In this document: positions 1 to 64,000 of the stretch, in pieces
Layout: every line of letters begins with the position of its first letter
Position numbering within the stretch: the first letter of the stretch is position 1
Origin: a virus
Direction: 5' to 3' (one strand)
IMG/VR virus record: IMGVR_UViG_3300027513_000014
Coordinates: 51 to 64,050 of that record
Length of the DNA stretch: 64,000 bases
Made by a program: the position numbers and the translations under genes
Notes under the pieces: generated by a model
Told to the model about the DNA's origin: nothing
Database searches by the model: none
The model's input: the letters and a program-made list of their open reading frames with translations, nothing else

Positions 1-147
1 GCGTCCCATCCTTTCATGCGGCAATCCCAGCTTGATCCGCTTCATGGTTTCCCAGTCCCAGTCCCAGTCCCAGTCCCAGTCATCATCGTCCCATTCAGGA
101 GTGCGCAAACTTAGCCTGCGCCTCTCCTTGTCCTCCCAGTCAGTCAT
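1..147 (-). CDS. Partial hypothetical protein running off the window edge, with a WDWDWDWDW tract
   Basis: Manual translation from ATG at 147: MTDWEDKERRRLSLRTPEWDDDDWDWDWDWDWETMKRIKLG...; start overlaps the stop of the upstream ORF (140). Confidence 0.4.
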   Translation of the reverse strand, partial: MTDWEDKERRRLSLRTPEWDDDDWDWDWDWDWETMKRIKLGLPHERMGR

Positions 148-565
148 CATCTTCGTCCGACTTGAACGACGTGATTTCAGCCCCGCACCCAGGGCACGTA
201 TCCTGCACCTGATAGTCCGACAGCTTGATCTGCTCGGTGCCGTTGATGCTGTCGCTCTTGACCATCGAGAGATATGGCTCGGTGCGATCCTGCAGCAGCG
301 TGGCATTAGCCAACAGCACGTTACCAAATTGCGCCATAAGCGTCTTGATCATCAGCTCCTTAGAGGCACGGTCCTTGTCGGCAAAGTTAACCCGAAGCTC
401 CATGAAGAACGATGTCGCGGCCATGTGAAATCCTCCTGTTTGTGCGAAATAACCCGTTACTCCGAACCTGTTCAAGCTATGCCACATTGGCAAGTCCTTG
501 AACGTGTCTGACTCCAGTAGCTCCAGCACCTCCCTGTCGAGAATGTATTTCATGTGATGGGGCAT
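140..565 (-). CDS. Hypothetical protein
   Basis: ORF track 140..652; a start at 565 or 553 is more likely because it avoids overlap with the upstream gene; co-oriented with neighbours. Confidence 0.55.
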   Translation of the reverse strand: MPHHMKYILDREVLELLESDTFKDLPMWHSLNRFGVTGYFAQTGGFHMAATSFFMELRVNFADKDRASKELMIKTLMAQFGNVLLANATLLQDRTEPYLSMVKSDSINGTEQIKLSDYQVQDTCPGCGAEITSFKSDEDDD

Positions 566-576
566 TACGGTTACCG

Positions 577-1236
577 TTATCGGTAATCGCTCATATCCAC
601 GGGGACAGGCGGCACGTTCAGGCACCCTCTGAGAAGGTTGTCCTCTTTGCACATGCTCAGCCAGCCTTGCCTGATGTCTTCAGCTTTCGAGCCAAGGTGA
701 GCGTGATCCGTGAGGAACGTTATGACCCAGCTTCGAGGAAGCGCCTGGTGGTAGATAGAAGCAGGAAGCTCGCTCTCGGAGTAATACGTCGTATCACCCA
801 TAAGGCTGGTGATGGGTGTAGACTGCATCAGAAGCGGAGCCACGAGGTTGTTCATCGAGCCTGATGTGGGCATAGTCAGCACCCAATGGCCCCAGATGCG
901 CGTGCCGTTAGGCTCTGGTATCCTGCCAGCGTTTTTCTCCTGCATCAGGACAAGCGGGCGTTCTGCCTCATGCTGTATCCTATTGGCGAAGCGTATCGGG
1001 TCTACGGAGAGAGTACGCGCCGAGATTGCGATGCTATGAGTTACGATGGCTATGCCATCGGTGAGAAGCTCGCGTGTGAACTGCTCTAAGCTATTAAGCG
1101 CCTTGTCTAGATTGTAGCACGCCTCGTCAGCGCTTCGCTTAAAGTTACGCTGCTCGTCTTCTATCAAGTAGCGTTGCCGCTGCCACTCCTCTATGTCGGA
1201 GAGGGTAAGATTACGGGAAAACAGGGAAGGTTTCAT
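577..1236 (-). CDS. Hypothetical protein
   Basis: ORF track 577..1290; probable start MKPSLFSRN at 1236 after AGGGG-TTACCCAC. Confidence 0.65.
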   Translation of the reverse strand: MKPSLFSRNLTLSDIEEWQRQRYLIEDEQRNFKRSADEACYNLDKALNSLEQFTRELLTDGIAIVTHSIAISARTLSVDPIRFANRIQHEAERPLVLMQEKNAGRIPEPNGTRIWGHWVLTMPTSGSMNNLVAPLLMQSTPITSLMGDTTYYSESELPASIYHQALPRSWVITFLTDHAHLGSKAEDIRQGWLSMCKEDNLLRGCLNVPPVPVDMSDYR

Positions 1237-1311
1237 GTGGGTAACCCCTATTTGTTGGTTGTTAGGGGGTGTTACCAATAACGGTAACACCCCGGAATGA
1301 GAGCGCGAGCG

Positions 1312-2424
1312 CTAGGCTGTTAGCCCATTGATGAACGTCAGCAGCTGCGAGTTGGCCATGGCCCAGCGTGCGAACGTCGTATCGCTCATAAGCTTGTGGT
1401 CACGGTCGATAGCACGCTTGGCGAACGTGATGGACAGCTCCTTGGGCATGCGATCCACGTATCTTATCACGGATGCCGCGTCCTTTTTCTCCACCAGCTT
1501 GGCGAGGTTATAGCACACCAGCATCTGCGCATCGGTGCGCTCCGGCACCTTGACGCCTGTGGGGTTAGCCACGATGTCATGATACTTCGGCATGTCCCGG
1601 CTCAGCATCAACGTCTCGAAATACTGGGCGGCTTCGGGATGGCCCATTGTCCCCGCACAAATCTCCTGCATCCCCTCGTCCATGGGGAACTCACCAATGA
1701 TCTCGCCGTCCTCGATGGTCCCGCCACGGTAGCGTATCGTGGTTTGAAGTATGTCATCCCACGCACAGGTCGAGCGTGGCGTGCAGTAAGGACGCTGCTT
1801 ATCCGGCAGCTTGTCGCTCCAGACGAGGCCGGTATGCGCCATGGCGAACGCAATAGTCACCTTCAGGCGGTTCGTCCTTATCGCGTAGTCCTCCTCCCAT
1901 CCTTTCGGATCATCGGTCCAGTCGATATAGGTGATACGGTTGATCATATGGTCCAGCTCTTTTGTGCTGCCTGACCGGTCTTCAGCACGATTACCTGCGA
2001 ACCACACCACCCATCCGGGCGGTAGCTGATGGATGCCGAACCGGCCCACCAGAGCGCTGTCGGCAATGATCTTCTTCATATCGACATCCATCTTGTCGGC
2101 TTCCTCGATGAGTATGATCCCCCCATCGTACTCGTGGAGAAACTTCCCTTCGGCTGTCTTCCACAGGAACGGCAGGGAGAAGGTCATGATGGTTGGCTTG
2201 CCCTCCTCGTGGCGCGGCACGCCGTAACCCAGCAGGTCCATGGGGTTGGCGTTTGCACCGTTGAACCATACGAACCCGAGGTTCTTGCCGAGCAACGCGC
2301 CTATGCGCTTTGGTGCCTCGCCGATAAGAGTTGACTTGCCGCGACCGGGCGCTGACCTGATGTAGAAGGGCTTCTTGCTCTCGTACCAGATCGGCAGCCA
2401 TTCATAAATGACACTGGGCTTCAT
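1312..2424 (-). CDS. MoxR/dynein-related AAA+ ATPase
   Basis: Walker A SAPGRGKS, Walker B ILIEEAD, sensor AGNR; good RBS AGGAG. Confidence 0.85.
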   Translation of the reverse strand: MKPSVIYEWLPIWYESKKPFYIRSAPGRGKSTLIGEAPKRIGALLGKNLGFVWFNGANANPMDLLGYGVPRHEEGKPTIMTFSLPFLWKTAEGKFLHEYDGGIILIEEADKMDVDMKKIIADSALVGRFGIHQLPPGWVVWFAGNRAEDRSGSTKELDHMINRITYIDWTDDPKGWEEDYAIRTNRLKVTIAFAMAHTGLVWSDKLPDKQRPYCTPRSTCAWDDILQTTIRYRGGTIEDGEIIGEFPMDEGMQEICAGTMGHPEAAQYFETLMLSRDMPKYHDIVANPTGVKVPERTDAQMLVCYNLAKLVEKKDAASVIRYVDRMPKELSITFAKRAIDRDHKLMSDTTFARWAMANSQLLTFINGLTA

Positions 2425-2483
2425 TGTGGGTACTCCTAGTTTGGGTTTTATTACCGTTATTGGTAACTGGTTTAGTGGTTGGT

Positions 2484-2699
2484 TCAGACGTTGCGGTCTA
2501 TCCTCGCCGCATCGAGGATCGCATTGATCTCCGTATCGATGGTTTCGTTCGTACGGGGATCAGTGGCGTCGAGTGCTGCCCTGATCCGGTCAACGAGGTC
2601 GCTCGCGATCTCGTCTGGTTGCTTCAGGCGCGCTGCCAGAAACTCGATCTCGTCGCTGGCTTCTACGAGAAGCTCACGCAGGCGTCCAATGTCGGTCAT
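2484..2699 (-). CDS. Small hypothetical protein
   Basis: 71-aa ORF with upstream AGGAG. Confidence 0.6.
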   Translation of the reverse strand: MTDIGRLRELLVEASDEIEFLAARLKQPDEIASDLVDRIRAALDATDPRTNETIDTEINAILDAARIDRNV

Positions 2700-2908
2700 G
2701 GTCTTGTCTCCTACCGAGGTTAGGGGCGTTACCGGGAACGGTAACCGGGTTCAGGGTGGATTTTAGACATAGTTCTCCCCTGATACTCACATGTTACCAT
2801 AAACGGTAACCCTCTGTCAAGTTGTATTTTCATGCACGTTCTGGTTGTATAGGGATACAGCGGGTTTTATTTGGTTTTTAATGGGTTTGTTGTGTTTGGT
2901 TATAGGTG

Positions 2909-2943
2909 AAATAAAGAGCGTGTGCCGCATGCGGCACACGCTC
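2909..2943 (-). terminator. Perfect 28-bp palindrome, probable leftward terminator
   Basis: GAGCGTGTGCCGCATGCGGCACACGCTC (2916-2943) preceded by AAATAAA, giving a U-rich tail on the minus strand downstream of a small gene. Confidence 0.55.
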
Positions 2944-2961
2944 GCCGATGAGTGCGCTGAT

Positions 2962-3099
2962 TCAGCTGAAGACTGCGACACCCACGACTATACCCACGAT
3001 CACGTAGAACAGCAGAGCAACAACGAACAGCCAAGCGCAGCCGCGCATGTCGTGGGGATTGTCGTCGTTCTCATAGGGCGGGAGGTTCCAGTGGCGCAT
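2962..3099 (-). CDS. Small membrane protein (45 aa)
   Basis: Manual translation MRHWNLPPYENDDNPHDMRGCAWLFVVALLFYVIVGIVVGVAVFS; one hydrophobic helix; abuts the upstream gene. Confidence 0.55.
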   Translation of the reverse strand: MRHWNLPPYENDDNPHDMRGCAWLFVVALLFYVIVGIVVGVAVFS

Positions 3100-3101
3100 G
3101 T

Positions 3102-3593
3102 TTAATCGCTTCGATCTCTAGATGACGATATCCAGCCATTCTTTTGGTCTAGATAGCTTGTAGGATTCCCCTCTTCATCGATGTAGTTATTATCCGCGTC
3201 GAGCAAGCGATCAAGGTCATCCCGATGCCAGCCTTTAGCTTGCTCCTCTTTAAGTCGCATGTTCACCGCTATGTCCGCCCTTATAGCTGCAGCATAATCT
3301 TCAATAGGTTGTGCGGTATCGGGCTGGCTTGCAGGTTCGGTAGGTGCTGCACGCCTTGCACCATATCTCGCGTCAAAAGCTGCCTGAATCTCAGGGAACA
3401 TCTGCCCTGACGGGTCAAACAGATTGAAATAGACAGCGGCAGACACCTCGACGGTTTTGTAAGAATCCATTCGGCATTTGGGACATGCTTTAACCCGGAT
3501 GGTATTTATAGCAGTGCGGCGGGTCTGCGTTACCACCAGCTTAGCACCACAGTGTTTGCAATTTGTTAGACCTGGCTCATTGCGATCTGACAT
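3102..3593 (-). CDS. Zinc-ribbon protein (NrdR-N/Ogr-like), possible regulator
   Basis: CKHC...CPKC with TQTRR, as in NrdR-type N-terminal ribbons. Confidence 0.55.
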   Translation of the reverse strand: MSDRNEPGLTNCKHCGAKLVVTQTRRTAINTIRVKACPKCRMDSYKTVEVSAAVYFNLFDPSGQMFPEIQAAFDARYGARRAAPTEPASQPDTAQPIEDYAAAIRADIAVNMRLKEEQAKGWHRDDLDRLLDADNNYIDEEGNPTSYLDQKNGWISSSRDRSD

Positions 3594-4316
3594 CTGTTAC
3601 CTGACCTTTCTGCTCTCCACACTACAGCTTGGTCTAACATACTGAATATCAGATGTCAATACTATCACTTGAATGCTGTAATATAGCAGCTGCTGTTATT
3701 CTATGGTTTGGGGTAATGGAGTCATAAACTTAGTGAGAGAATTTAAACGCTTAATGGCTCAATGGGTTAGGGGCTTTATGATTATTCTCTAACAAAATTC
3801 TGAGAAACATAGCCATTGAGAGCAGATGTTAGATATACATATCTGTCATCTGTATACCTGTGATCTAGCAAACCGAGCCTTAGTAGTTTATATAGTAGAA
3901 AGAGAATAGAGAATATAGATATAGATAAGAAAGAAAGCCCCTAACTAGTCCCCTCCCCTAGCCTTTTAGCCCCTAAGTCCTTGTTATTGCTGTATAAATT
4001 CCTGCTCATGTAGAATTCCCCGGTAACTTTCCCCAAGAGTTACCGGGAAAAGTAACATGGATGGATTTTATTCCTATGCCCAGCTTACGGCACACCTTCG
4101 ACGTATGAGTGCGCGTTGTGCGCGCTAACCCATTGAGCGATCAGGTGTTTTAACCGCTTAGCGTTTTGATCATGTTACTTTTCCCGGTAACTTTGAGAAA
4201 TGCTAGATGTTAGATTTATGGCAAACGCACGCCGTATGAGTGCGCAGCGCGCTGCGCAAATTCATCATGTTACTTTTTCCGGTAACTTTTTGTGTAATAC
4301 TATCAAGACTTTAGGC
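3594..4316. other. AT-rich non-coding region, candidate origin or control region
   Basis: No ORF in the track; three 18-bp motif copies plus a degenerate one; duplicated CGTATGAGTGCGC; 14-bp inverted repeat at 3757-3770/4125-4138. Confidence 0.5.
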
Positions 4317-4350
4317 AAATAAAAAGGCGGAGCGCTTTCGCGCTCCGCCT
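4317..4350 (-). terminator. Rho-independent terminator
   Basis: Stem AGGCGGAGCG/CGCTCCGCCT with an A-run on the left (U-tail on minus). Confidence 0.75.
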
Positions 4351-4358
4351 GATTAACG

Positions 4359-4532
4359 TTATGGTTTCGGCAAGGTATCGACAAATACCTCGTAAGAGAC
4401 TTTGGGATTCAGGGTGACGTATACCTGCCACGGGTGCGCGCCGTTCGGGAATAGCTGGTCGTACGTCTCAGCGATAGCGCGCGCTAACGCGATACGCCTT
4501 TGCTCAGTTAGTGCCTTGATATGCTCGCTCAT
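4359..4532 (-). CDS. Small hypothetical protein (57 aa)
   Basis: Manual translation MSEHIKALTEQRRIALARAIAETYDQLFPNG...; AGGAG upstream; ends just before the terminator. Confidence 0.55.
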   Translation of the reverse strand: MSEHIKALTEQRRIALARAIAETYDQLFPNGAHPWQVYVTLNPKVSYEVFVDTLPKP

Positions 4533-4577
4533 CTTTTGGCTCCTGGGTTGTGATGGTTACTTTTTCCGGTAACAGGC

Positions 4578-4605
4578 AAAAAAGAGAGGTGGCTTGCGCC
4601 ACCTC
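4578..4605 (-). terminator. Rho-independent terminator
   Basis: GAGGTGGC-TTGC-GCCACCTC with AAAAAA to its left, downstream of 4629..5513. Confidence 0.7.
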
Positions 4606-4628
4606 CCGGTTCTCAATGTTTGGGATTG

Positions 4629-5513
4629 TTATCCCTTGCGCTGGCTGCGAGTCCTGCCAGCAACTGGTGCAGGCTTAAGCGCTGCATTCATCTGCGCTGG
4701 CGAGACGTTAAGCTTGCGTGCCAGTGCAAACAGTTCGTCCTGCTCTTCCTTGATGGTAATGGTCGCAATCCACTGCGAGAGTATCGCCGTTGCGTCGACC
4801 AGCGGCTTGTCCGTGCACTGAATATCAGCGTAAGGCTTCTTTCCCTCAGTGAGATTCTTCAGATGACGCACAACCATTTCAACAACCTTCTTAGCGCCTT
4901 TGGTATTCACCGGCTGGCGCATCGCGTCCATGATCTGATCGTCCGTCAACTCGCTCGCGGTCCATGTCTCGCGTGGGATAGCGTTATTCTTTTCATCCAC
5001 GTTGAAGACAGCCGGAAGGCGTGGGGCGCGAGGTGGGTTCTCTGTTGCCGCGTTATTGATGGTTTTCGCGGCTTCCAGATATGCTTCGAATTTTGACCTG
5101 GGCTTGTCCTTTGCCATGATCATGTTCTCAAACAACTTTACGATCAGGTCCATAGCGTTCTCGCCATTGAACAGCTTCTGACGCCCGAGATGATAGAAAG
5201 CGTTGATCTTGCCCACCTGTCCCTTTTCCGATCCCTTGGTTTTGGACGCCTTGCCACGTCCGGCCATCCAATCGCGATGTAGCACAGTTGTCTGAGTCTT
5301 GTCCGCATCAAGGTCCAGATATCCTTCGATCGCAGCGCGAACGATCTTCTGTGCCATGCTAGGAAGCGAATCAGCCGCCTTAAGGCCGGCCTTCTCCGCC
5401 TTGGCAACGTCCGCGCCAAGAGCTTTGATCTCCTTGCGAAGGTCATCAAACCGTGTGTCATTGACCAGAGCGGCCGGAGCGGTGGAAGTATTCAACGTAT
5501 CAACATTAGTCAT
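4629..5513 (-). CDS. Hypothetical protein, first gene of the leftward unit
   Basis: 294-aa ORF, helical composition, no recognised motif. Confidence 0.75.
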   Translation of the reverse strand: MTNVDTLNTSTAPAALVNDTRFDDLRKEIKALGADVAKAEKAGLKAADSLPSMAQKIVRAAIEGYLDLDADKTQTTVLHRDWMAGRGKASKTKGSEKGQVGKINAFYHLGRQKLFNGENAMDLIVKLFENMIMAKDKPRSKFEAYLEAAKTINNAATENPPRAPRLPAVFNVDEKNNAIPRETWTASELTDDQIMDAMRQPVNTKGAKKVVEMVVRHLKNLTEGKKPYADIQCTDKPLVDATAILSQWIATITIKEEQDELFALARKLNVSPAQMNAALKPAPVAGRTRSQRKG

Positions 5514-5840
5514 TGCTTTGCTCGTTTCGTTTGATCATGCCATGTCGGCAACTTCAGAGTAACACGTGATTGCCACGCGCTACAATATAGCTGCGGGGGA
5601 AAAGTTACTTTTAACGGTAACGCGGCTCGACCCCCACCCGTATTGGACTAGGGGGGCACCCGCCCGCCTAGGGTTCAGGGGATCGGCAAATATAGAATCA
5701 GTAAAAAACTCGTTATACCTTAATGATACCTCGAAGATACTAAACCTCCTCCCGACCAAACCCCAAAATCTCCTAGTCTCCCAGCGAATAAGCGAGTATA
5801 CTCCCTCCGATACCCCTCCAATAAAAGGCAACCTTCCGTC

Positions 5841-7862
5841 ATGCCCAAGCTTCCAAAAACTCTTAAAGAGTTCGTGGATATGCTGCAGCAAGCCCTCGGC
5901 CTTAGTGAAGATGACCCCCTGATGCGCCAGTTGCGCAAGGCCAAGACCCCGGAGGAAGCCCAGCGGATTGCCAGTGCGGCAGGTGAGAAGGGAGCGCGTG
6001 GAGGCTCCAGTCCCGCGATTGACAAAGCCACTTCTGAAAGATCGGGCGGGTGGGGACCAGCACAGGCTGCAGCTGCAGCTCGTGCGGGTAGATTCACCCC
6101 AGGCAGGACCTACTCCGGTGCCGGTCCTACGGGAGGAAGCCCTACAGGAGGAACCCCTACCGCAGGCCCTGGGAGGCCCTCTAGTGCGGTTCCCGCCACT
6201 CCGGTGGTATCCCGGCCTGCCGACCCCCGCCAGCCGCGCTCCGCAGGTTATCAGCCCCCCGACAATAATTGGCTTACAACACCCACAAGCTACACCCCCT
6301 TCACCCCTGCCCCCTCCACCCCCAACAGCTACATACCAGGGGGACGGGTGCATTACACTACGGGGGGTGGCAGTGCTGCCGGGCGAGTCTCTGCGCCTCA
6401 AAAAGCCTACGACGCCTACAAGTCAGCCAAGTCTTCCGGCCAGCCCTACACCGGCCCCAATACTCCCTCCACCAACCAGCCCTACTCGGGGTTCCACTCG
6501 GCCCCTTACCGGCTGACCAACCAGACCGGGCAGAGCTTCACCAGCGAGCGCTATAGCAACCAGACCCGGCCCACGCCGGTGCCGACCACCCAGGTTCGCG
6601 GACAGCCCCATGACTTCCGGTCCGGTGCGGGCTATAACCCGCGTGCAGGCTCCGACATGTCGCCCGGAGGCACGGACAGGGTCAGAGGCGTGCCCACTAC
6701 GAGTTTTTCCCCGACTAACGCGCGGGGCCAGCAAACCAGCTACACCCCTTTCACCCCTGCTCCCACTTCTGCAGCCCAGCCCCAGCGCACTAGTTACACG
6801 CCCTTTACGCCTAGCCCCTCTGCAAGCTCCCGGCAAAAATACGGCGGATACGGTCCCACTGCCGGCCAGGAGAACGTGCGCGGGTTCTTCGACAGCATTG
6901 CTTATGCTGAAGGCACCATGGGTAAGCGACCGGATGGGTCGCCTGCGCGTGGCTACAACGAGGTGCTGGGGCATGGCGGCTACGGGAGTCCCAGTAAGCC
7001 ACTCACCGAAATGACGCTTAATGATGTTTACAGTTTCGGGAGGAGCACTGTCGGCCCTGCATATGTAGCTAAAACCGGCAGGGACATGAGCACTGCCATG
7101 GGTAAATACCAGATAGTTGGCGGGACCATGATGAACGCAGCTCGGCAGATGGGGCTGGACCCTGCCACCACCAAGTTCACTCCCGAGATACAGGACCGCA
7201 TATCCGCGCATCTGGCGCTTGGGCGTTTACAACGCGGAGAAGACCTCGGGCTGGAGTGGGACGGGTTCAACCATCGTGACGGCCCTTCGCAAAAAGCCAA
7301 GGCGCTGGCGGCGCTTGGCGGTGACAGAGCCAAGCAGATAGCGATGCTGACCAAGCTTGCTGCGGGGCAGCCGGTGGACAGCGTAGCCAACGTGGCCACT
7401 GCCAACAACGCCGGGATTTCTCCGAATTACAGCCAGAAAACCGTGGATATCCAGAACCAGCTTAATGCGAAGGGTGCTAACCTGACGGTGGACGGCCTCA
7501 TGGGGCCGAAGACCCAGGCCGCCATGACAAAATACAATATCGGGGGGCGGTATGTGCCACCCGCTGCTGGTGCTCGTGCTGTTGCTCCACAGGCTGTGCC
7601 GACCGGCTTCTCGGCGAGAATAGTATCCGGGATCAAGAACGTGGCGGGTGCGGTCCCTGGTGCGCTCAAGCAGGCTGGAGGCTACGTGAATCAGGCTGCT
7701 GCCTATGCGAGCGGTAATAGCCGTGGGTCCGCTGGCAGTGGAGGGAGCAACTATGGCGGCGGCTTCGGCGGAGGGGGCGGCTACGGTGGTGGCGGCACTT
7801 ACGGCGGCTCCGGGGGAAGCCGTATTTCAGAGGGAGTCGGGGGCGCTTACCGTAACCGCTAG
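5841..7862 (+). CDS. Low-complexity protein with a lysozyme-like (lambda R-type) muramidase domain and a peptidoglycan-binding domain
   Basis: FFDSIAYAEGT...YNEVLG...TAMGKYQIVGGT...FTPEIQD resembles lambda-type lysozymes; LTVDGLMGPKT is a PG_binding_1-like signature; flanks are Gly/Pro/Ser/Thr-rich. Confidence 0.7.
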   Translation: MPKLPKTLKEFVDMLQQALGLSEDDPLMRQLRKAKTPEEAQRIASAAGEKGARGGSSPAIDKATSERSGGWGPAQAAAAARAGRFTPGRTYSGAGPTGGSPTGGTPTAGPGRPSSAVPATPVVSRPADPRQPRSAGYQPPDNNWLTTPTSYTPFTPAPSTPNSYIPGGRVHYTTGGGSAAGRVSAPQKAYDAYKSAKSSGQPYTGPNTPSTNQPYSGFHSAPYRLTNQTGQSFTSERYSNQTRPTPVPTTQVRGQPHDFRSGAGYNPRAGSDMSPGGTDRVRGVPTTSFSPTNARGQQTSYTPFTPAPTSAAQPQRTSYTPFTPSPSASSRQKYGGYGPTAGQENVRGFFDSIAYAEGTMGKRPDGSPARGYNEVLGHGGYGSPSKPLTEMTLNDVYSFGRSTVGPAYVAKTGRDMSTAMGKYQIVGGTMMNAARQMGLDPATTKFTPEIQDRISAHLALGRLQRGEDLGLEWDGFNHRDGPSQKAKALAALGGDRAKQIAMLTKLAAGQPVDSVANVATANNAGISPNYSQKTVDIQNQLNAKGANLTVDGLMGPKTQAAMTKYNIGGRYVPPAAGARAVAPQAVPTGFSARIVSGIKNVAGAVPGALKQAGGYVNQAAAYASGNSRGSAGSGGSNYGGGFGGGGGYGGGGTYGGSGGSRISEGVGGAYRNR

Positions 7863-8000
7863 GAGCCTGAATTCATGCCCCACAATTGCCCGTGGACGCG
7901 TTATTTCTGGGAAAATGACCCTAGGTGCCAAGGAGCTAAAAAACGCGTCAGTGAGGCTCCTAGGGGCCTTAGCGTCGATTTCAACTAACAGGAGGTAGAG

Positions 8001-8255
8001 ATGATTATCGCAGGTGGTGATAAACCGAACCAGGACCTTCCCGGCAAGCCGAAACGCGACCTGAGCGAGGGCGAGTATGTGCCGGCCAGCGGGGACATCT
8101 CCCCCGGAGCACATCCGGGCGGCATCGCGCCCACCGAGGACCCGCGCAAGGACGCGGGACTGGAAGAAGACGAAGAGGATACTGATGCGGCTACGCCAAA
8201 GGACACTTCTGGCGTGATAGTTCCGGGGATCGCCCTGGAGCTGTGGGCCTGCTAG
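8001..8255 (+). CDS. Small acidic hypothetical protein
   Basis: AGGAGG RBS; 84-aa ORF. Confidence 0.55.
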   Translation: MIIAGGDKPNQDLPGKPKRDLSEGEYVPASGDISPGAHPGGIAPTEDPRKDAGLEEDEEDTDAATPKDTSGVIVPGIALELWAC

Positions 8256-8323
8256 CACGAATCAGGAACTCGGCCTGTGATTAAACTCCCCCTTGATGGG
8301 AACATGACAGGAACGAGTGAAAA

Positions 8324-8367
8324 GACCCCCCAGAGGGACCCCCTATAGGGGGTCCCTCTGGGGGGTC
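8324..8367. repeat. Perfect 44-bp palindrome
   Basis: GACCCCCCAGAGGGACCCCCTA|TAGGGGGTCCCTCTGGGGGGTC, intergenic. Confidence 0.95.
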
Positions 8368-8391
8368 CCATAGCCGAGCAAGGAGAACAAA

Positions 8392-8610
8392 ATGATAGAA
8401 TCAGTCATTATGTTCCTGATCTACGTCTGCCTGCTGGCAATCGTAATCTACGGAGTGATCTACGTGCTGCGCGATGTCATAGGCTTGCCGATCCCGGCGA
8501 AGATAATCCAGATATTGTGGGTTATCGTTGCCCTGGTGGTGCTCTTGTGGCTGGTGCAGTTAGTGCTGGGTGGTGGCGGGCTGCGGATACCGTCGTTCAA
8601 ATCAGGGTGA
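8392..8610 (+). CDS. Two-helix membrane protein (holin candidate)
   Basis: Two hydrophobic segments; AAGGAG RBS. Confidence 0.6.
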   Translation: MIESVIMFLIYVCLLAIVIYGVIYVLRDVIGLPIPAKIIQILWVIVALVVLLWLVQLVLGGGGLRIPSFKSG

Positions 8611-8613
8611 ACC

Positions 8614-8901
8614 ATGAAGCTGGTGGATACTATCCCTACGGCAAGCCACAAGGACATGCTCTCTGCTATCGACGTATTGGAGCGTGCCCTTGTCGACGCC
8701 AAGCAAGGTAAGGTCGTAGCTGTCGGCATCGCCCTGGTGGGGCCTGACCAGCGCGTAGGCTACATGTCCTCTGAATCAGCCCGCCACGCCGTGCAGCTGG
8801 TGGCTGCAGCCAACCTGATGAACTGGCGGTTGTGCGAGAGCGTGTGGACGCAGCTGGATGTGGAGCTTGAAGAGTATCCCGATCCACCCAATTCTGCATA
8901 A
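8614..8901 (+). CDS. Hypothetical protein
   Basis: 95-aa ORF in the operon. Confidence 0.65.
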   Translation: MKLVDTIPTASHKDMLSAIDVLERALVDAKQGKVVAVGIALVGPDQRVGYMSSESARHAVQLVAAANLMNWRLCESVWTQLDVELEEYPDPPNSA

Positions 8902-8923
8902 AAGTATAGAGGAGGGATAACCC

Positions 8924-9133
8924 ATGAATAAAGACAGTAAAGCTGAAGTAAAGCATAAGGTCCAAGTGAGTAAAACACCGGAGATGGACCCGCCGCTCAA
9001 GCAACCTGAGCAAGCTGAGTTACCGTTACCGGTAACCCCCCAGCCAAAATTATCCGAGCGAACTAAAGCGGAAATGGAGGCGGGGCGTAAAGCAGTTAAA
9101 GAGGCTGAAGCTAAACTAAAAACTTCTGATTAG
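8924..9133 (+). CDS. Hypothetical protein
   Basis: 69-aa ORF with GGAGG RBS; contains an 18-bp motif copy. Confidence 0.55.
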   Translation: MNKDSKAEVKHKVQVSKTPEMDPPLKQPEQAELPLPVTPQPKLSERTKAEMEAGRKAVKEAEAKLKTSD

Positions 9134-9226
9134 TATGTAACCTACGAACAGCCAGAACGCCGTGCCAAAAGTGAGCATGAGAACCCAGATCAGTAGCTCG
9201 GGGGGCTCTTTCATTAGGAGGTGATG

Positions 9227-9376
9227 ATGCCACTAAAGAAAGGCAAAAGCCAGAAGGATGTGTCCGAGAACATTCGCGAGCTTAGGCACAGTGGAAAACC
9301 CGCTAAGCAAGCTGTGGCCATTGCGCTTCAAAAAGCGGGTAAGTCTCGTAAAGGCAAAAAGCCGAGAAGTTATTAG
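9227..9376 (+). CDS. Small basic phage protein
   Basis: Manual translation [49 protein letters not shown]; AGGAGG RBS; resembles short proteins often seen near phage terminase genes. Confidence 0.7.
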
Positions 9377-9452
9377 TGATCCGCTGGCACCGCACGTTTG
9401 CGTTTGCCCTGGGGGTCGCGGGCGTTATGTTTCTGCTGTTATGGGCGTGGAG

Positions 9453-10898
9453 TTAGGTCCACCCGGCAGCGCTCATAGGGGGCTGCGGCTTGGGGTTCTG
9501 CATGTGGCGCATCACCATGCCCATCATTCCGTGACTACCCGCGTGCGTGGTCAGGCACACATATTGCAGTGCATCTGCCACATGCGAGTATTCGTTCTTG
9601 TCGGGGCTGGGCTTGCGCTGGCCCTGTTTTGTCTTCCCGTATCTGTAGCCGCCGCCCATGGCGCGTACAAGTGTCGGGCAGCGCCCCTTGTCGAAGACTA
9701 TCGCTGGGCCTCCATCTCTTTGGCTAAGCAGAAGCGCCTCGACTGCCCTGATCCGTGGGTCGATATCATTAGTGGGTGCAGGGAAACAGGCAAAACCAAA
9801 ACGCTTCAGCACGTCAAAGGAGTTCTCCTCGTAGATGCTATCCTTGCTCTTGCCTGCCGGGTCGCCCACTAGCGCTATCTTCTTGCCCATGTAGCGAAAA
9901 TCACCCATTCGGGGGCGCAGGCTTCTTTGTATGTGAAGCTCTAGCCCGGTGTCTTCCGCTGGGACTTCTTCCAGGATTAGCAACCTGCCTTTATGGTCCA
10001 TCTGGCAGATCACCGACCACGGATCGCGCCCAAAGTCTTGTCCCACCAGGATAGGATGCCCTTGCACAGGTTCGAGATTTTCAACGCAATGGAACGCCGA
10101 CTTGAAACTATCGTGGAAGACGGCTGTTCCTGAGGGATCGTCTCCAAATTCTGCGTGGACATATCGTTTGCACCACGATTCGCTGTTGGATCGGATGAAT
10201 CGTTCATAGTAGGTTCGTCCTTGTGCCAGTCTGCGGGGGTCATTTTCGGGTAACTTAAGAGTTTCCGGCGTCTGGTGTAGCCATTGAAGGTTTTCAGCAT
10301 CTGGGCTCATACCCCCTGGTTGGCGGAAAATCTGCGTGTCAGGCCCTGGAGTGGTCATGATCTCGTACCAGGGGGAGTTTTCACTGGGTAGGTTAGTATC
10401 AGCTACCCAGCCAAACCACGTTGCGCCGCCCATCTGTGCCGACGGGAATCTCCCGCAGCGGCCCGAGATAGGTGAGATCAAATCCGGGTCGACTTCGATA
10501 GCTTCCGAAATCCACGCGCCGGTGAGCTGCATGGAGAGGAGCCGTCTCTGATCCTCAGCATCTTCCAGCGGGATGAAAATCCACTCACTGTTTATGTCAC
10601 CTACCTTGATATAGAGAGTGCTGGTGGACACCTTCCACTCTGCTATCTCTCTGAACCACGCAATAGTATCCTTAAGAATAGTGTCCCGCATTTGTTGAAG
10701 AGTATTTCTAACTATAGCGAACCTTGTGTAACGTATACCATCGGGTGCAGGTTGTTGTTCTGCTGCGCGCCTGAATAGCTCAAATATTATAGCAGTAGTC
10801 TTGCCGGACCCTACTGGTCCGGCGATGATCCGCCCGAACGCATTGCTGCGCATAAACTGCTTACATGTGGGAGGCGGCGTATAGTCGATTTGGGTCAT
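9453..10898 (-). CDS. terL: Terminase large subunit
   Basis: Walker A GPVGSGKTT, Walker B AWISE, nuclease motifs VGQDFG and SHVADALQY. Confidence 0.92.
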   Translation of the reverse strand: MTQIDYTPPPTCKQFMRSNAFGRIIAGPVGSGKTTAIIFELFRRAAEQQPAPDGIRYTRFAIVRNTLQQMRDTILKDTIAWFREIAEWKVSTSTLYIKVGDINSEWIFIPLEDAEDQRRLLSMQLTGAWISEAIEVDPDLISPISGRCGRFPSAQMGGATWFGWVADTNLPSENSPWYEIMTTPGPDTQIFRQPGGMSPDAENLQWLHQTPETLKLPENDPRRLAQGRTYYERFIRSNSESWCKRYVHAEFGDDPSGTAVFHDSFKSAFHCVENLEPVQGHPILVGQDFGRDPWSVICQMDHKGRLLILEEVPAEDTGLELHIQRSLRPRMGDFRYMGKKIALVGDPAGKSKDSIYEENSFDVLKRFGFACFPAPTNDIDPRIRAVEALLLSQRDGGPAIVFDKGRCPTLVRAMGGGYRYGKTKQGQRKPSPDKNEYSHVADALQYVCLTTHAGSHGMMGMVMRHMQNPKPQPPMSAAGWT

Positions 10899-11347
10899 GT
10901 GGTGTGCTCGATTACCTTTTCCGGTAATAACACTTCCTTTGAGAATGACAGGGGGGCCGAGCCGCCGAGGTTAATTGTAACGTGGAACCCACTGCCCGCG
11001 CTAGTTACCGACTCGGGTTTGTTTATTCCGGATATGTTGGAAACCAGCTTGGCAAGCTCGACCTTGGAGTTGAGCGTTTCGTTGGGATCGTGTAGTCTTG
11101 TGTTCGCCTCGGGAAGCCAGTGCTCGACAATGGCTCCAGCCTTGAGCCTTGTACGCTCAGTGGTGTTCTGGGCGCTTTGCCATGCAATGATTTCGTTTTC
11201 AAGAAGCGCTTGAAACCGTTTGGAGTGCTGGATGATGCGCCATTCATCCTCGCTGAGTTTATAAATTTCCTGGATGGCTTCGGCATCCAGGTGATCAATG
11301 GCGATTTCACGCGCTAGCTGAACAAGCGTGTTGTCTCGAAGCTGCAT
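10895..11347 (-). CDS. Probable terminase small subunit
   Basis: Overlaps the terL start by 4 nt; typical size and helical content. Confidence 0.6.
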   Translation of the reverse strand: MQLRDNTLVQLAREIAIDHLDAEAIQEIYKLSEDEWRIIQHSKRFQALLENEIIAWQSAQNTTERTRLKAGAIVEHWLPEANTRLHDPNETLNSKVELAKLVSNISGINKPESVTSAGSGFHVTINLGGSAPLSFSKEVLLPEKVIEHTT

Positions 11348-11441
11348 GGCCTGCTCCAGGGTTACAACATAGTTACTAACAAAGCCGTTGCATAATAAGC
11401 AGAATCAAAGTATTTAGCAATTATTATTCAAGGTTTATACC

Positions 11442-13676
11442 ATGGCTGATACGTTGCCGATGCGCGGCGTCCTTCGTGTCGTCCCCCCGGCTCAATTAGA
11501 GCAAGCATTGCAGGCTGAGGCAGAAGCAAAGGTAGCTGCTGCGCAAGCCAGTCAGTCCCAACCGCAACTAACCCAGCTGGCTGGCTATGTAAGAAATCAG
11601 TTCGACATGATGCAGCGGCATAGAAACGACGCCGCTGCAGGGTGGACCGAGCGCATGCTTAGCGCGTTGCGCACGTTCAATGGTATTTACGATAATACCA
11701 AGATGATGCAGATACGCCAGTTTGGCGGGTCTGAGGTCTACGCGCGCATAGTCGCGATGAAATGCCGTGGCGCAAATAGCCTTCTCAGGGATGTTTATCT
11801 TGCCCCCGATCGACCGTGGGCGATCCAGGCACCAGCCGATCCCGACGTGCCGCAGGAAGTCATAAACACTATCCTCCAGCTAGTACAACAGGAGTTGATA
11901 AGTTTTCAGGTGCTGGCTGAGCAGGCGGCTATGCAGGCTCAGCAGCCGCAGCCTGCCATGCAGGTTGGTGCGCCTAATCCCGGGCCAGGTAATCCTACCG
12001 GAGTGAATAGTGGCGGGGCTGGCGGCGCAGTATCCCCCAATCCTCAAGCTCCACCAGCTCCACCTCCTCCTGACGCGGGCATGATCCGTGATAGGGTCAA
12101 CCATCTGATGGAAGCGGCGCGAAACGCTGAGAAGAAGAACGCGCGCAAGCGTGCAGGGCTTGCACAGGATAAAATAGAGGAAATACTTGAAACGGGTGGA
12201 TTCTACAAAGCGCTGTCTGAAGTTTTGCAGGATGTCCCCCTTTTCCCCTATGCGTGCATGAAGGGGCCAATCGTAAGGATAGTCCCCGATGTCGTGTGGA
12301 ACGGGAACACTCCTGAAGTAACTCAGAAACCCAGGTTGTTCTGGGAGAGAATCAGTCCCTTCGATGTTTATTGGACGCCCGGTGTTGCGGATATCGAGCA
12401 AGCCAACGTCATTGAGAGAGTCCGATTTACTCGCGGCGAACTGAACGATCTGCTGGACCTTCCGGGATATGACCACGAGGCTGTCAGGAGAGTATTGGAT
12501 AACTATGGCAGGGGCGGGCTGGCGAGTAATTGGGACACGTCAGATTCAGAACGTGCGGTCTATGAGCGCCGGGAGAACCCGCAGACCAATGCGTCAGGGA
12601 TGATCGACGGTCTTGAGTTCCACGGCAATGTGCAGGGGCAGTTGCTGTTGGACCAGGGTATGGACCCAGGCCAGATACCCGATCCTCTTAGAGACTACAT
12701 GGTGCAGCTATGGCTGATTGGAGAGTATGTCGTAAAAGTGCAGGTTGTGCCGAGTCCACGCAAGCGCCATCCCTATTTCATTACCAGCTTCGAGAAAGTC
12801 CCTGGGACACCGGTTGGCAACGGGTTGCCAGATATTCTTTCTGACATACAGGAAGTCGCGAATGCCACACTTCGAGCGCTGGTCAACAACTTGAGCATTG
12901 CTTCTGGTCCACAGGTCGATATCAACGTGGACAGGCTGGCTCCCGGCGCGAATCCAAATGAGCTGTTCCCATGGAAGCGCTGGCACACGTTGTCAGACCC
13001 CATGTCGAACAATTCCCAGCCTGCGGTGAGGTTCTTCCAGCCAAACTCTAACGCGCAGGAGCTGCTGGTAGTCTACAAGGAGTTGAACATCATTGCTGAC
13101 GATATATCCGCTATTCCTAAATATATGTCAGGATCGGGGGCTACTGGAGGTGCCGGTCGAACAGCTTCCGGCCTTGCTATGCTCATGGGGAACGCCTCCA
13201 AGATATTGCAGACGGTGGCTGCTAACATCGACCGAGACATCATGTTCCCTGCCCTCCAACAGCTTTTTGACATGCTCATGCTCACTGACCAGACCGGGGT
13301 TCTCAGAGGGGACGAAAGCATTAGGGTGATGGGCGTGAATGTCGCTATTCAGCGCGAGACTCAGCGTGCCCGCCAGCTTGAGTTCCTTTCTATCACCGCG
13401 AACCCGCTGGATGCGCAGATCACCGGAACACAGGGACGCGCCAAGATTCTTCGTGCGGTATCTAACACGATCGGGTTGGACGGCGAGGACATCATACCGC
13501 CAGAAGACGAGCTTGCGCAAATTGAGCAACAGCAGAAAATGCTCATGGCTCAGCAAGCTGCTGAGGCGCAGGGATCAAAACCAGGTGACACGTCAACGGG
13601 GGACATGGGTCCACGAACTAATATTTCTCGTGGTGGCGGTGGCGGTAACGCTCCTGTTGGCGGCGGCGCTGGCTGA
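11442..13676 (+). CDS. Portal protein
   Basis: 744 aa, first gene of the head module; motifs ERISPFDVYWTPG and GNGLPDILSDIQ typical of podovirus portals. Confidence 0.85.
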   Translation: MADTLPMRGVLRVVPPAQLEQALQAEAEAKVAAAQASQSQPQLTQLAGYVRNQFDMMQRHRNDAAAGWTERMLSALRTFNGIYDNTKMMQIRQFGGSEVYARIVAMKCRGANSLLRDVYLAPDRPWAIQAPADPDVPQEVINTILQLVQQELISFQVLAEQAAMQAQQPQPAMQVGAPNPGPGNPTGVNSGGAGGAVSPNPQAPPAPPPPDAGMIRDRVNHLMEAARNAEKKNARKRAGLAQDKIEEILETGGFYKALSEVLQDVPLFPYACMKGPIVRIVPDVVWNGNTPEVTQKPRLFWERISPFDVYWTPGVADIEQANVIERVRFTRGELNDLLDLPGYDHEAVRRVLDNYGRGGLASNWDTSDSERAVYERRENPQTNASGMIDGLEFHGNVQGQLLLDQGMDPGQIPDPLRDYMVQLWLIGEYVVKVQVVPSPRKRHPYFITSFEKVPGTPVGNGLPDILSDIQEVANATLRALVNNLSIASGPQVDINVDRLAPGANPNELFPWKRWHTLSDPMSNNSQPAVRFFQPNSNAQELLVVYKELNIIADDISAIPKYMSGSGATGGAGRTASGLAMLMGNASKILQTVAANIDRDIMFPALQQLFDMLMLTDQTGVLRGDESIRVMGVNVAIQRETQRARQLEFLSITANPLDAQITGTQGRAKILRAVSNTIGLDGEDIIPPEDELAQIEQQQKMLMAQQAAEAQGSKPGDTSTGDMGPRTNISRGGGGGNAPVGGGAG

Positions 13677-13710
13677 ACTGATTCTATGGGTTACCAACTA
13701 TTGGAGGTAA

Positions 13711-13911
13711 GTGATGGCTACTGTAAAATCCAAGTCTTCCCCCGCTTATGCAACGGGGGGCAATGGCAAGATGGTTGGTAAAACCGGTGCTTCGCCGCAA
13801 AAGCCGGGAACGACTTCCGGGGCGTCCCATGGTTCCATGGGTGGGAAGGCCAAGGGGGGTTCCGGGCATATGGTTGGCAAGCAGACATCCGGACACTGCA
13901 AGCCGCTTTAA
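13711..13911 (+). CDS. Small Gly/Lys-rich hypothetical protein
   Basis: GGAGG RBS; 66 aa. Confidence 0.6.
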   Translation: MMATVKSKSSPAYATGGNGKMVGKTGASPQKPGTTSGASHGSMGGKAKGGSGHMVGKQTSGHCKPL

Positions 13912-13912
13912 C

Positions 13913-14152
13913 ATGGCGGTTTTTCACGAGAAACTTTCTCTGGCAGGTGCTGATCTGGCAAGATCGTCACCTGAGTTGTGGAGAAAGTTTCTGGAAGCGT
14001 TTGAAGTTTATGCTGATCAGACGATGGACCTCTTAGTCCAGTCTCCTGTCGATGCCCTTCAGGTGCGTCAAGGACATGCGCAACAAGCTGCCCATATCCT
14101 GAAGACCCTCCAGAACTGCGTGGCGACAGCAGATAAGCTTAAAGGCAAGTAG
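13913..14152 (+). CDS. Hypothetical head-module protein
   Basis: ORF track 13748..14152; probable start MAVFHEKL at 13913. Confidence 0.6.
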   Translation: MAVFHEKLSLAGADLARSSPELWRKFLEAFEVYADQTMDLLVQSPVDALQVRQGHAQQAAHILKTLQNCVATADKLKGK

Positions 14153-14161
14153 GAGGTTGCG

Positions 14162-14437
14162 ATGGTCAAAAAGAAACCCACTGCTGCTCTTCCTACCGGG
14201 AAGGTATTCCTGGATAGTGAACTCCCGCGCGCTGACGCTGATTATGCCCAATACGGGCTTCGTTACGGTATGGGTAAACAGAAGCCTACGTTGGAAAAAA
14301 TAAGGGAAGCCATGGGGGCGAAACCACCCAAAACCCGCAAGGGGACTATACCGTCAGTTTCTGTACAAATACCACCACCATCCAAATCTCGTGGCAAGGC
14401 GATAGAGGGAAGAGTGGTGCGTGGTAAATTAAGGTAA
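14162..14437 (+). CDS. Small basic hypothetical protein
   Basis: AGGAGG RBS; 91 aa. Confidence 0.55.
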   Translation: MVKKKPTAALPTGKVFLDSELPRADADYAQYGLRYGMGKQKPTLEKIREAMGAKPPKTRKGTIPSVSVQIPPPSKSRGKAIEGRVVRGKLR

Positions 14438-14448
14438 AGGTTACTAAA

Positions 14449-15573
14449 ATGGCGACTACCCCCGAGGATCGGCGCGATCCCAATGCAAACGTTCCAGAAT
14501 CAGTTAGGGCTGCTGCCGCCAAGGCGGAAGCTCTACACCGAGCGGTCTACCCAGAGGCGGATACTGGTCAGCCTCCAGCCGATCAGCCCTCTAACGCGGA
14601 AGCAGAGGGTGCACCGCCAGCAGGGGTTTCGGCTTCAGCTCCCATCTCGGCTTCAGCTCCCATCTCTGCTGAAGCCCCTGCGTCCCATCCTGATGGGCCG
14701 GTTGATTGGGAGCATCGTTACACCTCTATGAAGGGCCGTCACGATAAGGCCCAAGACAGCATCAAGCAAATGTCGGAACAGATAACCAACCTCCAAAATG
14801 TGTTGGCTACTGTTAGCTCTATGCCTCAGGGGCCGTCTCAGGTCCCATACGAGTTACGTGCTGAGAGTCTTCTTTCAGCCGACGAAGTAAACGATTACGG
14901 GGCTGAATTTCTCGATGTTGTCGGCAAGAAAGCGCGTGAAGCAACGTCCTCGATGGTTCAAGGGCTTCAGGGTGAGATACAGGACCTTAAGCGTCAGTTA
15001 GGCTATGTAGGGGGTAGTATAGCTCAAAATGCGCGCGAGCAGATGTTTGGCGCATTGGATCAGTATTTGCCTGCTTGGCGTGAGATAAATCAGGACCCGA
15101 AATTTTTTGCATGGTTGGCCTTGCCAGATACTTATTCTGGTGCTATACGCCATAATCTGTTGAAAGCTGCGTGGGACCGGAATGATACCGCTCGTTCGCT
15201 TGCTTTCTTCCAGGGCTTCCTCGCTGAAGAGGCTGCCGTTGATCCCGCGTATAGGAATTTAGTTCAGCCGAATGGCTCCCAGGCTCCCCAGCAGCCACAT
15301 GGGCAAGATGTTGGGCAGCCACAGCAGCACCAGCCGGATTGGCGAGGTGCAAGGCAAAACGGGGGAGTTCCGCTAGAGTCTTTCGCGGCACCCGGCAGAG
15401 CCAAGGCAGCGGCAGAAATCCCCGCTGAGAAGCCTTTAGTCAGACGATCCGACATCACCAGGTTCTACGCTGACTGTGCTGCGGGCAGATACCGTGGCAA
15501 CGAAGCGGAGAAAACGCGGTTGGAGAGCGTCATCTTCGCCGCCCAGGCTGAAGGTAGGATCGTCAACAGCTAA
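14449..15573 (+). CDS. Probable capsid scaffolding protein
   Basis: Sits just before the capsid gene; coiled-coil after WEHRYTSMKGR. Confidence 0.65.
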   Translation: MATTPEDRRDPNANVPESVRAAAAKAEALHRAVYPEADTGQPPADQPSNAEAEGAPPAGVSASAPISASAPISAEAPASHPDGPVDWEHRYTSMKGRHDKAQDSIKQMSEQITNLQNVLATVSSMPQGPSQVPYELRAESLLSADEVNDYGAEFLDVVGKKAREATSSMVQGLQGEIQDLKRQLGYVGGSIAQNAREQMFGALDQYLPAWREINQDPKFFAWLALPDTYSGAIRHNLLKAAWDRNDTARSLAFFQGFLAEEAAVDPAYRNLVQPNGSQAPQQPHGQDVGQPQQHQPDWRGARQNGGVPLESFAAPGRAKAAAEIPAEKPLVRRSDITRFYADCAAGRYRGNEAEKTRLESVIFAAQAEGRIVNS

Positions 15574-15643
15574 ACTTCTCCGGGCGATCAGTTACCGTTT
15601 CCGGTAACTTCAACTCCCCGGGGGTAACTCTTCGGGGATTAAG

Positions 15644-16660
15644 ATGGCATTTCCACTTTCACCGCAAACTACGTTTGTACCGCCTACTGGCGGTATTGTT
15701 ACTTATCCCGCTGGCAGCACGGCTAATACGTTTGCTGCTACTGGCTTTATCCCGGAGATTTGGTCCGGGAAAATGGTGGAGAAGTTTTATAACTCCACCG
15801 TTCTCGCTGCGATCTCGAACACTGATTACGAGGGCGAGATCAAAGCGTTCGGCGACAAGGTGCATATCCGCACCAAGCCGACGATCACCATTAAGAAATA
15901 TGCTGCTGACGGTTTGCTGGTGCCAGACCGGCCCGCTGGTGGCGAAGTTATTCTGAATATCGATCAGGGTCGGTATTGGAATACGATTCTGGATGATGTG
16001 ATGCGGACGCAGTCTGACATCAATCTTCTCAGCATCTGGGCGGAGGATGCCGCCGAGCAGATGAAGATTACTATCGATACTGATGTGCTGCTGGGTATTC
16101 TTGGGCAGGCGCAGGCGACAACCAATAAGGGAGCTACGGCTGGCGCAGCTTCTGTAAATATCAATCTCGGCATAACCGGCACGCCGTTGGTTCTGGTTGC
16201 TGGCTCTCCAACAGCTGGCCAAGTGGATATTCTCGACGCGATCTTGCGTCTTGGTCAGGTTCTGGACGAGCAGAACATCCCGGAGACTGGTCGCTGGCTG
16301 CTTATCCCTGCGTGGGCGGCTACGCTGATCAAGCGTTCCGAACTGCGTCAGGCTTATTTGTCTGGCGATGCAGTGAGCATGCTCAGGAATGGACGCATCG
16401 GCATGGTTGACCGGTTCACGCTCTATAGCTCAAACCTGCTTCCGAAGGGTGTGATCACTGGCCCACCGGCCCTGGCTGCCGGCGAGACTGTGATGTATGC
16501 GGGTCATGCTCATGGGCTTACATTTGCGTCCCAGATGACGGAGATGGAAGTCATGCGTTCCGAGCACACTTTTGGCGATCTGCAGAGAGGCTTGCAAGTT
16601 TACGGCTATAAGGTCGTGGCCCCTGTGGCAATTGCAGAGGCGATCATCAAGCCGGTGTAG
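15644..16660 (+). CDS. Major capsid protein
   Basis: FIPEIWSGK...ISNTDYEGEI...GDKVHI and RGLQVYGYKV, typical of HK97-fold podovirus coat proteins; synteny. Confidence 0.88.
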   Translation: MAFPLSPQTTFVPPTGGIVTYPAGSTANTFAATGFIPEIWSGKMVEKFYNSTVLAAISNTDYEGEIKAFGDKVHIRTKPTITIKKYAADGLLVPDRPAGGEVILNIDQGRYWNTILDDVMRTQSDINLLSIWAEDAAEQMKITIDTDVLLGILGQAQATTNKGATAGAASVNINLGITGTPLVLVAGSPTAGQVDILDAILRLGQVLDEQNIPETGRWLLIPAWAATLIKRSELRQAYLSGDAVSMLRNGRIGMVDRFTLYSSNLLPKGVITGPPALAAGETVMYAGHAHGLTFASQMTEMEVMRSEHTFGDLQRGLQVYGYKVVAPVAIAEAIIKPV

Positions 16661-16750
16661 GCTTTCTTCTCTGTGGTGCATCCCCCAGCCTTTAATCCTC
16701 CCTGGAGGCTGGGGGCTGTTACCGGAAACGGTAACTCCTAGAGGTTCGGC

Positions 16751-17164
16751 ATGGCAGCGCTTGATACTGTAGGTAAGGTTATAAGTTATGCCAGGGTCCT
16801 CTTGCAGGATACGTTGGAGCCGTATCGCTATCCTGATATGGATTTGGTTACTGCCTTGAACGCGGCTCTTCTGGATGCTCGTCGTCTTCGTCCAGATTTG
16901 TTTCTTTATACACCCACTGACGTGCCCTTTTATACCATCACTGGCATAGCGGGTATCCCTGAGGAGCCTCCTTTTCCTGATCCTGTTTTTAATGAAGTAA
17001 TTGATCTGGATCAACAATATCGCATGGCGTTGGTTTATTTCATCCTCGGGCAGGCACAATTCCGTGATGAGGAGGATGTGCAGGATGCTCGCGCAATGCT
17101 GTTTATGACTAAGTTTACGCAAATGCTTACTGAGTCTCTCCTACCCCAGAGTATCGCCAGATGA
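16751..17164 (+). CDS. Virion structural protein (head-tail adaptor candidate)
   Basis: Follows the capsid gene; 137 aa. Confidence 0.55.
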   Translation: MAALDTVGKVISYARVLLQDTLEPYRYPDMDLVTALNAALLDARRLRPDLFLYTPTDVPFYTITGIAGIPEEPPFPDPVFNEVIDLDQQYRMALVYFILGQAQFRDEEDVQDARAMLFMTKFTQMLTESLLPQSIAR

Positions 17165-17769
17165 GCGCACAGCTTGATCGCTTCATGAACGATGTTCGCA
17201 TGCGCCTTCCGGGCGCTCTTGACGACGCTATCAAGTGGGAGTTGTTTTACGCGCTGGATGAGTTCTGCAAGGAGACGAACGCGTGGCAGGAGAAGCTTAT
17301 TTTATCCGTTACTCCTGATGCATTGGAGTATGAGATTGAGCCTGAGGAGAATCGTGCCCGGATAGTAAGATTGCTATCTGTCACTACGGGAACGGGTGTT
17401 GAGGAGCGTCCGATATATGGCGCTACGTTGCCTGAGCCTGAGCTATTGGTATTTCATCACCAACCAGATACTGCCGATTATAACGTGTTGGTGGCGCTGA
17501 CAGTAGTGGACCCAGTTGATGCGGTTGATACGCTCCCAGACTTTCCTGACTGGTTTTTTGTGAACTACAAACAGGAGATAACCGACGGGGTGTTATCCCG
17601 GATGATGTCACAACCTGCCAAGCCATATTTCTCACGTGATGGGTTTTTGCTTCATGGGAGAAGATTTCGCAATGGCATGTCGCGCGTTCGCATAGCGGTG
17701 GATCACCAGAACGTTTATGGGGGGCAACGCTGGACGTTTCCACGTTTTGCCCAGTGTGACGTACGATGA
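17161..17769 (+). CDS. Tail adaptor / tail tubular A-like protein
   Basis: Synteny and size (202 aa). Confidence 0.5.
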   Translation: MSAQLDRFMNDVRMRLPGALDDAIKWELFYALDEFCKETNAWQEKLILSVTPDALEYEIEPEENRARIVRLLSVTTGTGVEERPIYGATLPEPELLVFHHQPDTADYNVLVALTVVDPVDAVDTLPDFPDWFFVNYKQEITDGVLSRMMSQPAKPYFSRDGFLLHGRRFRNGMSRVRIAVDHQNVYGGQRWTFPRFAQCDVR

Positions 17770-20330
17770 CTATCTGGCGCGGTTCACATTATAATATAAT
17801 TTTTGACCTGGGACAGGAGCTGGGTGGTTCGCCTGTAGACATTACCGGGTGGGGGCTTCGTTCTCAGATACGGGATAAGAACTCCGATAAACAATACATG
17901 ATTGAACTTACTACCGAGAACGGTGGCATAAAAATTATAGATGCGGTTGCTGGTAAGTTTGAGTTGGTAATCACTGCTGAACAAAATGTTGATTTTTCGC
18001 TTGGCAATGTAGTTGGTGATATGTTTCGCACCGACGTATTACCGGGTCCAGAGAGACTATTTGGTTTTCGCGATCGCGTCAGACGACCAGTTACGCGAGA
18101 TGGGGATAGCCAAGTAGATGGTGGCGGCGGTGGCGGTGGCATACAGGGTCCCCCTGGTCCGCAAGGCCCCCCTGGTCCTACTGGTCCTGTTGGTCCGGGA
18201 GGACCAGAAGGTCAGGAAGGGCCAGTAGGCCCTCCAGGACCTGCAGGCGCTACCCCATCGGTCTACAATACGATGGAGATCGCTGCAGTATCTGATCTTT
18301 CCGATATTGATGCGATTGTCACAGGCGGTTTCTCTGTAGCCGGCGACGGCGGTGAGGGCGTTTACTCGGTGCAGGACACCGAGCCAGTAGCTCCTGCCAT
18401 CAGCTTCGAGAACACTCCAACCCCTCCAATTATGGGCAGGTGGATCGTCCTGGCGGGTGACAGGATTAATCTCAAGGCCATGGGCGCTTCGCTGCTCGCT
18501 GCAGATAATCAGACGGATTACCTGCAGGATGCTGTGAACACTCACAAGCCGGTGTTTATCCCTGCCGGCACGGTGACTGTAAGTCAATCAATCCTCTACG
18601 ATACGTATCTCAACATCGAGGGTGTTGGAGCAAATTTCCAAGGCGTACCGGGGATTGGGCCGAGCGTCATCTCCGGCAATATCCCAGAACCGCTCATTCG
18701 GCGCGGGGAAGTGTGGATCAACGATAATTATCCTAGTCCGCCGACTATTGTTGGCAACGCCAGTGCCAGCACCGGCAGCCGCCTCGCGCTGCGTCACCTG
18801 ACGATGCAGAATTTTATGGACAAGGCTCCTGGAATATCCCCTTCGTGCTTACAGGTATACAATAGCGTTAACCCGGTCACGGTTATACAGTGTTTGTTTA
18901 ACTACAGATACCGGGGGGTGGAAATGATCCAGCCCTTTTCCGCGTCAGTGATAGACTGTCGTTTCAATAGCGACTGGGTAAGCAACCATAACGTCTTTAC
19001 CGATGATTATAGGGACGCAGTTGGTCTGCTCGGAATGCAGTTTCGGGCTTGGAATTGTGAGTTTATCGGCGGCGGGACGGGCGTGCGGCTTTGGGGCTCA
19101 TCAAGTTTATATGGCGGACGGATTGAGGTGAACGGCTTGGGCATTCATTTGGGTGACCGGGCAATCAGCAATACCGGTAATAATGGGCCATTTAATTGGC
19201 AGGGTGTTATTGAAGGTGTGACTTTAGAGGCTAATCATGTTGGTATTGACGCAGTGACCTTGTTCGATGCCCGCATTAGCCATTGCAACTTGCAATCTTC
19301 CACGAATGGCCCTGCACGTTTTCATCGTGACCTTCCGTATAGTGGCTTGGGCGATTGGGGGATGACGGTAGTCAACGGCACTCCTGGGTCGATCATCGAA
19401 GGCATTCAGATGAACGGCTCGTTTATGAAATACACCTACGACATCCGGTCGTCGTATTCAGGCACTGTGCGCGCGATTAGCGGGCAGAACACAGTTGTCC
19501 CGACAACGACTGTGGTTAGGCCGATCGGAGTGCATAAGACCAACCTGGTCAGCCGGGACACTACGACGCTGAAAACCCAGAGGAGTTTTTTCGATCAAGA
19601 CCTTTACGATAGAGCGGCAGCGCTGCCGCTCGATAGTGATCGCTTTGTCTCGCACATTCCTAACTTGCGGCTCGCCACGTTGACGCAGCCCGACAATACT
19701 AAGCCGCCTGTTTTCGGGCGCAACCTCGCAGGCACGTTGACGGTAGCGAATGGTGCGACCAGTGCCACCCACACATTCCTGCTGGGGGCTGGTGAGGGCA
19801 CGGCACAGTTCACCGTCGCGCCGAATGCTGTGGCGCTGGTCGGCTCGTCGCTTACGGCGGGGACGTATTACTACGCCACGACGATTGTCGGCCCCCGAGG
19901 TGAAACGGGATGCACTGGGGTCTATGCCAACCCGCCCGTTGCGGGAGGTCTTACCTACAAGTCCGTGGTGATCGCCGCAGATCAAAAGGCGTCCATGGGG
20001 TTCGCCCCGATAACCGCGCCAATGCTGCGCAGGGTCTATCGCGGCACTACGCTGGGCGTGCAGTTCGACGGCTTCTGGGAATTCACAGGAACCACGTTCG
20101 ATGATGACGGCACGCAGGCATTCACCGGATACACGTATCCGCCGGCCTCCGGGGCCAGCGTGATAGTGCCGTCGCACGCGGAGCCGGATACGAATTATTT
20201 CGTCCAAGTGCAGCCCACGTGGGCGACGACGTGGCACGTGAGTGCGAAGTCCACGACTGCTTTCACGATTACCTTTGGCACCGCTGCGCCAAGCGATCAG
20301 ACGGTGGGCTGGCTGATGTATAGGCCCTGA
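17766..20330 (+). CDS. Tail fibre/spike with collagen-like segment and beta-helix
   Basis: [10 protein letters not shown] repeats; pectate-lyase-like region after [11 protein letters not shown]. Confidence 0.75.
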
Positions 20331-20374
20331 TATATGTTACTTTTTCCGGTAACAATTTAGGAGGCTGGTTACCC

Positions 20375-23300
20375 GTGAATAAGATGGTCACCTACAGCGT
20401 AGACTCGGATTTCGAGGTCGAACTGGACCAGAACACGGCGATAACCGTTGTTCTCGGTACTCAGGGTATAGCTGGTCCTCCAGGTCCTCCGGGTCCTCAG
20501 GGTGCTGCTAGTACTGTTCCTGGCCCCGCTGGTCCTGAAGGTCCTGCCGGAGCAACGGGTGATACTGGCCCTGCTGGTGCCGAAGGCCCTGAAGGCCCCA
20601 CTGGTCCTACTGGTGCGACTGGCCCACAGGGACCTGGACTTATTATTAAGGGTACAGTCGCTGACGTTGCTAGCTTGCCTACGTCGGGTTATGTTCTAGG
20701 CGATGCTTTTACTGTTACGTCGCCGTCTCCAACGACTGTGCATGTGGTGGTTGGCCTTGGCCCCCCGCTTGTATGGAATAATGTAGGCGCTTTTCAGGGT
20801 GCGACTGGTGCAACTGGGCCGACTGGGCCGACTGGCCCAACGGGTCCTACTGGTTCTCAAGGCCCTGCCGGAGCGACTGGTGCGACTGGTGCGACTGGCC
20901 CGCAAGGTCCTATTGGCGCTCCTAGTACAGTTCCTGGCCCACAAGGTTTACAAGGTCCAGTTGGTTTTACTGGTCCTACTGGTCCTGCTGGCCCTCCCAG
21001 CACAGTTCCTGGCCCTACTGGAGCGACTGGTGCTACCGGAGCGACTGGTGCGCCGTTTGTCATTAAGGGCACGGTAGCAACGGTTCCAGCGCTTCCAGGT
21101 TCTGGTGCAATTGGGGACGCTTATACTGTTACCGCCACTAACCCGGCTAGGGTTTATTCCTGGACAGGTGCTGCGCCTTGGAAAGATGGTGGTCCGTTTC
21201 AGGGGCAACCCGGCGCGTTAGGTCCTGTCGGTCCCGCTGGCCCAGCCGGTCCAAAGGGCGATACGGGTGCCGGCGTAAGAGTAATGGGTTCAGTTTCCGC
21301 CCTGGTAGATTGTCCTGCTACGGGCAACGCCGTGGGTGATGGTTACATTCTTACGAGCTTTACGCCGGATCATTTAGCTGTATGCACTGCACTGCCTAAT
21401 AATTGGGTGGACGTAGGCGTGTTTCAGGGTCCAACAGGTGCAACAGGCCCGACTGGCCCGCAAGGTCCTTCTGGTGCTGACAGCACAGTTCCTGGCCCTA
21501 AAGGAGATACTGGCCTACAAGGTTCTGTGGGTCCCGGTGTTCCAGTTGGCGTTGTAGGTGATGTAGGAAAGTTTCTCAGGAAGAACGCTGCCGGTGTAGC
21601 TGATACGGGTTGGACTGCTATTACTTCAGCCCATGTTACTGGCTTAGGTCCGTGGGCAACTACTCAGAATCTTGCCAGCGCTACTGGAACGCTGCCTCCT
21701 GCTAATCTTAACGCTGCTACCTATGACCAGCTTAATAATATAACTATGGCTGGTTCGCTTGGTACGGCTACTGGGGTTGTTACCTCTCCGGCTGGTTCAC
21801 TTCGTATAGGGCTTAAGACAACGGTTGGTCTTGATACAGGGTTTGTTGTGGTTGCTGGATCGGGGGATGCGCCTAATAGTGCACGTGGTGCGTGGGTAGG
21901 AGCTTATGGTGTTAATAATCCTACGGAACCGGGTACGTTACAGTTACGATCCGGTACTGGTGGTTCTGTTAAGATAAATGGTGCTCCTGTAGCTGCTATA
22001 GCGACTTCAGGGAACGCAGCTGATTTGATAGGATCAATCCCGCTTACCAAGTTACCTTCACAATTAGCAGCTACCGTCCTTGGGAGAACTATTACCGGCG
22101 GGGCGGGTACGCCTATTGCTTTAACAGATGATAATCTTAGTGATTTTTCTTATGCGATTTCAGTAGGTGTTCCAGATGGACCTTCTTCCATAGTTGGGAC
22201 TGCACCTATTAAACGTTCTAACAAGCAGCGCTGGTCAGATACTATCAATGTAATGGATTATGGGGCTGATCCAGGTGTTCCTAACGGTACAGCAGGAGCG
22301 CCTACGTTTCACACTGCTTTGACGAACGCTTATAATGAGGCTAAAGCACGGGGTTATTCTGAAATTCGCATTCCATCTGGTCGATTTAGGTTGGGCGATA
22401 CGGTCACCCTGCTTAACGTAACCAGCGGTGATCGTATTCGATTTATCGGATGTGGCAGGACCACCACCATCGAACCTAGCTTTGGGAATAAGCACTGGTT
22501 TCAGATTGGAGCGGTAGGTGCTACTCAACCTACTAGTAATCATACTACGAATTTGTACTTTGAGAATATGGATTTCAGTCCGGGGGCTATTGGCAATGCA
22601 ACGGCAGGTGCTGTCTTTAATCTACGAAACACTCGGTATTGTGCTTGGCGCGAATGCGCCTTTGTAGGGGTGCGGCAGGCGTTCAGAATGGGCTTCGATG
22701 CTACGCTCACTAACGACGTTGGGTCCATTCTTCTCGCTAATACCGCCTATATTAACGGTGCCGATCACACGATGGCGCACATGATAGAGCTGGGTTCTGG
22801 AGGAACCCTCGTAATGGAGGGAAATTATCTTCCGTTTGTTAACAGTGTGGTTCCGTCTATTTCAGGACAAGCATTTATCGCGCAGACTAATGCAAGCCTT
22901 AACTGGGACGGGCTTTTCGTTAATAGTTTTAACGGATCGGATTGGTATTACTACGTGCTGTCGCAGGCAGGGGGGATCGTGAACTTTAACTGGGACGGGG
23001 GCGGTGGGCAGTTTGACGGGCCGACCAGGGGATTTGTGGCGTCGGTTGATGGGAATACTCAATGGATGATTTCAAACTTGCTAATGCTGAAGGGGTATGG
23101 AGCGACTTCTATCGCAACTTATCCGCTGGATTGGAATAGTGCTGGGCATGTAACAATGTCGAATTGCATTATTGCGGGTTTTACTCATTATATATACGCA
23201 AGAGCTGGGACGGTGAATGTTATTGGTTGTACTTTTGAAGCGTGTGGGCGAGGGAGCACGGGGGATGTAGGTCCGCACCCGCTGATACGGTTTGATGCGC

Positions 23301-23476
23301 CGAACGGCCTAGTTACGGGCTGTTCCTATGTGCCGCGAAGCGGCACGACGACAGCTTCAAGGAGCGTATCCTGGGGTGGGGATACTTCGGGATATAGGGT
23401 TGGTCCAACTGCTGCGGGTCCTACCGCAGCAGGTAACAACTTTAGGAATCTCACTACAGGTGGGACAAATCCATAA
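20375..23476 (+). CDS. Collagen-like tail fibre with pectate-lyase-like C-terminal domain
   Basis: Long Gly-X-Y runs broken by three repeats of an IKGTVA..LP..G..GDA.TV module; [10 protein letters not shown]...IRIPSGRF signature. Confidence 0.8.
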
Positions 23477-23495
23477 CCTAAAGGTAACTTAAGCT

Positions 23496-24458
23496 ATGGC
23501 GATTTCCCTCAAGCATGACAAAGTCAGCGACAAGTCTGATGGTCAGGATAGTTCTCTCTTGCAGCCATCGCATTGGAATGCGGAGCATGTGTTTAAGGTT
23601 GAAGCTAAAAAGCTTGTTGGGAATAGCACTAGCTCGTCTGGTAACGCAGCGGAGATATCTGTTGGTGCTGGCCTGAAATTAGACGCCGGCGCGCTGACGT
23701 TTAGTGGTAGCGATGCCTTAATTGTGTCTGCGGCTAATCCTGATCTTCCAACTGCTCGTGTGCTTACTGGTGTTGCCCCCGTAACCGTAGATTTGACAAC
23801 TGTTGCGCAAGCTAAAGTCAGTGTCGCTGATAACGGTATAACGCTTGATAAGCTGGATCACGGCACGAAGGGCGATATCCTTTATTACGGAGATTCTGGT
23901 GCTCCTGCGAGATTACCCATTGGTCCAGTTGGTACGTTTTTAAAGACTGGCACTGCTGCAGTTGTTGGTCCTCCGGCTGTCGCTGCTACTAATCCATCAT
24001 GGGCATTTTCCGGTGCTCCCCATGCAGTGTTAAAAGACAAAAAAGGTAACGGTGTAGCTGGTGGTAGCTTTACTGTTGGCGATTGGCGTGACAGAGTTTT
24101 AAACGATGAAGCTTATGATACTTATGGATTTGTTACCTTAGCATCTAATGCGTTTACGCTGGTAGCTGGAACGTATGTTATCGAGTGGAGTACGCCGGCA
24201 TATAATGTAACTCAGCACCAGAGTCGTTTATGGAATTCGACAGATAGTTTAATACTAGAATCGGGGACGGCTGAATTTTCTGGTACAACACAGAATAGGT
24301 CTTTAGGCGTTGCCAAATTTACTATCGCAGCCTCTAAAGCATTAAAAATTCAGCATAGATGTGATAGCACTAGAGCTACTGATGGTTTTGGTGCTCCCGC
24401 AAACTATAACGGTATGGCTGAGATTTATACCATTGTGAAGATTTGGCGAGTGGAGTGA
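23496..24458 (+). CDS. Tail-associated structural protein
   Basis: In the fibre cluster; PSHWNAEH N-terminus; beta-rich C-terminus. Confidence 0.55.
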   Translation: MAISLKHDKVSDKSDGQDSSLLQPSHWNAEHVFKVEAKKLVGNSTSSSGNAAEISVGAGLKLDAGALTFSGSDALIVSAANPDLPTARVLTGVAPVTVDLTTVAQAKVSVADNGITLDKLDHGTKGDILYYGDSGAPARLPIGPVGTFLKTGTAAVVGPPAVAATNPSWAFSGAPHAVLKDKKGNGVAGGSFTVGDWRDRVLNDEAYDTYGFVTLASNAFTLVAGTYVIEWSTPAYNVTQHQSRLWNSTDSLILESGTAEFSGTTQNRSLGVAKFTIAASKALKIQHRCDSTRATDGFGAPANYNGMAEIYTIVKIWRVE

Positions 24459-24471
24459 GATAGACAGTGCT

Positions 24472-24654
24472 GTGGACCCGTTCACCGCTACCATACTCTT
24501 TTTTATGTGGCTGGCGCTGCGGCCTGAGCACCATCATCCGCCTGTTGATCTACATCCGAAGCATGATCAGTGTTGTATGCACAAAGGCTGTATGCGTCAT
24601 CAGCACTTCTCGGGTAGAGCTTGCGGTATCCCGTGGGATTGGGAAAATAGATGA
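24472..24654 (+). CDS. Small protein with hydrophobic N-terminus and His/Cys-rich tail
   Basis: 60 aa; stop overlaps the endolysin start. Confidence 0.4.
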   Translation: MDPFTATILFFMWLALRPEHHHPPVDLHPKHDQCCMHKGCMRHQHFSGRACGIPWDWENR

Positions 24655-25223
24655 TTGATCGTGACATCTATTTCAACCATGTGCGTGATAGCCTTTTCAG
24701 CGGCGCGTTGGAGCAAGTTCATGTCGATGGTCAGTCGGTAATCCTCGCAGTCTGGGACTACCAAGCTGGTGGCACGCCGATGAACGATCTCAGGTGGCTG
24801 GCCTACATGCTATCGACTGTTTACCACGAGACTGCACAACGTATGTGGCCTGTCACTGAGTATGGCTCACAGGAGTATTTGCAGGGCAAGGAATACTATC
24901 CGTATATCGGGCGCGGCTTCGTGCAGCTTACATGGCAGACTAACTACGATTACGCCAGTAAGGCATTGGCGTTGATTGATGAGCGTGACCTTGTGGCTCA
25001 CCCGGAGATGGCGCTTGATTCGCTTATCGCTACCAGGATTTTATTCAGAGGCATGGCGGAAGGTTGGTTCACCAATCGCAAGCTTGGTGAATATTTTAAT
25101 ACCGAAAAGGACGATCCCATCAATGCGCGCCAGATAATTAATGGTAATGACGATGATACGCTTATTGCGGGTCATCATGAAAAGTTTCTGGTAGCACTAA
25201 CGGCAGCATCAGGGAGTGTGTAG
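24651..25223 (+). CDS. Endolysin, glycoside hydrolase family 19
   Basis: YMLSTVYHET, YIGRGFVQLTWQTNY, ARQIING motifs. Confidence 0.88.
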   Translation: MIDRDIYFNHVRDSLFSGALEQVHVDGQSVILAVWDYQAGGTPMNDLRWLAYMLSTVYHETAQRMWPVTEYGSQEYLQGKEYYPYIGRGFVQLTWQTNYDYASKALALIDERDLVAHPEMALDSLIATRILFRGMAEGWFTNRKLGEYFNTEKDDPINARQIINGNDDDTLIAGHHEKFLVALTAASGSV

Positions 25224-25490
25224 ATGGCGATAAATATGCAGATTACTGTTACTGAAGGTTCAGTGGCAGTGATTTACTTTCAGGACGGTTCGTCCATGAC
25301 GGTGGATGAAAACTCCAGTGAGAGCATTCAGCTTATCGAAAGGGGTTTTGCCACTGTCAGCGATGCTGCTCCTGTTGAAGAAGGTGAGCATCCGCCTCCT
25401 GGATACATATTTGCGCAAGCCATGGTAAAGTTTTGGCAGTTTATGGTGAATCAGGTAAAAGGCGAGAACCCTGAAGTTAACCCACTTTAA
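25224..25490 (+). CDS. Hypothetical protein
   Basis: 88-aa ORF in the operon. Confidence 0.55.
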   Translation: MAINMQITVTEGSVAVIYFQDGSSMTVDENSSESIQLIERGFATVSDAAPVEEGEHPPPGYIFAQAMVKFWQFMVNQVKGENPEVNPL

Positions 25491-25520
25491 GGAGGCGGTT
25501 ACTTTTTCCGGTAACTTTAG

Positions 25521-27827
25521 ATGGTAGCGTTTAGGGTTGACACTTTCGGAGGCATGATTCCGGCGATTAGCGATGAGCTATTGCCGGTAAACCAAGCTGC
25601 GCTGTCCGAAAATACGTGGCTGTATTCTGGGAGTTTGGTAGGCTTACCAATCCCCAAACCGCTTAGAGATATGGCGCTAGTGGACTCCACCAAAGTTTAT
25701 CGTATACCAGCGTCGTATGATCGATCCACTTACCTTCACAATTCGCTATGGATAGAATTTGCCAACGTAAACACTGATGTTGTACGTGCGCCAGTGTTTA
25801 ACGATGTGCATGATAGATACTATATGGCTTCAACGTCGGCGGCTCCCAGGTATAACACGCGCGCACGTTTGCAAGCTTACGAAGATGGCGAAGTAAATTC
25901 TCGTGCTTGGCTTTTAGGCGTCCCTCCACCGACTGTACCACCTAAGCTCGTAGTGACTGGCGGTTCCATTAAAGCAGATAACGTACGTGTAGCTACTACT
26001 GTAGCCGGAGTGATGGCTACGGATTTTTGGGTTGCCAAGAAAATCGATGGAGTTGAGCTTAAAGAGGGTGACAGAATTTTCATTAAAGACCAAGCAGCTG
26101 CAACAGAAAACGGTATTTATATCATTCAAGCCATGACAGGAACTCCACCCGTTGGAGTAGCTCCGGTTCGTGCAGTTGACATGAATAACGGAGATGAGTT
26201 TGTAGGTAAGTTTTTTAAGATTTTGGAAGGCACCGTAAATGGTGGTTCTTCATGGAAGATCACCAATGAAGAGCCACCTGTTCTAGGCACTGATGATATT
26301 AAATCTGAAGAGGTTCCAGAGATACCCCTGCAGGTAACAAGGTCATACGTTTATACGTGGGTGACAGAATACGAAGAAGAAAGTGCCCCCAGCGTACCTG
26401 CTATAGCCACCGGCATTCAGGACGGTTCCTGGAATCTTAGTGATTTGCAAATTCCGAGTATATCGGATCAGGGTTTTGCTGCTGATCCGCTCGCAAACAG
26501 ATGGATCACCAAGACCAGGATATACCGCACGATTACCTCGTCTGCCGGCGTGGCAACGTTTTTCTTTGTTGCCGAGCAAGATTGCACGGTAACTTTTTAC
26601 AATGATACTCTTACCGATGACGAAGTATCGTTAAACTCGCAGCTGGAAAGTTTTATGTGGACCCCGCCTCCACCTGATCTTCAGGGGCTGGTGGTCATGT
26701 GGAACGGTATCATAGCCGGGTGGCGCGAAAACGAGCTATGGATGTGTGAGCCATATAGGCCCCATGCATGGCCATCCAGTTTCGTGCAGACGCTGGAATA
26801 TCCGATTGTAGGTATGGGTGTAGCGGGGCAAACGCTTATTGTTTGCACTGCGGGCAATCCGGTTGCAGTCAATGGCTCCATGCCGGAAGCTATGACTACA
26901 GCCAAGATGCCAAACTTCGAGCCGTGCACTTCACGTGGTAGTATCCTAAGCCACGCTAGCGGAGTGTATTTTGTATCGCCCAATGGACTTATAATATGCG
27001 GGCAGGGCGGTGCGCTCAACGTCACCAGGGATTTGATAACTCGTGATAAGTGGCGGGAGTTTGCTGGCGAGGCAAGGCTTCGAGCAGCATGGCTGGGGTC
27101 GGCGTATTATGCATTCGGAGGTGTAACCCCCGGAGTGTTTGAGCCTACTGCATGGGCGGGCTCGCATAATGATGTAATAGTTGACCCTGATTCACCGGGT
27201 TCTGAATTGATTGGTGGCGGCTTTGATACTGGCTTTAATTTGGGCTTTGAAGTTGGAGAGGGTGGGTCGTTCATACCCATGCCGGATTGGGTGTCCAGGT
27301 TGGACACTACGGGGGCGCACAATGGAGTATTAATAGACCCGGTAAATAACCGTATAGCGTTTAACCTCCTCACGAGTGAATCGCCTGTGCTGGGAGTGCA
27401 GAACGATCCGTGGTCGGGGGAAGTGTTTATAATTCGCGATAAGAAGGTTGGCTGGCTAGATGTGAGCAATGTCGCTCAGCCCGTCGAACCAGGGACCTGG
27501 AAATCGAAGATATACCAATTTGGAGAAGCCAGGAACCTCGGAGCTATGCGGGTTTATTTCAGGGAAACGTTTGGACTGCCCAATTTGACGACACGTGCTA
27601 CACCCCCTGTAGGCGTGGATCAAATTCTTACCGACGATAAGTGGGGGATATGCAGGATATATGCTGATGATAAATTGATTTTGGCACGTGAGCTTCGCAA
27701 GTCTGGTGAGCTATGGAAACTCCCTTCCGGGTTCACCGCAGATTATTGGCAATACGAAGTGGAAACGAGGCTAAAAATATTGAACATACAGCTCGCATCC
27801 AGTGCGAAGGAACTAGCCAGCCAATGA
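25521..27827 (+). CDS. Tail nozzle / tail tubular B-like stabilisation protein
   Basis: 768 aa beta-rich; FGGMIP N-terminus, ELWMCEPYRPHAWP, WKSKIYQF; synteny. Confidence 0.7.
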   Translation: MVAFRVDTFGGMIPAISDELLPVNQAALSENTWLYSGSLVGLPIPKPLRDMALVDSTKVYRIPASYDRSTYLHNSLWIEFANVNTDVVRAPVFNDVHDRYYMASTSAAPRYNTRARLQAYEDGEVNSRAWLLGVPPPTVPPKLVVTGGSIKADNVRVATTVAGVMATDFWVAKKIDGVELKEGDRIFIKDQAAATENGIYIIQAMTGTPPVGVAPVRAVDMNNGDEFVGKFFKILEGTVNGGSSWKITNEEPPVLGTDDIKSEEVPEIPLQVTRSYVYTWVTEYEEESAPSVPAIATGIQDGSWNLSDLQIPSISDQGFAADPLANRWITKTRIYRTITSSAGVATFFFVAEQDCTVTFYNDTLTDDEVSLNSQLESFMWTPPPPDLQGLVVMWNGIIAGWRENELWMCEPYRPHAWPSSFVQTLEYPIVGMGVAGQTLIVCTAGNPVAVNGSMPEAMTTAKMPNFEPCTSRGSILSHASGVYFVSPNGLIICGQGGALNVTRDLITRDKWREFAGEARLRAAWLGSAYYAFGGVTPGVFEPTAWAGSHNDVIVDPDSPGSELIGGGFDTGFNLGFEVGEGGSFIPMPDWVSRLDTTGAHNGVLIDPVNNRIAFNLLTSESPVLGVQNDPWSGEVFIIRDKKVGWLDVSNVAQPVEPGTWKSKIYQFGEARNLGAMRVYFRETFGLPNLTTRATPPVGVDQILTDDKWGICRIYADDKLILARELRKSGELWKLPSGFTADYWQYEVETRLKILNIQLASSAKELASQ

Positions 27828-28078
27828 CGCATACTCCTCTTAAGCCATCTGACCATCGGCACAGGTTCCCCGCAATACCGGAGCCACAGCCTACTGTCGA
27901 GAGCTTGGTGCAGGTATGTAATGCGCTGAAGGAGGCAGTGGAGCTGATTACCGATCAACGGAAGCGAGGGGGAGAGGCTATGTCATCTCCAACGTGGGGT
28001 GACTTGGTGCAGATGGGGGTGGTCACTACTGAAAGTATTTCTGCATTGAAGAACGATAGGTTGCAAAATAAGCGATGA
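27824..28078 (+). CDS. Hypothetical protein
   Basis: Probable start MTHTPLK coupled (ATGA) to the upstream stop. Confidence 0.6.
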   Translation: MTHTPLKPSDHRHRFPAIPEPQPTVESLVQVCNALKEAVELITDQRKRGGEAMSSPTWGDLVQMGVVTTESISALKNDRLQNKR

Positions 28079-28527
28079 TCGAGCTAGGCCGTATAGACCA
28101 CGGATTGAGGATAGCTAAGGCCGTCGTTTGTCTTCTAGATGTGGAGCATGATGTTGTGATATCTCGCACCGACGATTACGGGAAGCTCCTAGGAGGCGTA
28201 GTTTACTATGATTTCACGGGTAAATCGATTGCTATGCATATAGCGGGATTTAGTCCGCATTGGATGTGCAGAGACTTGATTTGGCTGGTTTTTCATTACG
28301 CTTTTGTGCAGTTAGGGTGTGCGTCTGTGTTTTCGGAGATACGTAGTCGAAACATTACAACTATTGCGTTGGCAAAGAAAATGGGGTTCTATGTAGAGGT
28401 TGTTCTTCCAGAAGTCTTCCCGGAAGATGATTTAGTGGTTTGCAGGATGCGTAAGGAAGACTGTCGCTGGCTAAACATTAAACCCCGGAGTGTTACTTTT
28501 TCCGGTAACATGAAGAAGGCTGCATAA
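28075..28527 (+). CDS. GNAT-like acetyltransferase
   Basis: FHYAFVQLGC...IRSRNITTIALAKKMGFYVE matches RimJ-type GNAT motifs. Confidence 0.7.
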   Translation: MIELGRIDHGLRIAKAVVCLLDVEHDVVISRTDDYGKLLGGVVYYDFTGKSIAMHIAGFSPHWMCRDLIWLVFHYAFVQLGCASVFSEIRSRNITTIALAKKMGFYVEVVLPEVFPEDDLVVCRMRKEDCRWLNIKPRSVTFSGNMKKAA

Positions 28528-28528
28528 A

Positions 28529-29560
28529 ATGGGCGGAAAGAACGACGCGCCGCCGCCTCCAGATTACTCTGGGTTAATCGCGGCGAACGAGAAAACCTCG
28601 GCTCTAGCTATGAAGCTGGCCCGCGATCAATTCGATTGGGCCAAGCAGACTTATAATGAAAACAAAGACCTGATGAGGCAAACCGGTCAGAGTTTTCTAG
28701 ATACCATGGAGAACTCCCGGAAGGCTTTTGAAGAAGATCGTGCACGCTATAAGTCGCAGTATCAGCCTATGGAAGATGAACTTATTAGGGATGCACGAAC
28801 CTACGATACTCAGGAACGCCGCGATCAGGAAGTAGGTGCTGCGCAGGCAAACGTGGCACAGGCGTTCGATGCCGCACGCACTAATGCACAGACTCAACTC
28901 GAATCATTTGGTGTTAACCCAAGCTCTACGAGATTTGCCGGATTGGACCTTGGGTTGCGTGCACAGCAGGCAGCAACACAAGCTGCTGCTGGAACTATGG
29001 CTGCTAAGAACGTAGAAGACAAAGGCCGCGCCCTTCAGGCAGCGGCTGTTGATATAGGACGTGGCTATCCAAATTCATACTTGGCCGCTGCCCAGGTAGG
29101 CAATCAGGCGGCTGGGGGTGCGCAGCAGGGTGCCAATCAGACGTTCCAGACTGGAGCCAACGCCATGGGCACCGGCCCGCAGTGGTTGGGCGGGGCCAAT
29201 CAGGCATTGGGTAACTGGGGTGATATTCTCAATAACCAGTACAATAACCAGCTTGGGCAGTTTAACGCCAACCAAAACGCCTCCAGCGGGTGGGGTAATT
29301 TACTGGGAATAGCTGGCGGCATTGCGATGAAGCGGTTTGGCTTCGAAGAGGGCGGTGCTGTGCCACCTGAAGCGAGTCCGTCAAGGGGTGGGCAAACAGA
29401 TGATGTGCCGGTGGCTGTATCGGTGGGTGAGTTTGTTGTTCCACGTGAAACAGTTTCGTGGCTGGGCGAGAAGCACTTCCATAAGCTTATCGAGAAAACT
29501 GCCCAGGAACGTGCAGAGACACAGGGACAGGCGGTTCCGACAAGTCCTGTGGCGAGGTAA
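28529..29560 (+). CDS. DNA ejection / pilot protein
   Basis: MGGK..APPPPDY start, Ala/Gln/Gly-rich body, C-terminal TDDVP..GEFVVP motif. Confidence 0.65.
   Translation: MGGKNDAPPPPDYSGLIAANEKTSALAMKLARDQFDWAKQTYNENKDLMRQTGQSFLDTMENSRKAFEEDRARYKSQYQPMEDELIRDARTYDTQERRDQEVGAAQANVAQAFDAARTNAQTQLESFGVNPSSTRFAGLDLGLRAQQAATQAAAGTMAAKNVEDKGRALQAAAVDIGRGYPNSYLAAAQVGNQAAGGAQQGANQTFQTGANAMGTGPQWLGGANQALGNWGDILNNQYNNQLGQFNANQNASSGWGNLLGIAGGIAMKRFGFEEGGAVPPEASPSRGGQTDDVPVAVSVGEFVVPRETVSWLGEKHFHKLIEKTAQERAETQGQAVPTSPVAR
29437..29452. promoter_or_regulatory. Exact match to bacterial parS consensus (inside a CDS)
   Basis: TGTTCCACGTGAAACA fits TGTTNCACGTGAAACA; function not shown. Confidence 0.35.
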
Positions 29561-29565
29561 TTAAG

Positions 29566-32043
29566 ATGGCGTTCAATCAGGAACTCGATGACTTCGCCTC
29601 TGGCTTTTCCAAAGGCTACGACATGGTGCAGTCAAAAGAGGAGAAGGAAAACGAAAGGCTTCGTAACGAGTATCTTGCTGGTTCTGTTGAAGCGCAGCAG
29701 GCTGAAGCAGGACGGCGTCCGACACGATGGGCGCAAGAGGATGCAGCGTTTAAACTTCAGCAGCAAACAGGACAGGTCGGCCTTGAATCAGCACAGGAAC
29801 GCTTAATTACAGAGAAGCGGGCTAACGAACCCTCGCGCGTAGCAGTGGACGACGCCATACAGAAAGCTAAATTAGAAGCTGCGCAACTGGAGCAGAAGGT
29901 CAACCAACTAACTTATGAGCTGGCAAGCGATCCAGACAATATCGCGTTGCAAAAGAGAACAAAAGAGGCTGTGGCCGACGCCGCAGACTTGGATGTGCAA
30001 ATTAAGCAGCTGACGCTTCGGCAGGAAGAGCTAAAGACTAAGGACGCAGAGAGCTTTGACAAGATGTTTGCTCCATTGAGGAAAGCTATAGAGCAGCAGG
30101 CTAACCCCGGCACGCAGCCGCTGAACGAAGCAGTTCCGGCAGGCCCTGTGACGTTTGAGCCTCCTGCTGCTCCCGAGGTTGATATCCCTCTTGATGATCG
30201 CGAAGGCGACACCAGCGCTGATAAAGCGCCGGGTCCCAGTGCTGTACCCGCTGGAACTGATCAACCGTTAGCCAGTGCTGTACCTGCTGGAACTGATCAA
30301 CCGTTAGCCTACACGGCAGAGGCTCCTCCCAGAGAAAGATTCGGGCAATTTCCCGTGGAAATGGAGGGGTCCGATATGACGGATGCCCAGAAGGCCATCG
30401 AAAACCTTCTAAATGGGAACCTCACTAGCAGTAAGGACAAGAAAAACGCTGTCATAGATGCCAGCAAGGAAGCAACAAAAGTAGGGCTGGAATATATGGC
30501 GGAACAGAACGGTTTGAATCAGGATCACGCCGTGGATACGCCGGAGGTAGAGCAACAACAAGAGAGTTTTCTCACTGGCGCGAAAGGCGCGGACCCTGAA
30601 GCCGGTCAGATGGTCATGGATATGGTCAATCAGGCAGCCGGTGGGGGTCTGACGCTGGATGAACAGGCGACATATGCTTTAGGGCTGGGATATCTGTGGC
30701 ACCTTGCCAAGGGTGACCCGGAAGCAGCAGCGAAATATGCTGGCAGCATGGTGGGGTTTAACCAGAGGATGGCATCGCAATACGCGGTTTTCGGACAAGC
30801 TGCCGACGCCAATGGTGATGTGTCTGCTGCAGATGAAGCGATCATGCGTGCTTACGCGCATGTGACGAATGGTGAAAAGCTGCATGTGACTCCTACTGAA
30901 GATGGACGCTTCATGGCTACCATTACGGACATGAAGACTGGAAAAGTCCGACACGAACAGATCATGTCGCCTGAGGAGAGAGGTGCCATGGTTATGGGTG
31001 TTGGTGCGGATTCATATGTGAAATTGATATCACAGGCTGCGGGTATACCGGATAAGACTATCTCGGATGAAGCTGCAATTCTTCTTGGTTTGACAAAGGG
31101 TATTAAAGACCCTGAGATGGCTATTAAGTTATTCGGCAACCTTACAACTCAAGAATTTAATTCTCTTACAATGTCCGAGAAGGCTGCGAATCAGGGGGCC
31201 GCTGCTGCAGGCGAGGCTGCTGCTAAAAGACAGGAAGCGCGGCAGGTGAAGCCAACTGATATGGACGATATTGATACAGGTATAACTACCGCGATGGCTG
31301 AGCTTACGGACAAAAACCCTGATGCTTTCGGCAAAGCAGGAGAAACTTTCGCTAATCAGGAAGAGCTTATGGCAGCTGGTGATGTGGCGGACTATAGTGA
31401 TCAGGTAAGGTTTGTAGCTACTGATCTCATGACCAACCCGGAAAATTATGGGAAACTTGGTGCAAAAGAGGCCGTGCGGATAGCAAGAACGCTGGCTGAG
31501 AAGCGCCCGGATAACATAGAAGTAGACCGGGCCGGGCAAGGCGATCCGATTATTAGAATATATGTAAAGGGGCATCCTGCGGGATTGGCCATGGACCGGC
31601 AGCATTACAACGACATTGGCTTGGTTAGAAACTACAAGGATGCAATTCAAAACAAAGATACGAAGCAGCCAGCTCCCGCTCCCGTTCCCGCTCCTCCTGA
31701 AGTTGTTGGTTCGCCTGGGTCTGCCGCCTTGGAGGCAGCAGGCGGTGCTGTAGATGCGGGACCGGGAGTATCAGCAGCGCCAGCTAGGCACCCGCGCGTG
31801 GGCGGCACTGTTACGCCATTGCTACCGGGAGGGCCATCTAGGTTGGAGGGTCCGTCACGCGCTAATATGCCTAGACCGCCACCGGAATCAGCAAGACCGC
31901 GTAGCCGTTCTGATTTCCCGCCTCGCTTACAGCAGGAGATACAGCAGCTTTTCCCGGCTAATCCTATCCCGCCTCCTCTTTCTCGGGCGGTTCCCCTTGG
32001 AGGGGGAGGCGGTAGTGGGCGAAAGCTTCCCACGTTTAGGTAA
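29566..32043 (+). CDS. Internal virion (ejection) protein
   Basis: 825 aa helical/acidic protein between the pilot and giant virion genes. Confidence 0.6.
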   Translation: MAFNQELDDFASGFSKGYDMVQSKEEKENERLRNEYLAGSVEAQQAEAGRRPTRWAQEDAAFKLQQQTGQVGLESAQERLITEKRANEPSRVAVDDAIQKAKLEAAQLEQKVNQLTYELASDPDNIALQKRTKEAVADAADLDVQIKQLTLRQEELKTKDAESFDKMFAPLRKAIEQQANPGTQPLNEAVPAGPVTFEPPAAPEVDIPLDDREGDTSADKAPGPSAVPAGTDQPLASAVPAGTDQPLAYTAEAPPRERFGQFPVEMEGSDMTDAQKAIENLLNGNLTSSKDKKNAVIDASKEATKVGLEYMAEQNGLNQDHAVDTPEVEQQQESFLTGAKGADPEAGQMVMDMVNQAAGGGLTLDEQATYALGLGYLWHLAKGDPEAAAKYAGSMVGFNQRMASQYAVFGQAADANGDVSAADEAIMRAYAHVTNGEKLHVTPTEDGRFMATITDMKTGKVRHEQIMSPEERGAMVMGVGADSYVKLISQAAGIPDKTISDEAAILLGLTKGIKDPEMAIKLFGNLTTQEFNSLTMSEKAANQGAAAAGEAAAKRQEARQVKPTDMDDIDTGITTAMAELTDKNPDAFGKAGETFANQEELMAAGDVADYSDQVRFVATDLMTNPENYGKLGAKEAVRIARTLAEKRPDNIEVDRAGQGDPIIRIYVKGHPAGLAMDRQHYNDIGLVRNYKDAIQNKDTKQPAPAPVPAPPEVVGSPGSAALEAAGGAVDAGPGVSAAPARHPRVGGTVTPLLPGGPSRLEGPSRANMPRPPPESARPRSRSDFPPRLQQEIQQLFPANPIPPPLSRAVPLGGGGGSGRKLPTFR

Positions 32044-32078
32044 GTTACCGTTTCCGGTAACTCATGGGGTAGATTTTA

Positions 32079-35000
32079 ATGGCATATGATACCGTTTTTC
32101 GCTCTGACCCAGTGCGCTCCACGCGCGATATTTATGGTGATCCTACTTGGGGCGATTACGGCTCGTTGTTTGCCAACGTCGGCGGTGCAGAGCTTGCCGT
32201 TGCGCCCTTCTCGCTGGCTCGCTGGCTGGCTGAAGCTGGGCTTGGAGAAGATTCCGAGTTTGGTAAGTCGGTTGCCGAGAACGCCGGTTACTTCGAGAAG
32301 AAAATAAGAGATTATGGCGCGGCGTCTTTTGAAGACTTAAGTCCTGCCGCCAAGGAAGCCGTAACGGCGGAAATATTCTCCGACGAGTTCATGGCTAACC
32401 CTGCCAGCAGCACTTTTCTGAAATTAACCCGTATAGCTCCTTCAACCATCGCTTCCATCGGGGCGACGATAGGGACAGGCGGCTTAGCTTCAGCAGCCAT
32501 AATCGGGGCAACAGGTGGTGCGATCAGCGCCGGACAGTATCTCAATGATGTTCATGCCGGTTTTGACGATAAGTCAGACGCTGAATTACAGGAGACAAGC
32601 CCGCTATACAAGCAGCTTCGCAGCGAGGGAGCTAATGAGAACGTTGCGCGGGTGGAACTCGATAATGCCACGATAGGTGCCAAGCCGTTTCTCCTTATGG
32701 GGATCGGTGCGCTCACTTCCAATTTAGGTCCAGCCGGGCAGGTTTCTCGTAATGTCCTGGGTAAAGGAGTGCAGCGTGCTGTAGCGGAAACGGGCGAAGA
32801 TGTTGCGCAGCGGGGTATTATCAAGCGCGTAGGCAAGGAATTTGCACAGGGTGCTGGTGCGGAGGCAGGCCAGACATTTGCCGAAGCTGTCTCCACCGAG
32901 CAGACTTTCGCAGAAGCTGGTATGAAGCCGATAGACTGGCGGTCGGTTGGCATGCAGACTGCCGAAGGCTCGTTCCTCGGCGGCATCATGGGTGGCGTTG
33001 CCGGTATCCCATCCGGCAGGCGCGCACAAGCTAGAACACCTCCAAGCGCTGATACCACGACTGCGGACCCGCGTGCTCACCCGGATAACCCTTCCGGCGC
33101 GTCGATTGAGGGTTTTCGTCGCCCTGACGCTACTAATTTTCCGCTTCCTAGTGATGTAGCGGGAATAGACCCATTTACGGGTGGTCCATCTTCCATGCCG
33201 CCCAGAGGCGGGGACACGCAGAATACTCCACCCATAGTTCCGTCTGGCACCCCTACAAGGCCCGCTGGAGCGGTTCCAGGTGCCGAGGCTGTCTCCACCC
33301 AGCCAACCCTGCCTGGCGTGTCTATGGGGCTCCCAGGGGCCTCCACGCCTGCTATTAACGACAATGCCCGTATCGTAATGGACGATACGCAGGCTGCTGC
33401 CCTGGGAGCCATGAATACCCAGCCGTTACCGGAAACGGTAACTCCTGGGGCTATGCCAGCCCCGAGCCCTACGACTCCACGCGGTTCCACCGCGCCCCCA
33501 GCCGAAGGCTCTGGGGCTGGCACCCCCACACCGGGAGCCGTGCCGACAGGTCCTATCACGTGGGGCGGCGGAGCGGTTGAAGCGGGTGAACCTGTCCTGG
33601 ACAGTGGGACTGCGGTGTTCCCCCGCGAGCCGCGTACTATCGATGAGCGCCGAGCATTGGACACAGTGCCGGATCAGGCAATGCTTGATCTCGTGGCGAT
33701 AAGGCAGCAGCAAGAACAAGCCCGGACCATACCCGCTAAAGCAGAAGTCGCGCCGGGAACGCTAAGAGGCAAGGACGCCGAGCGGAACCAGAAGCTCCTT
33801 GATGATGGTGTTAAGGCGCAGGCGCTTCTTGGTGAGCGCCCGGGTGAGCCGGATTTCCCAACCGATGCCAAGGGGTTCATAAAGCTTCGCGCTGCCCTTC
33901 AGCGTATTGTTAAGCGCGCTCAAAAACAGGGTGTCGAGCTTCGTGAAAAAGTTGGATATGATACGACACCTGATTCGCTTGTTTGGTTAAGCGAAGCGCA
34001 GGCACTCGTTAAAAAATTATCCAATAAAAAACTTAGTGCTGCTGATAAACTTGATGCTGCAACTGGGTTTCTGGTGGCTGAGCAGCAGCTCCTTTCCAAA
34101 GGCGATGCTTCGCTTTTCCGGGGTAAGCGTGCGGCTGAAGGCGAGGAAGTAGGCAGGGGTATACTTACCGCAGATGAGACTATAGCAGATACCGGTGAAG
34201 CTGCTGTATCAGAAGAACAGGCTGCGGCAAGGGAAGCGGGGGAAGCTGAGCCCGAGGTACAAACAGTTACACCGCGAACCAAGGTAACACGTCCCAAGCT
34301 AGGCATTGAGGACTATGCCGGGACTCATAAAAACAAAGCTACTGGCCAAACCGGTCCCCGCCAGAAAGCAACCACTCCCGGTAAGAGCACGCTTACTAGC
34401 GCCGAGAGAGCCGAGCTTATTGCCGAGGAGACTGAAAAACGTAAGCCGCTTACCGCCAAAGCTGCAGCGGCAGTGGAGAAAGGCCGTAAAAGAGCTGAAG
34501 CCAAGGAGAAAAAAGCAGCTGTAAAGCTAGCCCAGGAGCGGGTCGAGGCCGAAGCGAAGCTAAAGCAGGCAAAGAAAGAAGGCGTAGCCTTAAATCTGGC
34601 ACAGGCTGAAGCTGATCTCGCGGCTATAATCAAAGCCGAGAAACAACAAAAGAAAAAGCGCCCCACCAAGCTCGAAAAGGCTATGGCGGTAGCTGCAGCC
34701 AAGAAAGAAGCTGCAGCTAGGGAGCAGGCAGAGGCCGAGGAGAAGGCTGAAGTCGAAGCCAGAGCCAAGAAGCAGATGACGCCAAAGACCAAGAAGGCTA
34801 TGGCGGCGCTAGAGACAGCAAAGAGAATAGCAGCAAAGAAAAAAGCAGCGAAGGAGGCGAAATCAAAGGCGGCGGCTGAGACTAGAAAACCGCTGAGGGG
34901 AGAGCCGTTACCTAGAAAAGCAAAGCCGTTACCGGAAAAAGTAACTGCCGTCAAAGATCGTGTCGAAGCCAGAAGAATTATGAGGCTGAAGGAAGGCAAG

Positions 35001-38000
35001 GTCAAGCTTGACGAGGAGATAGCCAAGGTGGAGGAGGACCCCTCCCCGGCCAAACAAGAAGCCGACAACTTCACCAAGGGGCACGTGTCCATCGAGGGCG
35101 TGCCTATATCGCTTGAGACTAAGGACGGCTTCGGACAGATACCGGGGACCAAGGGGGCATCCGGTGGACCGGTAAAAGTGCTCCTGGGCGAAGAGGCAAT
35201 ACCGGGCAACGCCAACATCAGGACCTTGCCTGTTGTCGTTATCGATCAGGTGAACCCGGACACTGGAGCACAGGAGGATCATGTCGTCCTGTACGGGTTC
35301 GAAGACCCGCAGGCGGCAGTCAACGAGTATGAAGGCAACTTCCCCGACCAGATGGGCGACTTTGCCATCATGTCGTTTGATGAATTTAGAACATGGCTTG
35401 CGTCCAAGTCCTCCGAGCCAGTTGGGGTGCCGCTTGGGCCATCAGAGTCAACGTTGGAAGAACTCAAAGCTGCCATAGCTGAAATTGACGCAGAAGATGC
35501 ATCTGTAATACCAGAAAATTACAGGGATGCTGTAGTAGCTGCAAGGGCGGAATCGGCTCGTCTGGAGAATCTGGCCAGAGGGCATGCTTATGCATCCGGG
35601 CCGTTGGACAGGTTTCTTACCCAGGGTCAGGCAGATATAGCTTTGCATGATATTACTGGGCCGGGTAAAGCTTTGTTTCCTGAGTTTGCCAGTCGCGTCA
35701 GGCGTATGGCCGGCGATATAATTATTTATTTTGTACCAGATGAAATATACGCCCAGATGGGACGCCCTCCCAGGTCTGCAGGATTTTATGATTCCCTTAG
35801 CGATATTATCGTTATACCTAGAAAATCTACGTCTAATCGTATCGAGCTTGCGCGGCTTCTATTACATGAAGGCGCGCACGCTGCTGTGCAGAAAGCGACT
35901 TATGAGAACCCTAAGTTGGTACGAGATTTATTCAGGATTTTCGATGAAGCCAAAAAGACCTGGGCGAGTATTGATCCGATACTGAGCCCTTACGGACTTA
36001 CAAGTGTAAACGAAATGCTGGCTGAAGCATTCAGCAGTCCACGCTTTCAGGAGTTTCTTCTCAAGACGAAAGCCAGTGAAAAACTTAAAGCCGATCTCGG
36101 ACTTAGTGAAAAAGTTAAGTCTATGTGGGATGCGTTGGTGCAGATCGTTGCTGATGCATTTGGTTATTCGAGGGCCGCTTATGGCCATCAAGCTCATGAA
36201 TCCCTCATGAGCGCCATCATGAAAGTATCGGAACAGCTGGAGCCTATAGCTGAAGACATTGGTCGTGGCCCGATGACCGATCAGCAAATGGCTACTCTCC
36301 TTGTAAATTGGGAACAAAGACGTGCTGACACTGCTCGTGACATAACCCCTATAAGCTCATCGGAAAGACTGTTACCGGAATCGGTAACTTCGAGGTTCCC
36401 CGAGAAATTCCGCCCGGCCCCCCACCAGAAGCAGGTAGCTACAATCAAGCTGCTTTTCCTGCGAACATTAAATGATCTAGCTCATGCTGCGGAGTTTTAC
36501 GGGGTTGATTTCTCTAAGCCTGTTCGTGCCGTAGCAGATGCGCTTCTGCGAATCCACACTTCTGCAAAAGCTTATTTGCAGAAATGGCTGCCGCTTATGC
36601 TCAAGATGCATGATATGCAGCACAAATACAAAGGTACTGAATGGTGGGAAAAATTCATGCAGCTTATGCATGACGAAACATCAGCAGGTGTGTTTGCCCA
36701 TTTACCGTTGTCTGCACAGAAGTTCTTGGGTGGCGCTGACTCGCTCAGAGGCGCTTATCCCAAGGGACGCCACGCCGATCTCAGCAAGCGCTGGGCAGCG
36801 CTCCCTGACGATATGAAGGCCCTTCGTATAGAAATCCTGGACTTCTACCAGCAGCGCCAGAACGAGGTTCACTTCAAGCGCCTGAAGAATATCCTTCGTG
36901 TAGCTGGGCATAGGGATGAAGCCCTGGCACACAGGATATTCAACGACACTGAAACCGAAGCAGACAAGAAACTTCTCGGTGCAGTCTATGAGCACATAAA
37001 GGATGTGGAAGAGGCGTCGAGAATAGAAGGCCCGTACTATCCACAGATGCGGCGTGGCAACTGGGTTGTGCAGGCACGCTACAAGATCAAGCCGCCAAGA
37101 GATGCACAGCGTGCGATACCGGATGAAGACGGCAAGATACGCACGTGGGAGTTTGGCGGAGCAGGCATGTCGGTGGCGGAAGCTGAACGCCGTGCCATGG
37201 CATATGCTGCAGCGCAAGACGCTATGCATCCCACCGTCTCGTCCGTGTGGGTTAATGCTACTGGTGAGAGATTTTTCACTAACGAAGACGGCAACGAGCA
37301 GAGGGTGGCTCCAACGGATATCGACTCTGAGAATCGGTTCAGGGTTTCCATCCAGAACGAGTATGTGGGTTTCTTCGATAAGCAACGGACAGCTGAGGAA
37401 GTTGCCGAGGAGCTTAAAACTCATGCGGATGTTGAGCCGGATTCAGTGCGTGGCGTAGAGGAGAGACGCTTCCAGCTGGATTCGCGTACGGCAGACGTGG
37501 CGTCAAGCCAGATGAAGGCGCTGATCAGCAGCCTTAAGAGGCAACGTCATTTCAAGGATTTGAGCCCAGGCGAGCAAAATACAGTCGAGCAGACATTGCT
37601 GGAAGCCAGCCTTAGAATCCTGTCACACACTAGAATTCAAACCAAGAACCTTCCGCGCAGGCACGTTTTAGGAGCATCAACTGACGCTACCACGAACATG
37701 GGAGAGTATTCGCAGAGCGTATCCGGGTACATGGCGAGGCTCGATCATCAGCAGGACCTGAACGAAGCCATGCAGGCTGCGAGGGCGCAAGTCGGCACGG
37801 ACGCGCACAAGTCTGCTGGTAGAAGCGTGCTTATGAACGAATTGGAAAAGCGTGTTACTACAGCTAGTGCCTTCCCTGACAGCAAGGGGGGCTGGGATGG
37901 AGCAGTTAAACGCTGGCTGATTGCCAGCTACCTTGCTCGATTGGTGTCGCCCGCAACTATCACGCTCAATATGCTGCAGCCGACAACGACTTCGCTTCCT

Positions 38001-39494
38001 CTATTTGCCGCGCGGTTTGGGCCAGGACGCGCCGCCAAAATGATGCTCAAGGTTTATAAGGACGTTGGCGCGGGCAAGATTTTGAAATCTGGGCTGGTAG
38101 CTACAGGACGCGCAATCGCAAAGGGCGCACGCGCTGAACCCACAACGATGATAGAGGACATACTGGCTAATCTCTCCACAGGGGAGCAAGCCCTGATAAA
38201 CGAGCTTATAGCGTTAGGCTCCATTGACCCGGATGCCGGTATAGAGATGGACACCCTGCTTAATATGGGTGACACCCTAGGAGCGCGTGCAGACAGGGTG
38301 TTGGATTTTGGCCAACGATTTGGGCGGCAAATGCCGCGCGCTGTCGAAGTTGTCAATCGTGTCGTAACTGCGGTTGCTGCATACCGCCTTGAGATGCAGA
38401 AAAATGGCGGTAACCACGAAGCTGCGGTAAAATATGCCCAGAAAACCACGAACATCACTCAGGGTATTTACTCCCACACCAATGCCGCGCCTGTCTTCAA
38501 GCATCCGCTTGCAAGAATATCTCTGCAGTTTAAACAGTATGCGCAGTTGATCTATAGCCTTATGGCGCATCAATTCGAGAAAGCCTACCACAACGCCGAG
38601 CCAGGGGACCGCGCCGAGGCTATAAAGTCGTTTGCCTATATGATGGCGACCTACGGTGTAGTGGCTGGAACGCTGGGGCTTCCCACAGAGCCGCTCAAGC
38701 TTGTGTTCATGCTGGCAGGGGGGAGCATCGGCGGTGTGGCTTGGTCAGATATAGAGCACTACGAGCGCCAATTGGCAGCAGACCTGTTCGGCAAGAACAT
38801 GGGCGAGATAGTTACCCATGGCATAAGCCGCGCACTCCCGGAGGGTTTATCGTTCGACCTGTCAAGCCGTGTGGGACTGCAGGACTTGCTCTTGTTTGGC
38901 GAGCCGCGTGCTCAAAACGAGCAAGCTGTCCAGGCTTACTTGTGGGAACTCGTAGGAGGTGCCCCGGTTGCGCTGTTTAAAGATTGGGCGAAGGGTGTCC
39001 AAGCCCTCAGGGACGGAGATATCCTTGAGTCGATGCAGAAATTCTCGCCTCTCAAGGTGACTGCCGATCTGGTCAAAGCCTACAGGACCAGCACTGAAGG
39101 CAAGAAGTCGGGAGCCGGATATACAAGCTTGACGCCATACTCGGCTACCGAAGCGGCTGTGCGTGCCTTTGGGTTCACCCCTGCACGCGAAGCCGAGGCT
39201 GGCGAAGCAAGTCGGTATTTCTACTCCCGCGAAGAACGCGGCTCTGCCGAGCGCCGTTCATATATGCACCAGTGGGCTGCAGCTAGCGGTTCCGAGCGCG
39301 CAAGACTCTGGGGACAGGTTGAAAAGTTTAACTCTCGCAAGCCGGAGGACGAGAAGCTCACCAGGGCGGACCTTGATCGTTACACCAAGTCCCGCAAAAC
39401 CATGGAAAAATCCCGGAGAAGCGGACTTAGGGTAACTCGCCGTGAGCAATCGCTTTACGAAGACATCGGAAACGTCTATAACATTTCTCCATAG
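32079..39494 (+). CDS. Giant polyvalent internal virion protein
   Basis: 2471 aa; Lys/Ala/Glu coiled coil; degenerate inorganic-pyrophosphatase-like module; LLLHEGAH zincin motif; C-terminal APVFKHPLARISLQFKQY. Confidence 0.75.
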   Translation: MAYDTVFRSDPVRSTRDIYGDPTWGDYGSLFANVGGAELAVAPFSLARWLAEAGLGEDSEFGKSVAENAGYFEKKIRDYGAASFEDLSPAAKEAVTAEIFSDEFMANPASSTFLKLTRIAPSTIASIGATIGTGGLASAAIIGATGGAISAGQYLNDVHAGFDDKSDAELQETSPLYKQLRSEGANENVARVELDNATIGAKPFLLMGIGALTSNLGPAGQVSRNVLGKGVQRAVAETGEDVAQRGIIKRVGKEFAQGAGAEAGQTFAEAVSTEQTFAEAGMKPIDWRSVGMQTAEGSFLGGIMGGVAGIPSGRRAQARTPPSADTTTADPRAHPDNPSGASIEGFRRPDATNFPLPSDVAGIDPFTGGPSSMPPRGGDTQNTPPIVPSGTPTRPAGAVPGAEAVSTQPTLPGVSMGLPGASTPAINDNARIVMDDTQAAALGAMNTQPLPETVTPGAMPAPSPTTPRGSTAPPAEGSGAGTPTPGAVPTGPITWGGGAVEAGEPVLDSGTAVFPREPRTIDERRALDTVPDQAMLDLVAIRQQQEQARTIPAKAEVAPGTLRGKDAERNQKLLDDGVKAQALLGERPGEPDFPTDAKGFIKLRAALQRIVKRAQKQGVELREKVGYDTTPDSLVWLSEAQALVKKLSNKKLSAADKLDAATGFLVAEQQLLSKGDASLFRGKRAAEGEEVGRGILTADETIADTGEAAVSEEQAAAREAGEAEPEVQTVTPRTKVTRPKLGIEDYAGTHKNKATGQTGPRQKATTPGKSTLTSAERAELIAEETEKRKPLTAKAAAAVEKGRKRAEAKEKKAAVKLAQERVEAEAKLKQAKKEGVALNLAQAEADLAAIIKAEKQQKKKRPTKLEKAMAVAAAKKEAAAREQAEAEEKAEVEARAKKQMTPKTKKAMAALETAKRIAAKKKAAKEAKSKAAAETRKPLRGEPLPRKAKPLPEKVTAVKDRVEARRIMRLKEGKVKLDEEIAKVEEDPSPAKQEADNFTKGHVSIEGVPISLETKDGFGQIPGTKGASGGPVKVLLGEEAIPGNANIRTLPVVVIDQVNPDTGAQEDHVVLYGFEDPQAAVNEYEGNFPDQMGDFAIMSFDEFRTWLASKSSEPVGVPLGPSESTLEELKAAIAEIDAEDASVIPENYRDAVVAARAESARLENLARGHAYASGPLDRFLTQGQADIALHDITGPGKALFPEFASRVRRMAGDIIIYFVPDEIYAQMGRPPRSAGFYDSLSDIIVIPRKSTSNRIELARLLLHEGAHAAVQKATYENPKLVRDLFRIFDEAKKTWASIDPILSPYGLTSVNEMLAEAFSSPRFQEFLLKTKASEKLKADLGLSEKVKSMWDALVQIVADAFGYSRAAYGHQAHESLMSAIMKVSEQLEPIAEDIGRGPMTDQQMATLLVNWEQRRADTARDITPISSSERLLPESVTSRFPEKFRPAPHQKQVATIKLLFLRTLNDLAHAAEFYGVDFSKPVRAVADALLRIHTSAKAYLQKWLPLMLKMHDMQHKYKGTEWWEKFMQLMHDETSAGVFAHLPLSAQKFLGGADSLRGAYPKGRHADLSKRWAALPDDMKALRIEILDFYQQRQNEVHFKRLKNILRVAGHRDEALAHRIFNDTETEADKKLLGAVYEHIKDVEEASRIEGPYYPQMRRGNWVVQARYKIKPPRDAQRAIPDEDGKIRTWEFGGAGMSVAEAERRAMAYAAAQDAMHPTVSSVWVNATGERFFTNEDGNEQRVAPTDIDSENRFRVSIQNEYVGFFDKQRTAEEVAEELKTHADVEPDSVRGVEERRFQLDSRTADVASSQMKALISSLKRQRHFKDLSPGEQNTVEQTLLEASLRILSHTRIQTKNLPRRHVLGASTDATTNMGEYSQSVSGYMARLDHQQDLNEAMQAARAQVGTDAHKSAGRSVLMNELEKRVTTASAFPDSKGGWDGAVKRWLIASYLARLVSPATITLNMLQPTTTSLPLFAARFGPGRAAKMMLKVYKDVGAGKILKSGLVATGRAIAKGARAEPTTMIEDILANLSTGEQALINELIALGSIDPDAGIEMDTLLNMGDTLGARADRVLDFGQRFGRQMPRAVEVVNRVVTAVAAYRLEMQKNGGNHEAAVKYAQKTTNITQGIYSHTNAAPVFKHPLARISLQFKQYAQLIYSLMAHQFEKAYHNAEPGDRAEAIKSFAYMMATYGVVAGTLGLPTEPLKLVFMLAGGSIGGVAWSDIEHYERQLAADLFGKNMGEIVTHGISRALPEGLSFDLSSRVGLQDLLLFGEPRAQNEQAVQAYLWELVGGAPVALFKDWAKGVQALRDGDILESMQKFSPLKVTADLVKAYRTSTEGKKSGAGYTSLTPYSATEAAVRAFGFTPAREAEAGEASRYFYSREERGSAERRSYMHQWAAASGSERARLWGQVEKFNSRKPEDEKLTRADLDRYTKSRKTMEKSRRSGLRVTRREQSLYEDIGNVYNISP

Positions 39495-39528
39495 GTGTTA
39501 CCGATAACGGTAACGAAGGAGGTAACAC

Positions 39529-39837
39529 ATGGCAACGAAAACGAGGATTGAATTCGGCAATATGTATGTAGACGAGGAAGCCCTTCCTAATATGATGAAG
39601 GGAATGCCCATCTCCGCCGTTGCCATGAGCGTAACGGGTACAGCGTCCTCCACTGGCACAACCGTGCCCGCTGGTGCAAGTTTTGCATTTATCACTGCGG
39701 TAGATGGCAACGTTATTGCGCTTCCGGGTGCAAGCCCTACGGCTATCCAGACAACTGGCAAGCTCTGCCTGCAGGGAGTGGAGACACCAATTTCTGTCAC
39801 ACCTGGGCAACTTATCTCGCTAATAGAGCTGGCATAA
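39529..39837 (+). CDS. Hypothetical structural protein
   Basis: GGAGG RBS; 102 aa, beta-rich. Confidence 0.6.
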   Translation: MATKTRIEFGNMYVDEEALPNMMKGMPISAVAMSVTGTASSTGTTVPAGASFAFITAVDGNVIALPGASPTAIQTTGKLCLQGVETPISVTPGQLISLIELA

Positions 39838-39842
39838 AAACT

Positions 39843-42104
39843 ATGGGCTACCGTTACGGATACGGCTACGGGCACGCTTGGCGACCAGATCGCCGGGTTA
39901 CTACCTCCGCTGCAGTAGGTGGCGCTGGGCTGCTGGTCGACGAAGCTAATGGTTTCGCGACTGATTTCCTCTATCCTACTGATGCGCAGAGGGTAGCAAT
40001 AAAAGAGACACTGGGACCGGAGATAATAACAAATAGTGGGTTTGATAGCGACACCTATTGGTTAAAGGATGCCGACTGGACGATTGCCGGTGGAGTGGCG
40101 ACGAAGGTGGCTGGCGCGGCTACTCGGTCACTGTTTGCGCCGCTTTCAGGAGTGGTTATCATAGGCCGCACCTATAAATTGACATACACGCTGACGATAG
40201 CTGGGTCGGGCAATCTTCAAATTTATCTTGGCGGTGCTGTTGGCACAAACCGTTCAACGGCAGGTACGTTTTCAGATACAATTACTGTAGTATCAACTGC
40301 TGGCCCAGCGTTTGCAGCGCCATCGGCGTGGGCTGGTACTATAGATAATGTTTCAGTGAAGGAGGTGGTGAGCGTTGGCACGACGACTACTACGAACTAT
40401 GCGCTGGATGGGTTTTATCAAAATGCCGGCACCTCGCCAAAGCAAGTGTGGGATGTGAATGGGGTGCTGGGCTGGTCGCCGCACAATATGTGCCTACAGT
40501 CGCAGACGTTCGATAACGCTTCGTGGGATAAAGCGACTACCGCTGCTGTGACACCAGATGCTATAGCAGCACCGAATGGAACGTTAACGGCAGATAAGAT
40601 TACAGAACTAGCTGTTAGCAATAATCATCTTGCGCGTGCGAACGTTAGTATTACGACCATTTCTGGAGCGACTTACACCTTTTCAGTTTATGCCAAGCAG
40701 GCTGAGCGTTCGTTTTTAGCCCTTCTGGATAGCAGCCTTGGGGCTCCTATAACTTATTTTAACTTAGCTACGGGGGCGGTTGGGTCTGTAGGTGCGGGTT
40801 ATACTGCGGCTATTACTGATGCCGGTAGTGGTTGGTATCGTTGTTCCATAACTTACATAGCGGCGGCTACTGCCATTCCCTACGTTCATATTAAAGTATC
40901 CGATGCACAGGGAACATATCTAGGTGTTGTGGGGAATGGGATTTATGTTTGGGGCGCACAGCTCAATCGCGGCTCCACGCCGCTTCCCTATCTCCCCACC
41001 ACCACTGCCGCCCGCTACGGCCTCGCCATCGACTACGACCCGGTGACGCACGCCAGCAAGGGACTGCTGTGCGAGCCGGCGGCGACGAATTTGCAGAAGG
41101 GCACTGCTACGCTGACTGATGCGGCGATTTGGCTGCTCACGGGAGCGACGGGCACTGCTGGAGGTACAGCTCCCGATGGACGATCTGCGTTTGTCCTTAC
41201 TGAAGACACGGCGAACAGTACACATAGCATTGGAGCCGTTAATGGTCAGGGAGCTGTTGTTGTTTCCGGGACAGTTTACACTGTGTCTGGTTTTGTAAAG
41301 GCAAAGGGCAGGACAAGGTTTAGATTTTATAACTTCACATTCAATAACCATGCTGTCTATTTCGATCTGACAACTGGAACGACATATAGCCCATCAGGCG
41401 GCACGGCACCAAGCTCTAGAATAACCGCAGTCGGCAATGACTGGTATCGTATTGAAGTGACCGATCAGGCTACTTCCACGCAATTCAGGCCGTCGCTCGA
41501 ATTGGTATCTACGGGAACAACTGTTAGCTATGCGGGGGATGGAGTTTCTGGCGTATATGTCTGGCTGTACGGCCAGGTAGAGACGGGCACTGTTGCCACC
41601 TCGCCCATTCCGACATTCGCTGCGACGGCTACGCGGGGGGCGGATGGCTATTTTGTCCTCACGAGCGCATTTCCGCTCAGCGCCACGGCATCGACCATGA
41701 TCGCCGACTTTACCTGCACCGGGATCGATACTGCAGGCGCAAGCTGCGCAGCCACATTGTCTGACGGCGATATGACGGATGCACTGCAATTCAGGCTGAC
41801 GGCTGTCGCCGTCGAAGGAAGTGCGCGCGTAGCAAACGTTGCCGTAGCCAGCTGCACCTTTGCGACACCGGGTGTGGGGTCGCACAAGGCGGCGTTTGCT
41901 GCCCAGTTGAACGATTTTCAAGCGGCCCGGAATGGCGTGCTTTCCGCCGCCGATACCTCCGGTGCCATGCCTGTGGGCATCAGTCGCCTTGATCTTGGCA
42001 ACTCCGCGAACAGCACGACGCAGAGCCTGAAAGGCTACCTGCGCAAGATCACCTACGTCCCGCGCCGCATGAGCGATGCAGAGCTGCAGGCGAAAACCAC
42101 ATGA
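39843..42104 (+). CDS. Fibre/spike protein with carbohydrate-binding-like modules
   Basis: Repeated N....S..F...W and YTFSVYAK...GWYRCSI modules; C-terminal LRKITYVPRRMSDAELQA. Confidence 0.65.
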   Translation: MGYRYGYGYGHAWRPDRRVTTSAAVGGAGLLVDEANGFATDFLYPTDAQRVAIKETLGPEIITNSGFDSDTYWLKDADWTIAGGVATKVAGAATRSLFAPLSGVVIIGRTYKLTYTLTIAGSGNLQIYLGGAVGTNRSTAGTFSDTITVVSTAGPAFAAPSAWAGTIDNVSVKEVVSVGTTTTTNYALDGFYQNAGTSPKQVWDVNGVLGWSPHNMCLQSQTFDNASWDKATTAAVTPDAIAAPNGTLTADKITELAVSNNHLARANVSITTISGATYTFSVYAKQAERSFLALLDSSLGAPITYFNLATGAVGSVGAGYTAAITDAGSGWYRCSITYIAAATAIPYVHIKVSDAQGTYLGVVGNGIYVWGAQLNRGSTPLPYLPTTTAARYGLAIDYDPVTHASKGLLCEPAATNLQKGTATLTDAAIWLLTGATGTAGGTAPDGRSAFVLTEDTANSTHSIGAVNGQGAVVVSGTVYTVSGFVKAKGRTRFRFYNFTFNNHAVYFDLTTGTTYSPSGGTAPSSRITAVGNDWYRIEVTDQATSTQFRPSLELVSTGTTVSYAGDGVSGVYVWLYGQVETGTVATSPIPTFAATATRGADGYFVLTSAFPLSATASTMIADFTCTGIDTAGASCAATLSDGDMTDALQFRLTAVAVEGSARVANVAVASCTFATPGVGSHKAAFAAQLNDFQAARNGVLSAADTSGAMPVGISRLDLGNSANSTTQSLKGYLRKITYVPRRMSDAELQAKTT

Positions 42105-42538
42105 TCGACTTCCTCTTCCGCTCGCTCACGCGCAAGGACTTCGAAGCGATGGCACGCACAGCGCTGTTCATCGACGCAGAGAACAACCCACTGCCAGGGA
42201 TCACTATTGATCCCACTATCGGCACGCCGGAATACGAGACTGGTATCCCTATTATTGACATTCCGTCGCCTGACGACGAGACGCCCGCCGTATTAAAAAC
42301 AGGTTGGCATTGCAACGTGCGCGTCAGTGGTGGGCGCGAACAGGAGGAGATCGAAGGCTTACCGCAGACAGATGAAAACGGCAATTTACTTCCGGTATCA
42401 CAACGCACGCACTTTGGGATGACATTTACCAATACCGGTAACGTCATCGCAGACGGTACCGCTGAAGGTATTCAATACGCTAACGTCGCACTCCTCAATG
42501 AGCTAACGATCGAGTCGCCTCAACGGGTTTGGCAGTAA
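42101..42538 (+). CDS. Hypothetical protein (fibre chaperone candidate)
   Basis: Overlaps the fibre stop; contains GWHCNVR. Confidence 0.5.
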   Translation: MIDFLFRSLTRKDFEAMARTALFIDAENNPLPGITIDPTIGTPEYETGIPIIDIPSPDDETPAVLKTGWHCNVRVSGGREQEEIEGLPQTDENGNLLPVSQRTHFGMTFTNTGNVIADGTAEGIQYANVALLNELTIESPQRVWQ

Positions 42539-42559
42539 CCTTTAAAGGTAACAATTCCG

Positions 42560-45500
42560 ATGACTATCAAAACTCGTAGTCAGATCAAGTCCGAAACCAA
42601 TACGGACTTCCCGGATAATACTACGCGACTTATATCACCGGCTGACTTGCGTGGTCAGATGGATGATACTGTTGATAGCGCATTGCTGCGAGAAGACCTT
42701 CCCGGTTTGGATGTTTCTCCGTCGATTGTTACAACAGCTGGGCATGGAACGAAGACACTTGAAGCATGGATGAATGACATTGGCACCGGAGTGCCGGGTC
42801 CTCCTGGTCCAGCTGGTGACGTGCGGTTTGTAGATAACATTACTGAAATGCGAGGTTTGACGGGGCTTGCGGTTGGGTCGATAGTTTATGTAGGGCCACG
42901 AGCCGATCAGTTTGTTGTAGTAGATAAACCTTCGTTAAGTACAGATGGCGGAACTGTTTTTATCCCTAATAGTGAATTAAGCGCTTACGTCGAGGAGGCG
43001 ATCCCGCCAGCTTATTTTGTGGGCGCGTCTGGCGTGAACGTCGCGATGGAATACGACTTGGATCACACCGGCATCGACTTCGAGAGCGTCGAACTGGTGC
43101 TAACGGACGGCGGCGAGACGATCGACATCTGGGGACTGCACGGACATCTCTTCCAGCCCTTCACCACAGAGCGGGCCAATTGCCCGCAGCTCCCGATCAT
43201 AGACACCGGACGCGGTAAGATGCGTGATCCCTTTGCCGGGTTCACTGGCGTCAAGGGAGTGGATCATCCGGCTATTAGGACAGGCGGCGCACTGCTGCGC
43301 TATAAGTATGCCACCAGCGGGCTGCGGCTCAAGCGCATCACAGGACCGGTGTTTAGGCTCTCCTGGTGGCCTGTTGTGGCAGTGGAAGAGGAAACGCCAG
43401 GGAATCAAACGGATAACACCGGCAAGATTTGCTGGGCGGCGAACGCAGCGGCGTTGGCGAAGGCCGAGGTGGTGTTGATTGAGAATATGTATCACTATGC
43501 ACGATGCGTAGAGTGGCCAGAGGGAGTGGAACTGAGGGGTTTCGGCCCTGGGCTTTCCGGCTTCCGGGTCATGGACAATGCGCAGCACACCCAGTTGCTG
43601 CTCACCTCATCCTCCGATGGTCTCGCCGCTGATCCTGCCGTCAATCCGCTACTGAAGCCGGCTACCAGGCTTTGGTCCTACGACAGTGCTTTCCTGTCCA
43701 ACTCCACTGCGTTCTACCCCGCCAGCGGTGCAAAGCGCATCCGCATCAGCGGCATTGAGTTCGACGGCAACCTCGCTGGTAACATGCGGTTTTGGGAGCA
43801 GCGGAACAAGGAATACGCCTATACCTATTCCAACCAGATAATCTCTCTGTTCAACGCCACTACATCTGCCGGCTTCTCCGTTACCAACCAGTCCAGTCGC
43901 GTTATTCCGGAGGGAATGATCGTCGAACTGCATAACGTGAAGATGCAAGGCTATTCACATCTCCTGACAGGACATCATTTTTGTACCTTCATCGGCACGG
44001 GCATGCTGGAATTGGGCGAGGTCCCTGCGGGCCACTGGATGTATTTTCCAGATGGGGTGTATGAGGATGTCCGCTGCACTGGTTGGGCGGTAGCGGATGG
44101 ATTGCGGGTTAGGAAGTTCATAGCGAAGTCGGTTGAATTTGTGCTTTATGCGCCGCCCGCAGCGTTTTTCGACCAGCCAAGGACATTGGGATACGACGCG
44201 TTAGTTACACCGTTTACGGAGGGCCAGACGCTTACCGGCGGCACTTCCGGCGCGACTGGCCTCATCGATGATGTCAGGGCCCTTACCGGCACAACTGGGA
44301 ACATCGATTTAATCAACATAGTCGGAACGTTCCAGAACAACGAGGTTATCACAGACGGTCTGGGAGGTTCCGCCGACGCCAACGGCGTCCCTGCGGTGGG
44401 CGGTTATTACTTGCGTGGGATACAGCTCATATCCCTCACTGAGAACATGCCGCAGCAACAGTTGGCGGTAAACGCCTTTAACTACCCAGAACTTCCTCCG
44501 TATCGCGTGATCATTGACAACGTGTTCGTTGACGCGATGCGGCTGGACGAAGCTCCTGCTGGCAAAGAATATATGTATGCTATCCCGTTCCTGATCAACG
44601 CTGACAATTTCCATGTCAAGTCAGGGAAAATGCGCTTTGGGCAGCTTACGTCGACGCAGACGACTATCGTCAACACGCAAGGAAATGTGACGGGAGGGCA
44701 TCCCTACAGAAACCAAGTCTACGAGAATCTGTCGATTGAATACAGTTCGCGTAAGGGCATTCAGCTTCTGGCGACTGGCTCGACTGATGGCGGTTATGCA
44801 GGCGTACAGTTTCGCAATATCACTTTCGAGGCGCGTGCCTCCACGCACATGCCTGGTAATCCAGCACCAAGTGGTATCACTTACTTACTTGGCCTCTGGC
44901 GGTTTCATGAAAATACTCCCGTGGAACCAACACCGCCGAATTATGGCATAGCCTATGACGGGCGGGATTTTGAGTTCAGCGCCGTCACGGTGGATGCCAC
45001 CCTGAACGGGAAGTACATCGACATCACGCCGCCCGATCCCGATGCTCCGGTGTATCGCTACTGGTTCTATTTCGCTGCCGCGCCGGGGGCAGGGTCTCCG
45101 CCAGCGGCAGGCGGTGCTACCTTGGTGCAGGTTTACGTGGCATCCGCCGGGGCTACAACTGCCACGGTAGCACAGGCATTCTCCTTGGCTGTCGCTGGCA
45201 CTATCGCCTCCCCTGCCGTTTCCGCGCCCTACCTGACTGCGGCGACCTTCGGCACCAAGTCGGTGATCGGAGCCTACTCGCATTACCGCAGCGACGTGAA
45301 GGCTGGGTATGTCAGTGGCGATGTCACCGCCGCCGCCGGCATAACCACGGTGCTGCGTGCCTATCACCGCAACTACGAGCCATCCATCATCGCATTTGAG
45401 CGGTTTATAGCAGCTGATCCGGTCTATATCGCCCTGATGAATATCACTGAGATCGGGCCGAACCGGGACATTCATTTTACCTTCAAGGACTGTGTGTTCG

Positions 45501-46105
45501 GGGCGTTTCAGGTAGGGCTTATCCTGCTGAATGCGAACGGCGGGCTCGGCACTGCCGCTGTGATAGCGATCAAAGACCAAGTGCATTGGGCTTTTGAGAA
45601 TTCGACCTTCGATCTGCGCGACGGTTATTTGTCCTGGTCGAACCTCGATCTGTTCCTTTATGCCGGCAAGTTCCGCAATTGCCGGATAAGGACGCCGAGT
45701 GCTGTCACCGGGCTTTCCCTGCTCGGCTCCGGCTATGAGACATTGGTCAGCGAGCAGGGTGATGTCTACACGGGGACCCCTGGCGTCACGGCAGGGACGA
45801 CCAGCACGACGATCGACATTCAGACCAAGCTGTTCTGGCAACCGAAGCCGGGGCAAATTCGTATCTACCCTGCCGATGCGGCGACTGCGGTGGTGTGGAA
45901 CACCAACATGCCATTCGTGGAGTGGCGGAAGAGCGCTCGTCCGATCACTACAACGTCCACTGCACTGGGTGGCACGGGGGCTTATTACCAAGGGCCGGAT
46001 GGCATCAATGAGGACCGTCGCGCGCCTGTGCTGCGGCTGACTTTTGCCTCTGCGCTAGCGGCATCGCCGTTGAAGATCGGCTGGTCGGCGGCGGTTTCTC
46101 CATAG
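42560..46105 (+). CDS. Large tail spike / receptor-binding-like protein
   Basis: 1181 aa beta-rich; short collagen motif; SGIEFDGN beta-helix-like motif. Confidence 0.6.
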   Translation: MTIKTRSQIKSETNTDFPDNTTRLISPADLRGQMDDTVDSALLREDLPGLDVSPSIVTTAGHGTKTLEAWMNDIGTGVPGPPGPAGDVRFVDNITEMRGLTGLAVGSIVYVGPRADQFVVVDKPSLSTDGGTVFIPNSELSAYVEEAIPPAYFVGASGVNVAMEYDLDHTGIDFESVELVLTDGGETIDIWGLHGHLFQPFTTERANCPQLPIIDTGRGKMRDPFAGFTGVKGVDHPAIRTGGALLRYKYATSGLRLKRITGPVFRLSWWPVVAVEEETPGNQTDNTGKICWAANAAALAKAEVVLIENMYHYARCVEWPEGVELRGFGPGLSGFRVMDNAQHTQLLLTSSSDGLAADPAVNPLLKPATRLWSYDSAFLSNSTAFYPASGAKRIRISGIEFDGNLAGNMRFWEQRNKEYAYTYSNQIISLFNATTSAGFSVTNQSSRVIPEGMIVELHNVKMQGYSHLLTGHHFCTFIGTGMLELGEVPAGHWMYFPDGVYEDVRCTGWAVADGLRVRKFIAKSVEFVLYAPPAAFFDQPRTLGYDALVTPFTEGQTLTGGTSGATGLIDDVRALTGTTGNIDLINIVGTFQNNEVITDGLGGSADANGVPAVGGYYLRGIQLISLTENMPQQQLAVNAFNYPELPPYRVIIDNVFVDAMRLDEAPAGKEYMYAIPFLINADNFHVKSGKMRFGQLTSTQTTIVNTQGNVTGGHPYRNQVYENLSIEYSSRKGIQLLATGSTDGGYAGVQFRNITFEARASTHMPGNPAPSGITYLLGLWRFHENTPVEPTPPNYGIAYDGRDFEFSAVTVDATLNGKYIDITPPDPDAPVYRYWFYFAAAPGAGSPPAAGGATLVQVYVASAGATTATVAQAFSLAVAGTIASPAVSAPYLTAATFGTKSVIGAYSHYRSDVKAGYVSGDVTAAAGITTVLRAYHRNYEPSIIAFERFIAADPVYIALMNITEIGPNRDIHFTFKDCVFGAFQVGLILLNANGGLGTAAVIAIKDQVHWAFENSTFDLRDGYLSWSNLDLFLYAGKFRNCRIRTPSAVTGLSLLGSGYETLVSEQGDVYTGTPGVTAGTTSTTIDIQTKLFWQPKPGQIRIYPADAATAVVWNTNMPFVEWRKSARPITTTSTALGGTGAYYQGPDGINEDRRAPVLRLTFASALAASPLKIGWSAAVSP

Positions 46106-46138
46106 AAGCATCACCCTAACCTTCAAAGGTAACTTCAC

Positions 46139-46411
46139 ATGCCCAAAGGCGTTCGCGATCCCAAGTCCCACAGGACCCCCGAACAGATAAAGAAAATGGA
46201 TCGTGGGTATAACTCACGTCCATCTCAGATCAAAGAGCGCACGGAGAATAACCAGGCGCGAGCTATGCTTGCCAAAGAGGGGCTTGTTAGGAAGGGCGAT
46301 GACAAGGACGTGGATCACATCCGCCCACAACGTTCCGGAGGTTCCAACAAGCGCTCGAACCTCAGGGCGATCTCCAGGTCAAAGAACCGTGGCTGGCGGG
46401 ACGGAGTGTGA
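46139..46411 (+). CDS. HNH endonuclease
   Basis: DVDHIRP..SGGSN..SNLR.....N motif. Confidence 0.8.
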   Translation: MPKGVRDPKSHRTPEQIKKMDRGYNSRPSQIKERTENNQARAMLAKEGLVRKGDDKDVDHIRPQRSGGSNKRSNLRAISRSKNRGWRDGV

Positions 46412-46789
46412 ATTACCGTTTTCGGTAATCCATAAATCTACTGGTTCATAGCCTCTGGTCCCATATTTTTTATGTTTTTTACGAAACGCTATGCCCAGCG
46501 GCTCTAGCCGTTTACTTGCGTGCCATAGTGAAGTTCTAAGCATTATATCGGAACTGTTTGGCCCGCCATCCGGGTCCTCAAGCCATAGCCAAGCTTCCAG
46601 GTGCCTGACGGATAGCTTCATGGGTGATACGAGGATATAAGACACGATCCTGAACGAGCTTGGCCATAGGTGTGCTATCTGCACATATCCTTGTTCACGC
46701 CGACGACTTACCTCATTATGCCGGTAATCGAGATACACCGCATCGCTACCCGGTGGAGCGCAACGTCCCAGTGTCAATACTACCCTCAT
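46379..46789 (-). CDS. Stand-alone OmpR/PhoB-type winged-helix protein
   Basis: LWPSSFRIVSYIL...LW....MLRTSLWHASKRLEPLGI....GTRGYE fits a Trans_reg_C-like pattern; start coupled to the primase stop. Confidence 0.5.
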   Translation of the reverse strand: MRVVLTLGRCAPPGSDAVYLDYRHNEVSRRREQGYVQIAHLWPSSFRIVSYILVSPMKLSVRHLEAWLWLEDPDGGPNSSDIMLRTSLWHASKRLEPLGIAFRKKHKKYGTRGYEPVDLWITENGNSHSVPPATVL

Positions 46790-49668
46790 GTCGAAGTTAC
46801 TTTTTCCGGTAACTGGGCTTTTTCAAACAGATCGTTCACGTCTATCTCGTCGGTGAAGTCCAGCAAGCTCATTTCGAGCATATAGGTAAGCCCCGGAACG
46901 GCATGAGGTGTTCCCCCGCCAATGATGCCGTGTATTATCTTCATGCCATATTTGTCCTTGAGCGCCGTCGTGAAAGCGTGACGGGATAGCTCCTTGATGT
47001 TCAGCCATTCACCCAGGGCGTTGGAACTGATACGCATGACCTTGTCGTCTATCCCTATATGAATGAAAATAGCATCCAGCTTGGAAGTATCCCCCCTGAC
47101 CTGTATTGACCCCGTAGCGGGTTTTCCTTTACCCTTGTGGACAATGTTAGTGAACAGCGTGTTACGCGCTCTGTGGGCATTGCAGAAGCTGCTGAGGATG
47201 GTTGTGACGTTAATGTCCTGCGTCATGTCCACGGCTTGTGTCTTAAGCTCTTCGCGCATGGACTTCAGCGTCCTCAGGAGAAATCCCCGCAAGGCTGATT
47301 CATCTATGGCCGTAAACCCGAGGCGGTTGGCGACTATAGCACCGACACACAAGCACGCTATGACGCTTGTCCATAAACGCTCTTCGTTTTGTGCGTTTAC
47401 CTCAATGTCCAGAGACTTCTGATAGGCCAGGACTTCTTCCTCCAAAGCAAGGAAGTTGGTTCCCAGATACTGCGAATACAGCTCGCCTATCTTGCCATGG
47501 TTGTCGTCCAGCTTGCCTACCAGCCTAGCCGCATCCGTCTTTGCTATCTGCCCGGTTCCGTCGCTATGGTCTACCTGTATCTCAAACAGGCGGTATACTC
47601 CTGCCGTAGTGGTATTAGTATGTCGTGTCACATAGTCCAGGAGCGAGTAGTTGCTGGTACTCACCATGATCGTCTGCCATGTGCCTGACTCCCTGCGCTT
47701 GGCTTGCGCGTTCATACGGTCTTTCTCCTTCCCATAGGAGATTTGAAACACCATGCGGGCGTATTTCCTAGTGTCGTCAGGCTGCAAATCGTCCCAGAAG
47801 ATGGGGAGACTTCTAAGCTCGCCGATCTTGTTCATTACTGAATTATCAGTATCATGGAGCAAATTCTTCGCACGTACAGGATGACCCCACACAGCAAGCG
47901 CAGTGTCTAAAGCGGTACTCTTCCCAATCCCGCTTTCGCCAATACAGGACATCATCAGACCACGCATATTGGTGAACCTCACCAATGGGGCTGCGAAAGA
48001 ACTTGCCAAGATAGCGTTCAAAGCTGGTCTGTTCTGGTTGGTAATCAGCTTCGCTGCGTCGATCCATGGCTGGACATCCCCGACTGGTGTGTAACTCCTT
48101 GCGGTGACAGTATCTGGCGTCTGTGCCACCTTTATGTCAGTGGGCGTGAACAGCTTCCCCCCGAATGAGAACCCTTCCATCTTACCGTTGTTGACGTTCC
48201 ATCCAAATGCTGAGGTGTTCACGACGGCATCCTTTGTTTGCTTCAGGGTCTGTATCCACGCCACGAGAAACTCTCCTATAGGCTTGTTGTTGTAGTCATA
48301 GATTGTTATCCCTTGCCGGCTGAGTTCCCTTCTAAGGTCATTAGTTGCACCTACTACCTCGAACGGCAAGTGAATCTGCTCGATTTTTCCCGGCTCTGTC
48401 TCGGCTTCGAAATTCAGTATCCATGGATTACGCTGAACCCATCCGTTCCCTATTGGCGTATTGCACACAACAACTATAACCGGCTCGCCCTCTTTGTTCT
48501 TGGTGGATTTTATGATGTATCCGTGCGAGTTACGTGAATAATTAGGAGGCAAAACGCTTACGATATTCGCCCCTGCTGACGGCATGGGGGGTGGAGCCCG
48601 AAGCACAAAATGTAATGGCGTCTTGTCCTTGCTAAGATGAATACACGCCTCGCACTGTTTTGAACCGTTTCCCTTGAACGTATTACATCTTGGCCACCCC
48701 AGGTCTTTCTCGGCGTGTTCACGCAGCACCCTGCTATATTCTTTTTCAGTTCGCTCCGGGCTATAGGTCGCATATCCCTTGCTCATTATGTGAGCGGCTT
48801 CTACACCTTCTTCCAAAAACGTGGCTAAACCCAAAGTATGAAACCACAGCGGATTAAGGTTATCCCTGCCGTGGGTGTCCACCGTATGCTTGATGAACGG
48901 ACACACGTCAGCTACCTGCTGCAGCTTGGCTTTGGGTATGGAGTCTATGCCGGCTGACAAATCATCGTTGGTGGCGGGCGGAAGTAGAGGGAACAGTGGG
49001 TTAGTGTCGGCACCATTGGTGTGTGGCCGTGAAGTTAACCGCCCCCCTGCGTGGGTCGTTACCGGAAACGGTAACAGTGCTTTTTGTATGTCGGCTATGT
49101 CGTAGTCAGTATCCGTCAGGACCTTTAGCTCTACGCGCTTCCCACGCTTGAAATTGGTCGTATCGGGTATGCGAAGAACCCTGGCACTGTCTGTTGTGAC
49201 TTGCGTATCGCACTTTAGACCAAGCTGGGTTGTAGCCTCAACGAGTGAGCTTGCGAGCGGGTGCCACTCGTCCAGCGTCAAGGCACGCGAGAATGTCCAG
49301 TAAACATGATAGCCGCCACCTGTGTGAACTATCACACTCGGCATCATATGTGTCTTGGTGACGAAGCTCTTTAAGGCTGTAGAAGTGTCCTGCTCGGACG
49401 GGTAATCCTTGAAGTCAAGGTCCATGAACAACGCTTTGAAGAGTATGGCGTTGTCCCCGTTTCGCTTATGCTGTTCACGTTGCAGACTTTGGCATACATA
49501 AACATCAACAGTGTTTGTGCCGTTACCATCAAGGTAACTCAAAGCTTCCGGGATAGACCGGAAACCCCGTGTGCTTTGTATCGGTGCATGAACAGTTATG
49601 AATCCCCCGGCCCCGTTATGGGGCCAGGGAAGTACCTTCGCCAGATATTTTTCTTGAGCGCTGCTCAT
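46786..49668 (-). CDS. Primase-helicase (RepB-like primase plus DUF927-type P-loop domain)
   Basis: LFMDLDFK, SVIVHTGGGYHVYW, RVLRIPDTTN; Cys cluster CPF/WPRC/CEAC; Walker A GESGIGKST. Confidence 0.8.
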   Translation of the reverse strand: MSSAQEKYLAKVLPWPHNGAGGFITVHAPIQSTRGFRSIPEALSYLDGNGTNTVDVYVCQSLQREQHKRNGDNAILFKALFMDLDFKDYPSEQDTSTALKSFVTKTHMMPSVIVHTGGGYHVYWTFSRALTLDEWHPLASSLVEATTQLGLKCDTQVTTDSARVLRIPDTTNFKRGKRVELKVLTDTDYDIADIQKALLPFPVTTHAGGRLTSRPHTNGADTNPLFPLLPPATNDDLSAGIDSIPKAKLQQVADVCPFIKHTVDTHGRDNLNPLWFHTLGLATFLEEGVEAAHIMSKGYATYSPERTEKEYSRVLREHAEKDLGWPRCNTFKGNGSKQCEACIHLSKDKTPLHFVLRAPPPMPSAGANIVSVLPPNYSRNSHGYIIKSTKNKEGEPVIVVVCNTPIGNGWVQRNPWILNFEAETEPGKIEQIHLPFEVVGATNDLRRELSRQGITIYDYNNKPIGEFLVAWIQTLKQTKDAVVNTSAFGWNVNNGKMEGFSFGGKLFTPTDIKVAQTPDTVTARSYTPVGDVQPWIDAAKLITNQNRPALNAILASSFAAPLVRFTNMRGLMMSCIGESGIGKSTALDTALAVWGHPVRAKNLLHDTDNSVMNKIGELRSLPIFWDDLQPDDTRKYARMVFQISYGKEKDRMNAQAKRRESGTWQTIMVSTSNYSLLDYVTRHTNTTTAGVYRLFEIQVDHSDGTGQIAKTDAARLVGKLDDNHGKIGELYSQYLGTNFLALEEEVLAYQKSLDIEVNAQNEERLWTSVIACLCVGAIVANRLGFTAIDESALRGFLLRTLKSMREELKTQAVDMTQDINVTTILSSFCNAHRARNTLFTNIVHKGKGKPATGSIQVRGDTSKLDAIFIHIGIDDKVMRISSNALGEWLNIKELSRHAFTTALKDKYGMKIIHGIIGGGTPHAVPGLTYMLEMSLLDFTDEIDVNDLFEKAQLPEKVTST

Positions 49669-49712
49669 GGGAACAGCCTTTATTCATGTGGGTAACGGGT
49701 ATATGGCTTAAG

Positions 49713-50792
49713 CTAATCTGGCAAAAGCTTAGCCACCATTGCATCCAGCTCCTGCTCAAAATTCGAAAATGCTTCGCCGTTAGGTTTTGGGCTTGCTTCC
49801 GGGGAAGCCGTTAACCCAGAAGGCGGGGTTGGTGCCGTATTGGCAGTTGTCGCAGTACCAGCGGACTCTGGCATCGTTGCCATAGGAGACGAGGGGGATG
49901 CCGTAACGCGGGCTGCCTGTAGAATCGTGGGTTTTGTATTTGGTTCCACAGGTGGGGCAGATGATACTTGCTGCGATATTGAGGTTGGTTTCGTCCATGT
50001 GGTGTCCTTTTCGAAATGTTGCGTCCTTTCGAATACACCGCTAGGAGTTTCCTGCGCTTCAGCCACGAACTCGATATTTTCCGAAAGGATACGTCGCACC
50101 ACCGTGTCCGAATCGCGCATCGCTACAACCTGCGCCGCCTCTTCATCGGAAAGTGGCCGGATGGCAGTAAACTCGAACTTGGGATAGGATTCGCTGATAG
50201 CGAATGAGATTCTTGTCCCGAATGAATAATACGGGTAACCCATCCTGTTCATCTTGTTGCCAAAGTGCGCAAGCTCCTGCAGGCTTGCAGCAGGAACTCT
50301 TAGAAGCATTGGCCCGCCGTATACTTCATTGGCGATATCGTCCAGAGGCACGATGGCTAGGCGCTTGTTGTCCTGGCATTCTTTCTTCGCCTTGCCGGTA
50401 ACCGGCGAGATGACAGCTCCCCATACATTGCGCGGGCATGCGGCACATGTAGGACTTTGTATGTTCTTGGCAGAGGCTTCCGGCGTCACGCCATTATTGC
50501 TGAAGCAATCAGGCGCTGCGTTAGCGCCCTCTGTGTAGCCCGAAGCATAGTAGATTTTGGAGACGTTGCGGCTTGCCCCGACAACGATGCATTCTATGCT
50601 GTTTACAGGCCCTTCGTTATTAGGGCGAAGAAGTTGTTTCTCCTCTCCGCGATACTTGATGCTCCAGACTTTGCCACGGTATCCGACAATGCCGAACGAG
50701 GAGGCAATGCCAGAGGACAGATCGTTTTGCGACGACTGGCTCTGGAAAATCTTGGAGATTTGGCTGCTGTTGAACGTAGTGAGGTTACTCAT
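49713..50792 (-). CDS. Conserved phage replication-module protein (ssDNA-binding candidate)
   Basis: PDCFS..G..P...CAACPRN.WG...KECQDNKRLA pattern with low-complexity tail; probable start MSNLTTF. Confidence 0.55.
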   Translation of the reverse strand: MSNLTTFNSSQISKIFQSQSSQNDLSSGIASSFGIVGYRGKVWSIKYRGEEKQLLRPNNEGPVNSIECIVVGASRNVSKIYYASGYTEGANAAPDCFSNNGVTPEASAKNIQSPTCAACPRNVWGAVISPVTGKAKKECQDNKRLAIVPLDDIANEVYGGPMLLRVPAASLQELAHFGNKMNRMGYPYYSFGTRISFAISESYPKFEFTAIRPLSDEEAAQVVAMRDSDTVVRRILSENIEFVAEAQETPSGVFERTQHFEKDTTWTKPTSISQQVSSAPPVEPNTKPTILQAARVTASPSSPMATMPESAGTATTANTAPTPPSGLTASPEASPKPNGEAFSNFEQELDAMVAKLLPD

Positions 50793-50876
50793 GACATTTG
50801 ACCCTTTCTCTCTTTTTGGATGGGGTGGGAAACACGTCATTATACCTTCATTAAGTTACCAGAAGGTATCTATTTT

Positions 50877-58469: not shown

Positions 58470-60335
58470 TTACTTCGCCTCCCCATAGTTGTCCCCCACG
58501 CCCACCTCAGCCATGAGCGGTAAGCCTGCACCCCACTCAGGTCTGCGTGTCATCTCCTCCATCAGGATCGCTTTAACCTCTTCAACATGCCGCACATGTA
58601 TGACGTAGCCGTTCTCGTCATGCGCCTGCTGAGCAAGGTGATACCCAAGCGGCATAATTCTTTTCTGTATGCGTGCCGCAGCGTCAAATACCAGTATCCT
58701 GTCCAGATACTGCACGATGTTCTCAAGTAGCTTCCCTCCATAGAGGCGCTTGGGTTTACCGGAAAAGGTAAACTCCCATTGGCCATCTTTGTATTGCAAA
58801 TTATGGTAATACATTCTGAGCCTGCCAGGGACATGCACCATGCCCTTCTCGATGACTACGGGACCCACCTGCATGACGTTTCCACCGTTGGCAATGATAG
58901 GTATCGCCAGAGTATTTAGCTTGGCCCATAGAGCCGGTATCTGGTAGTAAACATTACGGTAGGTATACACTATCTGTGCAGCTATTGCGTCATCCAGCTC
59001 GATGCCCTTGCCCAGCTGGTTCTTGGACATGATCCTGAGCTGCCGCTGGAACTTCATCCAACCCAGCCCGAACCCTAGCCCGAGAATCGCGGTCTTCCCG
59101 CAGAATCTGGCATCAGGATGAACTTTTTTGTTAATCTTTTTATTAAAAACAATGGACGCAAAGTTTGAATATACATCGTCTCCATTCTCAAACTGGTTAA
59201 GCAAGCTAGTCTGATCCGCAAGGAACGCCACCAGTCTCGCCTCGATCTGCGAGCTATCCACCACCATCACTTTATGATCGGGTGGTGCAGTCAAGGATTT
59301 CCTTAGCTCGCCTCCCCGCGTCATGTTTTGCACGTTTAGCTGCCAGTCCCCCGAGCCACGATGTGTATGAGCACCGGAGAACCGCACAGGCATTGGCATG
59401 TTACCTTTAACGGTAACCGGCCATTGAAGGTTGGAGATATTTATGAATCGCTGCGCGCGGGTTTCCTCTATGGTGCTTTTCGCGCCAAGTCTCGCAGCCA
59501 CCAGAGCCTGCACAATGGGATTAGGATGCTCCTCAAGCTCCAGGAACGCCTGATCTGTTTTGGCGAACGCATATAGCTCCAGCCCTGTAGTGGGTGAAAT
59601 TTTTTTAGGCGGGTCCACGCCCTGAGTGCGCAGCATGTCGGCAAACACCTCGTTTTGCCGCACAGTCTGGGCGTCTGCCCCGATAGCGCTCAGTGCCACA
59701 GACTTCGCCACCAGCACGTTATTCCGGTGCAAGGCTAGCCGGGTCTGGTCCAGCCGGAAAACCGGCTCCACGGTCATCCTGAGGATCATGTCGAGGATGG
59801 GTATCTCGCACATGGGGAACGCGCCTGATACTACCAGCGTCTTGAATATCCCCGCGCAAAGCGACACATCGTTAAGCGCGTATTCCACATAAGCGTTGTA
59901 GAGGCCCGATGCCTTGATCATCGGCAGGTCCATGCCGCGCACGCCAATGAGTGCGCTACTGTCCTTCACGCCAAGCTGCAAGTGCCGTGCTACTGCGCTC
60001 AAAGATAAGCTCGTAAGCGCATAGCGTATGGTCGCCTGCGCCACAGAAAGTGTGCAACAGAGTATCTTTGGAACAAAATTATATCGCCACGAGAGGATAC
60101 TTGCGTCGAATAGCGCGTTATGGCTAATGGTCATGAGGTCGCTGGGATCGTATCTCTTGAGATGCGAGTCTAGTTTATCGCCATCTACCCAATAGGGGGT
60201 GTTAGAGAGTCCCTCTTGGAAGGCACAGCCGTTGACCCGGAACCGGGGAGATAGTATATACTCTGCCGGGGACAGAAACTTCAGCGAGAAGTCGTCGCTG
60301 TAGTACGTCTCGAAATCGAGGAACAGAAGCTTCAT
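58470..60335 (-). CDS. polA: Family A DNA polymerase with 3'-5' exonuclease
   Basis: ExoI LDFETY; motif A DSSQIEARL; motif B RFCGKTAILGLGFG; motif C AHDE; probable start MKLLFLDFE at 60335. Confidence 0.93.
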   Translation of the reverse strand: MKLLFLDFETYYSDDFSLKFLSPAEYILSPRFRVNGCAFQEGLSNTPYWVDGDKLDSHLKRYDPSDLMTISHNALFDASILSWRYNFVPKILCCTLSVAQATIRYALTSLSLSAVARHLQLGVKDSSALIGVRGMDLPMIKASGLYNAYVEYALNDVSLCAGIFKTLVVSGAFPMCEIPILDMILRMTVEPVFRLDQTRLALHRNNVLVAKSVALSAIGADAQTVRQNEVFADMLRTQGVDPPKKISPTTGLELYAFAKTDQAFLELEEHPNPIVQALVAARLGAKSTIEETRAQRFINISNLQWPVTVKGNMPMPVRFSGAHTHRGSGDWQLNVQNMTRGGELRKSLTAPPDHKVMVVDSSQIEARLVAFLADQTSLLNQFENGDDVYSNFASIVFNKKINKKVHPDARFCGKTAILGLGFGLGWMKFQRQLRIMSKNQLGKGIELDDAIAAQIVYTYRNVYYQIPALWAKLNTLAIPIIANGGNVMQVGPVVIEKGMVHVPGRLRMYYHNLQYKDGQWEFTFSGKPKRLYGGKLLENIVQYLDRILVFDAAARIQKRIMPLGYHLAQQAHDENGYVIHVRHVEEVKAILMEEMTRRPEWGAGLPLMAEVGVGDNYGEAK

Positions 60336-60385
60336 GTTACTTTTTCCGGTAACTGCAGCGCAGGTGCTGCTATAGGAGAAATACA

Positions 60386-60598
60386 ATGGCATGGTATAAA
60401 AACAAACAGCGTGACGTTCGTCCGGCAACCCCGGAAGACGAGGGGTACGATCCGGCACTGAGCCAAGTGTTCATCAAGATGGACGATGGCACAGAGGAAC
60501 TGGTAGACGCCACGCTGCTTGGCACGGGCGATCTCCCCCCAACCCCACCGGCTGCACAAACAAGTCATGCTCGGAAGCCCGCTAACGAGCGCACTTGA
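60386..60598 (+). CDS. Lone rightward small ORF inside the leftward block
   Basis: AGGAG RBS and ATG at 60386; competes with antisense ORF 60332..60706. Confidence 0.45.
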   Translation: MAWYKNKQRDVRPATPEDEGYDPALSQVFIKMDDGTEELVDATLLGTGDLPPTPPAAQTSHARKPANERT

Positions 60599-60706
60599 CA
60601 TGGTATAAATACGATGATACATGCCCACTGACGCTTCTCTCGTGGGTGGGAACGTCATATTGCGAGCGGGGGTTGAGAGTAAGTCTCCCTCCGCTCGCTT
60701 TTTCAT

Positions 60707-61111
60707 TTAGTCTTCTAACTTGGCCAAGCCACTACGCGCTAAGCCAGCGACCATCTTCTGTGCAGCTGGACCGGGATCGTCAATATCACGCATCCCATGC
60801 TCACGCGCTTCGGCACCCGAACTGAACACCGGCACTTCAGTTTTATAATCAAACGTGCTGGAGTGAACAACGCCGGGAAAACGAAGCGCGAGCGTGTGCT
60901 CGGTGCCGTGGCACGCGAGCCATCCTCCACACAGGTGTCCGTCGCGCTGGTGACACATGAACACCTTGCGGTCCTGCTCCCACGTCTCGCCATCGTAGAG
61001 CGGCAACTTGTCATACTCGTTCTGACTCCAGATGCCGGAAGGCACGTCGCGGCGGTAGGGGCACGAGCCGCACGGCGTCGGGGGCGGCTTGGGCAGGTTA
61101 GTCTCCGCCAT
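60707..61111 (-). CDS. Cys-rich protein (DUF6283-like)
   Basis: PCGSCPYRRDVPSGIW...FMCHQ.DG.LC.GW..CHG. Confidence 0.7.
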   Translation of the reverse strand: MAETNLPKPPPTPCGSCPYRRDVPSGIWSQNEYDKLPLYDGETWEQDRKVFMCHQRDGHLCGGWLACHGTEHTLALRFPGVVHSSTFDYKTEVPVFSSGAEAREHGMRDIDDPGPAAQKMVAGLARSGLAKLED

Positions 61112-61343
61112 TGTCCCCTCCATCTTCCACTTCCGCAATCAACGCCTCCTTGACCAGCGCTACAGATATACTCAGGTTGGGCCACTCAACGATGACACTG
61201 GCCTGATCGTTCTCTTCGTACTCCGTGAACTCGCCGTACCAGTAACCGCTGTCCGGCATCAAATCATCTGGCACACAGCTCATGCTCTCTATGTCATTGA
61301 TCAACGTCAGCACTGCTTCCCTTAGTTTACCCATCTGAACCAT
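61098..61343 (-). CDS. Small acidic hypothetical protein
   Basis: GGGAG RBS; 81 aa. Confidence 0.55.
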   Translation of the reverse strand: MVQMGKLREAVLTLINDIESMSCVPDDLMPDSGYWYGEFTEYEENDQASVIVEWPNLSISVALVKEALIAEVEDGGDNGGD

Positions 61344-61547
61344 CTCCCTTAAGTTACCGTTTTCGGTAATTCACAGCTTGCGAGGTTTTCACCGGCTGAA
61401 CGACCTCTGTCCCTTTAGGACAACTGAAAGGAAAGAACCGGAACCTCGCCTTGTATTGCCTTGGTTACCATGGACGTTATGACCTATCCATAGGCCGCAC
61501 AATCGCCCGTTGCTGCTAGCGGCTGCGGGGGAGCTTCACCTTTCCTC

Positions 61548-61823
61548 TCAGGTGTTGGCGTTGGTGTTGACTCTGATCGGCACACTGACGGTGACCTGGT
61601 GAGCCAGTACCTCGTAAGTCTCGTTAGTGTGTGAGAAATACCGGGCAATCCGCGCACGGATTGCCTTAGGCTTCTGCAGGCTTGAGACGATCTCGCTGTC
61701 CCACCACTCGGAGACGTACTGGTCCAGAGTGGTGTAGGCTTCACGCTTGGTGCCCGCCAGATAGGTGTCGTGGCCATGTTTATGCGTAACGGTCACGACC
61801 CAGATGGGGATGGTTGCTTTCAC
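61548..61823 (-). CDS. Hypothetical protein
   Basis: 91 aa, GAGG RBS, coupled to the upstream gene. Confidence 0.6.
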   Translation of the reverse strand: MKATIPIWVVTVTHKHGHDTYLAGTKREAYTTLDQYVSEWWDSEIVSSLQKPKAIRARIARYFSHTNETYEVLAHQVTVSVPIRVNTNANT

Positions 61824-62065
61824 TTTGGTTCATTCCTCTTAAATATAGGACGCTCTCCACTGGCTATCCTCTCCCTGTCTCTCTGGTCTATGGCCGCCGA
61901 TTCTATCTCATTCTCTATCCTCTTCCCCCTGTCCACGGCATAGAGGTACCCAAACACAACGCCGATAAGCGCCCCAACAAACGCGTAGCCTTCCAGGTTG
62001 ATCAAACCTCCAATTGCTGCGCCTACACCGCACCATAAGGCGGCGATGAATATACGATCAACCAT
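61820..62065 (-). CDS. Small membrane protein
   Basis: Probable start MVDRIFIAALWCG with two hydrophobic helices; GGAGG RBS. Confidence 0.55.
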   Translation of the reverse strand: MVDRIFIAALWCGVGAAIGGLINLEGYAFVGALIGVVFGYLYAVDRGKRIENEIESAAIDQRDRERIASGERPIFKRNEPK

Positions 62066-62465
62066 GTTGTCCTCCATCAAGCGCTTCGACACCAGCAGAC
62101 ACCATGATCTTGTTGAACCACTCCCACTGCTTCGGAGAGAACTTAACAGTGTCATACTGTGAAGCACGAGCAAACGTCTGCGCCACGAACGTCTGCGCGT
62201 TGGGCGTGATACGCGCGTTGGACTTGAGGATAGCTTCTGCAGCAGCCTTGACCCATTGGCTTGAGACATCGGCTCTGTCGTTCTGCCACGAATAGTCGTT
62301 GGATTTGCTCGGGGCGTTGCCGTTGTTGGCAGCAAGCGTCTGGCCGTTACCGTTACCGGTAACAGGCGTGCAATGCTGGATCAACTCGATCCATGTGAAC
62401 CCATGGGAAGTGAGTGCGCTGTCTACTGCAGTCAGCACTTCATTGCTCAATGGACGACTCGTCAT
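62058..62465 (-). CDS. Hypothetical protein
   Basis: 135 aa; AGGAG RBS. Confidence 0.65.
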   Translation of the reverse strand: MTSRPLSNEVLTAVDSALTSHGFTWIELIQHCTPVTGNGNGQTLAANNGNAPSKSNDYSWQNDRADVSSQWVKAAAEAILKSNARITPNAQTFVAQTFARASQYDTVKFSPKQWEWFNKIMVSAGVEALDGGQHG

Positions 62466-62532
62466 GTGGGTAACTCCTTTTCTATCTGGTTATGAGCGAG
62501 TTACCGTTTCCGGTAACTCGCTCAGGTTTATG

Positions 62533-63924
62533 CTAGTAGCGTGCGCCCTTCGGCTTCTGCTTGGGGACCATCACCACCTCGCCCCAGGGATACTGGTTTG
62601 GTTTCTTGACGGTGCTACCCCAGATCACAGGATAGTTTGGGGTATACCCCGGGAACCTACCGTCACCATCGGTGAGATAAATCAAGCAATCCGGCTCCAC
62701 CTGATTGTCCCTTATCCAATCAAACACCGGCACGAAGCTAGTGCCTCCACCTCCTCTTACACCACGGCGTCGTATGGTGTTCAGATCATCAGGTGATTCA
62801 CACACGTCCACGTCATGCACGTGGTAGTCACACCACACGATGATCACCTTGCGCGGCTTCATATCCGTAAGCACGCCGGATACTTCAGCGAGGAACATAT
62901 CACGCTCATTGATCACGGACCCAGAGGTGTCGCCGCCTATCACGATGGTGCCTGTGCCATGCCCAGAGCGGGACGGCGCATAGATGTCCCTTGTGATAAG
63001 TCTTCTGTCCGGTACCCTCCACTCCCAGCGATCGCTTCCGATCTTGCGCGCCATGACTGCGCGAAGCTTGTCCGTCCAGTCCACCTTGGGCGTCAGAAGC
63101 TCTTTGAATAGAAGTGCTGAGCCGCCTGCACCCTTGCCTGCCTGCGTGTCCAACTCCATTGCGGCAGCTAGCTCTCTGGCCCACTTCGTCTCGCTGCGCT
63201 CGGCTATCGCAGTGGTCGGGTTCTTGCCTTGTGCCTCACCCGGCTTCAGATGCTGGTCAAAACTGCCCTCTGGGGAGTTACCGTTAACGGTAACCTTGTC
63301 AGGTTTGTCAGATTCTCCCTGATTTTGCCCCTGGTCTGGTCCATTTGGCCCATCAGGACACGGCTGACCGGGCTGGCCCGGGGGTTTGGGCATGTTACCC
63401 TGCTGGCTCGCCTGATATATTATCCTGTAAGCCTCCGTGACCGAGTGCTTCTGCGTCACCAGATGCGGCCAGTGATACCAGTCCTTATGTAGTTTTCCGA
63501 TCTTGCTCGATACGAGCATGTCGTTGACCACCAAGTCCAGAGCGACCTGTGCGATCTTGATGTCGAACGGGAGTTTGGTGCCATCAGCACAGAGCACATA
63601 CCCTGCCTGCCTCCACCTGTGAAGCAATGCGGTATGGTCCAGCACGCAGTGAAGTATCTCGTGGCCACATGCGAACACCCGGTTCATCAGGTCATACTGG
63701 AAGAATGTATCCGGGTTGGCGAGCATGACGAACCCATCGGTTGCTGCAATGGGCACGTCACGCGTGAAATACGCAACCTTCTTGTCGTTTTCCGGGTTCA
63801 TCATCGTCATGAACAGATGTGTGAACCCCGGCGCGTGAAACACAAGCGCTGTGCGAGTCTCACGCCATTGGCGTGTTTGCACTTTATCCAGTTCCGCTGG
63901 CTTGTATTTGCTCTGGTCGATCAT
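62533..63924 (-). CDS. HExxH metallopeptidase-like plus VWA domain protein (DUF2201-type)
   Basis: IAATDG, GHEILH, MIDAS DTSGS, GGGGTSF, YLTDG; probable start MIDQSKY at 63924. Confidence 0.85.
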   Translation of the reverse strand: MIDQSKYKPAELDKVQTRQWRETRTALVFHAPGFTHLFMTMMNPENDKKVAYFTRDVPIAATDGFVMLANPDTFFQYDLMNRVFACGHEILHCVLDHTALLHRWRQAGYVLCADGTKLPFDIKIAQVALDLVVNDMLVSSKIGKLHKDWYHWPHLVTQKHSVTEAYRIIYQASQQGNMPKPPGQPGQPCPDGPNGPDQGQNQGESDKPDKVTVNGNSPEGSFDQHLKPGEAQGKNPTTAIAERSETKWARELAAAMELDTQAGKGAGGSALLFKELLTPKVDWTDKLRAVMARKIGSDRWEWRVPDRRLITRDIYAPSRSGHGTGTIVIGGDTSGSVINERDMFLAEVSGVLTDMKPRKVIIVWCDYHVHDVDVCESPDDLNTIRRRGVRGGGGTSFVPVFDWIRDNQVEPDCLIYLTDGDGRFPGYTPNYPVIWGSTVKKPNQYPWGEVVMVPKQKPKGARY

Positions 63925-64000
63925 GTGGGTTACTCCTTTATGCACGCGATGATGAACTTCACGCGGTCGAACTTGGTGTTGTACCTGGCACACACATCAG

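Follow-up and report, generated by a model that had tools for sequence, protein, structure and literature searches.

We found that a mirror-symmetric dyad of 18 bp is repeated through the genome of this phage at a mean density of approximately one per 1.5 kb. The best overall explanation, to which we give a probability of about 0.45, is that the dyads are read by a winged-helix protein and act as dispersed operators or roadblocks.

An 18-bp dyad repeated far beyond chance

An earlier note on this DNA had listed 29 exact GTTAC-N8-GTAAC sites and about 11 near matches, approximately 40 in total. We recovered all 29 at their listed positions in the window (the whole 64-kb stretch of DNA that was analyzed), against a mean of 0.02 and a maximum of 1 in 100 dinucleotide shuffles. 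Allowing at most one mismatch gave 37 sites (0.9 expected), and the core pattern TTACY-N5/6-RGTAA gave 41 in the window and one past its end, or approximately 42 copies, in keeping with the earlier total. Among the eight one-mismatch matches, those at 26321 and 42535 disrupt the core and may be chance occurrences. The 18-mer GTTACTTTTTCCGGTAAC, previously reported as repeated identically, was indeed present at 4269, 4556, 20336, 25498, 28492, 46796 and 60336, with its reverse complement at 34928. The enrichment also withstood the codon-preserving shuffles that the note had proposed as a challenge to it: 23 sites lie in genes, compared with a mean of 1.5 and a maximum of 4 in 100 synonymous-codon shuffles, and two relatives gave 34 versus 3.0 and 38 versus 2.0.

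Sites at gene junctions and within genes

The sites are distributed as follows.

570..5621: ten dyads spread over the left early block (minus strand) and the divergent intergenic region, starting at 570, 1271, 2450, 2728, 2793, 4039, 4174, 4269, 4556 and 5604
9019..10928: two sites, one at 9019 within a small plus-strand ORF and one at 10911
15591..16735: two sites bracketing the major capsid gene, 15591 before it and 16718 after it
20336..32061: four sites at gene junctions of the structural operon (20336, 25498, 28492 and 32044)
33425..36388: four sites inside the gene for a 2471-aa virion protein (33425, 34928, 35652 and 36371)
39497..42552: three sites, at a junction (39497), in a gene near its 3′ end (42425) and at 42535
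46412..63294: seventeen sites in the minus-strand replication block, starting at 46412, 46796, 49058, 49522, 50934, 52789, 53793, 55817, 57194, 57673, 58755, 59400, 60336, 61353, 62346, 62500 and 63277

The claim that sites occur in early, replication and structural modules alike holds, as they span the whole genome and every module, and all six junction positions that had been placed upstream of key genes were confirmed. Sites 15591, 20336 and 32044 precede the capsid gene (15644), a collagen-repeat gene (20375) and the 2471-aa gene (32079), respectively; site 25498 has a Shine-Dalgarno sequence on its 5′ side and an ATG (25521) 5 nt to its 3′ side; site 60336 adjoins the PolA ATG (60335); and site 52789 adjoins a TIGR-like array. 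Elsewhere, site 10911 lies inside the end of the TerS-like gene, 13 nt ahead of the large terminase start, site 16718 lies downstream of the terminator-like hairpin of the capsid gene, and site 42535, with one core mismatch, falls on a stop/start junction. The three strong sites in the 2471-aa gene (33425, 34928 and 36371) all encode L-P-x-x-V-T. Within genes, the sites originated through amino-acid substitutions in variable loops rather than through insertion of 18 bp, and one site in a PolA loop is common to this phage and RHph_TM27A.

Taken together, the early and replication blocks on the minus strand have about one site per 0.85 kb, versus one per 2.9 kb in the plus-strand block (5841–46105). 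Sites are 3–4-fold enriched within 30 nt of gene boundaries, where 38% of them lie, and only 20–38% are found at most 40 nt upstream of a start codon. Site 2793 overlaps a sigma-70-like promoter and site 5604 lies just downstream of another; promoters would not fit at the tight-junction sites. The boundary enrichment, the approximately 3-fold early and replication density, and the promoter-associated sites 2793 and 5604 count for a transcriptional role. On the other hand, about 40% of sites lie deep in genes with no bias to gene ends (33% are more than 100 nt inside), and site-to-site spacing is slightly more even than random, with few gaps below 200 bp, so that a genome-wide DNA role fits at least as well as gene regulation. 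We consider a transcriptional effect of the sites possible, with the odds somewhat against it.

A related account, which we likewise regard as somewhat doubtful, retains protein-binding dyads and gives them a non-transcriptional role, a different reader or both: they would be dispersed loading or priming sites for the C-terminal domain of the DUF927 primase-helicase, or sites for a protein that compacts, organizes or shields the replicating chromosome. The approximately 40% of sites deep in genes and the slight over-dispersion speak for it, as does the constant location of the short-form gene of our candidate reader (see below) in the replication module. The sites of the early region form the densest cluster, four of them falling within 600 bp in the non-coding stretch 3594–4350. 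A site cluster adjoining the most AT-rich non-coding stretch also speaks for this account, but the association of AT-rich windows with sites was not above that expected from site density.

Concerted retuning of the half-site in related phages

A search of related phages, which the note had called for, revealed that the array is clade-wide: more than 15 metagenomic relatives carry it, as does the cultured Rhizobium phage RHph_TM27A. Across array lineages TTAC/GTAA is invariant, save in one where TTAC has become TAAC in both arms. The two to three bases after TTAC are lineage-specific, and each genome has altered them jointly at all of its sites, orthologous ones included. These inner bases are CCG in this phage, CTA in its nearest relatives (at the orthologous capsid-flanking sites), and CCT, CCC, CTC, CTG, CGG or CAG in other lineages. 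The closest relatives, L013, L003 and L020, retain both capsid-flanking positions, with the inner arm changed from CG to TA. Spacings of 5 and 6 bp are both present within single genomes.

The companion search of candidate hosts showed no enrichment of the word: 201 Rhizobiales genomes contained zero to six exact sites each, fewer than the reversed control. These counts bear on whether a host protein, such as a global regulator or nucleoid protein of an alphaproteobacterial host, reads the sites, which the phage would accumulate to recruit or titrate it. The half-site does resemble the GTAAA/TTTAC pentamers that we take to be those of OmpR/CpxR-type regulators, but the low host counts and the different half-site tuning of closely related phages make a host reader highly unlikely. 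Because tuning differs between close phages at orthologous sites, a co-evolving phage protein is an easier explanation than host regulators, and the reader is probably phage-encoded.

It is barely credible that the array is a selfish or defense-related by-product, whether a REP/RAYT-like mobile palindrome or the target of a bipartite restriction-modification or nicking enzyme. Such an origin would suit an identical 18-mer at eight places and a bipartite, symmetric site, as some type IIB enzymes recognize. Yet in-gene sites arose by substitution rather than insertion, orthologous positions are kept and retuned, and no HUH or RAYT-like gene was found in our scans; moreover, restriction targets are normally avoided rather than enriched, and the spacing here is variable.

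Probable duplex dyads rather than hairpins

Across six genomes, the half-sites vary independently at every variable position, and complementary pairs are not in excess. In five genomes, the sense strand showed no preference for G.U over C.A (34 versus 37). Of 12 occurrences of the asymmetric T5 variant, 10 lie on the plus strand, irrespective of gene strand. Judged from these sequence comparisons, the words behave as two independently constrained half-sites, which fits a symmetric dimer on duplex DNA. Since the arms vary independently, with neither compensatory pairing nor a G.U bias, the pattern points to such a dimer and not to a hairpin, and the 18-bp words are likely to be protein-binding dyads.

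We regard as very improbable the contrary reading, in which the palindromes act as RNA or single-stranded DNA hairpins in mRNA processing or stability, translational coupling, N4-type promoters or primosome assembly. Many sites in this phage could form 7-bp arms with a 4-nt loop (median RNA MFE approximately −6 kcal/mol), and at 25498 a hairpin would juxtapose the Shine-Dalgarno sequence and the ATG. A loop length that differs by one within genomes and a weak match between the giant virion protein and the N-terminal region of the N4 virion RNA polymerase also count in its favor. However, the arms lack covariation, the frequency of non-complementary pairs is that expected of independent half-sites, compensated T-A pairs are seldom seen, and G.U is not preferred on the sense strand. 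Conservation is of the stem sequence, not merely of pairing; the hairpins of many sites would be weak, 31 of 57 sites in genome G002 being weaker than −3 kcal/mol on one strand; and the giant protein yielded no polymerase domain.

A winged-helix protein as candidate reader

Two phage proteins come into question as readers of the dyads.

57999..58325, minus strand: candidate reader, a 108-aa winged-helix protein encoded between the PolA and PD-(D/E)XK exonuclease genes
46786..47268, minus strand: rival reader, the last ~160 aa (C-terminal domain) of a DUF927 primase-helicase

We tentatively name the first, an uncharacterized OmpR/MarR-like protein, at slightly less than even odds. Its AF2 model (pLDDT 83) is a winged helix, with three helices and a beta-hairpin wing, accompanied by flanking helices; the N- and C-terminal helices are long, and the recognition helix resembles the OmpR/PhoB type. 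The nearest Foldseek matches were MarR-family dimers and OmpR-family DNA-binding domains, among them those of SaeR, ArlR and NsrR (rmsd ~2 Å over 65–73 residues) and many MarR-family chains, with probabilities near 1 but E values of at least 7e-3. Pfam Trans_reg_C matched at E = 3.3e-4 (21.1 bits, under the cut-off of 26.2; two of five members match), and a profile search against PDB sequences reached only AdeR at a non-significant E of 0.57.

A homolog is encoded in every complete array-bearing genome. Homologs were found in TM27A, G002, G003, G005, L162, L163, L165, L172–L174 and L176–L179, and long-form homologs in G210–G213; the typical motifs MVDV-x3-LRKKL and GYR are present in long-form relatives. 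In all genomes having the short form, its gene lies within the replication module. Nearly all genomes with a homolog show a clear site excess, the exceptions being L173 with 5 relaxed sites and L174 with 3, neither of which has a de novo dyad peak, and none of six genomes without the protein (G004, phiM6, CRP-1, HTVC033P, CHOED and Aeromonas 1233) has an array. This co-occurrence is confounded by shared ancestry, the independent protein-less lineages numbering only one or two. Three complete genomes (G214, G215 and G217) encode a long-form homolog and are arrayless; thus, the winged-helix protein is at most necessary, not sufficient.

The preferred spacing tracks the subfamily of the winged-helix protein. 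The long form goes with N7 alone in three of four genomes (G213 has 12 N7 and 6 N8), subfamily B leans toward N7 (5:5 in L162), and subfamily A is mostly N8 in G000 and TM27A and approximately even in G005, L163 and L165. A rigid dimer would poorly tolerate 5- and 6-bp spacings coexisting in one genome.

As for the primase-helicase, its C-terminal domain is conserved in all relatives and has a weakly winged-helix-like fold. Its conservation in all array-bearing genomes and its greatest divergence in array-less G004 would befit a reader. Against this, the tail is also present in arrayless G004, G214, G215 and G217, its model matches DNA-binding folds weakly (E of at least 0.19), and isolated GGTAAC hexamers occur at chance level in the phage, where no dense iteron block was found. 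P4 alpha-type iteron origins, which are read by a primase-helicase C-terminal domain, are comparable in that the DUF927 primase-helicase of this phage likewise ends in a conserved domain. Their iterons, however, are packed into a single block beside the gene, whereas the dyads of this phage are scattered and show no enrichment of isolated hexamers. The TerS-like protein was excluded as reader because it is present in array-less G004.

Comparison with known systems

The closest analog is the dyad array of Cluster O mycobacteriophages (Corndog and its relatives), in which the 17-bp dyad TGTTCGG-N3-CCGAACA, with 7-bp inverted arms and a short center that is often an A/T run, is present in more than 30 copies per genome (PMC4351075). 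Those dyads occur genome-wide, are denser in the non-structural arm, are in many cases intergenic with about one-third in genes, and have no orientation relative to transcription, in a phage that is not evidently temperate; the authors predicted a dimeric DNA-binding protein and left the function unexplained (PMC4351075). For comparison with at least 30 inverted repeats of 17–18 bp with near-invariant arms, this phage has 29 exact copies and 41 by the core pattern, and it shares the mixture of intergenic and in-gene sites, the denser non-structural part and the lack of an orientation rule. The two differ in word and host phylum, and the phages are unrelated; the A2 profile of the candidate reader matched nothing in Corndog at E up to 1. 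Given the different word and the absence of a reader homolog in Corndog, the resemblance is functional or convergent only.

In Cluster A stoperators (L5 gp71, Bxb1 gp69), dozens of copies of one short site are dispersed, often in short intergenic gaps, and are proposed to block elongating RNA polymerase. The likeness to our array lies in those dozens of dispersed copies. Stoperators are asymmetric 13–14-mers that point along the direction of transcription, and their reader is the immunity repressor of a temperate phage (PMC4351075), whereas here the site is symmetric and follows no orientation rule, as both the T5 variant (plus strand in 10 of 12) and the wobble counts (34 sense, 37 antisense) indicate. 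Pfam and PHROG scans of about 55 ORFs found no integrase, CI/Cro-type repressor or ParAB. A strict stoperator, the analogy drawn in the earlier note, is rejected on these grounds: a dyad, an asymmetric variant that ignores gene direction, and neither integrase nor repressor in the scans. Its proposal of a dimeric protein is supported by the independently constrained half-sites and the genome-wide spread; membership of the stoperator class, with its asymmetric, oriented site, is not supported. Its comparison with parS, matS and SlmA/Noc sites likewise found no backing in the scans, which contained no ParB/MatP/Noc/SlmA-type domain, or in the 201 Rhizobiales genomes. With no ParB found and a word that is not one of the host chromosome, these analogies are only loose.

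MarR-type operators are typically 16–20-bp dyads with 5–7-bp half-sites, and the model of the candidate reader matches the MarR family and OmpR-PhoB effector domains best. Winged-helix regulators differ in normally having a handful of operators, against ~40 here, and direct repeats are the usual targets of OmpR-type domains. In Cluster K mycobacteriophages, start-associated sequences are similar as short repeated motifs beside many start codons, but they are asymmetric and tightly tied to translation starts (PMC4351075), whereas only a minority of the sites here are start-proximal.

Proposed function

In the explanation that we favor, each subunit of a phage-encoded symmetric dimer would read one half-site, which in this phage is (G)TTAC(C/T)G, with the half-sites 5 or 6 bp apart on duplex DNA. 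The sites would have increased in number until there was about one every 1.5 kb; half of them are at gene junctions and the others in tolerant parts of proteins, a placement that suggests a protein marking the whole chromosome. The reader would be made together with the replication genes, and bound dimers may serve as the dispersed operators or roadblocks, damping initiation and read-through by host RNA polymerase, mainly in the dense early and replication blocks. The outcome would be a lytic-phage counterpart of stoperators.

A bolder proposal, which we hold to be unlikely, is that array and winged-helix protein together make up a chromosome-marking system not described before in phages, in which the protein labels or organizes the entire replicating chromosome and serves replication, compaction or self/non-self discrimination, not single promoters. 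Starting from an ordinary regulator with few operators, as seen in G217, some lineages would have come to carry 40–60 operators per genome, with protein and word co-evolving, the switch from TTAC to TAAC included. Dispersed dyad arrays were already known from a few phages and had never been explained; what is new here is that an array has been followed across many diverged lineages, with its half-site retuned in concert and a candidate reader named. If the chromosome-marking proposal is true, this system and the unexplained Cluster O arrays would be convergent counterparts.

A dyad array spans the phage genome

Twenty-nine exact copies of the 18-bp palindrome GTTAC-N8-GTAAC lie in the window, compared with 0.02 in dinucleotide shuffles, and 37 copies are found when up to one mismatch is allowed (0.9 expected). 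The invariant core, TTACY-N5/6-RGTAA, defines 41 sites in the window and one more past its end. Every site coordinate in the earlier note was correct, including those of eight copies of one identical 18-mer. That note had held that a similar frequency in codon-preserving shuffles would speak against the array; the array stands, because synonymous-codon shuffles that left all proteins and intergenic DNA intact retained 1.5 in-gene sites (maximum 4) compared with the 23 observed, and two relatives gave the same outcome. The array is real and strongly non-random. Matches to the exact 18-mer in IMG/VR were confined to two unrelated contigs, and a scan of genome contigs for GTTACCG-N4-CGGTAAC returned, among the matches listed, only single chance ones.

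The phage genome is 64,487 bp long with overlapping contig ends, and the window covers nearly all of it. Its main features are as follows.

Main features of the genome (window coordinates)
1-5513 and 46214-64000, minus strand: leftward genes, comprising small early genes and the replication module
Within the leftward blocks, minus strand: replication module, with a MoxR-like ATPase, DUF2201, family A polymerase, PD-(D/E)XK exonuclease, SNF2 helicase and DUF927 primase-helicase
5841-46105, plus strand: rightward genes, with lysis genes, SU10-like portal, capsid, collagen-repeat fibre and a 2471-aa ejection protein with a DarB-like end
9453-11347, inverted within the rightward block: terminase genes
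57999-58325, minus strand: candidate reader of the sites, 108 aa, matching Pfam Trans_reg_C at E 3.3e-4, below cut-off

No RNA polymerase, integrase, repressor pair or ParB was found in this genome; for integrases, repressors and ParAB, the Pfam and PHROG scans covered about 55 ORFs. The closest cultured relatives are the RHph_TM27A group of Rhizobium phages (portal identity 66%), and megablast of 20 kb against cultured phages gave no match. The 2471-aa virion protein (32079-39494) carries an InPase domain, and its C-terminal region is similar to antirestriction proteins of the DarB type; its match to N4 virion RNA polymerases, with the N-terminal part of that family, is weak. This virion protein is probably a polyvalent one that is ejected and lacks polymerase activity.

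Sites are enriched at gene junctions and in early and replication genes

Across six genomes, 38-54% of sites lie within 30 nt of a gene boundary, compared with 10-15% at random, and only 20-38% lie within 40 nt upstream of a start codon. About 40% are more than 100 nt inside genes, where gene ends are not favored. In this phage and in the cultured Rhizobium phage RHph_TM27A (TM27A), the early and replication blocks have ~3 times the site density of the structural block. Distances between neighboring sites range from random to slightly even, and very short ones are few. Within genes, the word is translated as V-T-x-x-G-N or L-P-x-x-V-T, whereas its third reading frame would introduce a stop codon, and alignments with orthologues showed that in-gene sites arose by substitution in variable loops and not by 18-bp insertion; one site in a polymerase loop is common to this phage and TM27A.

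Two further associations were rejected. Eight of 24 terminator-like hairpins have a site within 60 nt, which is not above the junction base rate, and sites are associated with the most AT-rich window no more than site density predicts. A separate perfect 44-bp palindrome at 8324-8367, centered on TATA and followed by a T-run on the minus strand, was recovered as a 20-pair stem in the terminator scan, with dyad sites absent nearby.

The arms of the site vary independently

At every variable position tested (the outer base, the Y/R position and the first and second inner bases), agreement between the arms matched the expectation for independently varying halves in 6/6 genomes. Compensated T-A pairs between arms were rare. 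A site that combines a T arm with a C arm would pair as G.U on one of its strands and as C.A on its complement; the sense strand had the G.U form 34 times and the C.A form 37 times. Predicted hairpins were modest, and in the relative G002 over half were weaker than -3 kcal/mol on one strand. Taken together, the independent variation, the lack of G.U bias and the modest hairpins argue that pairing between arms is not selected and that each arm is fitted separately to the consensus. RNA elements, cruciform signals and N4-type hairpin promoters are disfavored on the same grounds, the last also being dropped because no RNA polymerase domain was detected in the giant virion protein. Unselected pairing in turn argues for the dyad as a putative site of a symmetric dimer on double-stranded DNA. 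The coexistence of 5- and 6-bp spacers in single genomes is awkward for such a dimer, which would therefore have to be flexible.

The array is clade-wide and retuned in concert

The array is a property of the whole clade. Core-pattern sites number 46 in TM27A, 57 in G002, 27 in G001 and 16-18 in G005, compared with ~0.5 per genome by chance; three further metagenome contigs each carry 10 per 20 kb, and the relatives G209 to G213 carry 9 to 48 sites of a looser TTAC-N7/8-GTAA pattern. TTAC and GTAA are constant across these lineages, and the next two or three bases are lineage-specific.

Bases following TTAC in each lineage
CCG: this phage and G210
CTA: closest relatives
CCT: TM27A and G001
CCC: G002, G005 and G209
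CTC: L162
CTG: G211
CGG: G212
CAG: G213

In G003, all 13 sites have TAAC/GTTA in both arms and none is of the standard kind. Two capsid-flanking sites are orthologous in this phage and in contigs L013, L003 and L020, and in these three contigs they carry TA instead of CG in both arms. Lineage-specific inner bases and retuned orthologous sites together indicate that all sites of one genome are retuned together, which is what a co-evolving, sequence-specific reader would predict. The dimeric protein proposed in the earlier note gains support from this concerted retuning and from the independent variation of the arms.

One capsid-flanking dyad site is separated from the capsid start by a further conserved element at 15609-15643, a small C/G-run hairpin around GGTAACTCT; it recurs in L013 (7936-7965), L003 and L020 and is retained even where the dyad arms differ.

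In 201 genomes drawn from the order of one Rhizobiales genome, the exact word occurred 0-6 times per genome, more rarely than a reversed control. The word is not a host chromosome word, and a small host regulon using it is still conceivable.

An excess of CCGG-N5-CCGG in G210-G217 (contigs L202-L229; 13-48 copies) was rejected as a dyad site. It derives from 9-nt periodic Gly-X-Y collagen-like coding, a trap for palindrome scans.

A winged-helix protein is the candidate reader

An AlphaFold2 model of the 57999-58325 protein, built from a homologue alignment (pLDDT 83), has a winged-helix core of three helices with a beta-hairpin wing, flanked by a long helix at the N-terminus and another helix at the C-terminus. 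The nearest Foldseek matches were MarR-family dimers and OmpR-family DNA-binding domains (rmsd ~2 A over 65-73 residues, weak E-values), and PHROGs held no family for it. The 612 cluster representatives retrieved by a full HMMER search are all small proteins. Searches of cultured phages by tblastn, of IMG/VR and of a word-indexed protein set yielded either nothing or a single close relative.

Profile searches placed homologues in TM27A, G002, G003 and G005, in each case with the polymerase and exonuclease genes on either side. The TM27A homologue is EVB29_062. Three metagenome contigs picked solely for encoding the protein all had arrays. The L172 protein is 67% identical with an identical recognition helix, and its contig has the same CCG-type sites. 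In G210-G213, the domain lies within a ~200-aa protein with an added N-terminal helix-turn-helix; Jackhmmer connected this long form to the short one, and the preferred site spacing tracks the protein subfamily. G004, which is 98% complete and shares the whole replication module, has neither a homologue by profile nor an array, and five more distant portal relatives likewise lack both. Against the reader count G214, G215 and G217, complete genomes that encode the long form with 0, 0 and 5 sites. Among the genomes examined, the array never occurs without the protein, and the protein sometimes occurs without the array, a pattern that fits the multiplication, in some lineages, of the operators of an ordinary regulator. 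The co-occurrence is partly explained by shared ancestry.

Other readers were also considered. The C-terminal domain of the DUF927 primase-helicase stays as a rival: it is conserved in all genomes and most divergent in array-less G004, but its structural model gave weak matches to DNA-binding folds. A TerS-like protein (phrog_36773) was excluded by its presence in G004, and an RNA-guided reader was dropped because the spacers of the TIGR-like arrays do not match the site.

These arrays, at 51588-51805 and 52643-52787 on the minus strand, consist of 36-37-nt units (AGCCA, 8-9 nt, GAGAGWACCA, 8-9 nt, GAGCG; ten units by pattern), and none of their spacers resembles the 18-bp site. They flank a 264-aa gene (51805-52599; PHROG 4285 'transposase', E 5e-49; weak Pfam IS110-type Transposase_20), an arrangement that fits a TIGR-Tas-like system.

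Two observations concern the niche of the candidate reader. In most cases the polymerase gene and the short-form gene that follows it are separated by ~200-340 nt of non-coding DNA (about 9660-10000 in L162, L163 and L165; 58326-58470 in the window, with two CAGTAAA repeats 16 nt apart), which may serve as promoter or control region of the short-form gene. Sister lineage G004 (L035-L038), which lacks both the array and the winged-helix protein, has seven CACAC-NN-GTGTG palindromes at 20254-30686, in the early and replication region only (chance ~0.06), which may represent another regulator-operator pair in the same niche.

Possible roles of the array

Under the single most likely model, the winged-helix protein would read the sites as dispersed operators or roadblocks; the transcriptional part of this model is tentative, with a probability of roughly 0.3. 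A transcriptional role is favored by the junction enrichment, by the regulator-like fold of the candidate reader and by the greater site density in the early and replication blocks. Two sites near promoters point the same way: one covers the spacer and -10 of a good sigma-70-like promoter (2791-2820), and another lies 11-28 nt downstream of a promoter-like element (5559-5586). Nearly equal weight falls on a chromosome-wide, non-transcriptional role in replication, compaction or protection, as promoters would not fit into the tight junctions, many sites are far inside genes, and sites tend to be spaced apart rather than clustered.

Two loci have distinctive layouts. At 3594-4350, 750 bp of non-coding DNA follow two strong minus-strand terminators and hold three dyad sites. 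The same stretch includes the 120-bp segment with the highest AT content in the genome, at about 3830-3950, and a pair of direct repeats of ~95 nt, both of which begin with a dyad site followed by ATGAT and contain GCGCACTCATACG; this region could be an origin or an early promoter/small-RNA region. At 25485-25523, the Shine-Dalgarno sequence AAGGAGG lies 5' of a dyad site and the sole possible start codon 5 nt 3' of it, a distance of 26 nt unless the site folds in the mRNA. A similar layout is that of T4 genes 25 and 38, whose ribosome-binding sites are split.

Relation to known arrays

The nearest published case is the dispersed 17-bp dyad array of Cluster O mycobacteriophages, described in 2015, with >30 copies, 7-bp arms and an A/T-run center (PMC4351075). 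It is denser in the non-structural arm, has one-third of its sites in genes and follows no orientation rule; the phages are not evidently temperate, and its authors predicted a dimeric binder, the array being reported without a reader or function (PMC4351075). The candidate reader has no homologue in the Cluster O phage Corndog, and the two arrays are therefore alike by convergence. The stoperator label offered in the earlier note does not carry over, as two defining features, asymmetry with orientation and an immunity repressor, were not found here, and its comparison with parS, matS, Noc or SlmA sites fails because the proteins that define those systems were not found in this phage.

The array is a variant of a known but unexplained kind of element, for which there is now a candidate reader and a cultured model phage. 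The array can be traced through the whole clade, including the cultured, tractable pair RHph_TM27A and Rhizobium phaseoli, and its proposed small-protein reader comes with natural specificity variants, which differ in inner bases, in spacing or by a core swap. Confirmation of the protein would turn these co-evolving protein-word pairs into a compact natural data set for changes in winged-helix specificity.
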